NCBI RefSeq assembly: GCF_004010195.1
Contig: NC_057734.1
Location: 25,236,382 to 25,300,381, forward strand
Direction: 5' to 3'
Source of the DNA: Chiloscyllium plagiosum
Taxonomy: Eukaryota
Length of the DNA stretch: 64,000 nucleotides
Below are positions 1 through 64,000 of this stretch, piece after piece. Position 1 is the first letter of the stretch. Every line of letters begins with the position of its first letter. The notes under the pieces are model-generated. The model did no database searches, was not told where the DNA came from, and saw only the letters and a list, made by a program, of their open reading frames with translations. The position numbers were made by a program, and so were the translations under genes.

Positions 1-276
1 TCTGCGCACTGAGAACGAATAAATGCTACAAGACTGTTTTGTCATTTGTGCCAGCAGTTTTTAAACAATTTCAGCCAAGATATATTAATATATATCAGTA
101 AAATGTCACATATTGGTGGAAACGTAAGTGTAGGTGTGTCAAATCCATGTGGCACAGTTTATGAGCAGTGGGGCCAACATTGGACATTTAAATTGGACAG
201 TTGTCGAGCACTAAACGACTGCAAAACAAAGAATTGATGGTTTTTCAAGCTTAAGGTAGACTGGATACTCCTAATG

Positions 277-433
277 TAGGTAAAAACAATGACTGCAGAT
301 GCTGGAAACCAGATTCTGGATCAGTGGTGCTGGAAGAGCACAGCAGTTCAGGCAGCATCCAAGAAGCAGCAAGCTCTCTGCCTTTATTCCTGATGAAGGG
401 CTTTTGCCCGAAACGTCGATTTTGCTGCTTCTC
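277..433. mobile_element. Short Penelope-derived inverted-repeat element with hammerhead motif
   Basis: pLTR-type arm gactgcagatgctgga...ggcagcatcc plus an opposite arm with CTGATGAAGGGCTTTTGCCCGAAACGTC (390-417). Flanked by the 14-bp direct repeat ggatactcctaatg (263-276, 434-447). Confidence 0.75.
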
Positions 434-451
434 GGATACTCCTAATGGCCT

Positions 452-661
452 GAGTCAAAAAATGTGGCGCTTGAAAAGCACAGCAGGTCAGGCAGCAACA
501 AGCAAGGGAGTCGACCTTTTGGACATAAGCCCTTCACAAGGAAGGGCATATGTTCAAAACATCAACTCTCCTGCTCCTCGGATGTTGCCTGATCTGCTGT
601 GCCTTTCCAGCCCCACGCTTTCCGACTCACTTTCCAGCATCTGCAGACCTCACTTTCTCTC
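452..661. mobile_element. Palindromic Penelope-derived element (two inverted pLTR arms, degenerate hammerhead motifs)
   Basis: Left arm ...gaaaagcacagcaggtcaggcagc...cataagcccttc is the reverse complement of the right arm gaagggcatatg...gcctgatctgctgtgcctttcc. TSD actcctaatggcct at 438-451 and 662-675. Confidence 0.8.
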
Positions 662-2154
662 ACTCCTAATGGCCTAAACAGGATACTCACCCACCCACTC
701 TGAATAATTATCCTTGGTGGATCAAAGTCATGTTCAATTTTATAATGTAATCAGTCATAGCAAACCAATCAAACAACAAAACAGAAAGATGCGCCTTCCC
801 TACATAATCAGTACTAAAGTGTGAAACATTAGCCTTTTAGTGATTATCACAATTTTATCTTGCATGGAGAGCTTATTCAATTCAAATTCATCTATTCAGG
901 GGTACAAGAAAACCATAAACTAATTAAATTTGTTTCCACATGCTTCTGGTTGAAAGTAGCACCTCTATGAAATGAATACATTTTAAAAAACGAACTTATT
1001 ATAGCATTTGAATTTTTTGAATTAGGTTAATTTTCTGGCCTTAAAGACTATTTTGAGCACCTGCACTGAAACTGTTAAAATAAATCCTGATATCTATCTT
1101 AGATGATTAAGAGATCATTTAAGTCAATGTTTTAGTGTGGTTACTAGTTCATTAAATACTATCGATAATGTCCTTTTGAAATATAAATTCTGACACAAAA
1201 GAAAACAAAACTCATCAATGCTTTTCCCATACTCAGTTATCTCTAAGTTTGTTTGAGAGGTGGCTGGGGTAACTGCAAAACAGACACCATTTTTATGTGA
1301 AGTGAGATCACAGAATTATTCGTTAATCCCATATTCATTGCCTATTTACTGTATCTTTCCAAACAGAAATACTGTGCATTTTGTATCCATGTAGTTTTTC
1401 CTGTAAAACCTTTTGATAAACTATTTCCAAAGGCAAGAGAGATGATGATTTAATCGTTAATTTTTTTTCGAAAGATTAAATTAGATTAATAAATAAAAAG
1501 GTGCAGTACATGGAGCAAAACAATTTGCCAAGGGAAGACGTGCACCCATTCAAATTTAGGTTTTCAACTGGCTTCTTCATTTTTGCACGGTTTAAAGTCA
1601 AGCTACCTTCAGATCAAATTTGATTACTCCTAGTCATTTCTGATTATGCATTCACGAAAGACATTATATCATAATATTGGCAGAAAACAATAATGCTGAC
1701 GATTTAGTATCAAATACTAAGTATTATTTCTGGATCACTCTTGCCATCCCTTCACTACCTCTAAATTGTCAACATGCAATACCAGATGATGAGGAAACAT
1801 TTCATCCAACTACAAACTGGAAAAAACGAAACCGTTGGCTTTTGTTGAGCCGCACTTTGGTGTGTGATGGATGTTTTGATTGGGGGGAGACAGACCTTGT
1901 AACACCTTTGGTTTCATATCTTACCATGAAATAAGATATCAATCTCATACCCGTACCCTCACTGGACCATGGAAATAAAGCCACAACCTGCCCAGTCAAC
2001 AATGCAAAGTTCTCCTCACTGACCCTTGGCATTTGCCCTAAAATTAGAAGGGCTGTCCACAGACATGTCAAGTACAAGCCTGACAGTTACACTCACTGAA
2101 TTGACATCTTACAGCTAGTAACCCAAACACCTCCATCACTATTACTAGACAAGG

Positions 2155-2510
2155 GGGAGGGACAATGGCCTAGGGGTATTATTGCTAGACTATTAATCCA
2201 GAGACCAAGGTAATGTTCTGGGGATCTAGGTTCAAAAACTGTCACGGCAGATGCTGAAATTTGAATTTAAACTAAAATCTGGAATTAAAAGTCTAACAAC
2301 AATCATTAAGCCATTATCGATTATCAGGAAAATCCTATTTGGTTCACTAATATCCTTTAAGGAAGGAAACTGTCATTCTTACTTGGTCCGGTTTAATTGT
2401 GAATCCAGACCCAAAGGAATGCGAATGATTTACAATTGCCCTCTGGGCAACTGTGGTTGGACACAGAATGAGTGCCTAGCCTGTGATGCCCACATTCTAT
2501 GAATGATTTT
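2155..2510 (+). mobile_element. Second tRNA-derived shark SINE family (non-HE1)
   Basis: A-box-like tggcctagggg and B-box-like ggttcaaa. Homologous copies at about 15570-15845 (-), 20050-20290, 34229-34563 and 51905-52435. The 3' tail ...gatgcccacatt... is shared with an old LINE. Confidence 0.7.
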
Positions 2511-2694
2511 TTTCAAAAATATTCTGTTACATTGCCAGAACAGACCCACTAAAGATGATGTTATGGTGGCATACAATCAGTAGGAGTGAGCCGCATAAAT
2601 CTCAAAGCAAGGAAACATGGAAAATAAGCCAATTACTGCCTCCCTCTGCTGATCAATTAGCATTCCTTCACGCTGAACATCACTTTCAAATGTA

Positions 2695-3013
2695 CATAGA
2701 ATCATAGAAATCCTACAGTGTGGAAAGAGGCCATTTGGCTCAACAAGTCCCCATTCCTTTAATTCTATTACTCTACATTTCCCATGACTAATACGCCTAA
2801 CCTGCACATCTCTGAACACTATGGGCAATTTAGCATAGCCAATTCACAGAACCTGCACATCTTTGGACTGTGGGAGGAAATCGGAGCACCTGGAGGAAAC
2901 CCACACAGACCCGGGGAGAATGTCCACACATACAGTCGCCAGAGGGTGGAATCGAACCTAGGTCCCTGGTGCTGTGAGGCAGCAGTGCCAACCACTGAGC
3001 CATCGTGCCACCC
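2695..3013 (-). mobile_element. HE1-type SINE
   Basis: Reverse complement begins gggtggcacgatggctcagtggttggcactgctgcctcacagc (tRNA-like head), has the core ggtttcctccaggtgctccgatttcctcccacagtccaaagatgtgc and a ttctatga-repeat tail. Confidence 0.9.
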
Positions 3014-4345
3014 CATGGACACTGAAGTATCCACACCGAGTACTTCAATGTCCATCACGTGAAACATTGGGGCTGCAGCAGCTGGTAAGAGAACTAATTC
3101 AGGGGAAAGCCTAATTAACTTTGTCCTCTCCAATCTGTCACATATGCATCCATCAATGGAAGGATTAATAATGAAGACTAGCCCACAGTCCTAGTGGAAA
3201 CAAAATCCTTTACTTATGCTGACAATATCCTCCATCATGTTCTGTAGCACTACCACTACCACTGTGCTAAGTAGCAGAGATTCACAACAGATTAGCCAGC
3301 TCAAAACTGGGCATCCATTAGGCACTTTGGAACCATCAACGTCATTACTTTATTCAATCACAATCTCAAATCTTCTGACCTGGTATATCCCTTATTCTAC
3401 CATTACCAATCTGGGTACCAATGCTGGTTCAATCAGAAGTGCAGAACAGCATGCCAACAGCCACACCACGGGTATGTAAAATAAGGTGTCAAAATGGTGA
3501 GACTACAACACAGGACAGCAAAGCATGCTAAGCACTGAAATAGCGTGCAATAGGTAGAACAAAGGAATTCCACAACAAATTAACCAGATCTGCAGTTCTG
3601 CCACATTCAGTTACGAATGAAAGTTGAAGTAAACAACTAACAAGAGGAGGGTCCACAAACATCCCATTCACAATGATGGGACATCTCAGCACATTAGTGC
3701 AAAAGACAAAGCATTGAAATCCTCTTCAAAAGGAGCAGGATGAACCATCCACTTGGTACTTCTCACTGAAGCCCTCAGGATTCTCACAGAATCCAATTCC
3801 ACATTTAACATGATTTTTATGAAAATTCATGCTGAAAACATCTATTTTCAGGAATGCAACTCCAGTTTTAAGTGGAAAGATCCTGTATATCACCATTCTT
3901 TCAGAGTGCCCAGATAAAACGCTGAAACACCCTCCATAATAAGACTGTACTTAGATTTCAGTCTTCAACCAACTCAATTCAATTCAATTCTCATGATAGC
4001 ATGAAACAACTAAAGTACTGGATACAAAGTTATGAGGCTCTACTATCTTCAGTATTACAGCCAGGATACAGTATTGTGTTCCAGAACTAGCTGTGTATCT
4101 AGTTAAACTTTTACACAAATCCTCTAACATCAACATCCACAGGACAATGTGCAAAATTGCCCAGGTATACCTTGATGACATATCTAACCCAGCTAAATGT
4201 CACCCCACTAGCCTGCTGTCAATCATCATCAAGATGGTGGAAGGTGTTATTAACACGCTATCAAGCAGTACTTCCTCCCCAATGCTCAATTTTACTTTCA
4301 AACCCCGTTGCAGCACTGGCCCAGGCATGGGATGGACAAAAGAGA

Positions 4346-5368
4346 GCTGAAAATGTGTTGCTGGAACAGCGCAGCAGGTCAGGCAGCATTCAGGGAACAG
4401 GAGAATCGACGTTTCGGGCATAAGCCCTTCTTCAGGAATGAGGAAAGTGAGTCCAGCAGGCTAAGATAAAAGGTAGGGAGGAGGGACTTGGGGGAGGGGT
4501 GTTGGAAANNNNNNNNNNNNNNNNNNNNNNNNNNNNNNNNNNNNNNNNNNNNNNNNNNNNNNNNNNNNNNNNNNNNNNNNNNNNNNNNNNNNNNNNNNNN
4601 NNNNNNNNNNNNNNNNNNNNNNNNNNNNNNNNNNNNNNNNNNNNNNNNNNNNNNNNNNNNNNNNNNNNNNNNNNNNNNNNNNNNNNNNNNNNNNNNNNNN
4701 NNNNNNNNNNNNNNNNNNNNNNNNNNNNNNNNNNNNNNNNNNNNNNNNNNNNNNNNNNNNNNNNNNNNNNNNNNNNNNNNNNNNNNNNNNNNNNNNNNNN
4801 NNNNNNNNNNNNNNNNNNNNNNNNNNNNNNNNNNNNNNNNNNNNNNNNNNNNNNNNNNNNNNNNNNNNNNNNNNNNNNNNNNNNNNNNNNNNNNNNNNNN
4901 NNNNNNNNNNNNNNNNNNNNNNNNNNNNNNNNNNNNNNNNNNNNNNNNNNNNNNNNNNNNNNNNNNNNNNNNNNNNNNNNNNNNNNNNNNNNNNNNNNNN
5001 NNNNNNNNNNNNNNNNNNNNNNNNNNNNNNNNNNNNNNNNNNNNNNNNNNNNNNNNNNNNNNNNNNNNNNNNNNNNNNNNNNNNNNNNNNNNNNNNNNNN
5101 NNNNNNNNNNNNNNNNNNNNNNNNNNNNNNNNNNNNNNNNNNNNNNNNNNNNNNNNNNNNNNNNNNNNNNNNNNNNNNNNNNNNNNNNNNNNNNNNNNNN
5201 NNNNNNNNNNNNNNNNNNNNNNNNNNNNNNNNNNNNNNNNNNNNNNNNNNNNNTTATGCCCGAAACGTCGATTCTCCTGTTCCCTGGATGCTGCCTGACC
5301 TGCTGCGCTGTTCCAGCAACACATTTTCAGCTCTGATCTCCAGCATCTGCAGACCTCACTTTCTCCTC
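4346..5368. mobile_element. Young Penelope-like insertion with inverted termini (interior is an assembly gap)
   Basis: Near-perfect inverted pLTR arms on both sides of the gap. Intact hammerhead motif on the minus strand at 4405-4438. 14-bp TSD atggacaaaagaga at 4332-4345 and 5369-5382. Confidence 0.85.
4509..5253. other. Assembly gap (N run)
   Basis: Run of N. Confidence 1.
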
Positions 5369-7631
5369 ATGGACAAAAGAGACCAGATCCAGCAGTGATG
5401 TGAGGTTGTCTAGCCTGCGGTATTCAAAACAGTATTCAAACATGTGAAGCAACAAATTCAGCAAAATTTAGGCTGGTGGGAATCAAAATTCTCACTCTTT
5501 GGGAATTGTACCATGCACAAGGGCAGATGGTTGCAGTTGTTTGAAGTCAATCCTCTCAGCCAAGACATTAGTACAGAAGTTCCTCATGGAAGTATTTTAC
5601 GCCCAACCATTTTCAGCTATTTCATCAACAATCTTTCCCCCAGCACAAGGTGAGAAATAGAGACATTTGCTGATGATTGCACAGTACACAATACCATCCA
5701 CAATTCTTCAGATACTGAAACAGTTCATGCCTGCAAGACCTGGACAAGATTCAGCCTTTGACTGATAGGTGGCAGGTAACATTTGTGTCATCTCCAACAA
5801 AAAAGTAAACCATCTCCCCTTGATGTTCATTTGCACTGTCATTTCCTCAACCGTCAGAATGCTGAAGGTTCACTTTTGACCAGAAACTTAACTAGACTGG
5901 CCATATAAACATTATGACTGCAAGAGATGGTCAGAGCTACAAATTCTGTGGCAACTATCTCATCTCCTAACTCCCCAAAGACTGCCTGCCATCTGTACAG
6001 CAGACATCAGGAGTGTGTTTACACACTTTCAATTTACCTGGACGAGTGCAGTTGCAACAATACTTATGGTCAACATTATCCAGGATCATGCAGCCCCCTT
6101 GATTTGCACACCATCCACCACCTTAAAATAACACCACCTCCACTACGACCACACAAAGGCAGAAGTGTGTACCATCTAAAACGTGCATTCAACAACATGT
6201 CAACCTTTCTTTCACAGCACCCCCTAACCTATGAATGATTCCTCCTGGGAGGTAAAAAGGATTACCACCGCCTTCAAGTTCCCCTCCCACTGTCTGATGT
6301 CGAACTAGACATGGGGTTCACATTAGGGGTTATTCCACTTTAACACTGATAAGTTATTTGGACTAGAAAGCTCACTGGGCATGAGATTTGTTTTAATGTT
6401 ATTAACTGCAATGTATTGGCTGACACAACTGTCACCATTTTGGAATCGCTTCTCCCTCAAGCAGTTCTTGAGGCCACCTCCCAACATTCAATACAGTGCT
6501 GCTGGAGTTCTGCAGCAGGGATCCACCAGGCCCCAGACAATCAGAGCCAAATAATATGCGTTCCTTGCCAGCTGAGAGGCCAACACCAGTCCACACATAG
6601 GCAGCATGTCAGAGCCACTGCTCTAGTCTGGCAGGGCGTTGTCTCCCTCCACAAGCCGGCAGCAGAACAGCAGACTGGAGCCACAGCTGGCAAAATAACA
6701 CAGCAGAGTCACCAAACTCCATCCAGAGCAGCTATCACTATCCACATCCAGCCTGTGCAAAACCCAGAGGCTCCCCCATACTGCTCTATCAGTTCTGCTG
6801 CAGGAACCATGTAGCCTGACCACCAGGGGAGGAAGTGCCAGTGAACCCAGCCACAATTGACACTCCGCTGATCAGGAAGACAGAAAGAAAGAAAGAAAGA
6901 CCAAGGACACTATGTCCAGGAGAAGGTGTCCTGGTGAGCAATGGCCCGAAAGGACTCTGGAGGCAGTGATTCCAATTTAGCAAGGAAACAACAGCCTCAG
7001 CACATGGGAACTTCAGGTCACCCAAGATTCTACTGTAATGCCATGTCCTAACTTACACCAAATTACATTTGATTGCGCCTATACTGGCAGACCCACACTG
7101 GCTCACAGTTAAGGAATATGGTAATTTTAAAATTCTAAATCTTGCTTTTATCCATGGCTTCGGCCCCTCAAATCTCTAACCTCTTGCATACCTGCAACAT
7201 CCCAAGCTAACTGCACTTCTCCAAACTCTGCCCATTCTAAATCCTCTATTTTCTTTGCTTCACCCATGACTGCCAAGTTTTTGACAGTCTTGACTCTTAG
7301 CTCATGACTTCGCCTTCCTTAAAACCCATTTGATTAATCTTTTCATCGACTGCCCAAACATCAAGTTTCAAATTTTGCTCTGTAACAATCCTATGAAGCT
7401 CTTTATGACTTTCACTACATAAAAGGTGCTTTATAAACTACAGTTGTTGCCAGCCATTGCACAACGTTAGTGTAAGCTGCTGTTGGCTGTGAACGACTAC
7501 CAAAATCGAGAATTTTCAGTTGGAAGATGGAAAAGTGTGTTGAGAAATATTTTTATAAATGTACACAAACTGTATGTAAGATGGAATGTAAAAGTGCAAT
7601 TCTTCCCCTTGTTTGCAAAAGAACCAAATAC

Positions 7632-8500
7632 AGAGTTAAAAAGTGTGGCGCTGGAAAAGCACAGCCAGTCAGGCAGCATCTGAGGAGCAGGAGAGTCAAC
7701 ATTTTGAGCATAAGGAATTTTGTGTGTGTGCGCGTGAGAGTGAGTGAATGAGATAAATGGAGGGGGTGGGGTTGGGGGGGGGGGAGATAAATAGCTAGGA
7801 ATGCAGTGGGTGGATGAAGATGGGGTGATGGTGATAGGTCAGTTGAAGATGGAGTGGACAGATGGGAAGTAAGATGGACAGATAAGGCACTTCAAGAGGG
7901 CTGTGCCGAGTTGGAGGGTTGGATCTGGGATAAGGTGGGGGAGGGGAGATGAGGAACCTGGTCAAATCAACATTGATACCGTGTGGTTGAATGGTCCAAA
8001 GGCAGAAGATGAGGTGTTCTTCCTCCAGTCATCGGATGGCTAGGATTTGGTGGTGGAGGCAGCCCAGGACTTGCATGTCCTTGGCAGAATGGGAGGGGGA
8101 TTGAAGTATTCAGCCACAGGACAGTGGGATTGTTTGGTTTGCGTGTCCCAGAGATGTTCCCTGAAACATTCCGCAAGTTGGCATCCTGTCTCCCCGATGT
8201 AGAGGAGACCACATAGAGAGCAATGGACACAAGTAGATGAGGTGTTTGGAGGTGCTGGAAAATCGCTGCCGGATGTGGAAGGATCCTCTGGGGCCTTGGA
8301 TGGAGGTGAGGAGGTAGGTGTGGGTGCAGGTTATACACCTCTCGCAGTGGCAAGGAAAGTGCCAGGAATGGAGGGTGAGTTGGTGAAGGGCGTGGACCTA
8401 ACGTGGGAGTCACAGAAGGAATGGTCTCTGTGGAATGCTGAAAGAGGTAGGGAGAGAAATACATCTCTGCTGGTGGGGTCTGATTGTCGATGGCAGAAAT
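7632..8500 (-). mobile_element. Penelope-like element 3' fragment (GIY-YIG endonuclease remnants plus pLTR)
   Basis: Reverse complement is homologous to 37130-38015 (the LYIGETG...FREHL and EEHLIF segments). Contains a pyrimidine-rich 3' region and a pLTR arm at 7632-7712. Confidence 0.85.
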
Positions 8501-10048
8501 TGATCCTTGCACACCACCAACCTCTGGATACAATGCATCATCTTCCACCATTTCCTCCACCTACACTCTCACTGACAGTTGAAATTTGTGATAATGAACC
8601 AATCGCTTATCTTTGACAATGTGACAGTGTGTCAGTCACGGCACAAGTCTTGTCTGGCTTCAACCCACCAATCAGCATAGCCCCAATATGAACAGAAGCT
8701 CCTTTTCTGATGTGGTTTTTATGTGGATCTAGAAATGTGTGCCAGTTCGAAAACCACTGACTTTTTCCTTGTAAAGGGTAAAGATTTTTAAATAAACGGA
8801 ATAAATACTCACAACCTCCCTGTAAAAGTTTGATCATTTAAAATAGATTTTTATTCTAGACTGATACTCTCTCTGTGATAGAGGAAACAGACTAAAGAAA
8901 CTCACCCAGCCAGTATTCCTTTTGGCACTTACAATGAATCCATTATACACTGCGTAATGAAATCAATGTGGATATTAAATAACAGATTAAACAAAAAAGT
9001 GCAAGTCCCGCTTAGCGACTCAAACTATGCACGGTGGCTAAAAGGCTGAATCCCAAATCAGATGGAGATTCTGCAAATGCAGTTTAGGCCCAGTACTTCC
9101 AAACCGCTTTATGTTAAGCCGAGAATGACTTTCTAACCGAAACTCTTTTAGGCCCGAGTCGACAGTAAACTACGGGGGGGGGGGGGTCAACTCGGAGGAA
9201 AACTGGCTAGTCACTTAAAATTTCTTTGCAAAAGCGTCTTCAAGCATTCATTACTCCGAAGTGCCATGAACACACAGCCTCAGCCATTTACAGAATAACT
9301 CATTGTTAAGAGGTAAGGTTTCTCCTTTGCTCACCCCTCCCCCATACTACCCATGCAGCAAACAAGGCAAAGCTGCCTTTCGAACAGGATCATATTTAAT
9401 CGTTTCCTCTTGGCCAAAATTGTATGCGCGCACTTGAGGCTTTATACTACCTTACGCCAAACATTTAACAACTGCTGTACTTTGTGCAACAGTAGTGGTA
9501 AGCATTGCCACGCTCTTATAAAAGTTATTTTACTGTATAACATTACATTCTGCTGTGGACACGCTGTTGAAAAACTAGGACCAATAAAGCCATTCTAAAG
9601 CATGAAACGCTTATATAACGAAATGAATATTGAAATATTTCAAGCAACAAAACGTGTCGATTTGCGTGAGATCAGTATTTCAAAATATATGTGGACTCAA
9701 AGTTCCAAAAATGCATGTTAAGTGCTCTAAAGGATGAGGTTTAGTATGTCTTACGGAGCATTACTTCGTGGCCTCGGTAACGGATAACTGGTTTCGTAAA
9801 CAGTCTGGATTTGTAATGCCACATGCTTCAAGTTTAAAAGTAGCAGCACCAGTCAGGTTTAAAAAAAATACAGTCTGCTGGCAGCTGTCCTAAAAGCATG
9901 AAGAGCCACCATCATTATTCAGCACAACAGAGCCTGGTTTCAGCTTAACTACTTCAGGCTTATACATTGTTTCCCAAGAAGAGCTTTCTAGTTTTTTTTC
10001 TAAATGAAAATGCTCCTACTGTGTTCACAATCAAAGCTGAAAGCTGAC

Positions 10049-10096
10049 CTGCTCTGGGTCTGAGTCATACTCCTCATCATCTGCACTCAGGGACAT
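10049..10096 (-). CDS. KDM2B: Coding part of the alternative first exon of the KDM2B short (JmjC-less) isoform
   Basis: GCC ATG TCC CTG AGT GCA GAT GAT GAG GAG TAT GAC TCA GAC CCA GAG CAG|gtcagc = MSLSADDEEYDSDPEQ. It resembles the recalled mammalian short-form N-terminus MAMSVSAEDDDYESEPDQ. The phase-0 donor is compatible with the next (CxxC) exon outside the window, and it lies in the expected intron. Confidence 0.88.
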
Positions 10097-10105
10097 GGCC
10101 AAATC

Positions 10106-10171
10106 TCAGTCTGGGCCCAGCCAGAAACAAACTGACATGGCTGGACTGCTGTAGTAACGAGCCTCCACCAT
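10106..10171 (-). other. Upstream ORF (MVEARYYSSPAMSVCFWLGPD*; internal ATG at 10138) in frame with the short-isoform CDS
   Basis: ATG at 10171 and GCCATG at 10138 are both in frame. They end at TGA 10108-10106, 9 nt before the main ATG at 10096. Whether they are in the 5'UTR depends on the unknown TSS. Confidence 0.45.
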
Positions 10172-11087
10172 AAACCCAGCTTCCACACTCAAGACTCATC
10201 AATATTCATGAGGGAAGGTCAGGATGGGGTTGAACCGTTTCAGTTGACCAATCAAAAATAAGCAGATGCATTATTTTGAAAAACAGACAATAGAGCTGCT
10301 GCTGGTTGAGATTACAGCCCACAGTCAGCAAGAGGACTGACATTGTAAGGGCACACACGCGATACATTCACAAATCACCCTGCTTTTCCCCAGCCACTTA
10401 CACATCTAACAATGACTAACACTAAATCCAAAGTATGTAATGCTCTAGGCAAATACAATGAGTGAAGATGCAATCAGAGAGCGTTTACAGTATTATTTAT
10501 GATTATCTTTAGTAAGCACTCCCCCGCCGGCTCAGCCTACAAATAAACATTGCGGAGTGCAGGGCTCGTTAGTCGAAACAGAAACCCATCGTCTTCAAGG
10601 TTCAGTTTAAAGGACATGACCAAAATCGAAGTGAACTTTTCTTTTGCTTCAGTTAATTACCAGCATAAAATAAAGCCTCTGTGTCTGGGCAGCAGCTCAT
10701 TGATACCTCCTGACAAAACAATAAGAGGAACAGCCAAAATTTCTTTATTCTTTGGTGTGTAAAGAAAATCAGCTCCATTTTAGATTTTTCTTTTGCAGAT
10801 CACAAAATTAATACCTGCATTTTTAGAACGCCATTAATATGGGTAGCCATAAGCATCTATGTAAGAGAGGAAGAAGTCAGTTTTTGGTGATGTTCAATAT
10901 AGGGCAATAGTGTTTGGAACACTTCAAGAATACTTGTTACTTTCCAAATATGCCATGGTATCTGTTTCAACCATCTGAAATTGGGCCTCAGTGTTGGATC
11001 TCAAAGTACAGTGCATGTGTTCCAGGTCATAGTGAGGACTGAAGGAACAGCCTTCTGATCCTGAGGCAAAAACAAACTGGCATTGAA

Positions 11088-11565
11088 CACTTACCTTCCC
11101 CTGCAACCGCAAGATATGCAAAACTTGCACCAACACCTCCCCCCTTATTTTCCTCCAAGGCCCCAAGGGATCCTTCCATATCCGCCACAAATTCACCTGC
11201 ACCTCCACACACATCATTCACTGCATCCGCTGCACCTGATGTAGCCTCCTCTATATTGGGGAGACAGGCCACCTACTTGCGGAACGTTTCCGAGAACACC
11301 TCTGGGACACCCGCACCAACCAATCCAACCACCCCATGGCGCAACACTTCAACTCCCCCTCCCACTCCACCAAGGACATGCAGGTCCTTGGACCCCTCCA
11401 TCGCCAGACCATAGCAATACGACGGCTGGAGGAAGAGCACCTCATCTTCCGCCGAGGAATAACGTCGATTCTCCTGCTCCTTGGATGCTGCCTGACCTGC
11501 TGCGCTTTTCCAGCAACACATTTTCAGCTCTGATCTCCAGCATCTGCAGTTCTCACTTTCTCCAT
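11088..11565 (+). mobile_element. Penelope-like (probably Neptune-type) GIY-YIG endonuclease fragment
   Basis: Translates TFPCNRKICKTC...FTCTSTHIIHCIRCT*CSLLYIGETGHLLAERFREHL...AQHFNSPSH...RRLEEEHLIFR, followed by a pLTR tail. Confidence 0.88.
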
Positions 11566-11669
11566 TGAACACTCCAACCAAACATTATCACTGACATTAA
11601 ACACTGTTAATTAGGCGACAGGGGGAGAAGCATGACAGGGCGAATTAAGTTAAATATGGAAACCACAAG

Positions 11670-11902
11670 TTGAAAAGTGTGGCATTGGAAAAGCACAGCA
11701 GGTCAGGCAGCATTTGAGGAGCAGGAGAATCAAGTTTCGGGCATAAGCCCTTCTTAAGGGATGTATTCCTGATGAAGGACATATGCCTGAAACATCGATT
11801 CTCCTACTCCTCGGATGCTGCCTGACCTGCTGTGCTTTTCCAGTGCCAAACGTTTCAACTTTTATTTTCAGCACCTGTAGTCCTCACTTTCTCCGAGTTG
11901 AG
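11670..11902. mobile_element. Palindromic Penelope-derived element with two opposed hammerhead-like motifs
   Basis: Arms at about 11671-11760 and 11765-11860 are reverse complements. Near-TSD ggaaaccacaag (11658-11669) / ggaaatcacaag (11903-11914). Confidence 0.82.
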
Positions 11903-12044
11903 GGAAATCACAAGCCAATCAAAAAAAGGTCCATCCCAACAGCAACTTGTGTTTGTATAATAATGTTAATCAATTGAAACATCTCAAAACAAGTAAATTA
12001 CCAGACAAAGTATGATATCAAGTCCCATAAATAGAAATAATGAT

Positions 12045-12386
12045 GGGCGGCATGGTGGCTAGCACTGCTACCTCACAGCGCCAGGGACCCGGGTTCGATT
12101 CCAGCCTTGGGGAACTGTCTGTGTGGAGTTTGCACATTCTCTCCGTGTCCGCATGTGTTTCCTCTGGGTACTCCAATTTCCTCCCACAATCCAAAAATGT
12201 GCAGGTTGGGTGAAACGGCCATGCTAAATTGCCCCATAGTGTTCAGGGATGTGTAGGTTAGGTGCATCAGACAAGGGTAGAGTAATAGGGGAATGAGTCT
12301 GGGTGGGACACTCCTTGGCAGGTCGGTGTGAACTGGTTGGCCCAAATGGTCTGTTTTCACACTGTAGGGATTCTATGATTCTATGA
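12045..12386 (+). mobile_element. HE1-type SINE
   Basis: gggcggcatggtggct...gggttcgattcc tRNA-like head, HE1 core, ttctatga tail. Confidence 0.9.
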
Positions 12387-12410
12387 CTTGATCAATGATC
12401 TATGACTTGT

Positions 12411-12725
12411 GGGCGGCACGGTGGCATAATGATTAGCACTGCTGCCTCACAGCACCTGAGACCCGGGTACAATTCCCGACTCAGGCGACTGATTGGAGTT
12501 TGCACGTTCTCCCCGTGTCTGCGTGGGTTTCCTCCGGGTGCTCCGGTTTCCTCCCACAGTCCAAAGATGTGCAGGTCAGGTGAATTGTCCATGCTAAATT
12601 ACCTGTAGTGTTAGGTAAGGGGTAAATGTAGGGGTATGGGTGGGTTGCGCTTCGGCGGGGCGGTGTGGACTTGTTGGGCCGAAGGGCCTGTTTCCACACT
12701 GTAAGTAATCTAATCTAATCTAATC
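12411..12725 (+). mobile_element. HE1-type SINE (younger subfamily, (taatc)n tail)
   Basis: gggcggcacggtggc head with CpGs retained. Very similar to 54630-54904. Confidence 0.92.
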
Positions 12726-13363
12726 AAAGAGACAGTCTTTAAGATCACATTTTTAAAAGGGTGAAGAAAAAGTGTTCCAGAGCCAAGACGTGGACAATTG
12801 AAGGCATAACTGTAAATGATGGGGAAGAAAACAAATCAAAAATATTACAGAAACAGTATGAAGTTAAAATTTTAGATACTGTATTGTATAAAATTGTTAT
12901 GCTTTGGAATTAACTTTTTAAGATAAAGTGGAGGCATGAAGGGAGTCATGTGATCTGTTCTAGAATACACCTGACAACAAACTTAGGTGGCTTTGTTGCT
13001 ATGAGGCCAAGTCAAAAGACTTATTGAGAAGGTGCAAATGTTTATTATGCTTGTAGGCAATGGTAACAGTATCTATGCTGACTGTTAGCTTGAGTCATGC
13101 AGGGTGATGTTAGAAGTGTCAGGTTTCACATACAGTTAAACTTTAAACTGTCCATTTAATTTTAAGCTACAATAATGTTGGGGTCCAGAAAATACTTAAA
13201 GACGTCGACATGAATACAAAATCCACGTGATTCATATATCCCAACTGAACACTGTGACTCTCTGTTGGAGAAGGAACAAATTAACAAAGTGACTATTACT
13301 GGATGTGTGCATCAATCAATAGAAAATTGGGTTGATGTTGACTGTAGTATTAGCTGAAACAAA

Positions 13364-13702
13364 AACAATCTGACTCCAAAGACCAACATATTTCCATGAG
13401 CTCTTTCAAATGCAAAGCCAATCCTTAGAAGAGTATAAAAGAAGTAGGAGTATACTTAAGAGGGAAATCAGGAGGGCAAAACGGGGATATGAGATAGCTT
13501 TGGCAAATAGAATTAAGGAGAATCCAAACGGAACAATCTGACTCCAAAGACCAACATATTTCCATGAGCTATTTCAAATGCAAAGCCAATCCTTAGAAGA
13601 GTATAAAAAAAGAAGTAGGAGTATACTTAAGAGGGAAATCAGGAGGGCAAAACGGGGACATGAGATAGCTTTGGCAAATAGAATTAAGGAGAATCCAAAT
13701 GG
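13364..13702 (+). repeat. Tandem duplication, period 168 bp, spanning the flank/LINE 5' junction
   Basis: aacaatctgactccaaagaccaac...gaatccaaa(c/t)gg occurs at 13364 and 13532, with a few substitutions and an A-run length difference. Confidence 0.92.
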
Positions 13703-15190
13703 TTTTTACAAATATATTAAGGACAAAAGGGTAACTAGGGAGAGAATAGGGCCCCTCAAAGACCAGCAAGGCGGCCTTTTGTTTAAGAAGGGTGGTAAAG
13801 ACAAGCCAGGGAACTACAGACCGGTGAGCCTGACCTCAGTGGTGGGCAAGTTGTTGGAGGGAATCCTGAGAAACAGGATGTACATGTATTTGGAAAGGCA
13901 AGGACTGATTTGGGATAGTCAACATGGCTTTGTGTGTGGGAAATCATGTCTCACAAACTTGATTGAGTTTTTTGAAGAAGTAACAAAGAAGATTGATGAG
14001 GGCAGAACAGTAGATGTGACCTATATGGACTTCAGTAATGCATTTCACAAGGTTCCCCGTGGGAGACTGATTAGCAAGGTTAAATCTCATGGAATACAGG
14101 GAGAACTAGCCATCTGGATACAGAACTGGCTCAAAGGTAGAAGACAGAGGGTGGTGGTGGAGGATTGTTTTTCAGACTGGAGGCCTGTGACCAGTGGAGT
14201 GCCACAAGGATTGGTGTCGGATCTTCTACTTTTTGACATTTACATAAATGATTTGGATGCGAGCATAAGGGGTACAGTGAGAAAGTTTGCAGAGGACACC
14301 AAAAGTATAGTGGACAGCGAAGAGGGTTACCTCAGATTACAACTGGATCTAGACCAGATGGGCCAATGGGCTGAGAAGTGGCAGATGGAGTTTAATTCAG
14401 ATAAATGCGAGGTGCTGCATTTTGGGAAAACAAATCTTAGCAGGACTTATACACTTAATGGTCCTAGAGAGTGTTGCTGAACAAAGAGACCTTGGAGTGC
14501 AGGTTCATAGCTCCTTGAAAGTGGAGTCACAGGTAGATAGGATAGTGAAGAAGGCGTTTGGTATGCTTTCCTTTATTGGACAGAGTATTGAGTACAGGAA
14601 TTGGGAGGTCATGCTGCGGCTGTACTGGACATTGGTTAAGCCACTGTTGGAATATTGCGTGCAATTCTGGTCTCCTTCTTATCGGAAAGATGTTATGAAA
14701 CTTGAAAGGGTTCAGAAAAGATTTATTAGGATGTTGCCAAGGTTGGAGGATTTGAGCTATAGGGAGAGGCTGAACAGGCTGGGGCTGTTTTCCCTGGAGC
14801 ATCGGAGGCTGAGGGGTCACCTTATAAAGGTTTACAAAATTATGAGGGGCATGGATAGGATAAATAGGGAAAGTCTTTTCCCTGGGGTCCGGGAGTCCAG
14901 AACTAGAGGGCATAGCTTTAGGGTGAGAGGGAAAATATATAAAAAAGACTTAAGGGGCAACTTTTTCACGCAGAGGGTGGCACGCGTATGGAATGAGCTG
15001 CCAAAGGAAGTGGTGGAGGCTGGTACAATTGCAACATTTAAGAGGCATTTGGATAGGTATACGAATAGGAAGGGTGTAGAGGGATATGGGCCGGGTGCTG
15101 GCAGGTGGGTTGGGATATCTGGTCGGCATGGACAGGTTGGACCGAAGGGTCTGTTTCCATGCCGTACATCCCTATGACTCTACGACTCTC
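13580..15190 (+). mobile_element. HER1/CR1-type LINE, 5'-truncated ORF2 (RT) with internal deletion and frameshift
   Basis: ORFs 13578..14480 and 14422..15177 give NYRPVSLTSVVGKLLE, QHGF...SCLTNLIEFFE, SGVPQG, KFAEDTK, WQMEFNSDKC and FFTQRV. The 3' tail is shared with the HE1 SINE. Confidence 0.95.
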
Positions 15191-15569
15191 AGAGTGAAAT
15201 CACATCTTGACATGGTACTAGGGGGCTCTTATGTTCTCCTTAATGTCAACTATTTAAAAATAAGGTTTTAAATAACAAGTCTAGATGTTGTTCTCAGCAG
15301 TGGACAGGTGTTGTCAACCATTTATTCATTTACAATTGTTGATGACACTGTATGGCTTTTGTAGAGGAATCTGTTGTTTCGAAAGTTATTTTGCTGCAGG
15401 GTCCTCTACAGAGGATCTCGAGTCTGCTTGAACAGGGAAAGAAATTGTGTACCTTCTTAGCCAATCACACTGAAGTATTGTTAATCAGACATGCAAAGTT
15501 AGAAAACTGCATTCAATGGCAAGTCATATACAGTAAGTTTCTTCCAAAAACTCATTGCTGAGATGTGTA

Positions 15570-15845
15570 TGTCACTGGCTTGTCCAGCATTTATTACCCA
15601 TCCCTAATTTTTAAGTTAAGTGTCAACCACATTGCTGTAGATGTCGAGTCACGGGTAGGCCAGACCAAGCAAGGACAGCAGTTTCCTCCCTGAAAGGACA
15701 TTAGTGAACCCGCTGGACTTTTCCAGCAATCATCAGACAACTAATTCCAGATATTTACTGAATTCAAATTCCACCATCTGCCATGGCAGGATTCGGACCC
15801 TGGTGCCCAGAACACTAACAGTGTCTCTGGATTAATCGTCAAGTA
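15570..15845 (-). mobile_element. Second SINE family copy
   Basis: Reverse complement is homologous to 2155-2510 (ccagcatttattaccc tail; ttcaaattccaccatctgccatgg). Confidence 0.65.
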
Positions 15846-18039
15846 AAATAAAGAGAGAGGCAGAGATGGGATTAAGAAATGGAGATAAAAAGAACCAAGA
15901 AAAATGTGATTTTAAAATTTTCCAGCAAAAGTTAGACTCTGAAGGAATAACACTTTATATTTATAAAACTGATTATTCAATGTTATTGAGGTTATTTGGC
16001 AGTAGTCCATGTCTTTTAACATTCATCTCTCAGTGAAATATCATTATAGCAAAGATTTTTGTGGAATAGAAAAACTTGGATAGCCACTTCCAAATTTCTA
16101 CCTTCACTTCTTCATACGTGGTCACTGGAATTTGTTATCCAATTTACATGTTTATTGCAGTAAACACAGACAAAGGATACATTTTAAAACATTATTAGTT
16201 GTGGTTTATGGCCATTTGAAAGTACTCTCTCGAGACTTGCTGTGATCAAAATTTTATAAATGCTTATTCATTTCTCTTCTCTCTTTTGACAATCTCAAAA
16301 ATAAATCTAATTTTTGTAATCGTATCCATGTGTATGGAATTAGAAATGCTGATTAATGCTCAATCATAAATCTAACTTCTTAAACAGCACATCAGAGAGT
16401 GGAATTGAAATACAGGCCTGTTTAAAATTTAGTTAACTCATTTTAATTGTCAATTGATACAAGGACTGTGTACAGCATTTGCATAATAAATATGTTGCAC
16501 TATAAATGCCTGTAATACAATAAATCCATGCTTTCTGACTTGTTCATACTCACTTACTCAATTCCTCAGACAAGAGGAGCTATCAATCATCACAAGATCT
16601 CACAAGCCAACCAATTTTTTTCCCCTTAAACTACATGTAAGTAAAAAGTGCAATCAAGAGATCTTAATTTCCAGAGGAAAAAGATTGATCATATATTACT
16701 ATAAATGCAAAGATGGACAAATTTTGACAGGGATTTCAGTTCCTTCTCATAGTTTGGTTGCTTTGATGTAATGGAAAGTTGAAGTTTTAACCATGTGTAT
16801 GCAAAACTACAATGTCCAGCATTCATCATGATGAAACACGTCTCATGAAAACTGCAGCAGAGAGTTAAGGTGCTCTGCTTTTCAGCTGACAAGCAGAATT
16901 TCAGAACAGTTTAACTCTGATTCTAGACTGCTTATTAACTGCTCATATAATGCAGTGAGATGGATTCTTAGACCAGAACTGTCATTCCGAGCTCTAATCT
17001 TGTCCCAGCAATTCAAAGGAATGGTCACCAGGTTCAAGTTGATTACCTGAGGCTGGGATCTACTCTTTAAAACACTCTGGCAGTTTGCGAAATAAATCAG
17101 ATGATGCATCTTACATGACTGAATCAATTCTGAATAAGCATGATCAAGAACTTCCTGTTCATCTTACACATGGAATTCTAAGTATTGCTCTCAGTTCACA
17201 ATTTATATTTATATAGATCCCAGAATTATATGCCTGGGAGTGAACTGATGCTTCCCCAACTAAGAATGTTCAAAGCAATGCTGATTTAACCCTTTATGTT
17301 GATCCAAACAACACACAAAAATACATTGAAAAGATTAGCACAGACAGAAGTCCTATTTTGCAAGATGTCATTGAACCAAAAGGATTTCTTAAGTATTTCT
17401 CTGCAATGTTGAATTTGGTAAATCGGGCATTGATTGAAACAAGTTTCTTTAAACAAAGCTTTTTAAGAAATTTACCAAAAATGGGCAAAACAGAAAGAAA
17501 AATACAGTATACACCCATTCAGCCGGCACTTTCATTGATAGGTACCAGCCTTCAACATTTCCTAGCTATTTACCTCTTTAGATAATAAAGTCTTTGTTTA
17601 ATTAGATCATCTTTCATCAATTTATAACGATTTATCCATATGAAAAGTCAGTGGTCACAATATGTTCACATGAAGTAGCCAGGCAAAAAGGGGTGCTGGT
17701 TGTAAAAGCAAATACATTGAGAAAACCTGTGAAGCTACTCAAAAAGATCAATAACAACAAACTCCTCAACAAGAGTCAGACTGGACTCAAAATGCTGTTT
17801 GTTTGCCAGTCCACAAGTGCTGCTCAAGATACTAGGTTTCTCCAGCATTCTCTGGTTGTAACAAAGTGATACCAGACATTAACATATAATGCAATAGGAA
17901 ACAAGATTACAGATACAGTAGCAGCTGGAACATCACGCTAAGAATGCAGATTTTAAATAGCAGGGAATATTAAGTCAGGAGAGAGATTGTTTCTTAGAAA
18001 AGGGGATAGATAAGTCATGCACAATAAGGGAAAGAGCCT

Positions 18040-19180
18040 CACGGTGAGTTATTCAGTTGGACTTGAAAAAGCAGGAAAGCTATAAAGCTATAAAGTTATA
18101 AATTGAAGGTAACAGTAAGAGACTGATGGGTGATAGACTATTCATGGTTATTGGGCTTAGGAAAAGAATGACAATTGTATATAAGGATTTCCTCATAATT
18201 CAAAGGCAGGGTGATGCAGACTAATGCTTTGATATACTTTTAGTTTGGTAAATGAAGGATGTTTTAGGATTCAGGTTAAACCTTGGGATGTGCTAAGAAT
18301 TGAGCTGAAAGGTAGAAAACAACAGAAGAGGTATGTTTGGGGAAGGGTGAAGTCTTGATGTGTCCCAGATGTATGTATTGGGGCCACACAATTTTGAATT
18401 TATATCAACGACTAATTCAAAACCTCACTGAAAAAGTTGGCTCAGATGTATGAATGCTGACAAACTAGAAATTGTGATTTGCACGAGACAATCACAAAAT
18501 TAATTAGAGAAAGGATGTAAATAGACAAAACAAAATTTAATGGAGACAATTGCACAGTACTGCACATAGGAAAGGAAGATTGGAGTGACTTTGAAACAGT
18601 TAAAAACAGAGTTAAAATACCTAGAAGTTGGTTAAAAACTACTTTTTAAAATCTGCACAACTCTCAGTAACCTCTGACTACAGGTTCCATGTGATTTCAC
18701 TGCTCAAATACACTCGGCCACTGCAAAGCATGACCAAAACATCAATAAACATGCTGGACTATTGTAACAAAATAGTTGAATAAAGAAACCAATAATTTTC
18801 AATCTACATACACTTCCAAGTGATGCGTCCGGTCTGATCAACAAGACACTGGCAGACACTATGCATGGGATGTAGCTCTGCAAAATGTTAAGAGGATGCC
18901 GATTCCTTATGTTAGAAGGGAAGGGAAGAGTGGAGAAACTTGCATCTTTTAAAATAGAACTGGGAGAAACCAGAGATAAGTAAAATACTAAAAAAAAAGG
19001 AGACTATGTTAAACTAAACCACGAATACTAAAAAGATGACACATATCCCCTGCTCGTAAAAGTCAAATTCAAGACTGTTAGGAAATTCAGCAGAAAATGA
19101 TCAATAATTGGAAAAGACCGTAAAAGGAGAGACCAAGCAGCAAAAATCCTGAAATTATTTTAACAATCAATTGGAAGCAA
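18040..19180 (+). mobile_element. Very old CR1-like LINE remnant
   Basis: Degenerate RT order (gacttgaaaaagc, gtcccagatgtatgtattggggcc, gctgacaaactag, cagtactgcacataggaa). Confidence 0.45.
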
Positions 19181-19689
19181 AAGTTATCTTGTCATCTGGT
19201 GCCCTTACAGGAAAGTACACTTTCTGAGTGAGGATAGATTCAAATCAGGTATGACTCCTGCCAGCAGCCTGAGCTTATACATGAAATATAACCTTTAATA
19301 AGGTGTCAGACAGCAACCGTAGTCTATTGGACCAAATCCCTGCAAGAGTAAGACTGCCAAAGAGCACCAAGGAATCTGGTTTGGTTTGAAACGCTGTGGG
19401 CTTGAGAAGTGTGCACCTTAGACAGTGGGTCACAGGACTGTGCACGCCATATTGTTTTGTACTCTTAAAAATTTCCAAGTCTTAAATCAAGAGTTGCCAT
19501 ACGACATACCCGATTTTAATACAAAAGATTTTAGGATGGCTGGTAGAAAGTGAATGGTGTAATTATAGAGATTACAGAACTGACAGCTCAACTGTACTAT
19601 TAGCTCACAACAGTCCAAAGATAGCACTGTTACATTGGTACTAGCAGTGTAACAGATCAAAAACAATAACAACAGAAGTAGTTATATAC

Positions 19690-20030
19690 ATATCTTTTCT
19701 CCTCCCCCCACCCCACCCCACACCCATGCCTCCAATAATTTCCTACGATTTGCATTATTGTTCTGATTTTATGTATACTTAATTAGACCCTTCCCACCCC
19801 GGATTCTTCCCTGCCACCAACCAGATTCATTCTGCACATTGACCAACCATGTCGTACCTGTCTTCACCAATTCCCGCTTCACTACCTTGCCCCGCCACCC
19901 CCTTTATCTGCAGCTCCCCCTACACCCACCTTGAGTCCTGAAGAAGGGTTATACCCGAAACGTCGACTTCTCTACCTCCTGATGCCGCCTGACTTGCTGT
20001 GTTCTTCCAGCCTCCTGTCTGTCTACTCAT
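19690..20030 (+). mobile_element. Penelope-like 3' end/pLTR of a distinct subfamily
   Basis: C-rich 3' region, then a hammerhead motif, then the gatgccgcctgacttgctgtgttcttccagc tail. Confidence 0.75.
19933..19969 (+). ncRNA. Minimal type I hammerhead ribozyme motif
   Basis: Stem I GAGUC/GACUU; core CUGAAGA(A); stem II GGGU-UAU-ACCC; GAAA; palindromic ACGU stem III; GUC cleavage triplet at 19962-19964. Confidence 0.75.
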
Positions 20031-20049
20031 TTGTGCATACAGCAGAGAC

Positions 20050-20850
20050 TATAGTTCAATAGGACTAGTAATGCAGAGGTCCATTTGTCCAGAATAATAC
20101 TCTGGGATCATGGTTTCAGATCCCACGGTGGCAGCTGGGAGAATTTAAAATCATTTAAATCTAGGACATAAAGTAGGTCGCAGCAATAGTGTTAATCCTG
20201 ACAACAATTGTGAACAGCTATTGTTAAAATCAACCTGGTGCACCACTTTGCTTTAGGGAAGGAAATCTATCCAGAAACTGAACAGGACTAACCATATAGC
20301 TGGTCAGAGCCTGGAAATCCTGAAGCAAATAATTCACCTCCATAGTTCCCAAAGCCTATAAGGCACAAGTCAGGAATGTAATGGAACATTTCCCACTTTT
20401 TTGCATGACTTTACCTCCAAACAACACTCAAGAAGCTTGATATCATCCAGGGCCAAGCAGCCCACTTGATGAGCACCACACCCACAAACGCTTATTACCT
20501 CCACCATTGATATCCACCAACAATTGCACACATCACTTGTGAGATGCACTGCAGAAATTCACCAAAGCTCCTCAGACAGCATTTTCCAAACCCACAACCA
20601 CTACCACCAAGATGAACAAGAGCTGCTGATAAACAGAAACACCACCTGCAATTTGTCCTCCAAGCCACTCACAATCCTGACATCACCACTCCTTCAGTGT
20701 CACAGCATTAACATCCTGGAACTCTCTCCCTGACAGTATTAAAGGGTGTAACTACAACAAAAGGGCTCCAGTGGTTCAAGAAGGCAGCTCTCTGCCACCC
20801 CTGAAGGCCAACAAGAAATAGGCTGCATCTGATGAATGAACAGAAACTAA
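20050..20850 (+). mobile_element. Second-family SINE fragment followed by the 3' end of the old LINE
   Basis: ggactagtaatgcagagg...gggaaggaaatct SINE body, then aaggcacaagtcaggaatgtaatggaa...cagtggttcaagaaggcagctc LINE 3' region. Confidence 0.6.
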
Positions 20851-21598
20851 ATATGCGACCTCGCTAAGTCATCATAGGAATGTGTGGGAAATGGTATCAC
20901 AACGTGGCACAATTAAAGGTTGCTTTACAGCATCTCCAGCTGAGGCACAGCAGAGTAAATTAAACCTCATTCCACATTCAACTGCATTATACTGGCCCAA
21001 GGAATGTTTGGTACTGACAATGGATGCCTGAAACAAATTGTCCCATTCTTAAACATAAACATGGTTTCAAAACAAAAATACATCTGAATTTAATTGCAAA
21101 CACTGCAATTCTTGAACCAGACAGAATATGTTCCTAAAATATGTATGAATAACATTAAAGGTAAATTTGTGTTTACAACATTATTCTATTGCTACTCAAA
21201 AGAAAATGCATGCAAAAGTCAAGGTATAACCACTGCCTAACCCCATCACACTCAAAGATGAACCCTCAAGACAAAAATGCAATGTATTTTCAACATGCTA
21301 TTTTCGTCCTAGATATTTGAAACTATATAATCCTACTGTTAAAATCCCAACATGAACACACTTGAAACAAATTGTCCAAATGGTTTATAAAGTACAGCAT
21401 TTTCCACATTTTAAAAAATACACAATTATGCTTTCTCACAGAATTATGGACATAATGAACTGGTCATTTGTAACAACATGTTCAAACAAATTAATGAAAA
21501 GTTAGCATTGCTGCAACCATAAAGATTTCAAATACCAACAATATTGAATAATGAAATGAATGTTTTCTTGAGTTTATGATCCCGTCATCTCTTCCTAC

Positions 21599-21685
21599 CT
21601 TCACTGCCTTCTTTGGCCATGTTACAATTGGGACCCCGGTGATAGCCAGCTTCTGATCATCATCAGCATGTTCCTCCAGTACTGT
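21599..21685 (-). CDS. KDM2B: KDM2B coding exon (last long-isoform-specific exon before the CxxC exon), 87 nt
   Basis: tgcag|ACA GTA CTG GAG GAA...GCA GTG AAG|gtagga = [29 protein letters not shown], compared with recalled human [29 protein letters not shown]. Phase 0 to 0. Confidence 0.96.
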
Positions 21686-21750
21686 CTGCATTCACAACAG
21701 GAAAAAAGAAACATTTTGTAAAAAAACTACACCAAAATTATTTTGTTATA

Positions 21751-21928
21751 CAGGGCAACCTCGATTATATGAGCAACACAGGTGGAGAGTATTTTGTTTG
21801 GATATTCGAGTGTTCAGAGAATCGAATGTTTGGAGAACACAGTTTACCCAAGCATCAGGACTTTTGAGATCTTGTTTGGATAATCCGAAGTTTGGATAAC
21901 CAATGTTCACTTAACCGAGGTTGTTCTG
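21751..21928. mobile_element. Tc1/mariner (Tigger/pogo-like) MITE
   Basis: TA|CAGGGCAACCTCGATTA ... TAACCGAGGTTGTTCTG|TA: imperfect terminal inverted repeats with TA duplication. Confidence 0.8.
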
Positions 21929-22198
21929 TACACCAGTGATAGTACCAAAAATAAACACTTTCTTTTTTACAACAGTTGTGCTGTTTCCATAACGGAGTTG
22001 CATTTAATCTGGCTTGTCTTGTTAAGGCAATTGATCCAATACTTAAGTAAAAGCGAAATAATACAGATCTGATAAATCTTAAATAAAAATCAGAGAAAGA
22101 AGAAACTCAATTTCAATTCCAAAGACTCTTCTTTGGAACCAAACTCTTTGTGTAAAAAAAAATTCTACTTTCTCCTTTTGCCTCATTCATCAAGCATT

Positions 22199-22303
22199 TT
22201 ATTTTCTACTGAAGTGGTCAGGTGAACAACCTGCTCCCAGCACTGGGAATTATTATTTTCCACTGAGGTGGTCAGGTGAACAACCTGCTCCCAGCACTGG
22301 GAA
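22199..22303. repeat. Tandem duplication, 54-bp period, 2 copies
   Basis: ttattttc(t/c)actga(a/g)gtggtcaggtgaacaacctgctcccagcactgggaa occurs twice. Confidence 0.92.
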
Positions 22304-24161
22304 CGTTATAAGATCATTATTAGACATGGATAATTATTATAAAATCTTAATCACTCAGTCATGCAGAAGTAGCAATTAGTTCCCCTCATGCACCATCCAA
22401 CTGTTACTTAATTAAGGGGAAATTCTGCCTAACTAACATCTTCGACATCTTTAGGAAAGTGATGACTTCAGCGAACTGTTGCAAACCCACGATCTAGTGT
22501 ACCTTAGTATCAAAGAAGCCTTTGACTAAGTTATTCTATACACAGAGTTTGAATAATTACATTTATATTTTCATTTCATTTGGTGGGTTTTTTGACATAG
22601 TATGTGTTTGTTGGCAAATTGGGTTACATGGGGCATCCTTAGATATCTTGGAGCTGCACTTAACATAACAGTTGTGGGCAGGACCGCTGCAGTTCCATTT
22701 ATTATGATTTTTACCATGCCATGTGCTGAGAGATATATGGAAGCTTGGAGCAGCTGCTGCAATGGCTCATACTTCACACCAAAGAACTAGAACCAGAGTG
22801 AAATCCTCAATCTGAATGCATGAGAAATGTATAACATGATCTAAATTCAGGTGCAATCTGCATTTTACGTAGAAGGAGACACCAGATAGACATAGACTGG
22901 ATTTAATCAAACAGGTCTGTATTGCATCGAGATTGCCATATTTGAACTGTACTCCAAAGTATACTTAAGCCCTAAATGCTCAAATCCTCTCCCAATTCTG
23001 ACTACTTTTCTTTCCCCTTACAAGTCTCTTCTTCAAAACTGCCTCTTTGAATAACCTTTTGTTCATCAGCTTCAATGTCAAACTTCGCTTTATAATGTTC
23101 CTATTAAGTACTTTGGGAGGTTTTATTACATTATGGATGCTGCATAAATGCAAGCTTTTGTTGTAATACATGTTTACAGGTGTTGTAACAAGCATGTAAG
23201 ATGGTTCAAGGAAAAGAAGAAAATTAACCAAAAGGTTACTTGAAATTCAAAACCATGAATTGACACACAGCATGCAGATTTAAAACTATGTTTAGGTCAG
23301 ATATCAGGGAACCCTCTCTCACAAAAAGCAATGAGAAATGAACATGCAAAGTAAAATCATTTAAGAAATAATTCAATACTAACATTGACTGTCAGGATCT
23401 TTCTGAATAAGCTTAATGGTAATGGTAGTTTTTCTTCCATTGTTTTTTCTATATAGCGAAATGTTATCATCCAAAATGCTAAGTATTGAAGTAACTAGTA
23501 TTTTCTCAATAAATGTTGAGATTTTTCCCTCTGAACCATTTTAAAAAATCTGATACTTAGGAAATATATTATAACAAGGAACCCAATTCATCTTTCCAAA
23601 TACAAAACAAGAAAAATATTGATTTACATATTTAAAGTATGTCTGGAATATCAGCCCATTTCCCCCTCCCTTCCAACATTCTACTAAATATAGCCATAAT
23701 TAGAGGTGGATTCCTATCCAATGGAAATGATAAAGTTAAGTGCATTATAAAACTCTCCAGGGAGACAGCCACATGCTTTTTTATGCACAGAATCAATTAA
23801 TGAGCAAAAGTGAGGTGACTCCAAAGCCTGTTTTATTTAATACATCAAAGAACACATTTCAATATCTATATATTTCACAAACTGCTCTTCCCCTTTTTAA
23901 CTGTTGCAGATCCAAATCGTTTGCACTATTTGAGCATAATATTACCCTCAAAATGAATCAGCAAAATGCTTTATTGTGTCTCATTCTTTCAGGCCTCTCT
24001 CCCATTCCCATACACCCACTGTAAAAAAAAGAGCAGGATCAACTATTGAACTTTGTTGCAATGGCTGCACTTACCAAGGGGGGAGTTTACGTGTTGTTTT
24101 GATACTAACATTTTGCACAGAGGTCAAGTTTATACCATCCTACACCATTCACTAATGGTGA

Positions 24162-24197
24162 AGTTGTTTCTGCAGTTGTTTCTGCAGTTGTTTCTGC
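24162..24197. repeat. 12-bp tandem repeat x3
   Basis: agttgtttctgc repeated three times. Confidence 0.9.
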
Positions 24198-25441
24198 TGG
24201 CCACGCCATCCCTCTTCGACAGCTGCTTTGTAATTCTGCCCACTGAGCCTTACCTTTTCTCACTACCATCTGATATTATTCCCTACAATCCTTTCCCTCA
24301 TGCTGTTTGGTCCCTGACTTGTCTCAACTTGGAATCTCAATGGAGTGAAGTTACTTAACAAAGCCACATTGTTTGCTGTTGTTAATGTGGCTGAAACAAC
24401 TCTGTATAGTTTGATGGATGTTCAAGTATCATTTCAATCAGTGTACATTTGCTACAGCATAGCAAGACAATGGGTAGTTACAGGCAACAATGAAGCATGG
24501 GGCAAAAAAATCATAAACCTCAGATAGCATCATAGGTTACTCTTTAGGATCTTACTCAAACTGCTATCTGACATGAGTATTAACCAGCAATTCAACCAGG
24601 GTCAGCATTACAAACCCAATTCTATCCCTCTGGAGTTGAAATGGCATCTGCAAGCATATTTAAACAGCTATGGGCACATGATAGCTATCAGAAGCAGGAA
24701 ATATACATGTATATAGATGATTAGCTGAAAGTATCACTGCCTAGATTCAATCAGTAAATGTCAAAAAAAACTAGAGATCAAACATTGGTCCTGGCCTGCA
24801 TGCCTCAATCACAGGTTATCAAGAGTCAGAAGAAAAGGCAAAAGCTGACCATACAAGTTCACTAGCAGGAATATCTTGTACGCAACATCATGTTAAAAAA
24901 TAAAGAGAAAGAAGAAGTCTTCCATTTAAATTGTGTCCTTAGTGATCGAAGGATGTTGTTAGGACAGCCCATGACTGAGTAGCACAAATGGTCAACAGCT
25001 GCCCATGGCTAATGCAGCAGAACATGGCTGATAGTAGTTATAGCGTTTGAGAAAATATTAGCTTAATGTTGTCTTCACAAATAGAACAATAGCTCTGTAT
25101 AATCAAGGCTACTGAATTGAGATAGAATGTGCAGCTACAATTGCTAACATAGATAAGAACATTTCACATTAATTAGTTGTTACGCTTGAATTATTTAATC
25201 AATCTGTTACAATATTAAGAAAAGGTTCTAATTAAGATTCTTCAAATAATCATGAATACAAATTCTGAAATGGTTATAGATTCACATATATACAAAATAA
25301 ATCACTAAAAGCTTTAGAGGAAAAGATTCAAACCAGTTTCAGGCAGTAAAAGCAGCGCCCATATCATTACAGGGAGGAATGGATACAGAGATTAGTAGAC
25401 ATTGGAATGTGGATTGAATGAAGACATTAACACACGACTTA

Positions 25442-27200
25442 AGAGTCATAAGAGTAATAGAGATGTACAGCATGGAAACAGACCCTTTGGTTCAACCCAT
25501 TCATGCTGACCAGATATCCCAACCCAATCTAGTTTCACCTGCCAGCACCCGGCCCATATCCCTCAAAACCCTTCCTATTCATATACACATCCAAATATCT
25601 TTTAAATGTTGCAATTGTACCAGCCTCCACCACTTTCTCTGACAGCTCATTCCATACACGTACCACCCTCTGTGTGAAAACGTTACTCCTTAGGTATCTT
25701 TTATATCTTTCCCCTCTCACCCTAAACCTATGCCCTCTAGTTCTGGACTCCCCGACCCCAGGGAAAAGACTTTGTCTATTTACCCTATCCATGCCCCTCA
25801 TAATTTTGTAAACCTCTATATGGTCACCCCTTAGCCTCTGACGCTCCAGGGAAAAAAGCCCCAGCCTGTTCAGCCTCTCCCTACAGCTCCAACCCTTGTA
25901 AATCTTTTCTGAACCCTTTCAAGTTTCACAACAACTTTCTGTTAAGAAGGAGATCAGAATTGCACACAATATTCCAACAGTGATCTAACCAATGTTCTGT
26001 ACAGCCTCAACGTGACCTCCCAACTCCTGTACTCAATACTCTGACCAATAAAAGAAAGCATACCAAATGCCTTCTTCACTATCCTATCTACCTGCGACTC
26101 CACTTTCAAGGAGCTATAAACCTGCACTCCAAGGTCTCTTTCTTCAGCAACACTCCCTAGCACCTTGCCATTAAGTGTATAAGTCCTGCTAAGATATGCT
26201 TTCCCAAAATGCAGCACCTTACATTTATCTGAATTAAACTCCATCTGCCACTTCTCAGCCCATTGGCCCATCTGGTCAAGATCCTGTTGTAATCTGAGGT
26301 AATCCTCTTCGCTGTCCACTACACCTCCAATTTTGGTGTCATCTGTAAACTTACTAACTGTACCTCTTATACTCGCATCCAAATCATTTATGTAAATGCC
26401 AAAAAGTAGAGGACCCAGCACTGAGTCTTGTGGCACTCCACTGGTCACAGGCCTCCAGTCTGGAAAACAACCCTCTACCACCACCCTCTGTCTTCTACCT
26501 TTGAGCCAGTTCTGTATCCAAATGGCTAGTTCTCCCTATTCCATGAGATCTAACTTTGCTAATCAGTCTCCCATGGGGAACCTTGTTGAACGCCTTACCA
26601 TATAGATCACATCTACCTCTCTGCCCGCATCAATCCTCTTTGTTACTTCTTCAAAAAACTCAATCAAGTTTGTGAGACATGATTTCCCACACACAAAGCC
26701 CAATGTTGACTATCCCTAATCAGTCCTTGCCTTTCCAAATACATGTACATCCTGTCCCTCAGGATTCCCTCCAACAACTGGCCTACTACCGAGGTCAGGC
26801 ACACCGATCTATACTTCCCCGGCTTGTCCTTACCGCCCTTCTTAAACAGTGGCACCACGTTTGCCAACCCCCAGTCTTCTGGCACCTCACCTGTGACTAT
26901 TGATGATACAAATATCTCAGCAAGAGGCCCAGCAATCACTTCTCGAGCTTCCCACAGAGTTCTCGGGTACACCTGATCAGGTCCTGGGGATTTATCCACC
27001 TTTATAGATTTCAAGACATACAGCACTTTCTCCTCTGTAATATGGACATTTTGCAAGGTGTCACCATCTATTTCGCTACTTTCTATATCCTTTTCCACAG
27101 TAAATACTCGTTTGCTATCTCCCACATTTTCTGTGGCTCCACACAAAGGCCACCTTGCTGATCTTTGAGGGGCCCTATTCTCTCCCAAGTTACACTTTTT
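25442..27200 (-). mobile_element. HER1/CR1-type LINE, 5'-truncated
   Basis: ORFs 25535..25801, 25954..26484 and 26664..27188 encode RT pieces (KSPGPDQVYPR, SGVPQDSVLGPLLF, KFTDDTKIGG). Same family as 13580-15190. Confidence 0.95.
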
Positions 27201-27709
27201 GCCAGCTAAAGAATTCTAACATTAGGCGTAACAACATTACTGATCAAATAATCAACATTTTTTTTGTCCAATTAATTGGCATTTAACATGGTGCGGCTGA
27301 CAAATGTTACTTGAATACAGTATCCATTGTGAAAAGCTTCAAGAAGAAAGATCAGAAAGTCTGGGAAAACATCACGAAAGATCAGGGGTGGACCAGAAGC
27401 CTGACCATGTCTTTGTCATTTTGTGATATGATTAGCTTAATTGAAAATACATGAAGGCAAGCTTGAATTGTGTAAGATGCTGTACCAGAGAGCCAATTAT
27501 AGAGGGATAAGTCAGCACCGCTGACCAAAAGTAATCAGGGTTGGGGCAGTGGATGGTACATGTGTGCATGCGCTCTAAGTTTAAATTGTACAAGTTAAGA
27601 CATTCTGAATCTTTGTGTGCCTTTTGTTATGCTGTAACCGATGTGTAAATCACGATGAAGGTCACCTGAAACCACACCGTGACTTGGACTTTCATTCAAA
27701 ATGAGATCT

Positions 27710-28200
27710 AACAGATATCCTAACATGCTTTACAGTCACTGAAGTGCTTTTAGTAGTCACTGTTGTACTGTAGGAAACCCTGCAGCCAGTTTGATAAACT
27801 CAAACAAAAATCAACATGATAATGATCATATGATGCTGGAGGGATAAACATTGGCCAAGACCCCAGAGAGAACAGGGAGAAAGTGAGGACTGCAGATGTT
27901 GGAGATCAGAGTCAGGAGTGTGGTGCTGGAAAAGCACAGAAGGTCAGGCAGCATCTGAGGAGCAGGAGCCTTTCACTAGGAAATGGAGGATGATGATGAT
28001 GGGCACGTCCTGAAGAAGGACTCAAGCCCAAAACGTTGATTCGCCTGCTCCTCGGATGCTGCCTGACCTGCTGTGCTCCCTCAGGAAGAACACCACTGCT
28101 CTCTTCGAAATATGTTTTTTTTTGTAATGCTCATCTGAGAGGGGAAATTGGATTTCCAGCAGTAGCTTTACACTCTGCAATTTTCTCCATTAAGAATGCT
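27710..28200 (-). mobile_element. Old Deu-domain-like SINE remnant split by a Penelope hairpin
   Basis: gctttacagtcactgaagtgctttt...gtcactgttgtactgtaggaaa...gagggataaacattggccaagac resembles recalled AmnSINE1/SacSINE1 sequence. Related remnants at about 10860-11045 and 29590-29840. Confidence 0.5.
27877..28077. mobile_element. Palindromic Penelope-derived element
   Basis: The left arm 27877-27968 and right arm 28009-28077 are inverted. Degenerate hammerhead ctgaagaaggactcaagcccaaaacgtt. Confidence 0.8.
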
Positions 28201-31177
28201 CCCTGGTCACCTGTTCTCATATCCCTCAGTGTGATTAAAATTTATTTACAACACTCTTATTAAATACCATGGTCCACTTTGCTAAATTAAAAGATTCTAT
28301 ATTAATACAAGGTACTGTTAACATCTCATCCAAAATACTCAATACCAGGTTCATATTTTCCAATACAAGTAAAGCCAGGCAAAGCTAAATACAAAATAAA
28401 ATGATCAAGAAACAGAAGATTTGAGAAATCCAACAGTTTTCCTTGGCTTGTCTTATTAGCGTGCTGTTTGGGTACCTTCTACAAAGTAACATGAATCAGA
28501 ATGAAGACTTAGAATTCCTAAACGATCCCTGCTGCCAAGTTAACTTTGCACAATCAAAATTCACAACGAAGCCAACCAAGTTAAATTATGGATGGCTTCA
28601 GACGGTTTTTTTCACCATCCTACATAACTTACAATAGACGGAGGTCAGAATTACATGGGCAAATAAATGCTCACATAGTTACACGATCACGACTTGAGGC
28701 ATTTCTGAATTCTAAGCAAATTATAATCAACTTTCATTCAAACAAATCAGACAGCATCTCAAGCTCACACAAGTAGAAAATTACTTTACTAAAATTACAT
28801 ATGCTCACATTTAAATCTCTAACCTTGGACTGGGTCAAGAGAAAGCAGGGGATGCTGTGCCAGCAAAACTATCCAAATATTTTTAACTTCGTTGGTTTCT
28901 TTCAGATCAATTAGTGGTCTGGAGCCAAGGCCCGGTGTGGATTGGAAGCTAGGTGCCAGCGTGGTCTGGGTTGGATGACAGTTGCTCTAAACTTTTTTTT
29001 CTGCAATGCTGGACTTTTTATTTCTCTATTTTCGAAGATCTTGTAACTTAAGAAGCTGTACCTAGGTAGCTTTGTACACAAGATGATGCTGTAAATGCGA
29101 CTTATTAACTTTTCATTGTACTCAGTTAAGTATGTGACAATAAAGCTATTTTCTAATATGACAGTAAATTGACTCAGGTTTCAAGTAATTGTTGGGGTCT
29201 CTATGTTATTAAATTTTGTCTTTCTCTTGCATATTAGACCACGAACTAATTTCAATGATGCTAGCAATGGAAATTTAGGAGTTTATTCTGTATCAGCTAG
29301 AATGTAGGAGGATCCATTTTCTTCAAAAACTGAGAAGTGAACAGAGATGGCTTTGCACATTCATGTAATAATGCTTAATGCCGTTGTGCTGATCCTCCTG
29401 CTATAGCTGCAATGCTTAAATTAGCTGTCCAAAAATTTATGACAAAAACTGACATTTATGTAGTACATACTTCAGAATCAAATGAAGTAATTCTGCAAGC
29501 AAATTTATTTTTGTTGTATAGGCAGATGTCGTAGTCAATGACACATTGTAAGACTGCACCAACAAATTAATGAATTACCAAAGTTAACTTGTAGTGGTAT
29601 TGGGTGAGGGATGAAAGTTGGCAAGGGCACTAGGAGAACATTCTGTTCTTTTTTGCCTGCTGCCTTAGGATCTATTACAGCCAGACAGGAATGCATTTAA
29701 CTTGCCCAGATAGCGCCTCTAACAATGCAGAAAACTTTCAATGTTACACTGAAATATAATCCAAGATCATGTTTTCAAATCTGCAGATGAGCCTTGCCAT
29801 AAATCTTACTGACTCCAAAGGCAGAATACTGCCAATTAATCCAAATTGATATGTAGCAATTTAAAGTCTATGTAATAGTCATCTTTTTGTATTACTTTAC
29901 TGGCCATTCTGAAGCACTGTGAGCCAACACAAGTTTCTGCAATCAGTTATGTATTAACAATTCAATATGATGCTCCCATATTTACCACAAGAGCAGCAGT
30001 TTGGCAAAGCTGAAAGGAGATCACATGCTGAAACCAAACTGTGAGCAGCAAGAAGTGGATTTTGAGGCAAGATAATAAGTGTGTGGGCTGGCACAGAAAA
30101 CACTAATCCTAGCAAAAAGAGTTAAATACATCAATTTCCATCTCTGTAACCTGTTAGATAACTTCAATAAGTCCATAAGGTACTGTTCCCCATTCTATCA
30201 GATGCTATCTCAGGCGATATGGGCAAAATCTAAAAGCCTTTAAGATTGTAACTTCATGAAAAGTGGCAGCTGTGAATTGCTGCAGACGTAGGGTTATCAT
30301 TAACATGTATTCAATTTTTAAAGATATGCGCTCAAGAGAAACACAGAAGGTGGAAAATCCTATGGAGTGATACATGTGCTGCAGGTAAGAGATTGATTTC
30401 CGAGCAATACCTGGGAACACACAATAATCACGTGCCCCACAGTGAATAAATGTTGTTTTTGTTTGATACCTTATGATCCATTTTCCGATATTTTGAGTTC
30501 CTCTTTAAATTTTAAAACACTCAATGTATAAATGATGAACAGATTCTGAGAGTGAATTGTTATGTGGGAATTCTCTGCATTTTTTAAAAAACTTATTTCT
30601 TCCAAACACAGTATACAATTTATTACTGGCAGACTTTTTAAAAAATCTAATGTAAATTAAGAGAAATCGACTCCAAGGTCGTAGGTAGAAATGTTAGGAC
30701 TTTCATCTTTTTCTTCCAAAAGCTGCACACTATATTATCTCCTCCCACAATCCCAGTAACTCCAGCTGCTGTTCTTGGGCTTTTGTCTCCCTCACTTCTC
30801 CCGACTATGGTTACGCCAAACCCAACCATTCTTCTCACCTCACCACACACTTCAGCTTTCATATTAGGCTTTTCTCCACCCACCTGTCCAATTTCTTCTC
30901 ACCAGCAAATAAGTGCCACTCAAGCTTTCTGCTTCGGTTTCCCTTCCTCACTTGCTCTCAGCCACTCCCTCATACCCAATTCCACTCGTTCTGCTCTCCA
31001 GCCTTTCTTTCATTCCATACCAATTACTATTCTTATCTTCCTAAACCCTTGCTCCTTCAGCGCTCTCATCATTCGTTGTCATTGTTGTTGAATTGAATGT
31101 TACTGCACTTTGTGACAGGACCTCCCAGTTCTTTTAGAGTTCCTCAACCACTTTACAGTGACAATATGACAGCAACA

Positions 31178-31498
31178 GGTCAGCTCAGTGGCTCGGTGGT
31201 TAGCCCTGCTGACTCACAGTGCCAGGGCCAGAGTTCAATTCCAACCTTGGAAGACTGTGTGGAGTTTGCACATTCTCCCCCTGTGTGTGGGTTACCTCCA
31301 GGTGCTCCAGTTTCCTTCTGCAGGTTAGATGGATTGGCCATGCTAAGTTGCCCATTGTATCCTGGGATGTGTAACTTAGGTGGATTAGCCATGGGGAATT
31401 CACTGTAATGGGGTGAATCTGGGTTGGATGCTCTTCAGAGAGTCAATGTGTCTTGTTGGGCTGAATGTCCTGTTTTTACACTGCAGGGGATTCTATGA
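31178..31498 (+). mobile_element. HE1-type SINE (older)
   Basis: gtggctcggtggttagccctgctgactcacag head, HE1 core, ggattctatga tail. Confidence 0.85.
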
Positions 31499-31655
31499 GA
31501 ACAGGTCAGAGGAGCCCCATAGCAGTGCTGTTGAGGTAAGAAGCCATGTAAGGGTCTTGTTCATATTTTTGTTCTCTTGCAATACCAGATCAGTCAGTAA
31601 TATGCTGACTTAATAGCGTGCATGCTACTCCAAAACAACAAGCCAAGTTTATTTT

Positions 31656-31940
31656 TAGATTAGATTCTCTACAGTGTGGAAACAGGCCCTTCGGCCCAAC
31701 AAATCCACACCGCCCCGCCAAAGAAAAACCCACCCAAACCCATTCCCCTAGCCTATACTTACCCCTGACTAACGGGCCTAATTCACCTGACCTGCACATC
31801 TTTGGATTGTGGGAGGAAACCGGAGCACCCGGAGGACACGGGGACAATGTGCAAACTCCATACAGACAAGCGGGAATCGAACCCAGGTCCCTGGTGCTGT
31901 GAGGCAGCAGTGCTAACCACTTAATCACCGTGCCGCCACG
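31656..31940 (-). mobile_element. HE1-type SINE
   Basis: ttagattaga tail and caccgtgccgcc head as read on the + strand. Confidence 0.9.
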
Positions 31941-33374
31941 TTCTTTCTTTCAAGATTCTTTCTCAAGTAGTTATTGAATGCAACATACAATGGGTAGATT
32001 TACATTCTGTAGAATAAACTAAAAAACTGTTGTCACAGTAACAGGGAAGATACAGTTTCATTCATATTAGTCTCTGCATGAGGTTAAAAAATTCTGTCTT
32101 TTATCATCATTATAGTTTGCACTGATATTTTTCAACAAGACTTACCAAAGGCCCGTGAATTGCAATTTGAACTTCAATATAAAAAGCTCGTGTTCTACTA
32201 GTCAATGTTGAAGAATTTTAGAGTGGGGTCGGAGTTAACATGGCTTCTTATGCACATACAAAGAGCTAAGGATTAACATTGTTTTGCACTCACCATTGGC
32301 CTACCCTTATAAACCCTTTGCTATTTTTTGCAGCCTCACCAATATTTTTAATGAATTATTGACTATTCTTTCTCCCTTCCTCGGAGGACCCAGGAGGTCT
32401 GGCATCGTCTGTGGTGACAGAAACTGGGAAGTGATACATATACTCCCATCCATCAATGCATCAATCAATACCCTGCCAACTTTAAACTTGGCAGCTCTGC
32501 CAGTCAATCTGTTAAACCAGCAACTTCGTGACAACTGCTGGCACTACAAGGAGTCCAAAGGAGAACTGATCCAGTCTCCCGGAATCAGGGTGCTTCCATG
32601 CATTTTGGTCAGGTTAGGGTTGGAGATCCCAGATTCCGGGATGTCAGCAAGGCCACAATGAAGATAATCTTTCCCCACCTTCTCATCTGGGTTTAGCCCA
32701 CGCAGTGAAAGTTGACAGGTTTTCCTACCTCAGCCATTTGTACTACACTAGCAGAGGCGGAATATGGTCTTTAAACGGCCATTCATTAGTTAGTAAATAA
32801 AAAAGCCTCAATAGGCCTAAGGATAGCTGAGACATCTGAAGCTTTATTCATCATCTTTGTAAAACAGAGCACAGGGAAGGAGTCTTAGAGTAGGCCAGCA
32901 ACTCTATTTTTAAATATCCCTCCCACCCACCTGCCTTTCAAGTATAGGGGACTGGCATAAAGGGTCAATATTTTGAGTCAAATATGACTTCTCTCCAACA
33001 AAGACTCAAAAGGTTAACTTTGTTTTCTTGCCATAGATTGACAGGTTTACTAAATATTTCCAGCACATAACATTTTTATTTCAGATTTCCTATATCTAAG
33101 GAACTTGCATTATTCAAATTTGGCTATTAACTTTGGATTAATTCCACCAGGTCCCAGTTAGACCTTTAAATAGATCACTTTACAACAGTCTCAGGCTAAC
33201 AGTCAGTACCTACATGGATACTCTACATTCAGCATCACAACAGGCTTTGCATCACGCCCATTCTGTCAATTTTTGTCTGCCTCTCCTCAGTTAAAAGGAA
33301 GTTGCAACAGTGGTGGACTAAAGTCAAAGGAATAAAAGAGATCAAAAAGGAAACACCAGTAAAATGATGAAACA

Positions 33375-34710
33375 CAGAAAACAGGAGCAGGCGTAGAACG
33401 TTCAACCTTCCAAGCCTGCTCCACCACTCATTACAATCATGGCTGCTTTTTATTCCTGATGAAGGGCTTTTGCCCGAAACGTCGATTTTGCCTGTCCTCG
33501 GATGCTGCCTGAATTGCTGTGCTCTTCCAGCACCACTGATCCAGAATCCAATTCAACAGCCTGTTCCCACTTTTCCTCAATATCCTTTGATGTCATTAGC
33601 CCCAAAGCTAGATTCACCATCCCCTTGAATCATGTAGTGCTTGGATCTTGACTGCTTTATGTAGTAACAAACTCCATAGGGTCACTATTTATGGTGAAGA
33701 AATTTCTCCTCATCATAGTCCTAAATAGTTTACCCCTGGTTTTGGACTGCCCATCCTTCCTGCACCAACCTTGTCTAATCCTATTTGGAATTCCTTTCAG
33801 GAGTTAGAATCATTCAATGAATATAATCATAACCAATTCAACCTTTGCTCATACAGTAATCCTGCCAGCCCAAGGACCAGTCGGGTAAACCTTCACAGCA
33901 TTCCCTCAACAGCAAGAGCATTCTTACTCAGATAAGGAGACAAAAACTGCACACAACATTTCAGGTGGGGTCTCAGCAAGGTATTGTACAATTACAGAAG
34001 ACATCCCTGCTCCTGTACTCAAATCGTCTCGACGAAGGACAATACATCATTTGCCTTCTTGACCACCTGAATGCTTACCTTCAGTGACTGGTGCACAAGG
34101 AAATTCATGTCTCATTGCAATTCCACCCTCTCAATGTATAGCCAGTCAGATAATAATCAACCTTTCTTTTTCTGCTACCAAAGTGGATAACCTCACATTT
34201 ATCCACATTATACTGCATACGCTGTACAGAGGGGAGGTGCCAGCCTAATAGTATTGTCACAAGACTATTAATCCAGAGACCCAGGTAATGTTCTGAAGAT
34301 CTGGGTTCAAATTCCACCATGGCAGATGGTGACGCCTGCATTCAATAAAAAAAATTATGGAATTAATAGTCTAATGGTGACCATGAAATCATTGTCGACT
34401 GTCAGAAAAAAACCCATCTGGTTTAGGGAAGGAAACGGTCATCCTCATGTGGTCTGGCCTTTATGTGATTCCAGACCCATAGCAACATGGTTGACTCTTA
34501 ACTGTCCTCTGAGCAATTAGGGTTGGGCAATAAATGCCCACATCCTATGAACAAATAAAAAAAAGTAACTTGTCCAAATCACACTGAAGCATCTCCACAC
34601 ATTCTTCACAGCTCATCCTCCCATCCAGCTTTGTCTCATCTGCAAATCTGGAGAAGTTACATTTAGTTCCCTTATCTAAATCAGTCATTTATATTGTGAA
34701 TAGCTGGAGA
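33375..34710 (-). mobile_element. CR1 LINE 3' fragment with nested Penelope pLTR (33450-33550) and SINE (34229-34563)
   Basis: caggagcaggcgtag tail; ORF 34105..34341 gives QYNVDKCEVIHFG. Intact hammerhead motif CTGATGAAGGGCTTTTGCCCGAAACGTC at 33456-33483. Confidence 0.8.
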
Positions 34711-35499
34711 CAGCATGGCACATGTCCTTGTGGGAAAGTTCATGTGATAATTTCTTTTCTCTATTATTAATTGTCTGCTATTAATCTTGAGCAACCTATC
34801 AATTGTAAAGTAAAATTTTATTCAGAATGCATCCTGTAATAGAGTCAAGCTTTGAAGTTGTCAGTTAACATATGAAACACCATTATCTAATACAACTAAT
34901 GATACTTAGTGACTCAGTACACTTCAAAGTCTTTACATGCCCCAATCCCCAATTCAACTGAAATATAAAATTATCTGGTCCCTCCCAAAAATCGACACTA
35001 ACAAATAGGTCAGCAGGAGGAGCAGTATTGGAAAATGTGTGCAATTTGAAATTCCTTTGTAAGCATGCAGCTGAATCCCGCATCTACAGCAAGTTAACTA
35101 ATCTACATTCCCTACATTACAAAATTTAATAGCATCAATAAGTACTTCTTTGGCTACAAAATATTTTGGGTTGCCCTTAGAATGTGAAAGATCCCATGTG
35201 AATGCAAGTCATTTCTTTTTTTGCTCTTATTTAAAGATTATTTTGCAGATATGGCCATACTTCAGAGTATACTTATCTCTTAGGTTACTAAAGCCAAAAG
35301 CCACAAAATCCTAAGTTGAATCCCCAAGTGCATATCGTATTAGCAATTGGTATCAAACTATCCCTGCTGTCTCTATGTTACCATGGGAGGTTTGACTAGT
35401 GAAGTCACTCATGCACAATGTCTATTGCAATGCAACAATTACATGGTCAGACTCAACTGTGATACCTACTCCATTAAAATAATATATAAAAGCAACACA

Positions 35500-37095
35500 A
35501 CTCAGTTTGAGGGCAAAAAAGTAATAAAGAGAGAAAAGCAAACTAGCACAGAATATTAAAACAGATAGCAAAAATCTGTTATAAGCATACAAAAGGGAAG
35601 ACAGTAGCTAAAGTAACTGTTGGTCCACTGAAGGGCAAGATTGGGGAGCTAATAGTAGGGAAATTAGGGAGACACTAATCAATGTTTTGTATCAATTTTC
35701 ACAGTGGAGGATAAAATCTTAATAATGACAGGTAGTGCAGAAGGTGATAGAAAGAGAGGAGCCTACAATAAACATCATCAGTAGGAAAGAGGAACCTTTC
35801 CGACTGAAGGTAGACAAGCCCCAGGGCCTGATGATCCACGTCCTAGGGTCTTCAATAAAGTGATAGCAGAGAATGTGGATCTACTGGTATGTTCCAAAAT
35901 TCCCCTCAATGTGAGACAAGTTACAATGAATTGGACAATGTTCATACAATACCCTTATTCAAAAAGGGAAAAACACAGAAATAAGCCAGTTAGTTTCACA
36001 TCATCATTGGGACATATGAAGTATTAAATATTCATTATTAAGGAAGTAATTATAGTACATTTACACAGTTAGAATGAATCCATCAGAGTCAGCATGGTTT
36101 TATGAAAGGTAAATTATGTTTAACTAAGTTTCAAGAGTTCTTTGAAGATTTAACAAGCAAAGTGGATAACGGATATCCTGTAGATGTAGTAGATCAGGAC
36201 TTCCAGACAGAATTTGCAAATGTGCCATACAAAGATTAATACACAAGATAAGATCACATGGAGCTGGGGTCATTCTTTGGTTTGGTTAGAGGATTGGCTA
36301 ACAAACAGAAAGCAGAGGATCAGGATAAATGGATCTTTTTCTGGTTGGCAAGATGCAACCAGTGGGGTGCCACAGGGATTGATCCTTGGGCCCCAATTCT
36401 TTACAATCGAAGAGAAAAATGGACCAAATTGGGCAGATAGAGTTTTATGCGGATAAATGTGAGGTTATCCATTTTGGTCAGAAGAATAGAAAGGCAATTA
36501 GAAAGAAATGTCAGAATGCCAGTGCAGAGAGATCTGGGTGTCCCAGTATATGATTCTCAGAAAATTAGAGTGCAGGTATAGCAGATAATAAGGAAGAGTA
36601 ATCGAATTTTCACTTGTACCTCTTTCAATTTGGTCTATTGCATTCTTTGCTCCCAATGTGTTCTCCTCTATACTGGACAGACAAAACGATTGTCTCTCTT
36701 TCTCTCCCTCCCCACTCTCTCATCACCTTTTTCCTCTCCTCTTCCCCTTTGCTACCCTTTTCTCCTGTTTTCCATTTTGCCTCTGCTTCACCCATCCCCC
36801 ACATATTTTGTCACATAGCACAGTGTTCAGCCTTGGAGATTTCCACTTTTGGGGCAATTTAGAACAAGAGGTCACAAGTTTTAGACTAAGGGGTAGCAGA
36901 CTTAAAAGAGAGGAGGATAAATCACCTCTCTCAAACGGCAGTGAATCTTTGGAATTCACTTCCCTAATGTGGTGAACGGTTGGACATTGAGTGAATTTGA
37001 GGGGATAGACAGTTTTTTAATTAGTAACAGGTTAAAGGAGTTGAGACTAGCCATGATTGTGTTGAATGGGGAGCAGGGTTGAGAGCCTGAATTCG
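35500..37095 (+). mobile_element. Decayed CR1 LINE (with a small Penelope fragment at about 36615-36820)
   Basis: ORF 36214..36456 gives WLEDWLTNRKQRIRINGSFSGWQDATSGVPQGLILGP. cagcatggttttatgaaagg (QHGF); 3' tail gaatggggagcagg. Confidence 0.8.
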
Positions 37096-38013
37096 AAGAG
37101 TGTGCTGCTGGAAAAGCATAGCCAGTCAACCCCCCTGGTCTTCACCTTCCACCCCATGAAACTCCAGATACACCACATCATCCTCCACCATTTCCACCAC
37201 CTACAAACAAAGCCTACTAGCAAAGATATATTTCTCTCTCCACTCCTATCTGTGTTTCGGAGAGACCATTCCCCCCGCTATGCCCTTGTCAGGTCCATGC
37301 CCCCCACCAACCTACCTCCCCCTGCCATTGCAAGAAGAGCAAAACCTGTGCCCACACCTCCCCCTGACCTCCATACAAGGCCCAAAAGGATCCTTCCACA
37401 TCCAGCAGAAATTTACTTGCAGTTCCACACACGTCATCTACTGCATCCGTTGCACCCGATGTGGTCTCCTCTACGTTGGAGAGCCAGGACGCCAACTTGT
37501 AAGTCGTTTCAGAGAACATCTCTGGCACACCCACACTAACCAACCTCAGTGCCCTGTAGCTGCAAACTTTAACTCCCCCTCCTACTCTGCCAAGGACATG
37601 CAGGTCCTGGGTCTCTTGCATCGCCAAACCCTAACCACCCAAAGCCTGGAGGAAGAACATCTCATCTTCCATCTTGGGACTCTCCAACCACACAGGATCA
37701 ATGTAGATTTCACCAGGTTCCCCATTTCCCCTCTCCCCACCTTATCCCCGTCCCAACCTTCCAACTTGAACGGTCTTATCTGTCCATCTTCCTTCCTACC
37801 TATCTGCTCCACCCTCCTCTCTGACCTATCAATTTCACCCCCACCCTCATCTACCTACAGCTTTCCCAGCTACCTCCCCCCACCAAGCCCCATCCCCTTT
37901 GGCCACAAACCTCACTGATGATGGGCTTATGCCAGAAACGTCGACTGTCCTGTTCCTCAGATGCTGCCCGTCTTCGACTCTGATCTCCAACATCTGCAGT
38001 CCTCACTTTCTCC
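37096..38013 (+). mobile_element. Penelope-like element 3' part with GIY-YIG ORF remnant, pLTR and a short inverted 5' arm
   Basis: ORF 37280..37918 contains VIYCIRCTRCGLLYVGEPGRQLVSRFREH...EEEHLIFHLGTLQPHRINVDF. Hammerhead-like ctgatgatgggcttatgccagaaacgtc at 37915-37942. Inserted in the CR1 tail. Confidence 0.9.
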
Positions 38014-38059
38014 TAGTTGAGGGGCTGACTTGCCTACTCCTGCTTCTACATCTCATCCC

Positions 38060-38620
38060 ATCCCCCTGCCTTTACTCCTGCAATCACCTGCAAATTTTCT
38101 GTCTTCAGATAATTACCCAATTCTGTGTGAAGGCCTCAACTGAAGCAGCCTTCACATTTTCAGCAGTGCAATCCAGTTCCTAAGCATTCATTACACAAAA
38201 AAGCTTTTCCTCATGTCACAACTCTTATTTTGCCAACCAACTTAAATATTGCCAACATGAACACAATTTCTCCCCATCCTATTCTATCCAGACGCTGCAT
38301 GAGTTTCAATACATTATCAAATCTCCTTTGAATCTTCTCTTCGCAAAGGAACAGTCCCAGTGTCTCCAACCTATCAATGCAACTGTTGCTCATTTCTGGA
38401 ATCATTCTCATGAATATTATCTACATCATTCCTAAATCCTTTACATCCTTTCTAATAAGTCATAACCAGAATTGGATACAATACTGCAGTTCAAGGCCAG
38501 TTAAGTGTTTTATAATGACTTTCTTGCTATTATACTCTATCCACCTATTTATAAAGCCGAGGATAGTATGCGTTATTGGCTATCTTATCGATCTACTCTG
38601 CCACAAACAACAGACTCTTG
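38060..38620 (-). mobile_element. Old CR1 3' remnant
   Basis: ccagaattggatacaatactgc (reverse complement of the YCIQFW motif) and related segments. Confidence 0.55.
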
Positions 38621-39134
38621 AGCAAACATCGAGAAACCTTGGGCAAGATACCAGATGCTCGGGAACCTCATACCATCAAGGAGTCAGCAGAACTGAAGGT
38701 TTTGGCAGAAATATTGGTGAGAAAACTATATTTTCAAATTCATTCCGCATTTAGTGTTTGTAATATAACAGGCCAAATGTGTATTTCAATGCTCACTATC
38801 CAGTTAAAGAATATTTTGGTCAGTTCACAGAATAGCCTGCCGTACTCTAGGTAGCCAATAGGTGGCAAAATTAACTGATCACTGCACAGCCAACACAGAA
38901 GCTTCTTTCCAATACACCTCCACTTTATTAGTGACTAGTGCAACAATTTCTTTGTTTAAAATGCAGCACTTGATTAGGTAAAATCACATTCATCAAGGAG
39001 GCTAAAACTGAACTTATCCCAAAAGAACTAATCATGATAGATAGAAGTGTTAGACAGGGAGAGGAGTGAATACCAAGCTAAGAAACAAAGCTAAGAACAC
39101 CAAGCAAGTCAACAAAACAAAGTTCAAAAGAATC

Positions 39135-39885
39135 AAGTTAGTGAGACACGATTTCCCACTTACAAAGCCATATTGACTCTCCCTAATCAGTCCTTGCACT
39201 TACAAATACATGCAAGTCCTGTCCCTCAGAATCCCCTCCAACAACTTACCCACCATTGACATCAGGCTCACCGGTCTATAATTCCCTGGCTTTTCCTTAC
39301 CATCTTTCTTAAATAGTGGGACCACTTTAGCCACCTCCAGACTTCCCACACCTCACCCTTGGCTATCGATGATACAAGTATCTCAGCAAGGGTCCCTGCA
39401 ATCAGTTTCCTCGCTTCCTACAAGGTTCTAGAAAAAAACCTGATCAGGTCCCAGGGATTTATCCATCTTTCGGCATTTGAAGATGTCCAGCATCTCGTCC
39501 TCTGTAATATGAACACTTTTCAAGTTATCACTATTTATTTCTCCAAGTTCTCTCGCTTTTATAGCCTTCTCCATGGTAAACACTGACATGAAATACTTGC
39601 TTCGTACCTCACCCATCTCCTTTGGTTCCACACATAGGCAGCCTTGCTGATCTTTGAGGAGCTCTATTCTCTCTCTAGTTACTCTTTTGTCCTTTCTAGA
39701 ATTTCTTTGGATTCTCCTTAACCCTATTTGCCAAAGTTATCTCTTTTCTTCTTTTTACCCTCCTGGTTTGCCTCGAATATCCTTCTACTGCCCTAATACT
39801 CTGAGGGATTCACTTCCAGCTGCCTATATCTACCTCCTCCATTTTCTTGACCAGAGCCTCAGTTTCTCTAGTCATCCTATCATTT
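39135..39885 (-). mobile_element. HER1/CR1 internal ORF2 fragment
   Basis: Homologous to 26660-27200. ORF 39428..39631 gives VFTMEK...VHITEDEML...DKSLGPDQV. Confidence 0.85.
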
Positions 39886-40989
39886 AGTCGAGGTAAATGC
39901 ACATTTCTGTCTTTCCATTGCTCTCAAAGCAAATTAGGTACAGTTTACCTTTGGATAAATTATATTTGGATAAATTATTTGTAAATTCAGGCATGACATT
40001 CATAGAATCATACAGCACAGAAACAGATCCTTTGGTTCATGCTAACCAAGTTTCCCAAACACTCTCTCTTTATTTAGCATGCCAGTGCAGCAATGCTTCA
40101 ATTGTAAAATTTTCCTCCTTGATTTCAAGTCCTTTTGTGGTTTCATCCTGTCTTAGCTCAGTAATCTTTTATAGCCTACAACCCTCAGAGATCTCTGTGC
40201 ATATTTAATCACAACCTCTTCCCACCATGAATTTAATCATTCTACCACTGGTGGCTGTGCCTTCAGCTTCCAGGATCTAATTTCTGAAATTCCTGCTCCC
40301 AAGCCTCCCTCTCCTCTATTAAAATCTACCTGTTTAATCAAACATCTGATCACCTGTCCTAATATATCTTCATTTGTCTCAATGCCAAAAGTTTGTTAAC
40401 ACTCCACTAAAGCATTTTGGAGCATTTCACTGGAACAAATAATTGCACATGTTATCTGTTTCCCCTTTGATTTTTTTTTCCCCACTGTTTTTGTAAAAAA
40501 CAACTCATTGTTGCCAAAATTCCATTTTCTACAACAAGCCTCCAACACCCTGATCATTCATCAAGTGACATTCTGAGCAGGAGGAATATTACAAATTTCA
40601 AGACTGGAATGTGTATTTCCTTGAGATGAGCTTTAAGATATACTCCTGTAAATAGACCTTACGGCCTCAATAATTAAGAATGATGACCAGTTCCTCAGTG
40701 AATTATATTGTGTTATAATAAATTAAAAGTTAATTGTTCCTTTTGTGTGCTGGATACTTTAATCACCTCTATCGTTCAAAAATGTGGGCTTATAAATATG
40801 CATGTAACAAGACCTATTGTAAAACAAAAAAACAGCTTTTTTAAACAAATAAGAAATATATGAATGCATTTAAAATAAATTACCACTGAGATTCAGATTG
40901 CTCTAAAATAATAAATTACACAAACATTGTCCTTTGAAATTTTTACCCTAACTCATGTCATAAGCCAGCTTCACTGAGCTGACTGTCAA

Positions 40990-43900
40990 GGGCAAAGCTA
41001 ATATTGAGCGATATCTGACAATTCAGGAGAATAAGTAGAAAGAAAAAGGAGGTGGGGTAAACTGTTAATAAAAGATTAAATGAGTGCAGCAGTGAGAATG
41101 AACCTTGGCTTGGAAGACTAAACATACAATCAACTCAGGTAGTGATATGAATTAGCAAAGAAAATAAGTCCATGTAGGTGAACAATACAACAGTCATGGA
41201 TGATTTTAATCTTCAAAAAATTGGGCAAATCAAATTGGCAAAAGGTAGCATCAAAGATGAGTTCATACAGTATATTTGGGATATAGTGGAATCAAACAGG
41301 GAACAGGCTAATTAAAATCTGGTCACGTGTAATGAGATAGCATTAATTACCTCATAGTAAAATACAATTTAGTAAACCATGATCATAACATGATAGTGTT
41401 TCACAGACTGTTTGGGGGTGACAAATGTGTGAGAAACCGATGCCTTAAATTTAAATAAAAAACCTCTGTAAATGTGTGAAGCCAAGGTTGGTTAAAATGC
41501 ACTAGGTGAAAAGGTGGATCAACATAAGAACTGGGAGTAGGCCATCTGGCCCTTCAAACCTGCTCTGCCATTCAATAAGATCATGGCTGATCTCTTCGTG
41601 GACTCACATCCACTCACCCATGCTCTCACCTTATCCCTTAATTTCTTTACTGCTCAAAAAAATCTATCTTAGCTTTAAAAATGTTTACTAAATTAGCACC
41701 AACTACTTATCTGGGCAAGGAAATCCACAGATTTACAACCCTCTGGGTGAAGTTCCTTCGCAGTTCAGTACTAAATTGGCTCCCTCTCATCTTGAGGCTA
41801 TGCTCTCTTGTCCTAGTTTCACCTGCCAGTGGAAACATTCTCTCTACATCTATCTTAGCTCTTCTCATCATAATTTTACATGTTTCTATAAGATTCCCCC
41901 CTCATTCTTCTGAATTCCAGTGAATATAATCCCAGTCTACTCAGTCTCTCCTCATAAGCCAACCCCCTCAACTCTAGAATCAACCTACTGAACTTTCTCT
42001 GCATCCCGCCAGTGCCAGTCTATCCTTTCTCAAGGAAGGAGACCAAACCTGCACACAGTACTCCAGGTGTGGCCTCACCAGAACCCTATGCACCTGCAAC
42101 ATAACACCCCTACTTTTCAACTCAACCCCTTTAGCAATGATGGACAAAATTCCATTTGCCTTCCTAATTACCAGATGTACCTGCAGACCGATCTTCTGTG
42201 ATTCATGCGCAAGGACACCCAGGTCCCTCTGCATAGCAGCATGCTGTAACTTTTACTGTTACTCCTATCAATATGGATGACTTCACATTTATTAATATTG
42301 TATTCCATTTGCCAGACGTTTGACAATTCACTTAATGTATGTGTTCCTTTGCAAAGTTTCACAGTCCTCTGCATACTTTGCTCTGTCACTCATCTTAGTG
42401 TCACCTGCAAACTTTGACACACTACACGTGATCCCTGATTCCAAATCATCTATATAAATTGTGAATAATTGTGGTCCCAACACTAATCACGAGAGGCACA
42501 CCACTAGTCAGAATAACACTCATTTATCTCCACTCTTTGCTTTCTGTTAGTCACCCAATCCTCTATCCACGCTAATATTTTATAAAGCCATGCATCCTTA
42601 TCTTATGCAGCAGCCTCTTGTGTGGCAGCCTAAATAGTAAAACTATGACATTTCAAAAATATTTTATGACTCTCAGCAAAAATATATTTCATTGAGAAAG
42701 AAAGATTATATTAGAAGGATGAAAAACATCCATGGCTAACAAAGGAAGTTAAAGATGGAATAAAATTAAAAGAGATAAAATGATTAGCACAAAGATTAGT
42801 GGCCAGAGATTAGAAATCAGTTAAGAATTTAGAAAAAAAGTGTGAAAATAGAAATGGAAGTAAATAGCATGAAAAATAAAGGCAGAAAGTAAGAGCTTCT
42901 CCCAAGACTTAAAAAGAGAGCAGCCATAATAAACAATAGTTCCTTAGAGATTCTGAACAAATATTTGTCTCTATCTTCACAGCACAAAATACCAAAACCA
43001 CACCAGTCACAATCCCAAGAAATGGCTGCAAAGACATTGGATACTTTGGTTGTGTCCTTCCAAAATTTCCAAGATTCTGTAAAGCTCCAGTAAGATTTGA
43101 AGACTGTAAATTACCTTTTTGAAGAAAAGCAGGAAAGTGTAAGCAAGATTTCCTAACATCTGTCTTTGGGGAAAATGCCAGAATCCATTATTAAGGAAGT
43201 AACAGCAGGGTATTTAGAAAATCATAATAATATCAGGTACAGTCAAAATGACTGTATGAAAGGCTGAGAGCATTTACCAATTTACTAGAGTTCTTTGTGG
43301 ATGTGACAAACAGGTCGATAAAGGGGTAGATGTAGTGTACTGGATTTCCAAAAAGCATTCAATAAGGTGCCACATAAAAAGCTAGTAAACAAGACAAGAC
43401 CTCAAAGTATTGGGGGCAATATCCTGGCATGGATGAAGGATTGACTAATTAATAGGAAGCAGAAAGTCAGGATAAATAGATAATTTTCAGGCTGCCAAAT
43501 TACAACAAGCAAAGTGCTGCAAGGATCAATGCTGGAGTCTTAACTATTTAAAATCTAATGACTCACATGCTAAGGGTCAAAGTGTATTGTAGTCACATTT
43601 TCCAAGGTTACAAAGATAGGTGAAAAAGCTGTTGTGAGGAGGAATAGAAAAGGGATTTAGATTGGTTAAATGAACGAGCAAAAGTCTGCCTGCTGGATGA
43701 TAATGCAAGATTATGAACTTTTATAGGAAGAATAGAAAAGCAAAATATTCTATGAACGCAGAGAGTCTAAACAATGTTATGATAGAGATTATACATGAAG
43801 CACAATGTTATCACACTGGTATAGCAAGTGAACAGGAAAGCAAATGAAATGTTGGCTTTTTAGGTCAGTGGAAGGAGTATAACAGAAGGAAAGTTTTGCT

Positions 43901-44175
43901 ACAACTATACAGAGCTTTGATGAGACCACACCTGGGGTACTGCATCCTACTCTAGTCTCCTTATTTAAGGAGCAATAACCTTCAATGAATGGCCTCCAAT
44001 ATAAAGGCAACCTGATTGATTCCTAGGATGAAGGGGGTGTCTTAAAAAGGAGAGGTTGAAGAGGTTGAACGTTTATTTTTATGAGTCTAGAAGAATACTG
44101 ACATGACGGTTCCCCATGTGAGTAACCTCGAACGAGGAATCACAGATTCAGAATAAAGGGTTTTCCCTATTTAAG
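40990..44175 (+). mobile_element. Old CR1 LINE (endonuclease and RT remnants) interrupted by a younger opposite-strand CR1
   Basis: gtcatggatgattttaat (VMDDFN, endonuclease) at about 41193; ggatttccaaaaagcattcaataaggtgcc (DFQKAFNKVP) at about 43342. Confidence 0.7.
41521..42630 (-). mobile_element. CR1 LINE 3' fragment
   Basis: ORFs 41980..42234 (LVRPHLEYCVQVWSP) and 42168..42389 (WQMEYNINKCEVIH). aacataagaactgggagtaggcc tail. Confidence 0.9.
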
Positions 44176-44269
44176 GCTTCTGCTTGGACATTTGTGAACG
44201 CTTAGTGCCTGCCATTTGAAGTCATTGATGCCCATACAGCAAACAAAATGTTTTTAGGCTTGTATATTT

Positions 44270-45020
44270 GGCTATGTCATTTTGCATAAGAGTTACAAAA
44301 TCTCACATCTAGACAGGAAACAAGTAGATTTTAAGGTTCATTTTAAAAGGGAGAGTGGTAGTGAGATAATTTCAGAATTGATGGTGGAGGAAACAGATTA
44401 CTCCACAGTTGCCACCTGTGTTATGAAAGCTGAGATTATAAAAAAAGATGATAATTTAAAAATTGTCGGTGTCATGACACAAGACATGAGACAATGTAGA
44501 TCAATGAGCACAGGAACAATGAGTAAAAGGTTGCATTTCCTCTAATTTTCTTGTTGGCTGTGATGCACGCAGAGCCAAAAAGAAAGAATCTTGCTGAAAG
44601 GGACATAGTGAGAGTTGAGATATAGAAATGTTTTACGAGTTTAGATTTGTGAAAGAAAAGAGGAAAATACTGGCAGAGTCAACAGAGCTAATACCCAGAG
44701 GTAACAAAGGAATGGACATGGGTTTCAGCATTAGATAAGCTGTGGTAGGTTTGAGACCTGGATTGGTACAGGTAGATGGAAGCTCATCACAAACTTGATT
44801 TTCCATTTCAGAACAGTCTGATTCAGCCTCAAACGGTGACCAAGAAAAGGGCTTGAAGTCAGTGGCTTGAGAATGAAAGCTACGGCTTTAATCTTCCAAA
44901 TATTTTGAAGGAGGACATTTAGATGGAGAAGTGAAGAAAACTGACAAACCACAAGATACCAGGAACATACAACTGAGGAGGGAAGGGTTGGAGATGCTGA
45001 GGAAAGGGAGGTCATGTCTT
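44270..45020 (-). mobile_element. Probable old L2-like LINE remnant
   Basis: Purine-rich + strand with the cagagcta...gaggtaacaaaggaatggac...gtttcagca pattern typical of the L2 reverse strand; heavily decayed. Confidence 0.4.
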
Positions 45021-46253
45021 CTCCCTACAGAATAGCACTACATGCTTATGCTCCAATGTACTCTTTGATTAACACTCCAATGTATCTTCAACATCTAATT
45101 TATTATGGACTACACTGAGATGGTGTATAAAATTAAATATCTATCTGAGGTGACACAAAGAGAACTTCTGTATGTGGGGTCAGTCAGAGGCCACCTTTTA
45201 CCAGTATGGCAGGCTTCATCTGACTGCACTACAGTGGTTTCTTAACATTTAAATGAAGGCCATGGAAACTTAAGCTTGCAGCAAACGATGTTCTGTACTG
45301 TCCAAGTTGATGGCGTTTTTTGTACCAGTCTGATGGCTATGCCTTACCCCATACACACTTCACAAACATTTGACTATAAAATCTTCTTTATGCTGGAACC
45401 TGGGTAAATCTGTCATAGAAAAATCTGCAGTCACTCCGCAACAGTTAGAAGAGACATTTGTCGAAACAGTGAAGTGAATTCAGTCCCATTCTATGAATCA
45501 TTTAGACAACAGTGTTTCTTAAAGCTCTCTAGCCTATAATTAGGCAAGGGAAGAATATCAGCCTGCTGTTCCGTTATCAATTGAAAACCAAGCGTGGACT
45601 TTTCCACACCAGTAACTTTTCATACAAGAAAACATAATTATTTGCCCTACTAAGGAAAACTGAATCTACCGTTCACAAACAGCTGTAACAAGTATTTGCA
45701 GAATTCAGAGAAAGCAGCCACAGCTGGGGGAAATTAAGTTGCTTTCAAAAATCACTAACAGCTCATATTCTGAATACTGACAAGAATTCCACTTGGCAGA
45801 ATTATAGCAAATTATAGATGTTCGAGTATATCTCTTCAAGTAGCACAATCATGTTCCCTTCCTCTGTAAATCCAGTGGAGTAATTAAGCAGTTGAGGCTA
45901 TCAACTTCCAAATCTGGAAAATCTATTTATATTTAGACTCATATATAGTAAACTGATGGGTTTTTCCAAATTATCACTGACAGGTTAAATCTTAAATATC
46001 AAATCTAAATAGGATTTGAAAGAATTTTGATTTATTTTGTCAATCCTCTGGGTCTCAAAATATTACTGATATACTGTACTTTTTATAATTAGCTAATTTA
46101 GTGTCATATTACTGGTAAAATGTAAACTGAAGCATATGATAAGTGCCACTTGAAATCAGAAATGATAACATAACTTGCATTTGATTAAAACTGTGTGCTT
46201 CAGACAGATAAACAATTGCGTCAAAGCCTTTGAAAATATTTTACAACACTAAC

Positions 46254-46729
46254 CTTCATATCCTCTAGAAGGGCATAAGGATCTTCTATCCCTTCAGGGA
46301 CACATTTTTTATTCTCTGGCAAAGACTCCAGTTTTTCCACAAGTGCTTTTAATCCTTTCAACTCAAATTCTGTAAGGTGAATCCATTTATTAGATCCTTC
46401 AGATGCTGGCTGAGATGGGTCAGGAGACCCACTTGGTGTTTTTGGACAGTCTGTCAGCATTGGTGACTTAGTGCTGTCATCTGAATCATTGGACAAAGTC
46501 CGCTTTAAACGCTTTGTCATTTTCGGTGTCTTTCCAGAGCTTTCATTTCCTTCTGAATGTGCACTGTTAGGAGATGGCGAATCATCACCAAATGCTTTTG
46601 TGCTTTGAAGGCTCATTTTATCTCTCGACTCATCTTTCTCCTCCTTGATTCGTACATCAGAAGATTCTTCATCCATATCTAGACGGGAATCTGATGAAGG
46701 ACTCTCTGTATTTGGTTTCTTCTCTGTAT
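46254..46729 (-). CDS. KDM2B: KDM2B coding exon (acidic/Ser-rich linker plus conserved [34 protein letters not shown] segment), 476 nt
   Basis: ttttcag|AT ACA GAG AAG...ATG AAG|gttagt. Contains most of ORF 46221..46676. The motifs [14 protein letters not shown] and [19 protein letters not shown] match KDM2B rather than KDM2A. Phase 1 to 0. Confidence 0.96.
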
Positions 46730-48731
46730 CTGAAAATATTTAAACTTAAATGTAATATGTAAAACATTGATCAAGAAAAATGTTTTCTTATATAACGGAT
46801 AGTGTTAATAGGTGATTACATAGAAATCAGGAACAAGCCCAACACCATTGTAACAATATGTAAAAGGCAACCATCTCAGAACGCATAATTGGAATTCACT
46901 GGCAATTGGCCAGCAACAATGATCGTCTATTTTTTCTATATGCTAAGGAGGAGCATAGAGGCCCAATCATAGCGCGGCTAGGGTTATGCCTTGTTGAAGT
47001 ATGCAATGCCATTAGGACAAGCTGTCATGTTCATACTGGAAAAATCCATTGCAATTTAACAGCAAAAAAATCCTGTCACTATTACACACAGTTTAGACAC
47101 TATATATTAGCAAAACTGTACAGAACAGTTTCAAACCTATAATTCGCAAGATTAAAAGAGCCTCCTTGTAGGAGTGATTTTTTTGATACGTTATTAATAG
47201 AATTCCTCACATCAAAACACCCACTTGGCTACAGAGGGAATAATAACATCGGAATGTTTTCAAGGCAGCATTAGCACAAAACTCATCAATAACAAGAACC
47301 ATCTTCATCTCCAACAATATCTAAATGCTTAATATTTTTTCAAAGCACTTTTACACAAGAATGTGAAACGTTAATTGCACAATTGATTTAGCAAATTACT
47401 TATAAGCACCGAACATAGGCAAATTACTGTTTTAGAGGGTTTCACACAGAACCCAGTCTTGCATTTCTTAAATTGTGGTCATGAGACAAATCAAAAGCAG
47501 GGACCTGAACTGAATTTTGCCTTCCCCACCCAAGGATTGAAGTCTGCCTGAGCTTATCAGAGATTTAGTATTGGATGGCTAACCTTAACTTGCCTCCCTC
47601 AAAATCCTGTTACAAGCAAGTAAAGAAAACTTCATTCTTTAAAGCATTGCAATACATAGGTTGCTCTGAAAAAGGAGATTGTACTGCGAAAGAAGATTAA
47701 CTAATTTACTCTATAGTCCAAACATTGAGGTCCTCATTCCAGGAGTCAACTCAGTCAATCAAAATTTGGGGTGCAAACCTGTCACTCTGGATCTCGGCCT
47801 GTATTGTACCGTTGTTGGTATAAAGAGGTAGCACTTCAGCTGCTTGCAAACTCAGTCTAGGAAAGAGGTTTACAAAGATGGTCTTAGAAGGCCATCAGAG
47901 ACATCCAGGAGATCCCAAAGAGAAGGAAAACACCATAATGTAGAATGTGGTGCACTGTCACTGAAATTTGTAATGAAGGCACAGGGAATTGTTTTATGCT
48001 GTTTTTGAAAGTGAGAAAGAGAACTAGAAAGAATACAATAAGGAATAAAATGTAATATAACCTGCTCAGTCACACAAGTATAAACACATAATTGCAAATA
48101 CATTGCAAACTATTTTTGACCGTGATCAACAGGGGGAATTTACTTAGCCCACTCCTGCACACCCACGGCAGCGAGGCAAAATGTTCAACAATTGGGAAAA
48201 CTTTGTTCTTGCCCATCCCTCTTTAAAAACTGGGCAGCTTTAATAGCTGTGCAGGAAGAGGAAACAGCATTGAAAAATAAACCATCTTATCCTCAATGAA
48301 CAAAGAGCCATCATAAAATGGCAAGTGGTCTGATTAGTAATTGGAATAATGTTGCCCAAGTTCAGGTCGGGAGATAAAGAATTATTTTCTGCAAATTACT
48401 TTAATTCTAGTTCCTCTATTAATTTTAACTTTTTTCATCTAAAGCCGAACTCCATACTGAGATGTAATTCAGTGGTAACAGTCATGCTTATCCAGCTCAC
48501 CATGTTTAATGTGTGAGACTTAACAGTATATCAGGGAGGTTATTCAACTCCAAAGGCATCGCTGTCTCATCCAATTCTATCCACACTCACTTCAAAGAAA
48601 CAAATTACCAGTTGGAGTTACTGATGATCAAATGTGAGCATGAACCCTGGCTTGTATCCCCTTCCTTATTCATTTGTTACAGTGTCTCCACTGCTACCAC
48701 AGTTGAAAGCACTTAACTTGGTACTTACAAC

Positions 48732-48767
48732 TGATCTTGCCAGTTTAAGTGATCTTGCCAGTTTAAC
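48732..48767. repeat. 18-bp tandem duplication
   Basis: tgatcttgccagtttaa(g/c) occurs twice. Confidence 0.9.
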
Positions 48768-48959
48768 TACTACATGATAAGGTAGTTGGGTCGTTAGGGA
48801 GCCAGTTAATTACTTCCACACGATCAAGCTATTTTTAGTCTGCTGAAAGTGCATATTTTATGGAATTTGCTAATGGCCTTTTATGTGTTTGCAAATACTT
48901 ACAGAACAAATACCCTGAAACGCTTCATGTGAACAGATGAACTACTGCTGGTAACTTAC

Positions 48960-49086
48960 CAATTAACATTGATTCCCTCTGGTATTGTTTGGTGAGATAA
49001 GACCTTTTCGTCAAACAGAACACATATCTTTCCAGGACATACCAGCACATTTCATAGTAGAAAGGATAGCGGAACTTGGCATTAAC
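48960..49086 (-). CDS. KDM2B: KDM2B coding exon (post-JmjC helical region), 127 nt
   Basis: tttttcag|GTT AAT GCC AAG TTC CGC...TTA ATT G|gtaagt = [42 protein letters not shown](D). Phase 0 to 1. Confidence 0.97.
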
Positions 49087-49241
49087 CTGAAAAACAAGGA
49101 TTATTTATATACAGAATATAGCTGAGGAAATGGAGAATTGTCAAATAAATGTGTGGGCACAGCAGAAAGCCACACCAATGGCCATTGTGTAGGTTGGTCA
49201 TATACAAATGATAAAAGCAAACAAACAATCTAGAGTCATTG

Positions 49242-49332
49242 TCGAAAAGTGTGGCGTTGGAAAAGCACAGCAGGTCAGGCAGCATCCTAGGGACAGGAGA
49301 ATTGACATTTCGCACATAAGCCCTTCATCAGA
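49242..49332 (-). mobile_element. Solo Penelope pLTR arm ending at the hammerhead motif
   Basis: 91-bp arm flanked by the 15-bp TSD aatctagagtcattg (49227-49241, 49333-49347). Confidence 0.85.
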
Positions 49333-51384
49333 AATCTAGAGTCATTGCTCGAGTGCATGTTTATTTCAGAAAGTATTTACAGAAATCTTGCATAAAGTTC
49401 ATTTTGCTTAACAAGGATTTCATATCCATGATTTTCGTTAGGGTCAGGGAATCAATTCTGTGAAATACACTGCTTTACATCAGTCTACACTTCATATGAG
49501 GCAGCGTACATACTTTAGCATTTCATTTTGTACCTTTGCTTGAATTGCCTTAACAACACAAACATCAGTTTATAAAGATTGCAATCATTAGGTTTTTACT
49601 AAGTTTGTCATGAGGATTAATGGATAATAAATTCACAAAAATTCAAGAGACTATTAAGTCACATCGGGCTGCTAGTTAGCAAGGACATGCATCACTGACT
49701 GTAAACAGTCACATTTTTAAATGCAATTTCTTTAGCAGTGAACCCTAGCTCACCCTTTCTATACCAAAATGACATTGTTTCAGGTCAAGCGACATTAAAG
49801 ACAACCGCACCTATTAGTACCTGCATGAGCCTGGACCAGTTTAAGTTCTTAAAATGCAATACCCAAAATACAAACATTCTAAGTTTTATGAAGAAAATGG
49901 GTTTGATGATGTTTGCCCACTTATGCAAATTCCTTTAAAAAGATTTTCCCTTTGCTGAATACATTTCAGTGTGCATCTTGGATCCTAAAGCCCGTAAGAT
50001 TGCACCTTCTTTAACTCAGATAAGTGAGGGTGAAAAGGCAATGCGTAGGAAATTTAAAATGAAAAATAATAGTGCAAAATTTATGAATGAATAATGATCT
50101 ATGACCAAAGTGTCACATTCTGGTCCACTTGAATGCTATTTTGATCCCACTGATGATAACACGAGACACGGTAGATCACAGAGTGAAAACTGGTTTGAAA
50201 AGAACATTAGCCTAATTTCTTTCACCACAAGTCTGTTGAACAAAAAAAAAACAAAGCTCTAAAATGTTGTTTAGGGCATGCTCAATTGATAAAATCATGC
50301 ATAGCTCCAAACTAAGTTTTGAAAATAACAAAATATGATATTACAATAAACAAAATTTTCTCTTTTTATCCCAGCAAAAACCTTTACAGATACTTAGTCC
50401 CACTGCAGTGACCTTCTGATGTTAACTTGTTAGTTTCTGACTAAACTGATTGTTTTCAGTTTTAGTGACCAAGAAACTGCTTTCCAGTTCTGATGACCTG
50501 GATTCCTATCCCAATATGTTGGCATAGAAGCTTCCTTTCTGCATGGAAATCTTTACACAACCTATCTTCACTTCTGATAGGAATTCTTCTACACTAAAAA
50601 CCTGAACAGAAACCTGATTCTTCTGAACTAAAAACCAGTAATAGCCGCTGGCCCACTTTCTCTGTCATAAAAGTTCAACTTTGTAAATATTTCATCAATT
50701 AACTTCATAGACATCTTACTAGGTACTTCACTTGCTTCCATGGAAATGATGTCTTTAGTTAATTGTTCCAAGAGACTTTGACCTCATAATAAAAATTACC
50801 CTCATAGAACTGGAACCACATATCTACTTTGACTATATTTCAAAATGAAAACTGCCAAATAATAACTGTATATACTTTATCAAAACATCCACTGAAATGG
50901 TTTAATTGGCTGAAAGCAAATGTTTACAGTTCCTCTGAAGATATTCACCAAAATTAACGGGAGAGATTGAGGGAACGTAATGTAAATTCTTCCCAACATA
51001 CTTTTGAACAAAATGTTGTTTCGTAGGTGCCTAATTTATAAAGTCTTGTACATTTCTGACATTGTATCTTGTGCATAAGGCAGGGCAAGTTTTAAAATCT
51101 GGATTGATGTCATAACCTGGAATCAAAAGAAGCCCATTGCCATTGGTAGCGTTTGCAAAGACCTCCATTATGAATATTTAATTGATTGTAGTAGCCAGAA
51201 CAAGTCTTTCATTGCCCCAAGCTAGTAAGAAACTCAACTTTTTTTGAACTACAAATAAGTAGTATCTCAATAGAAAAGGCAAATTAAAAGATCCATTATA
51301 AATGGGACTATGACTCAAACTGAAGAATTTTCAAAACATTACAAAACATAATAGTGCAGTTTAGCTGTTCAAGCTCCTGTTTGA

Positions 51385-53610
51385 TACAGTCATAAATGGT
51401 GGTGGACAAATAAAAAACTCATTGGAGGAGGCAGCTCCCACAAATATCTCCATCCTCAATGATGGGGAAGTACATCACATCAATGCCAAAGGTAAGGGTA
51501 AAGCATTTGCAACAATCTTTAGTCAGTAGTTCTTTGTGGAAGACCTATCTCAGCTTACTCCAAAAGGTCATAAGCATTGCAGATCCCAATCTTAAGCTAA
51601 CTCAATGCATTCCATGTGAGAACTAGAAATGGTTGATGGCATTGAATGCTAAAAAGGATATGGACCCTGACAACATTTTGACTCTATACTGAGAATCTGT
51701 CTTCCAGACGTTGCCTGCCCTTGGTGACAAGAGTTCCACTACTGATTCTGGTATCTACCCACCAATGTGGAAAACTGCCAGATATGCCCCATACACAAAA
51801 AACTGGGAAATCTAAACTGGTGAATTTCTGCCTCATCTGCTTATTCAAAATCATAAATAAAATTGGGAAAAGGGTGATCAACAGCACTAATAAGCAGCAC
51901 TTGCTCAGTTGGCCTAGTTATATTATCGACTAGGAAAAAGTGAGGACAGCAGATGCTGGAGATCAGAGTCAAAAAGCCTGGCACTGGAAAAGCACAGCCG
52001 ATCAGGCAGCTTCTGAAGAGTGGAAGAGTTGACGTTTAGGAAACATTCCTTATGCCTGAAACATCAACTCTCCTGCTCCGCGGATGCTGCCTGACCTGCT
52101 ATGCTTTTCCAGCACTACATTTTTTGACTGGTTGTATTATTGCTAGACTATTACTTCCAAACCCTCAGTAATGTTCTGGGGACCCGGGTTCAAAACCCAC
52201 CATGGCAGATGGTGAATTTGAAATCAAAACAAAAAAAAAACCTGGATTAAAGAGTCTAGTGATGACTATGAAACTATTGTCCATAGTCAAGAAAAAAAAT
52301 CATCTGGTTCACTAATGCCCTTTAAGGAAAGAAACTGCCATGTGGTTGACTCTTAAGTGCCCTCTGGGCGATTAGGATGGGCAATGAATGCTGGCTTAGC
52401 CAATGATGCCCACATTCCATGAATTAAAAAAAAACCTGTTGTTCATTGCTGTTCAATTTGGATTCTGCCAATTTGGATTCACTTGGCTTCTGACATCATT
52501 ACAGCCTTGATTCAAACGTAGACAAAAAAGCTGAACTCCAGAGGGAGAGTGACTGCGCATTTGACCAAGTGTGGCATCATTGAGCCCTAGTACATATCGA
52601 ATCAATGGAAATCAGGAGAAAATTCTCAGTTGGTTGGAGTCACACCTAACAAAAACAAAGATGATTGTGGTTGCTGTACAACAGTCATCTCGTTTTTTGG
52701 ACAGCTCTGCAGGACGTCCTCCAAGTAGTCTCCTTTGCCAAAAACATCTTCGTCTGCTCCATCGTTAGTGGGAATATTCACTGATAGTCACGCATTGTTC
52801 AGCACTGTTCACAACTCCTCAGATACCAAAGCTGTCAATGCCTAAATGCAGCAAGACCTGATCAATACCCATGCTTCAGGTGACAAATGGAAAGCAACAT
52901 TTGCATTTCACGTACCAGGCAATGACCATCTCGAAGGAAGGGGAAACTAACTATCATCCCTTGACATTCAATGGCATTACCAGCACTGAATTCTCCTACT
53001 TTCAAAATCCTGAGGGTTATCATTGACCACAAACAGAACTGGACTAGCTGCATGAATACTATGACTACAAAAGCAGGGTTATAGGCTCGACATCCTGTGA
53101 TGAGTAGTTCACCACGTGACTGCCCAAAGCTTGTCCACCAACTATAAGATATGTGTGTGATGGAATTCTCCCCCAATCGTCTTGGCTGGTGCACTTTCAA
53201 CAACACTTGATATCATCGAAGAAGAAGCACTGTGCTCGATTGTCAACACTACTCCAAACATTCAGTCCCTCCACCACAGGAGTTCATAATAGTAGTGTGT
53301 ACCATTGACAAGATGTACCCCAGAAAGGCTACAATGTCAGACCTTCTAAACCCATGATCATTATCATCTTGAAGGACAATAGCAAGTATCGATTCCTGCA
53401 TACTTCTCTCCAATCGACTCACCAACCTGACTTGGAAATACATCGCAGTTCGATCATCGTCACTGGGTCAAAATCCCGGAATGGCTTCCCTAAAGAGATC
53501 GTAGAAGTTCAAGAAGGCAACTAACTACCAACTTTTCCATGACAACCAGGGATGGGAAATGATTGCTGGCCCAAACAGTGAAACCCACAGATTCTGAAAG
53601 AAATTTTGAT
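51385..53610 (+). mobile_element. Old LINE with nested SINE and nested Penelope hairpin
   Basis: RT remnants (WLESHLTKTKMIVV in ORF 52571..52768; ttcactgatagt). Homologous to 3190-6290. Tail caaccagggatgggaaatgattgctggccc. Confidence 0.7.
51933..52129. mobile_element. Palindromic Penelope-derived element inserted in the head of a SINE
   Basis: Inverted arms at 51933-52040 and 52049-52129. The SINE head ggcctagttatattatcgactag resumes as gttgtattattgctagactatta. Confidence 0.8.
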
Positions 53611-54629
53611 AAAATAACTTTTTTTTTAAAAAAGGGGTTTATCATCTCACCAATTTTTGCAACCTCTCTCTCCTTCGGATATTGACTTCACGATAGAATA
53701 TGGGTCCTCAAGACAATATGATTGAAGTCAGCAGCCTACTACCTTGGGGTAAACTTTGAACACAATCTTGCCAGCACCTTAATACAATTCATCAAACGAA
53801 GACAATAAAAATATCGATTTAATGATCATATTCTGCAGTCAAAGGTGAAGGTTAAGCAGTTATTTAAGAACATTTGTGATTTCAACACAAACATTAAAAC
53901 AAAGTTTCAACTTGTTTCCCTACCCTATTTGAAGTCCAGAAAAATTATACTCCCACTTCAACACTAATTAACACCCTTGAAGTTATGTCTCCCAAATTGT
54001 ACAGCGAGTTTTACAATATTCCTCTGATGGTATGAACCTTTCATAAGCGTGATGGTCTAAACTTTGTACAATCATAACAACTTTAAGATTTCTGTACCAA
54101 ACTCTGTTGGCTTGGAAACATCACAAACTTTAAACAAAAATCACTGCTTCTACAATGGCTGGTTTTCTCTAAATGAACTAAAATCTGAGAACAGAATTTA
54201 AAAACTTGATTTTGAACTAAACTTTTGATTCTTCTCAACTAAACTTCTAGCCTTTTTTGAACTGAATGGAAATAAAAAATAATGATTTAATGTGTTTATA
54301 CTGCCTGTCATCTTTTCTACCAATATACCAAGTTTTCTTGAATCTTTGATTACAGTCACATATCTTCTTGGAACTGAAGCATTTAGGTCACTGTTCCAGA
54401 ATGACCTTCTGACCTTTTTATTAAACCCCTCCAAAAACTAATCCACATTCATTTGCCTTTTTTAAAACAATATAAAAATTCAAAAAAGCAGCAATAATAT
54501 GTTTTATACATCTTTCAACACACTAACAAGATTAGCATAATACTGGTGATGAAATCAAGTTTAAGATTTTGTTTTTGTCAATTCACTCTTTCGTAAGAGA
54601 TATGATGGTAACACATAACTTATTTTTTT

Positions 54630-54904
54630 TAGATTAGATTACTTACAGTGTGGAAACAGGCCCTTCGGCCCAACAAGTCCACACCGCCCCGCCGAAGCGC
54701 AACCCACCCATACCCCTACATGTACCCCTTACCTAACATTACGGGCAATTTAGCATGGCCAATTCACCTGACCTGCACATCTTTGGACTGAGAGAGGAAA
54801 CCGGAGCACCCGGAGGAAACCCACGCAGACACGGGGAGAACGTGCAAACTCCACACAGACAGTCGCCTGAGGCGGGAATTGAACCCGGGTCTCTGGCGCT
54901 GTGA
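54630..54904 (-). mobile_element. HE1-type SINE, young, 5'-truncated
   Basis: Nearly identical to the reverse complement of 12440-12725; CpGs retained. Confidence 0.93.
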
Positions 54905-55801
54905 TGATCTCCCATGTCCAAGACTTTCTTCCCTTGGTTTTAATGTTGAGCAAGAATTCTGGATTAGTCAAACAGACTATAACTATGAATTCTGAGCTAG
55001 ACCAATCAAAGTTAAGAATTTGAGATTTTTGACAGGCACAAGGAATGGAAATGCACATTGTACTGTTTTATGGTACCTCCAACAAGCTTTCAGATGCTGT
55101 TATTTTATTACAGTAATTACTACTATTTCTAGAGCCATAACTCAGTTTTCTGAATTACTGCAGCATGCAACAATTTCTGCACATCAATTCTCACAAACAA
55201 AAAATGACTAGTTTTTATAAATTATGATTGTTATGATCTACTTCTAACCAGAATGGACTCAATTATAAGGGAAGGCATTATATGCACATATTCAAAGCAA
55301 AATTTATTATGGAATTATCTACCTGAATTTGACGAAAGGGAAAAACGGTAAAATTTTTCTTTCATTTACATTTCTTGATGTACTGGGTGAAACTTACAAG
55401 AATGGGAGTCTTAAAAAAACTTTGCAGTTTTCCAAGCATTTGCAAGATCATTTACAAGTACTGTCAACCTTTGAAAAAAAATGCAATTTTCAGGATGCAC
55501 AACATAATCAAATTTACAAAGAAATGTTTAATTCATGTATAAAAGATGAAGATTGTAACTTGTGCTTTTAACGGCTTTATGCTAGGAATGAAAATTTACA
55601 TAGGTTCAGACCTCAAATTTGATTTCAAAATGTCGGAATGATCCAGCCTTTTTCACTTTGAGTATGAAAATCCTTATGAATAAACTAAAAGCAAGTTCTG
55701 AGATCCTTAGCTACTGTACATTAGTTTCATAGATTCCAGAGCTCATAGATAATAAGTACCATTATTTAGACTTTTAAATAATGACGCCTCGCTATCTTGA
55801 G

Positions 55802-56564
55802 GAGAAAGTGAGGACTGCAGATGCTGGAGATCAGAGCTGCAAATGTGTTGCTGGAAAAGTGCAGCAGGTCAGGCAGCATCCAAGGAACAGGAGAATCGAC
55901 GTTTCGGGCATAAACCCTTCTTCAGGAATGAGGAAAGTGTGTCCAGCAGGCTAAGATAAAAGGTAGGGAGGAGGGACTTGGGGGAGGGGCGTTGGAAACG
56001 TGATAGGTGGAAGCAAGTCAAGGTGAGGGTGATAGGCCAGAGTGGGGTGGGGGCAGAGAGGTCAGGAAGAAGATNNNNNNNNNNNNNNNNNNNNNNNNNN
56101 NNNNNNNNNNNNNNNNNNNNNNNNNNNNNNNNNNNNNNNNNNNNNNNNNNNNNNNNNNNNNNNNNNNNNNNNNNNNNNNNNNNNNNNNNNNNNNNNNNNN
56201 NNNNNNNNNNNNNNNNNNNNNNNNNNNNNNNNNNNNNNNNNNNNNNNNNNNNNNNNNNNNNNNNNNNNNNNNNNNNNNNNNNNNNNNNNNNNNNNNNNNN
56301 NNNNNNNNNNNNNNNNNNNNNNNNNNNNNNNNNNNNNNNNNNNNNNNNNNNNNNNNNNNNNNNNNNNNNNNNNNNNNNGAGGGAGTCACGGAGGGAGTGG
56401 TCTTTTCGGAATGCTGATAGGGGAGGGGAGGGAAATATATCCCTGGTGGTGGGGTCCGTTTGGAGGTGGCGGAAATGATGGCGGATGATACGTTGTACAT
56501 GGAGGTTGGTGGGGTGGTAGGTGAGAACCAGTGGGGTTCTGTCCAACCAGTGGCAGTTGGAGGG
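55802..56564 (-). mobile_element. Young Penelope-like element 3' part (gap inside)
   Basis: ORF 55869..56546 gives DRTPLVLTYHPTNLHVQRIIRHHFRHLQTDPTTRDIFPSPPLSAFRKDHSLRDSL. Intact minus-strand hammerhead at 55895-55928. TSD gctatcttgag (55791-55801, 56565-56575). Confidence 0.9.
56075..56378. other. Assembly gap (N run)
   Basis: Run of N. Confidence 1.
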
Positions 56565-58056
56565 GCTATCTTGAGACCACTTTATCCATCAAGAGGAATA
56601 GAATCAAACAAACATAGATCACCTATCTCACAAGCATATATAAAAACGGAAAAGTGGTTTCACCCTGAGGAAATGCCTAACAATCCTTCTTGCAGAGATG
56701 TATGCAGAGACCTGTAAGCCAGACAGGCAGATAGATAACACATGAATGGTTTCCCACAGTGGTTTATGTTTCTCTCTTAAAAGTGTCATTTGGACATACT
56801 GTTTTCTACGCATCTCAGTCTCCTTCTATCCTTTCTCCCTATTTCTGTCCTTTTCTGTTTCACACTCCTGTTGAGTGGCGGGTGGCATAGAAGAAAATCA
56901 ACAAGGTCTAAAGGCTGAGAATCAGTCAAGTTTTTTTTGAACTGCAAAGCAGGCGGGGTGTATGTGTGTTTATTTATGTGAACATGAGACAGACACGAAG
57001 CTAATGGCATTAGAAAATAAAGGAAGAAACATGTGAAAAAATCCACAATTGCTTTGTAATTAACAAATAAATATACCATCCTTAATTTCTTACACCAATT
57101 AATCAATCTGTAATCACAAGAGTAGAGCCTTCTGCAAAATGGAACAAGCACAGTACTCTTAAAAGTAAAAAGTCTACTTAAATTATGAAAAGATGGTCAC
57201 TTCAGGTCTGTATTTCAGTTTAACTCCTACCGTGACTAAATGGCCATCATTTAACAGTCACTCTACATGCAGTTTGAAATATTCATTATTCTTTTGTTTG
57301 ATATTGTACTATCTTCCCCTCAACAAAATAATTTCCCAGCTGAAGGGTCAACCTAGACTGCTCCCAGGCAGCAAGAAACACATCCAGTAATAACCAGATT
57401 AAACCCAAGAATGATTCAGATATGCTTTTCCATTCATTTTTTCTGCTTCACTTTATGAACGTACTCTGTATCACTTCTCCCAACAAGCTGAAGAAGACCA
57501 TCTGGAAAGATTATGGTCCTAAGACATCTTTTTAAAAAAATTCAATGGCACATTACATCCACGTGGCAAGTACAGCTCAGAATTCAAGATCAACGTACAT
57601 TGAGAAAAAGTCAAACACGTGATCAAACACTGCATGATTTTGTCCTGTCAAATGAAGAAATTCCTAATTTTGCTAATGAACTTGTTAGATACATTATCTT
57701 CCATACATTGCGCATTTATACAAACATCAAATTTCAAAACAACTAAGAAGCTTTTAGAAAATAATTCAATTAACATTTTAAAAAAAGGGTAGAAGAGTAC
57801 TTGATTTGCCACTATTCAAGTAAACATTTGGATGGGAAGATCTGCCTTACACAGATAACTTTGATTTTTGTTCTTGGATTACCAAATAAACAATTACTTG
57901 TTTGCTTTTTAAAGAAATTCCAACATTTCAGCACAAGAAAGAAAATGATACTACACCGATGCTCATCAACTACTGACAGTCAAAATGCTGAGTTGCTTTT
58001 ATTTTCATTGCATTAAGAGGGATTGTAGCTAGTTTTATTTCAGAAAGAGTTCAGTA

Positions 58057-58270
58057 CAGTTAATTCTTCTAAAACACGATGGTTGCGTTCTTGTGCAACC
58101 CCATGTTATAGAAAAATCTCACTTTAGAACAGCACATGAAATGTTGGTATCATAATCGCGTTATATCCAACACACATTTTAAAAGCTTGCACTGTAAAAA
58201 CAGTGTACCTAATTTGTCATGTTACAGCGAATTTGCATTGTTGAAACACACATTATAACAGAACAACCTG
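58057..58270. mobile_element. Tc1/mariner (Tigger-like) MITE
   Basis: TA|CAGTTAATTCTTCTAAAAC ... ATTATAACAGAACAACCTG|TA: imperfect TIRs, TA TSD and internal palindromic subrepeats. Confidence 0.65.
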
Positions 58271-58635
58271 TAAGAGGTAAAGCAGTATCCACCAAAAAAC
58301 CCAGTGTCAAATAATGAGAATACCATAAATAACAACAAAGTGCTGGAAATACTCAGTAGATGATCATCTGTGAAGACAAAGACAGAGATAACATTTCACG
58401 ACAAACAAGAATTCATCGAACTGCAGGCAGCCTTTTTGACAGTGGAGCAGCCTGATCTCAGCTGATGTCCCAGACATAATGTTACTATGCATGGTGCATG
58501 TGCATTTACTGCTCTTCCCTAGTTGCCCTCAACTAGTTATCATCAATTAGGGGTGAAAAACCTTTCAAATTTGAAATTATGGAAATTTTTAGAATGCTTA
58601 TCAATGGCCTGCTGGAGATAAACAAACAAGCCACA

Positions 58636-58955
58636 TACAGCACCAGGGATCCGGATTCAATTCCGGCCTCGGTGTGGATTTTGCACGTTCTCCCTGTGTC
58701 TGCTTGGATTTCCTCTGGGTGTTCAGGTTTCTTCTCACAATCCAAAGATGTGCAGTTTAGATAAATTGGCCATGCTAAATTGCCCATAGTGTTCAGGGAT
58801 GTGTAGGTTAGGTGCATTAGTCGGGGTAAATGTAAGTTAATATGGTGGGGGAATGAGTCTGGGTGAGCTCCCCTTCGCAGTGCCGGTGTGGACTTGGGAC
58901 GAAGGGCCTGTTTCCACATTATAGGAATTTTATGATTCTATGCTTCTATGATTCT
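58636..58955 (+). mobile_element. HE1-type SINE, 5'-truncated
   Basis: acagcaccagggatccggattcaattcc head remnant, HE1 core, ttctatg repeats. Confidence 0.88.
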
Positions 58956-58989
58956 AGACCCACAATGCTGCTAGATAGGGATCCCAGCA

Positions 58990-59745
58990 GTTTCATCCAA
59001 TTACACTGCAGTAACAGTGATATGTTTCAAAGTCAGGATGTTAAACACCTTGGAGGGGAATTTGCAGGTCGTGCTGTTCCCATGTATCTGCTGCTGTATC
59101 CTTCCAGATAGAAATGACCTTGAGTTTGGAAGTAGCTGTCCATCTAAAGAACCTTTGGTGAATTTCTGCAGTATTTTGAACTTCTTGTAGATGGCACTGC
59201 TGCTACTAAACATCAGTGGTGGAAGGAATGAATGTTTGTGGGCGTGATGCCAGTCAAGCTTTGTCCTGCATGGTATCAAGCTTCTGGAATATTATTGGAG
59301 CTTCTCTCATCCAGGCAATTAGAAAGTATCTCACCACACTCTTGACTTCCACCTTGGTGATGGTGGATAGGCTTTGGGGGAGCTATCAGGTAAATTATAT
59401 GCTGGACAATTCTTAGACTCTGATCTGTCTTTCTTGCCACAATATTTGCACACTAGTCCAGTTCAATTTAAGGTGAATAGTAACTGCAGGATGTTAGTAC
59501 TGGTGGAGTCAGTGATGAAAATGCCATTGTTAAGGAGCAGTGGTTAGATTCTCTCTCGCTAAAAATGGTCATGGCCTGAAACTTGAGTAGCATGAATGTT
59601 ACTTGTCAGTTGTCAGCCCAAGCTATGCTGCATTTGGACTTGGACTGCTTTAGTATTTGAGGATTTGTGAATGGTGTTCAACATTGCACATTCATCGGTA
59701 TGTGTTCCCACTTCTGACCTTAAGATGGATGGAAGGTCAATGACC
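58990..59745 (-). mobile_element. Old LINE 3' fragment (same family as 51385-53610)
   Basis: Reverse complement is similar to 52760-53470. Confidence 0.6.
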
Positions 59746-60188
59746 AATGCCTAACCCAGTCTAGCACTATGACACACACACCAGACTTATTATTGGTTAA
59801 AACCTTTGGCAGATGCTGCTAGATGATCTTTTTTCAGTTTTCAGTTGGGGTATTAGAATTATCACATCATTGGATAAAGAAAAAGCGAGCTGAAATTCCC
59901 ATTCTTTTTTGATATCCAATGACCTGTAATGGAAAGTGCATATCTGGCGAGACCAGGGTCAAAGTGAGCTGAAAAAGATACATTTCTATCTCTACTTCAT
60001 CACCCAAAATTCACAAAATGTATATGTGAAGGTGAATGCTTTAAACAATGTACCCAAATGCTGTTGGTATCATTAAATTGCATTTCAGGTAAGATAACAT
60101 CTTCAGATAAGCAGAGGACATCACTAGATGGAAAAAATTGCTTGAAATCTGCACTGATTAAAGGTGAACTAATATGTAGGTGGCTTAC

Positions 60189-60304
60189 CCGAGTTCGATC
60201 CTCAATTCCATAGATATGAAGTTGCATAGGAATATTAAAGCTGTGCAGGAAATTTCCACCAAAAACCAACGTATCTACTGGAGTGTATACGGCATGAATC
60301 CATC
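60189..60304 (-). CDS. KDM2B: KDM2B coding exon (JmjC, contains the WIH Fe(II)-ligand histidine), 116 nt
   Basis: atttag|GA TGG ATT CAT GCC...ACT CGG|gtaagc = (G)[38 protein letters not shown]. Phase 1 to 0, in frame with both neighbours. Confidence 0.97.
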
Positions 60305-60417
60305 CTAAATGCAGAGTGATATCACTTGTGAGTTTGTTGTAGCTTTAAGATTTTCTGATAGATAATTTATAAAAGTTTTACTGAAACTCTTAAGCAAGTA
60401 CTCTATCTAACACTTAC

Positions 60418-60429
60418 CATTTAAAGGAT
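60418..60429 (-). other. Candidate 12-nt frame-preserving microexon (adds DPLN) in the KDM2B JmjC domain; alternative acceptor gives a 60-nt exon 60418-60477
   Basis: Minus strand: TACTAAT branch-like motif, then gtttccaagtctttattcttcaccag|ATCCTTTAAATG|gtaagtg. Consensus donor and strong pyrimidine tract, phase 1-1 matching the host intron, no stop codon. Confidence 0.4.
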
Positions 60430-62597
60430 CTGGTGAAGAATAAAGACTTGGAAACGTATTAAAAGGGCCATTAGTAACTGTACCCAAAAGGAAATGGGCT
60501 AAGGTACAGTGGGAAAGAGTCACTAAAATTGTATTTGTCGCTAGATCATTGTATCTGAGAATTCCATAAATTTAAATACATAAGAAGACTCCATGTTGAC
60601 AGGACAAATTACAATCAGACACAGCCTACAGGCCAATTCCATAGTGATCTCTTCTGATCTCGTCCATACGGCTCACTGGTTCAGTGCGCAACATTAATTT
60701 ATACAGCTCTTTAACCAAACATGGTGCAGTGTCTTTCAACAAGTTCAGAATTTCCATTTAAAAAAAATGTTTATAGGCTTCTGGAGAGGAAAGAAAAGGA
60801 GAGGAACGGAAGGCAAGGTAGTGCAGGATTTGGGATGGAGAGTTTTTTTTGATAAATTATAGAAGTCTTACTTTTCTGTATACAGGGTCTCTTTATTTTG
60901 CATAGAAATTTTGCTGTTCTTTTGAGGATTTCCACTTTTTTTTTTTGAGAATCTCACATTTGGAGGTCTTGCTTGTACGTGTGAAAATCTTACAATTTTG
61001 TACAATGAGTCTCAAAGAAAAATGAAGCTTCCTGATAGTGCCTGCTATGTACATCTCATTTTGCTGCTAAATGAGCACACACCTTTATTCTAATTCACTG
61101 TGTAACCAAGGTCCCAAAGCTGCTCTCTGAGCATTATAGATTATCTACATTGATTACAGACAATTATAAATTTCACTTTGTACCTGAAGTTACATTTTTC
61201 AGCAAAAAACAATTATCGATCAGATACAGTCTGCACCATAAAATAGTCAATGGCCATACAGATGGCACGATGGGAAGCTGAAGGGCATTTATTTTGTTAT
61301 CATACAACATTGGTGAATATGAGGTAAGTAATGAAGACAACACATAGCCAGAGGTGGCCACCTCCACACTTCAGCATTGCACAATGGGAGTTCAATGGCA
61401 TGTACTGCACAGTAACAGGCAGGTTGTGAAGGCTTGGAGTCCATAGAAGCTACATCTGAATCGGAGCAGTACATATTTGTATAAAGACATGATATATTAC
61501 CTCGGTCCTTACAGCAATACCTCAATAAAGACATTTCAATAAGGAAAAGAAAAATTGAAGTAAAGAGCAAAGTATATTCTCAGCAAAATGCACTTCGAAA
61601 TTATAGATATCAGTAGTTAATATCTCTTCTCAGTAATATACAAATGTTTTTAGAATCTGTTGTGGCTCATTAATCAACAAGGTAACACAATGTTCTAATG
61701 GCAGTATCCAAATCATGCAAATTATTACTGCACATGCACACTAACATAAGACAGGAGATTAGAGGAGTAATTGTTTTTGCAAAGTTTTCAACCACTTTAC
61801 TGAATATGACAGGAAGTGCTCTTGTCTTAAACTGTGAACCAAGATGAATTGTGAAGACACACTGCTATCAAGTTTATACAGAAAAGAGGTGGTGTGGAGG
61901 GGAAGAGAAGGAAACAGCTTGCAGTCATGTCACATGAAATGCATATACCTATGCATGACCATTTGGAATTGCTCATTTCAAGTCATTGACAGAGAAAATC
62001 GCTATTACGCGGATGTTAAAGGAAGTAGCTTTCCACAGATGCACAAATGGAATAGGACAGATGAGATTTCATCTCAAAACTAAATTTTCAAACATTAAAC
62101 TACAGGAAAATAAGTAGCTGACCCTCTTCCTAAAAGAATTCAAGTCAAACTGAACGATAAATGCACTTTATCTTCTCTGACACTTGATATTTAGCATGCT
62201 GTCCTAAGACATTGAATAGGAACATCAAGAATATCTAGAAATACAACAAAGATAATGCTGAGTAATACTAATGTACCAATATTTTTGGAATCTGTCATTG
62301 CTCATTAATCAACAAGGCACCTCAACGCACTAATGGCAGTATCCAAATCAAGCAGGACACTATTTTAGATAATGCTACCAGCTATTCAGATACAAATGAC
62401 TGACAGTAAAGAATGATTCAGTGAAAGTAATGTATTTACAGCACTTCCTCCACCATATAACTGCAGCACGAGTTAAAAGGGCAGCACACAAAGGAATGTC
62501 TCTTTTTCAATTCACTAAAGTTGCATCCACCTACAATCCCATCCTCCTCCAATCCAATAATGCAAAATAACAAATAACAATCGCTGTCTTCTGTTAC

Positions 62598-62751
62598 CTG
62601 AAGGGATCAAAAATGTATATCCTTGTTTTAACTCAATCCGTTGGCATCCGTCCACTCTGTCCCCAAGGAAAATATCACCTTGTTTTCCCGACAGAACCCA
62701 CTCTTCATAAATCTCCAGATTGTGCGAAGTCGGGGGAACTAACCAGAATAC
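62598..62751 (-). CDS. KDM2B: KDM2B coding exon (JmjC domain; equivalent to human exon ~8), 154 nt
   Basis: Reverse complement reads ...ctcgttcag|GTA TTC TGG...CCT TCA G|gtaacag = [51 protein letters not shown](G). This closely matches the recalled KDM2B JmjC sequence. Canonical AG/GT, phase 0 to phase 1. Confidence 0.96.
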
Positions 62752-63039
62752 CTGAACGAGACAGACTGCTTATAAAACTGAAACATTTACAAACAGCCAA
62801 ATTTTACACCATTATAGATCTGAAATACATCACTGCATTTTTAAGTTAATTAGTCCATCGGCTGTTTTAAACACAGGCAAAATAAGATTCCACTTTAAGT
62901 TGTCTGTATTTTTTCTAATGCTGTTACATGCAGCAATGATCCACATAATTCCATTTGAAAAAAAAGTTCATGAATTAGTACAAACCTTCAAACTTCTAAA
63001 TAAATGATAAAATACTGATGAAGATTTGAAAATGCTAAA

Positions 63040-63272
63040 TACAAGTTTTGAAATGTTTAAATGTGTCAAAACTGCAACATGAGAATAGAATCTACATTGA
63101 GAAAATTCAAGGTTGAGATAGAAAGTTTTTTTAATATCAGAAAGGGAAGCAAGGGTTATGGAGAAGAGACAAGAAAGTGGAGTTGAGGATTATCAAATTA
63201 ACCATGATGCCATTGAATGGCGGAGCAGACGCGATGGCTGAATTCCCTAATTCTTCTCCTACATCTTATGAA
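63040..63272 (+). mobile_element. CR1 3' tail
   Basis: ccatgatgccattgaatggcggagcagacgcgatggctgaattccctaattcttctcctacatcttatg. Confidence 0.7.
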
Positions 63273-64000
63273 CTTAAGTATATTATAAATATATTAAATA
63301 CAGACTTTAAAAAGAAACAAAGAGATATACAGATATTACATAATTTAAAAAAGTTATATACAGCATTAGTGATAGCCATTTATGTCATGGCCCACTATAC
63401 AATTGCTTAAGCAAATCAGGTTATGACTTTTTTCTAAGATCACGTAGGGACATCAGTATGATTGACCGCTATATGTCATTTTCTGGTTGTGGATTAACTG
63501 AGTACTCAATAATAACAAGTGATTATTTGATGCAAAGGATTCTGGAGACAGATCAGATCACTGGACAGTTCACCACTATAACTTATATTCCTTCACTTTC
63601 AGAAGTAACATATTGAGATACTATCCTATCAGAAAGTTAGATGCAAATTTCCTATTGATATTGCCCACAGGGACACTCTGTTAATTCAGCACAGGTGGGA
63701 CCAAACCTTACAGGTAAAATGAGGAATGGGGTGGGAAGACTGGTGCAGTGGGAGAGGGAAGAAGGAACGAGTCAGAGAAACGAAAAAAAACACTTGAAAG
63801 TTTGATGGATTTACTCTCATTAGATCAGTAATAAATTTGGATGTTAATTCAGGGACCAGGCTAACTGGGATTCCAAAAAAGGGAGAATGACAAAATAGAT
63901 CAAAAGCCTTTTGAAAAATGTGATTTCATTTCAAAGAACCCATCAAAAATGACTGCTCAAAGATCCTCTGAATATATGTAAGAAAAATATGGCAGCAACT

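Follow-up and report, generated by a model that had tools for sequence, protein, structure and literature searches.

The palindromic stubs found in the 64-kb window (the whole stretch of shark DNA that was analysed) are very common leftovers of the Penelope-like class, and no new ribozyme-bearing mobile family. Each palindrome is probably a separate minimal insertion of an EN+ Penelope-like element, produced by two RT events primed at both ends of a staggered cut.

Palindromes in the window and their parent element

The features identified are listed in Table 1, where position 0 is the hammerhead cut site, and negative and positive numbers lie upstream and downstream of it, respectively. Self-complementarity and arm mapping confirmed the inverted pLTR arm pairs at all six places named in the initial annotation, with arms of 34-81 nt that are 76-99% complementary in five of the six. 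The tail-bearing longer arm described there was also recovered, as exactly one arm of each of the six palindromes carries a tail of ~35 nt. The insertion at 4346-5368 had been described as two arms only, which does not hold: an N gap in the assembly occupies 4509-5253, so the content between its arms is not readable. TSDs of 12-14 bp, reported for several elements, were found for 277-433, 452-661, 4346-5368 and 11670-11902, while those of 27877-28077 and 51933-52129 are doubtful (weak candidates of 9-10 bp, with one mismatch). The TSDs of stubs 1 and 2 overlap, the two sharing one common target site with an offset of 4 bp.

Table 1. Penelope-derived features in the window, with strand and, in brackets, span relative to the hammerhead cut site.
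Feature	Position	Composition	TSD
Stub 1, palindromic	277..433	tail arm 277-372 on - (+100 to +5); second arm ~373-433 on + (about -44 to +22)	14 bp, 263-276/434-447
Stub 2, palindromic	452..661	short arm on - (-30 to +59); tail arm on + (-22 to +98)	14 bp, 438-451/662-675
Young insertion, inverted ends	4346..5368	short arm 4343-4508 on -, reaching at least -100; N gap 4509-5253; tail arm 5254-5368 on +	13-14 bp, from 4332 and from 5369
Older longer copy	7630..8500	on - (-805 to about +60)	
Copy with internal jump	11093..11563	on +; jump -299 to -5; terminates in tail	
Stub	11668..11902	short arm 11668-11763 on - (-32 to +63); tail arm 11765-11894 on + (-31 to +97); ~8 bp extend past tail	11658-11669/11903-11914, 11/12 matching
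Stub	27876..28077	tail arm 27876-27968 on - (+5 to +97); 39-bp insert with (GAT)n run; short arm 28008-28077 on + (-29 to +40)	doubtful
Solo stub	33452..33548	on + (-31 to +65); 97 nt identical to natural reference copy	
Longer copy	37075..38014	on +; short inverted piece, 3′ ORF part with GIY-YIG-like stretch, 3′ UTR, hammerhead, tail	
Solo stub	49244..49335	on - (-31 to +58)	
Stub, old	51932..52129	tail arm on - (-9 to +100); short arm on + (-16 to +58)	doubtful
Young longer copy, 5′-truncated	55799..56568	on -; with tail; N gap 56075-56378 interrupts	

The longer copy at 37075-38014 ties the stubs to an element encoding RT and GIY-YIG. The ORF piece of a window copy matches protein P0001 with 71% identity, and a natural long copy (ORF piece L193) matches RVT_1 with an E-value of 1.2e-8 and GIY-YIG with one of 2.9e-4, the latter being weak and just below the curated cut-off. 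Copies of the pLTR lie on both sides of the ORF, at its 3′ end and ahead of its start (5′ copies continue into the ORF), and the pLTR of the reference copies contains a minimal hammerhead motif, of which helix II is predicted to fold. Judged by these sequence features, which comprise RT, C-terminal GIY-YIG, two pLTRs, a hammerhead motif and an inverted truncated copy with tail, the parent is an EN+ Penelope-like element.

The hammerhead assignment follows from the motif together with the published description of minimal hammerheads. Among the five short window elements, the exact CTGAnGA...GAAACGTC core is present only in 277-433, on one strand, and 11670-11902 has one core with one mismatch; none of the five has two intact cores. 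In the gap-free palindromes sampled from the genome, intact cores occur on both strands in 3/43, on one strand in 16/43 and on neither in 24/43, and the back-to-back hammerheads initially proposed were not confirmed. No Rfam hammerhead model matched the stubs, the search returning weak miRNA-type matches only, and the hammerhead monomer is predicted to fold weakly (z 0.5 to -2.1). Motifs on opposite strands would be unable to build the dimeric active fold within one transcript.

Arm pairing and junctions in the genome sample

The sample of 1.603 Mb contained 219 arms and 44 inverted pairs, 43 of them gap-free, which extrapolates to about 90,000 pairs genome-wide (44 per 1.6 Mb). The gap-free palindromes are 141-231 bp long in 42/43 cases, with arms of about 60-130 nt each, and most units have no ORF. 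In all 43, one arm stops close to +62 and its partner close to +97, leaving exactly one tail (~35 nt); solo arms come with a tail in 68 cases and without in 65. A TSD of at least 9 bp surrounds the whole unit in 32/43, its length varying from about 9 to 17 bp (mostly 10-17).

The narrow size range, the TSDs around the unit and the recurrence of one junction speak for a non-autonomous retro-MITE or retrozyme-like family, transcribed and inserted as a unit and presenting a ribozyme on both strands, which was one of the two readings of the initial annotation. That reading is largely refuted and appears very improbable. Most junctions differ between the 43 palindromes, and the commonest shared one, CAGGA/ATTCC, occurs in two subfamilies (24/100 and 28/100 among the first 100 matches listed), in each of which both arms carry their own subfamily's diagnostic bases; this fits convergence at the AATT microhomology. 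Palindromes are produced by at least five subfamilies, and arms cluster by subfamily, not by side. On a tree of arms with few columns and weak support, short and tail arms are interleaved (37 label changes vs 28.2 in shuffles), and no alignment column separates the two at p<0.01, so that separate arm lineages are not seen. Solo and long copies moreover share this +62 end, and, as described above, few palindromes keep both cores intact. The heterogeneous junctions, the interleaved arms and the lack of side-specific columns speak against a MITE or any other family copied as a unit, and the asymmetric ends (+62 and +97) and the variable TSD against a DNA-transposon MITE.

Rare variants are common to both arms of one element more often than in shuffles (16 vs 1.6, shuffle maximum 10), and in 4/43 pairs the junction is hairpin-like owing to a TTCC..GGAA quasi-palindrome. 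Both observations favour a single cDNA which, starting from +97, reaches the RNA end, folds back by self-priming and copies itself to +62, where the endonuclease resolves the product; in the available text of PMC3846280, Arkhipova et al. ascribe junction palindromes to self-priming. We nevertheless regard this course of events as unlikely. Under fold-back, the tail arm should never fall short of its partner on the 5′ side, but the short arm extends further in 33/43 pairs, the tail arm in 7, and the two are equal in 3, an asymmetry that speaks against simple fold-back. Solo +62 ends are as frequent as solo +97 ends, and the extra G found on both arms of some palindromes (e.g. C1:108917180/108917196) requires two copies made from RNA.

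The 5′ breakpoint and the base preceding it

The 5′ breakpoints concentrate at -32..-29 (65/219 arms), on the 5′ edge of the hammerhead, followed by a tail of shorter arms. The peak has a binomial p of about 1e-39 against a uniform distribution over -60..+20 (172 arms), and persists among the 79 best-matched arms. Beyond -100 extend 41/219 arms, which indicates that longer templates exist too. At the cut site itself (-2..+2), only 6/219 arms break, no more than at neighbouring positions. A few arms begin at -5..+5 (e.g. 277-433 and 27876-28077), as they would if self-cleavage by the hammerhead set the breakpoints, but the lack of a peak at the cut site, together with the ability of PAc (Poseidon, Anolis) to work from uncut RNA in vitro (PMC11167929, available text), makes that explanation barely tenable. 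The initial annotation had proposed recurrent inversion products with breakpoints focused at the ribozyme, and tabulating the breakpoints of the sample bore this out in part: the junctions are heterogeneous, as expected of independent events, and the breakpoints are clustered and not random, but there is no peak at the GUC site. Likewise, the arms do meet at the motif, at its 5′ edge or inside it, though not at the GUC site.

The A at -31 lies within TCATTCC or TTATTCC, which we take to resemble the short initiator consensus, a match that is weak taken alone. The base before it was counted by exact matches over the whole genome for subfamily A (G 3230, A 1524, T 605 and templated C 14275), from which 27% of such copies break at exactly -31. 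The neighbouring arm accounts for roughly half of this subfamily's raw G cases, and G makes up about 58% after correction for element-explained bases. For subfamily B, the first 100 matches listed, minus 47 explained by element sequence, gave G 30, A 13 and T 10 (25.5% G expected, p 1.6e-6). The corrected counts come from classification by hand among the first 100 matches listed, on contigs C1 and C2. Neither control position has a G excess: G 8, A 16 and C 20 were counted at -32, and the matches at -15 are mostly point mutants of read-through copies, with about a dozen informative breaks, which makes this a weak control. The untemplated G before the A at -31 suggests the mark of a copied RNA cap.

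Among 30 copies that include the ORF start, those with a whole hammerhead begin at about -31, -42, -44, -48 and -60, and one tandem copy at -301; as four of the five non-tandem ones begin 11-29 nt upstream of -31, the starts are not unique. This, and the position of the wall on the 5′ strand of helix I of the hammerhead, could indicate that RT stalls at the hammerhead fold, or that the RNA is processed there, in place of a transcription start, which we find quite unlikely. RT arrives from the 3′ side of the fold and would be expected to stop near +5 rather than past it, the weak monomer fold offers little to stall at, and a G excess limited to -31 would be left unexplained. A splice acceptor was rejected, and processing is disfavoured, as none of the aligned subfamilies has an AG ahead of -31. 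No counterpart of the D. virilis downstream promoter element RGACGTGY is claimed, since by eye only the ACGT core is present, ~2 nt out of register. Poly(A) single-cell reads on two natural copies lie on both strands with no pile-up of molecule starts or ends, in a library unsuited to capped ends and with reads from many dispersed copies. From the sequence data, the focus of the breakpoints at the 5′ edge of the hammerhead is likely the transcript start.

Proposed mechanism and relation to known systems

In the mechanism we propose, transcription would start at the A at -31 from an internal promoter, such as the one described for D. virilis Penelope (PMC2377424). RT would then begin internally at two sites of the uncut, capped RNA, the template being one RNA or two sister RNAs; for anole PAc, two internal start sites, extension of both target strands and uncut RNA as substrate are reported in vitro in the available text of PMC11167929. 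Both cDNAs would extend toward the cap, the +62-primed one being ahead and usually getting there, and the +97-primed one lagging and more often ending up shorter or trimmed, after which the two ends would be joined through 1-11 nt of microhomology or short inserts. The hammerhead would be a passenger at the front end of the RNA, its cutting not setting the breakpoint. Double priming at +62 and +97 would account together for the TSD, the inversion of the pLTR and the presence of a tail on one side only.

The layout of inverted pLTR and tail is already published. According to the available text of PMC3846280 and PMC8557442, A. vaga Pen2a and EN+ PLE insertions resemble the stubs in their head-to-head inverted pLTR, TSD around the unit, junction palindromes and tail of 30-40 bp at one end only; the shark stubs differ in that the ORF is mostly absent, the arms are short (~60-130 nt) and the breakpoints are piled at one base. 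PAc, as far as PMC11167929 is available, is similar in that two RT starts downstream of the hammerhead define the tail, both target strands are extended and hammerhead cleavage is dispensable; its data are in vitro, and inverted stubs and the RNA 5′ end lie outside the treatment given there. Unlike in PAc, the likely ORF start of the shark element, at about +135, is beyond the tail and not in stem II. The minimal type I hammerheads of metazoan PLEs, as presented in the accessible part of PMC4209133, share with those described here the CUGAnGA, the 4-bp helix II, GAAAC-GUC, the absence of a helix III loop and the occurrence as thousands of dispersed single motifs, and in S. mansoni two such motifs were seen 100-700 bp from each other on opposite strands; in the shark copies, by contrast, the core is mostly decayed or cut through. 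L1 twin priming (PMC11702581, available text) likewise yields a 5′ inversion with intact TSD, junction microhomology and, in full-length insertions, an extra G from the cap. Its second primer starts beside the first cDNA end, giving almost non-overlapping pieces, whereas in the shark both arms are copies of one stretch, initiated at two fixed sites. Non-LTR retrozymes also derive from PLE pLTRs, with type I hammerheads and no ORF (bioRxiv 10.64898/2026.07.22.740005, available text), but they are head-to-tail tandems with intact ribozymes; the stubs, being head-to-head singletons with mostly broken cores, are not of this kind. In a literature search limited to main texts and to few subscription papers, neither cap-G ends nor twin priming was found described for Penelope stubs or for the shark elements; supplementary figures S1-S2 of the PAc study may bear on genomic ends.

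For annotation, the stubs are a hazard, as they can be mistaken for miRNA hairpins, given the weak Rfam miRNA matches, or for MITEs. The origin of the inverted pLTRs and the one-sided tail is termed undefined in the available text of PMC8557442, and the stubs supply countable constraints on it, namely the strict pairing of short and tail arms, a 5′ wall at a single base, preceded by a cap-like G, and the arm asymmetry described above. On balance, the ~10^5 stubs may well be a fossil record of Penelope integration, in which one capped, uncut RNA would have been primed twice, at +62 and +97, from opposite target strands. The hammerhead would then occupy the 31 nt with which the transcript begins, and its cutting would remove the cap.

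Inverted copies of a Penelope-like pLTR end

The inverted repeats named in the initial annotation are present, and all of their arms map to one 130-nt end sequence (see the table below). The target-site duplications (TSDs) that it had described are clear for four of these insertions and doubtful for the other two, while the 4346-5368 element, thought to consist of two arms only, has a 745-base N gap as its interior. The same end sequence follows a GIY-YIG-like stretch in the window, where the ORF piece matches one longer protein (P0001, source label Chiloscyllium punctatum) with 71% identity, which makes a shark the likely source of the genome; long natural copies have an RVT_1 match and a weak GIY-YIG match. 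Since the end sequence occurs upstream of the ORF start as well, we assign it to the pLTR of an endonuclease-bearing Penelope-like element, which differs among at least five subfamilies. About 12 of 30 long copies from elsewhere in the genome (L124-L150) jump from a point around -430..-265 to one at -180..+18 (positions in the element sense, with the hammerhead cleavage point directly after GUC taken as 0), skipping part of the 3' UTR, which represents either template jumps or assembly artefacts.

Features in the window and in other genome stretches (L handles)
Location	Feature	Details
277-433	Inverted arms	TSD clear; left out of the pair set by the filter
452-661	Inverted arms	TSD clear
263-675	Two stubs of different subfamilies in one target	TSDs offset by 4 bp; possible target hot spot
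4346-5368	Inverted arms	TSD clear; left out of the pair set by the filter
11670-11902	Inverted arms	TSD clear
27877-28077	Inverted arms	TSD doubtful
51933-52129	Inverted arms	TSD doubtful
13542-15189 and 25442-27215	Degenerate LINE copies carrying an RT	RVT_1 E 7e-27; presumably CR1-like, by motifs
31174-31942	Inverted pair of another repeat	Two opposite copies, no Penelope stub; we take it to resemble a shark tRNA-derived SINE
37160-37918	GIY-YIG-like stretch, then end sequence	
46281-46640, - strand	Exon of KDM2A-like histone demethylase gene	PDB match 7uv9_K, E 1.2e-11; later window stubs likely in or near this gene
L072:6047-6060	AATAAA just ahead of the +62 end	Subfamily B
Block from L091, 6381-6596	Head-to-head pair block	Second, more distant hammerhead-bearing Penelope-like family
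Block from L036, 48400-49400	Head-to-head pair block	Same second family

The genome was sampled as 160 stretches of 10 kb at arbitrary positions on 27 contigs, giving 1,602,917 non-N bases together with the window. With a profile built from ten natural copies, 348 matches came up; the 244 that cleared the score threshold were positioned against a set of 22 natural reference copies, and a second filter kept 233 arms, 219 of them not adjoining an N. The sample holds 44 head-to-head pairs, 40 of them outside the window (26 per Mb), a density that, provided the sample is representative, scales to roughly 90,000 over 3.56 Gb, with a search that misses arms starting beyond about +35 and the more distant second family.

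Anatomy of the pairs

Apart from one pair, set aside because its junction contains an N, all 43 remaining pairs have one short-ending arm (mostly near +62) and one tail arm (+95 to +101), and 32 have a TSD of at least 9 bp. Solo arms are divided into 65 short ones and 68 with the tail. Inverted pLTRs with a tail on one side only and a TSD are already described in PMC3846280 and PMC8557442, as are minimal hammerheads and opposite-strand hammerhead pairs in excerpts of PMC4209133. Retrozymes, according to a portion of bioRxiv 2026.07.22.740005, are tandem units, whereas the stubs are head-to-head. The hammerheads were expected back-to-back, but none of the five short window elements has two intact CTGAnGA-bearing cores, a single exact core occurs only in 277-433, and an Rfam search gave no match to the hammerhead model for these elements. 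Among the 43 palindromes, 3 have two intact cores, 16 have one and 24 have none.

Breakpoints, the extra G and a proposed priming model

The 5' breakpoints pile up at -32, -31, -30 and -29 (17, 19, 17 and 12 arms; 65/219), while 41 of the 219 arms extend beyond -100. Only 6/219 break at -2 to +2; breakpoints set by hammerhead cleavage would peak at +1, and the absence of this peak disfavours that explanation. We read the A at -31 as position +1 in a TCATTCC or TTATTCC motif, which fits the initiator consensus YYANWYY. The Drosophila virilis Penelope promoter is internal and TATA-less (part of PMC2377424), and an extra G is left when capped RNA is copied to its end (part of PMC11702581).

In exact whole-genome counts for subfamily A, the base preceding -31 is G in 3230, A in 1524, T in 605 and C (the templated base) in 14275 cases. 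The first 100 listed matches were sorted by hand, dropping those whose base was explained by the other arm, a duplication or mutation of a read-through copy (about 50/100 G cases and 45/100 A/T cases in subfamily A; 47/100 in subfamily B). Among these first 100, G then makes up about 58% in A and 30/53 in B, against 25.5% expected. The remaining control cases at -32 comprise G 8, A 16 and C 20, a G:A ratio unlike that at -31 (Fisher p 0.005), and at -15 the G excess is absent among about a dozen true breaks; the patterns behind these counts leave out matches with G in first place. Of 30 ORF-start copies, the five non-tandem ones with a whole hammerhead start, by eye, at about -31, -42, -44, -48 and -60, which counts against a single start.

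The 5' end lies within -40 to -25 for the short arm in 31/43 pairs and for the tail arm in 17/43, and the short arm reaches further 5' in 33/43. A single cDNA folding back on itself, as proposed in a section of PMC3846280, is disfavoured: it predicts a further-reaching tail arm, which is true in 7/43, and cannot yield a cap G on both arms, of which there is an example palindrome. For PAc, the Poseidon element of Anolis studied in vitro, parts of PMC11167929 describe a protein that cuts and extends both target strands, two internal RNA start sites whose spacing corresponds to the tail, and the use of uncut RNA. Carried over to the stubs, the target end of one side would prime at +62 and that of the other at +97, both cDNAs would run toward the RNA cap, and their ends would be trimmed and then joined. 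Such two-site priming would account for one tail per unit, the intact TSDs and the -31 pile-up. For Penelope stubs, neither cap-G ends nor twin priming turned up in our literature search. In subfamily B, 55 reads of the poly(A) single-cell RNA run X20 have A-rich loose ends at L072 6055 (agreement 0.57), and polyadenylation near the first priming site is a weak possibility.

Independent formation or propagation

Pair junctions are overlaps of 1-17 nt or short inserts, mostly dissimilar between pairs. The arm tree (42 pairs, one long-armed pair omitted; 129 columns; 9/81 branches well supported) interleaves short and tail arms, with 37 label changes versus 28.2 in shuffles, and none of its alignment columns separates the two. 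Rare variants are common to the two arms of an element more often than to shuffled partners (16 versus 1.6); the nearest tail arm is the own partner in only 9/42, as expected if arms decay separately within large subfamilies. A perfect palindrome at AATT recurs in 24/100 first listed matches in subfamily B and 28/100 in subfamily A. As both arms bear the respective subfamily's own bases, convergence at microhomology is the simpler reading, although a minor subset may have propagated as a unit, given the 1.6 Mb sample. The palindromes are real and abundant; they formed independently, as stubs of a known class of elements, and are not a new ribozyme family. Their breakpoint statistics offer a practical lead to the mechanism.

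Follow-up and report, generated by a model that had tools for sequence, protein, structure and literature searches.

In mammals, the short form of KDM2B (KDM2B-SF, or FBXL10-2) starts at exon 1b, which lies within intron 11 of the gene and serves as an alternative first exon (PMC7000146; PMC4888662), and recruits PRC1.1 (10.1101/561571; PMC7000146). Deleting this promoter together with its exon in the mouse abolishes the short protein and causes craniofacial and neural-tube defects, and of the two isoforms it is the short one that, when lost, produces the stronger phenotype (PMC4888662). Whether a short form exists outside mammals was left undecided by a 2018 review, which names fly and worm (PMC7000146). 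Among open-access records of PubMed Central and bioRxiv, none that we found treated the short form beyond mammals, its conservation or its leader; the records listed under the term 'KDM2B-SF' all concern mammalian work. The available parts of PMC10912607 and PMC9916924 contain nothing on the conservation of the short form, and PMC7588095 had no match for our terms on it. We therefore asked whether a shark KDM2B gene carries this first exon, whether the exon is used, and how old the arrangement is.

The KDM2B locus of Chiloscyllium plagiosum

We analyzed 64,000 nucleotides of the bamboo shark Chiloscyllium plagiosum (contig NC_057734.1, positions 25,236,382 to 25,300,381), hereafter the window. 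Its minus strand is shark KDM2B: a tblastn search of the reference long form P0001 (C. plagiosum KDM2B isoform X1) against the window located five long-form coding exons.

62598..62751, minus strand: 154-nt exon of the JmjC region
60189..60304, minus strand: 116-nt exon of the JmjC region
48960..49086, minus strand: 127-nt exon
46254..46729, minus strand: 476-nt exon, 100% identical to P0001 over 154 aa
21599..21685, minus strand: 87-nt exon, the last that is specific to the long form (P0001 residues 549-577), with a phase-0 donor that competes with exon 1b for one acceptor

From residue 578 onward, where P0001 continues into a basic linker and the CxxC finger, there was no tblastn match within the window, so the linker/CxxC exon must lie beyond position 1 or in a gap. 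Two runs of N are present (4509-5253 and 56075-56378). The introns are largely filled by broken retroelement-like frames (13542-15177, 25535-27215, 7967-8616, 11043-11584 and 37047-37918), and the interval 8566-11088 had no match elsewhere within the window. In several mammalian long-form models (P0090-P0094, P0108 and P0120), the 87-nt exon is joined straight to the PHD exon and the CxxC exon is skipped.

Exon 1b carries a 16-codon acidic frame

Exon 1b (10190-10049) sits within 8566-11088, in the intron between the 87-nt exon and the exon preceding the CxxC finger.

10049..10096, minus strand: coding part of exon 1b, 16 codons MSLSADDEEYDSDPEQ, net charge -7
10043..10048, minus strand: phase-0 splice donor GTCAGC
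10100..10102, minus strand: TTG at the site of the bony-vertebrate first Met, from the sequence and its alignment

The original prediction, made from the sequence alone, had proposed a 16-codon frame with a phase-0 GT donor 11.5 kb past the 87-nt exon; the frame is present, and the 87-nt donor lies 11,503 nt upstream of its ATG. We trained a profile on 10 short-form peptides from species other than sharks; it gave this site 39.3 bits, whereas no non-overlapping site in the 61,652 windows of the six frames exceeded 3.8 bits. A cruder scan, which asked for a purine at -3, an ATG followed by 10-25 open codons and a GT, and an Asp/Glu share of 40% or more, returned two matches on the minus strand, this one and another at 8551, and none on the plus strand.

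The start codon, at 10096, stands in the context TTGGCC-ATG-T, with G at -3. Upstream of it, TTG (10102-10100) occupies the place of the first mammalian Met, exactly as the prediction had it, and for that reason translation had been proposed to begin either at the second Met or at a near-cognate codon. The second Met suffices: it has G at -3, and the basking-shark model described below begins at the same residue, so near-cognate initiation at TTG is unnecessary. A lizard model (P0196) has the first Met only.

The exon is the orthologue of mammalian exon 1b

Among the 482 proteins compared, 53 start with a peptide of this class, and they come from shark, teleosts, lizards, birds, a marsupial and placentals. 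Identity to the 16 shark residues is complete in the basking shark (16/16), 12-14/16 in six rows of ray-finned fish, 9-10/16 in lizards and birds, 7/16 in opossum and 9/16, ungapped, in the placentals human and mouse. The mammalian short-form N-terminus given in the prediction matches human, mouse and whale proteins, which continue into the same downstream exon (short forms compared: mouse NP_001365794.1, human XP_047285679.1). Shark and mammalian short forms thus have in common the intron, the phase, the downstream exon, an alignable acidic peptide and a product that lacks JmjC. They differ in that the shark TTG leaves 16 codons rather than 18, in that the shark promoter region retains CpG at only ~40% GC, and in that function has been shown in mouse only. 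Together, these comparisons confirm the shark exon as the orthologue of mammalian exon 1b.

A shark short form, of which the prediction makes no mention, is already present in automatic annotation. KDM2B isoform X19 of the basking shark (XP_078410330.1, here P0219; 737 aa) is an automatic RefSeq model from another shark order that begins with the same 16 residues and then runs into the linker and CxxC finger. Its Pfam list includes CxxC, PHD and F-box as well as LRR, and no JmjC family; the corresponding downstream exons of the bamboo shark are deduced from P0001. No short form appeared among the listed members of four shark long-form clusters (15 of 184 for the largest). With the skink model region as query, 3 proteins were found among 13 candidates. 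The short forms of teleost kdm2ba and kdm2bb (P0231, P0290, P0300, P0257 and P0232) are identical to the shark peptide at 13-14 of 16 positions and, unlike the shark, retain both Mets; where their models expose it, they also have the leader block considered below.

How strongly the peptide is constrained can be judged against the long form. Relative to a primate long form, the 476-nt exon is identical at 93/158 residues (59%), the 87-nt exon at 76% and the JmjC region at 82-87% (42/51 and 33/38 in the folded exons), and the peptide matches mammals at 9/16 (56%). The peptide is therefore about as conserved as the unstructured 476-nt exon and less so than the folded exons, which indicates ordinary purifying selection and not extreme constraint. 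The suggestion that the peptide is under selection holds to this extent, and the proposed conserved tyrosine is not invariant, being Phe in two of five bird short forms. In birds (P0225-P0229 and P0332), a Glu-Pro/Gly-Pro repeat stretches the exon peptide to 30 residues.

Exon 1b is spliced to the linker/CxxC exon

We turned to contigs from sequencing runs, of which 18 were listed, 14 guessed to be RNA (with small word shares) and four aligned to 8700-11050. In three of these four runs (X1, X2 and X9, from organisms A, B and D and three studies), one contig each matches exon 1b without gaps at 99% or more and departs from the genome exactly at 10049. The loose ends, reverse-complemented, read by hand and compared with P0001 residues 578-587, encode P0001 from residue 578 onward, that is, the sequence that follows the 87-nt exon, and the join is in frame. 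The X9 contig (3,839 nt) begins at 10170 and is unbroken across the junction. The X2 contig halts 28 nt beyond it, as would be expected of a 31-letter graph in which the 87-nt exon shares only the final AG at the same acceptor. In the fourth run (X3), exon 1b is not covered, and three short unspliced intronic contigs (8752-8935, 10348-10501 and 10878-11050; pre-mRNA or DNA) are evidence neither way; an X3 contig carries a T>C difference at 10963. Coming from runs guessed to be RNA, the contigs are evidence of the joined form and not of start, strand or level. They show that exon 1b is spliced, in phase 0, to the basic-linker/CxxC exon, the junction that the prediction had singled out for checking.

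Toward the 5' side, the contigs extend to 10190 (X1), 10187 (X2) and 10170 (X9) without an upstream loose end, a weak hint that this is a first exon. Exon 1b could also be read as an internal, frame-breaking (poison) cassette that the long transcript would include by way of a weak AG, for instance the one at 10187 or at 10140. The X2 end directly follows the AG at 10187, the X1 contig has three unaligned letters past 10190, and a paddlefish fragment model enters the exon at the place matching 10140. In addition, three RefSeq long-form models of surfperch kdm2bb (P0260, P0315 and P0317) hold the exon internally and in frame, combining JmjC with the acidic peptide, either as a real hybrid exon or as a model artefact. 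Such a cassette is nevertheless very unlikely in the shark. X1 passes 10187 and all three contigs pass 10140, again with no loose end upstream; the 12 AG sites between 10300 and 10097 have only 41-65% pyrimidines; a conserved peptide that begins with Met makes no sense in an out-of-frame exon; and the mouse long transcript lacks this exon (PMC4888662). Moreover, from each of the 12 AG sites a stop is reached in the long-form frame, so that in-frame internal use of exon 1b is impossible in this shark.

A processed copy (retrogene) elsewhere, or DNA, as the source of the spliced contigs, with the intronic site silent, is more improbable still. The four aligned runs are RNA by guess, which leaves some room for this idea; on the other hand, the contigs agree with the window at 99% or more right up to the GT, a second shark order has kept the peptide intact and identical (16/16), and a processed copy would itself presuppose a spliced RNA. 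That an acidic frame arose here by chance, in a long intron, is an idea for which the second short acidic frame with GT at 8551 might be cited; it is refuted by the profile scores, the spliced contigs and the identical RefSeq start in the basking shark.

We therefore regard the site, with a probability of about 0.93, as KDM2B exon 1b, the orthologue of the mammalian exon, with a leader of at least 94 nt, 16 codons and a phase-0 splice to the linker/CxxC exon, under a putative internal promoter.

A candidate internal promoter

The exon had originally been drawn from 10049 to 10260. The part from 10049 to 10190 has contig support, and 10191-10260 is probably promoter. Transcription would start near 10190, from a putative internal promoter of its own, and the CpG peak and CCAAT match listed here are located as such a promoter would predict.

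9101..9800, strand not assigned: CpG-retaining stretch inside the next intron, observed/expected 0.83-0.84, GC ~40%
10245..10254, plus strand: CCAAT-box match, a candidate promoter element, 55-64 nt upstream of 10190, where the farthest-reaching contig ends

The CpG observed/expected ratio peaks at 0.84 over 9101-9700, the highest among 612 overlapping 600-nt windows (median 0.26) and also the highest among 61 bins of 1 kb. Such a peak is what would be expected if the site were unmethylated in the germ line, and 9101-9800 is a probable non-methylated island of the putative internal promoter. A second, lower CpG bump (54301-55100, observed/expected at most 0.64) falls within the intron flanked by the 116-nt and 127-nt exons. 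The CCAAT-box match is notable for its position alone, the motif being unenriched in the window (3 matches in 64 kb, 5.05 expected). Just upstream of the furthest contig end lies a near-palindrome, ATGAATATTGAT (10198-10209), which resembles a POU-factor site.

The leader contains an upstream ORF

10097..10190, minus strand: 5' leader of at least 94 nt, from the extent of the contigs
10106..10138, minus strand: upstream ORF of 10 codons, ATG at 10138 to TGA at 10106, in frame with the main ATG, its stop 9 nt before it
10169..10171, minus strand: another upstream ATG of this frame, which would yield 21 codons before the shared stop, without a purine at -3

The upstream ORF, which the original prediction had missed, starts in the context GCC-ATG-TC, the same as that of the main ATG. 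It would probably lower translation, and the main frame would then rely on leaky scanning.

A block of the leader is common to shark and ray-finned fish, being found in ten fish models (five distinct rows, from paddlefish to percomorphs). These gene models translate their leader in another frame. Comparison with 39 nt of the shark by back-translation gave 10 positions forced to be identical, 12 compatible and 17 different. The forced-identical positions cluster around the upstream ATG, and the stop's GA is among them, while the A of the ATG and the T of the TGA fall on wobble positions of the fish models and are unreadable there. This comparison marks the block as conserved DNA; its conservation specifically as an upstream ORF has about even odds.

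What the short form and its acidic tail may do

Assembled from these elements, the short transcription unit would work as follows. Transcription would begin near 10190, driven by a promoter inside the gene, in the intron that follows the 87-nt exon, and exon 1b would supply the start codon and an acidic tail (-7) placed directly before the basic linker (+11). The product, predicted at ~745 aa, would by analogy with mouse bind non-methylated CpG DNA and bring in PRC1.1 without H3K36 demethylation.

For the tail itself we weighed three roles. Ranked most likely, though short of an even chance, is an electrostatic damping of the linker's contact with DNA that CK2 could tune at Ser4 and Ser12. Both serines fit the CK2 consensus, and Ser12 is lost in opossum. 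Somewhat doubtful is a role as a mere start, or N-terminal processing tag. Less likely again is a putative H2A-H2B cap-anchor motif. Proteins with that motif (APLF, Anp32E, Spt16 and YL1) place an acidic cap three positions before an aromatic anchor within an acidic run, and the shark D7/Y10 spacing equals that of APLF E473/Y476 (PMC6101569), though any acidic run with a Tyr would fit. The Tyr-to-Phe changes in birds suit a hydrophobic anchor better than a phosphosite. A required phosphotyrosine is ruled out by the Phe of P0225, P0229 and P0363. An AlphaFold model of P0219, built on a 10-row alignment, gave pLDDT below 50 over residues 1-347; as this span includes the known CxxC and PHD folds, the model is uninformative on disorder of the tail.

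Age of the exon and the origin of FBXL19

The original prediction held that the two-promoter design predates the split between sharks and bony vertebrates. An orthologous, spliced exon in a shark supports this, and the age so given is probably an understatement. When we searched 50% cluster representatives with P0219, 149 new proteins were found, 43 of them with the KDM2-type CxxC pattern. Across their 83,469 windows, four of the five best matches to the peptide profile are placed ahead of the basic linker, on its N-terminal side. They are a teleost-like short form (33.7 bits), P0394 (19.3, at position 1), P0337 (13.7, at position 2) and P0363 (12.0). The remaining one is a poly-acidic decoy at 13.8 bits, so the scores of P0337 and P0363 are not decisive without their position. 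Among the invertebrate-like representatives no like peptide scored, which in a set of 50% cluster representatives does not imply absence.

P0394 belongs with FBXL19, a JmjC-less paralogue that, like the short form, has CxxC, PHD and F-box as well as LRR domains. Its best solved-structure match is FBXL19 (242 bits, versus 229 for KDM2B), it groups with FBXL19-like rows at 100/95, and a tree with P0394 inside KDM2B was rejected at p-AU 0.003, for a group named after the tree had been seen and with 20% of columns filled. It begins with an acidic peptide like that of the short form; this peptide has no aromatic residue, and two other members of the FBXL19 clade (P0343 and P0370) lack the peptide. 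P0337 and P0363, tentatively read as lamprey-like and hagfish-like from position and composition, form a pair at 100/99 and are equidistant from KDM2B and FBXL19 over the CxxC-PHD region. The pair falls outside jawed-vertebrate KDM2B: one tree leaves its place open, and the other sets it next to FBXL19 at 94/96, a position toward which a shared bias in GC-rich residues may pull it. These two may be stand-alone genes rather than isoforms.

In either case, a like peptide occurs on each side of the split between KDM2B and FBXL19, which suggests an exon that predates the duplication and an FBXL19 derived from the short transcription unit. Tentatively, at rather less than even odds, the short-form promoter and acidic exon would have arisen in the one vertebrate gene ancestral to both KDM2B and FBXL19, at a time when the jawed and jawless lineages had not yet parted; FBXL19 would be the short unit left after a duplicate lost its JmjC half; and the 10-codon upstream ORF, in place since at least the split of sharks and bony fish, would cap translationally the dose of a JmjC-less PRC1.1 recruiter. 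In smelt, all six named kdm2ba models listed (P0231 and P0290-P0294, X1 included) are 638-784 aa long, and this copy may have kept the short unit only, in parallel to FBXL19.

A resemblance of FBXL19 to the short forms has been noted before (PMC3685328), and we found no description of a shared first exon in open-access PubMed Central or bioRxiv. FBXL19 is a separate gene whose product is reported to recruit CDK-Mediator and not PRC1 (PMC5997449). KDM2A-SF also lacks JmjC and comes from an intronic promoter, but one in intron 12 of a different gene (PMC7000146). No like peptide scored in the representatives taken as KDM2A, a weak test on unnamed long or partial rows.

Significance

The shark exon puts the probable two-promoter design of KDM2B at least as far back as the last ancestor common to all jawed vertebrates, a result that is useful and unsurprising, a shark short form being already in RefSeq. 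KDM2B is tied to a human neurodevelopmental disorder. No protein sequence other than the 16-18 residues encoded by exon 1b is peculiar to the short form, which makes them the natural target of isoform-specific tests. The upstream ORF, if truly conserved, would provide a further point of control, at translation, and a region in which non-coding variants might be sought, and a shared first exon, if true, would explain the origin of FBXL19.
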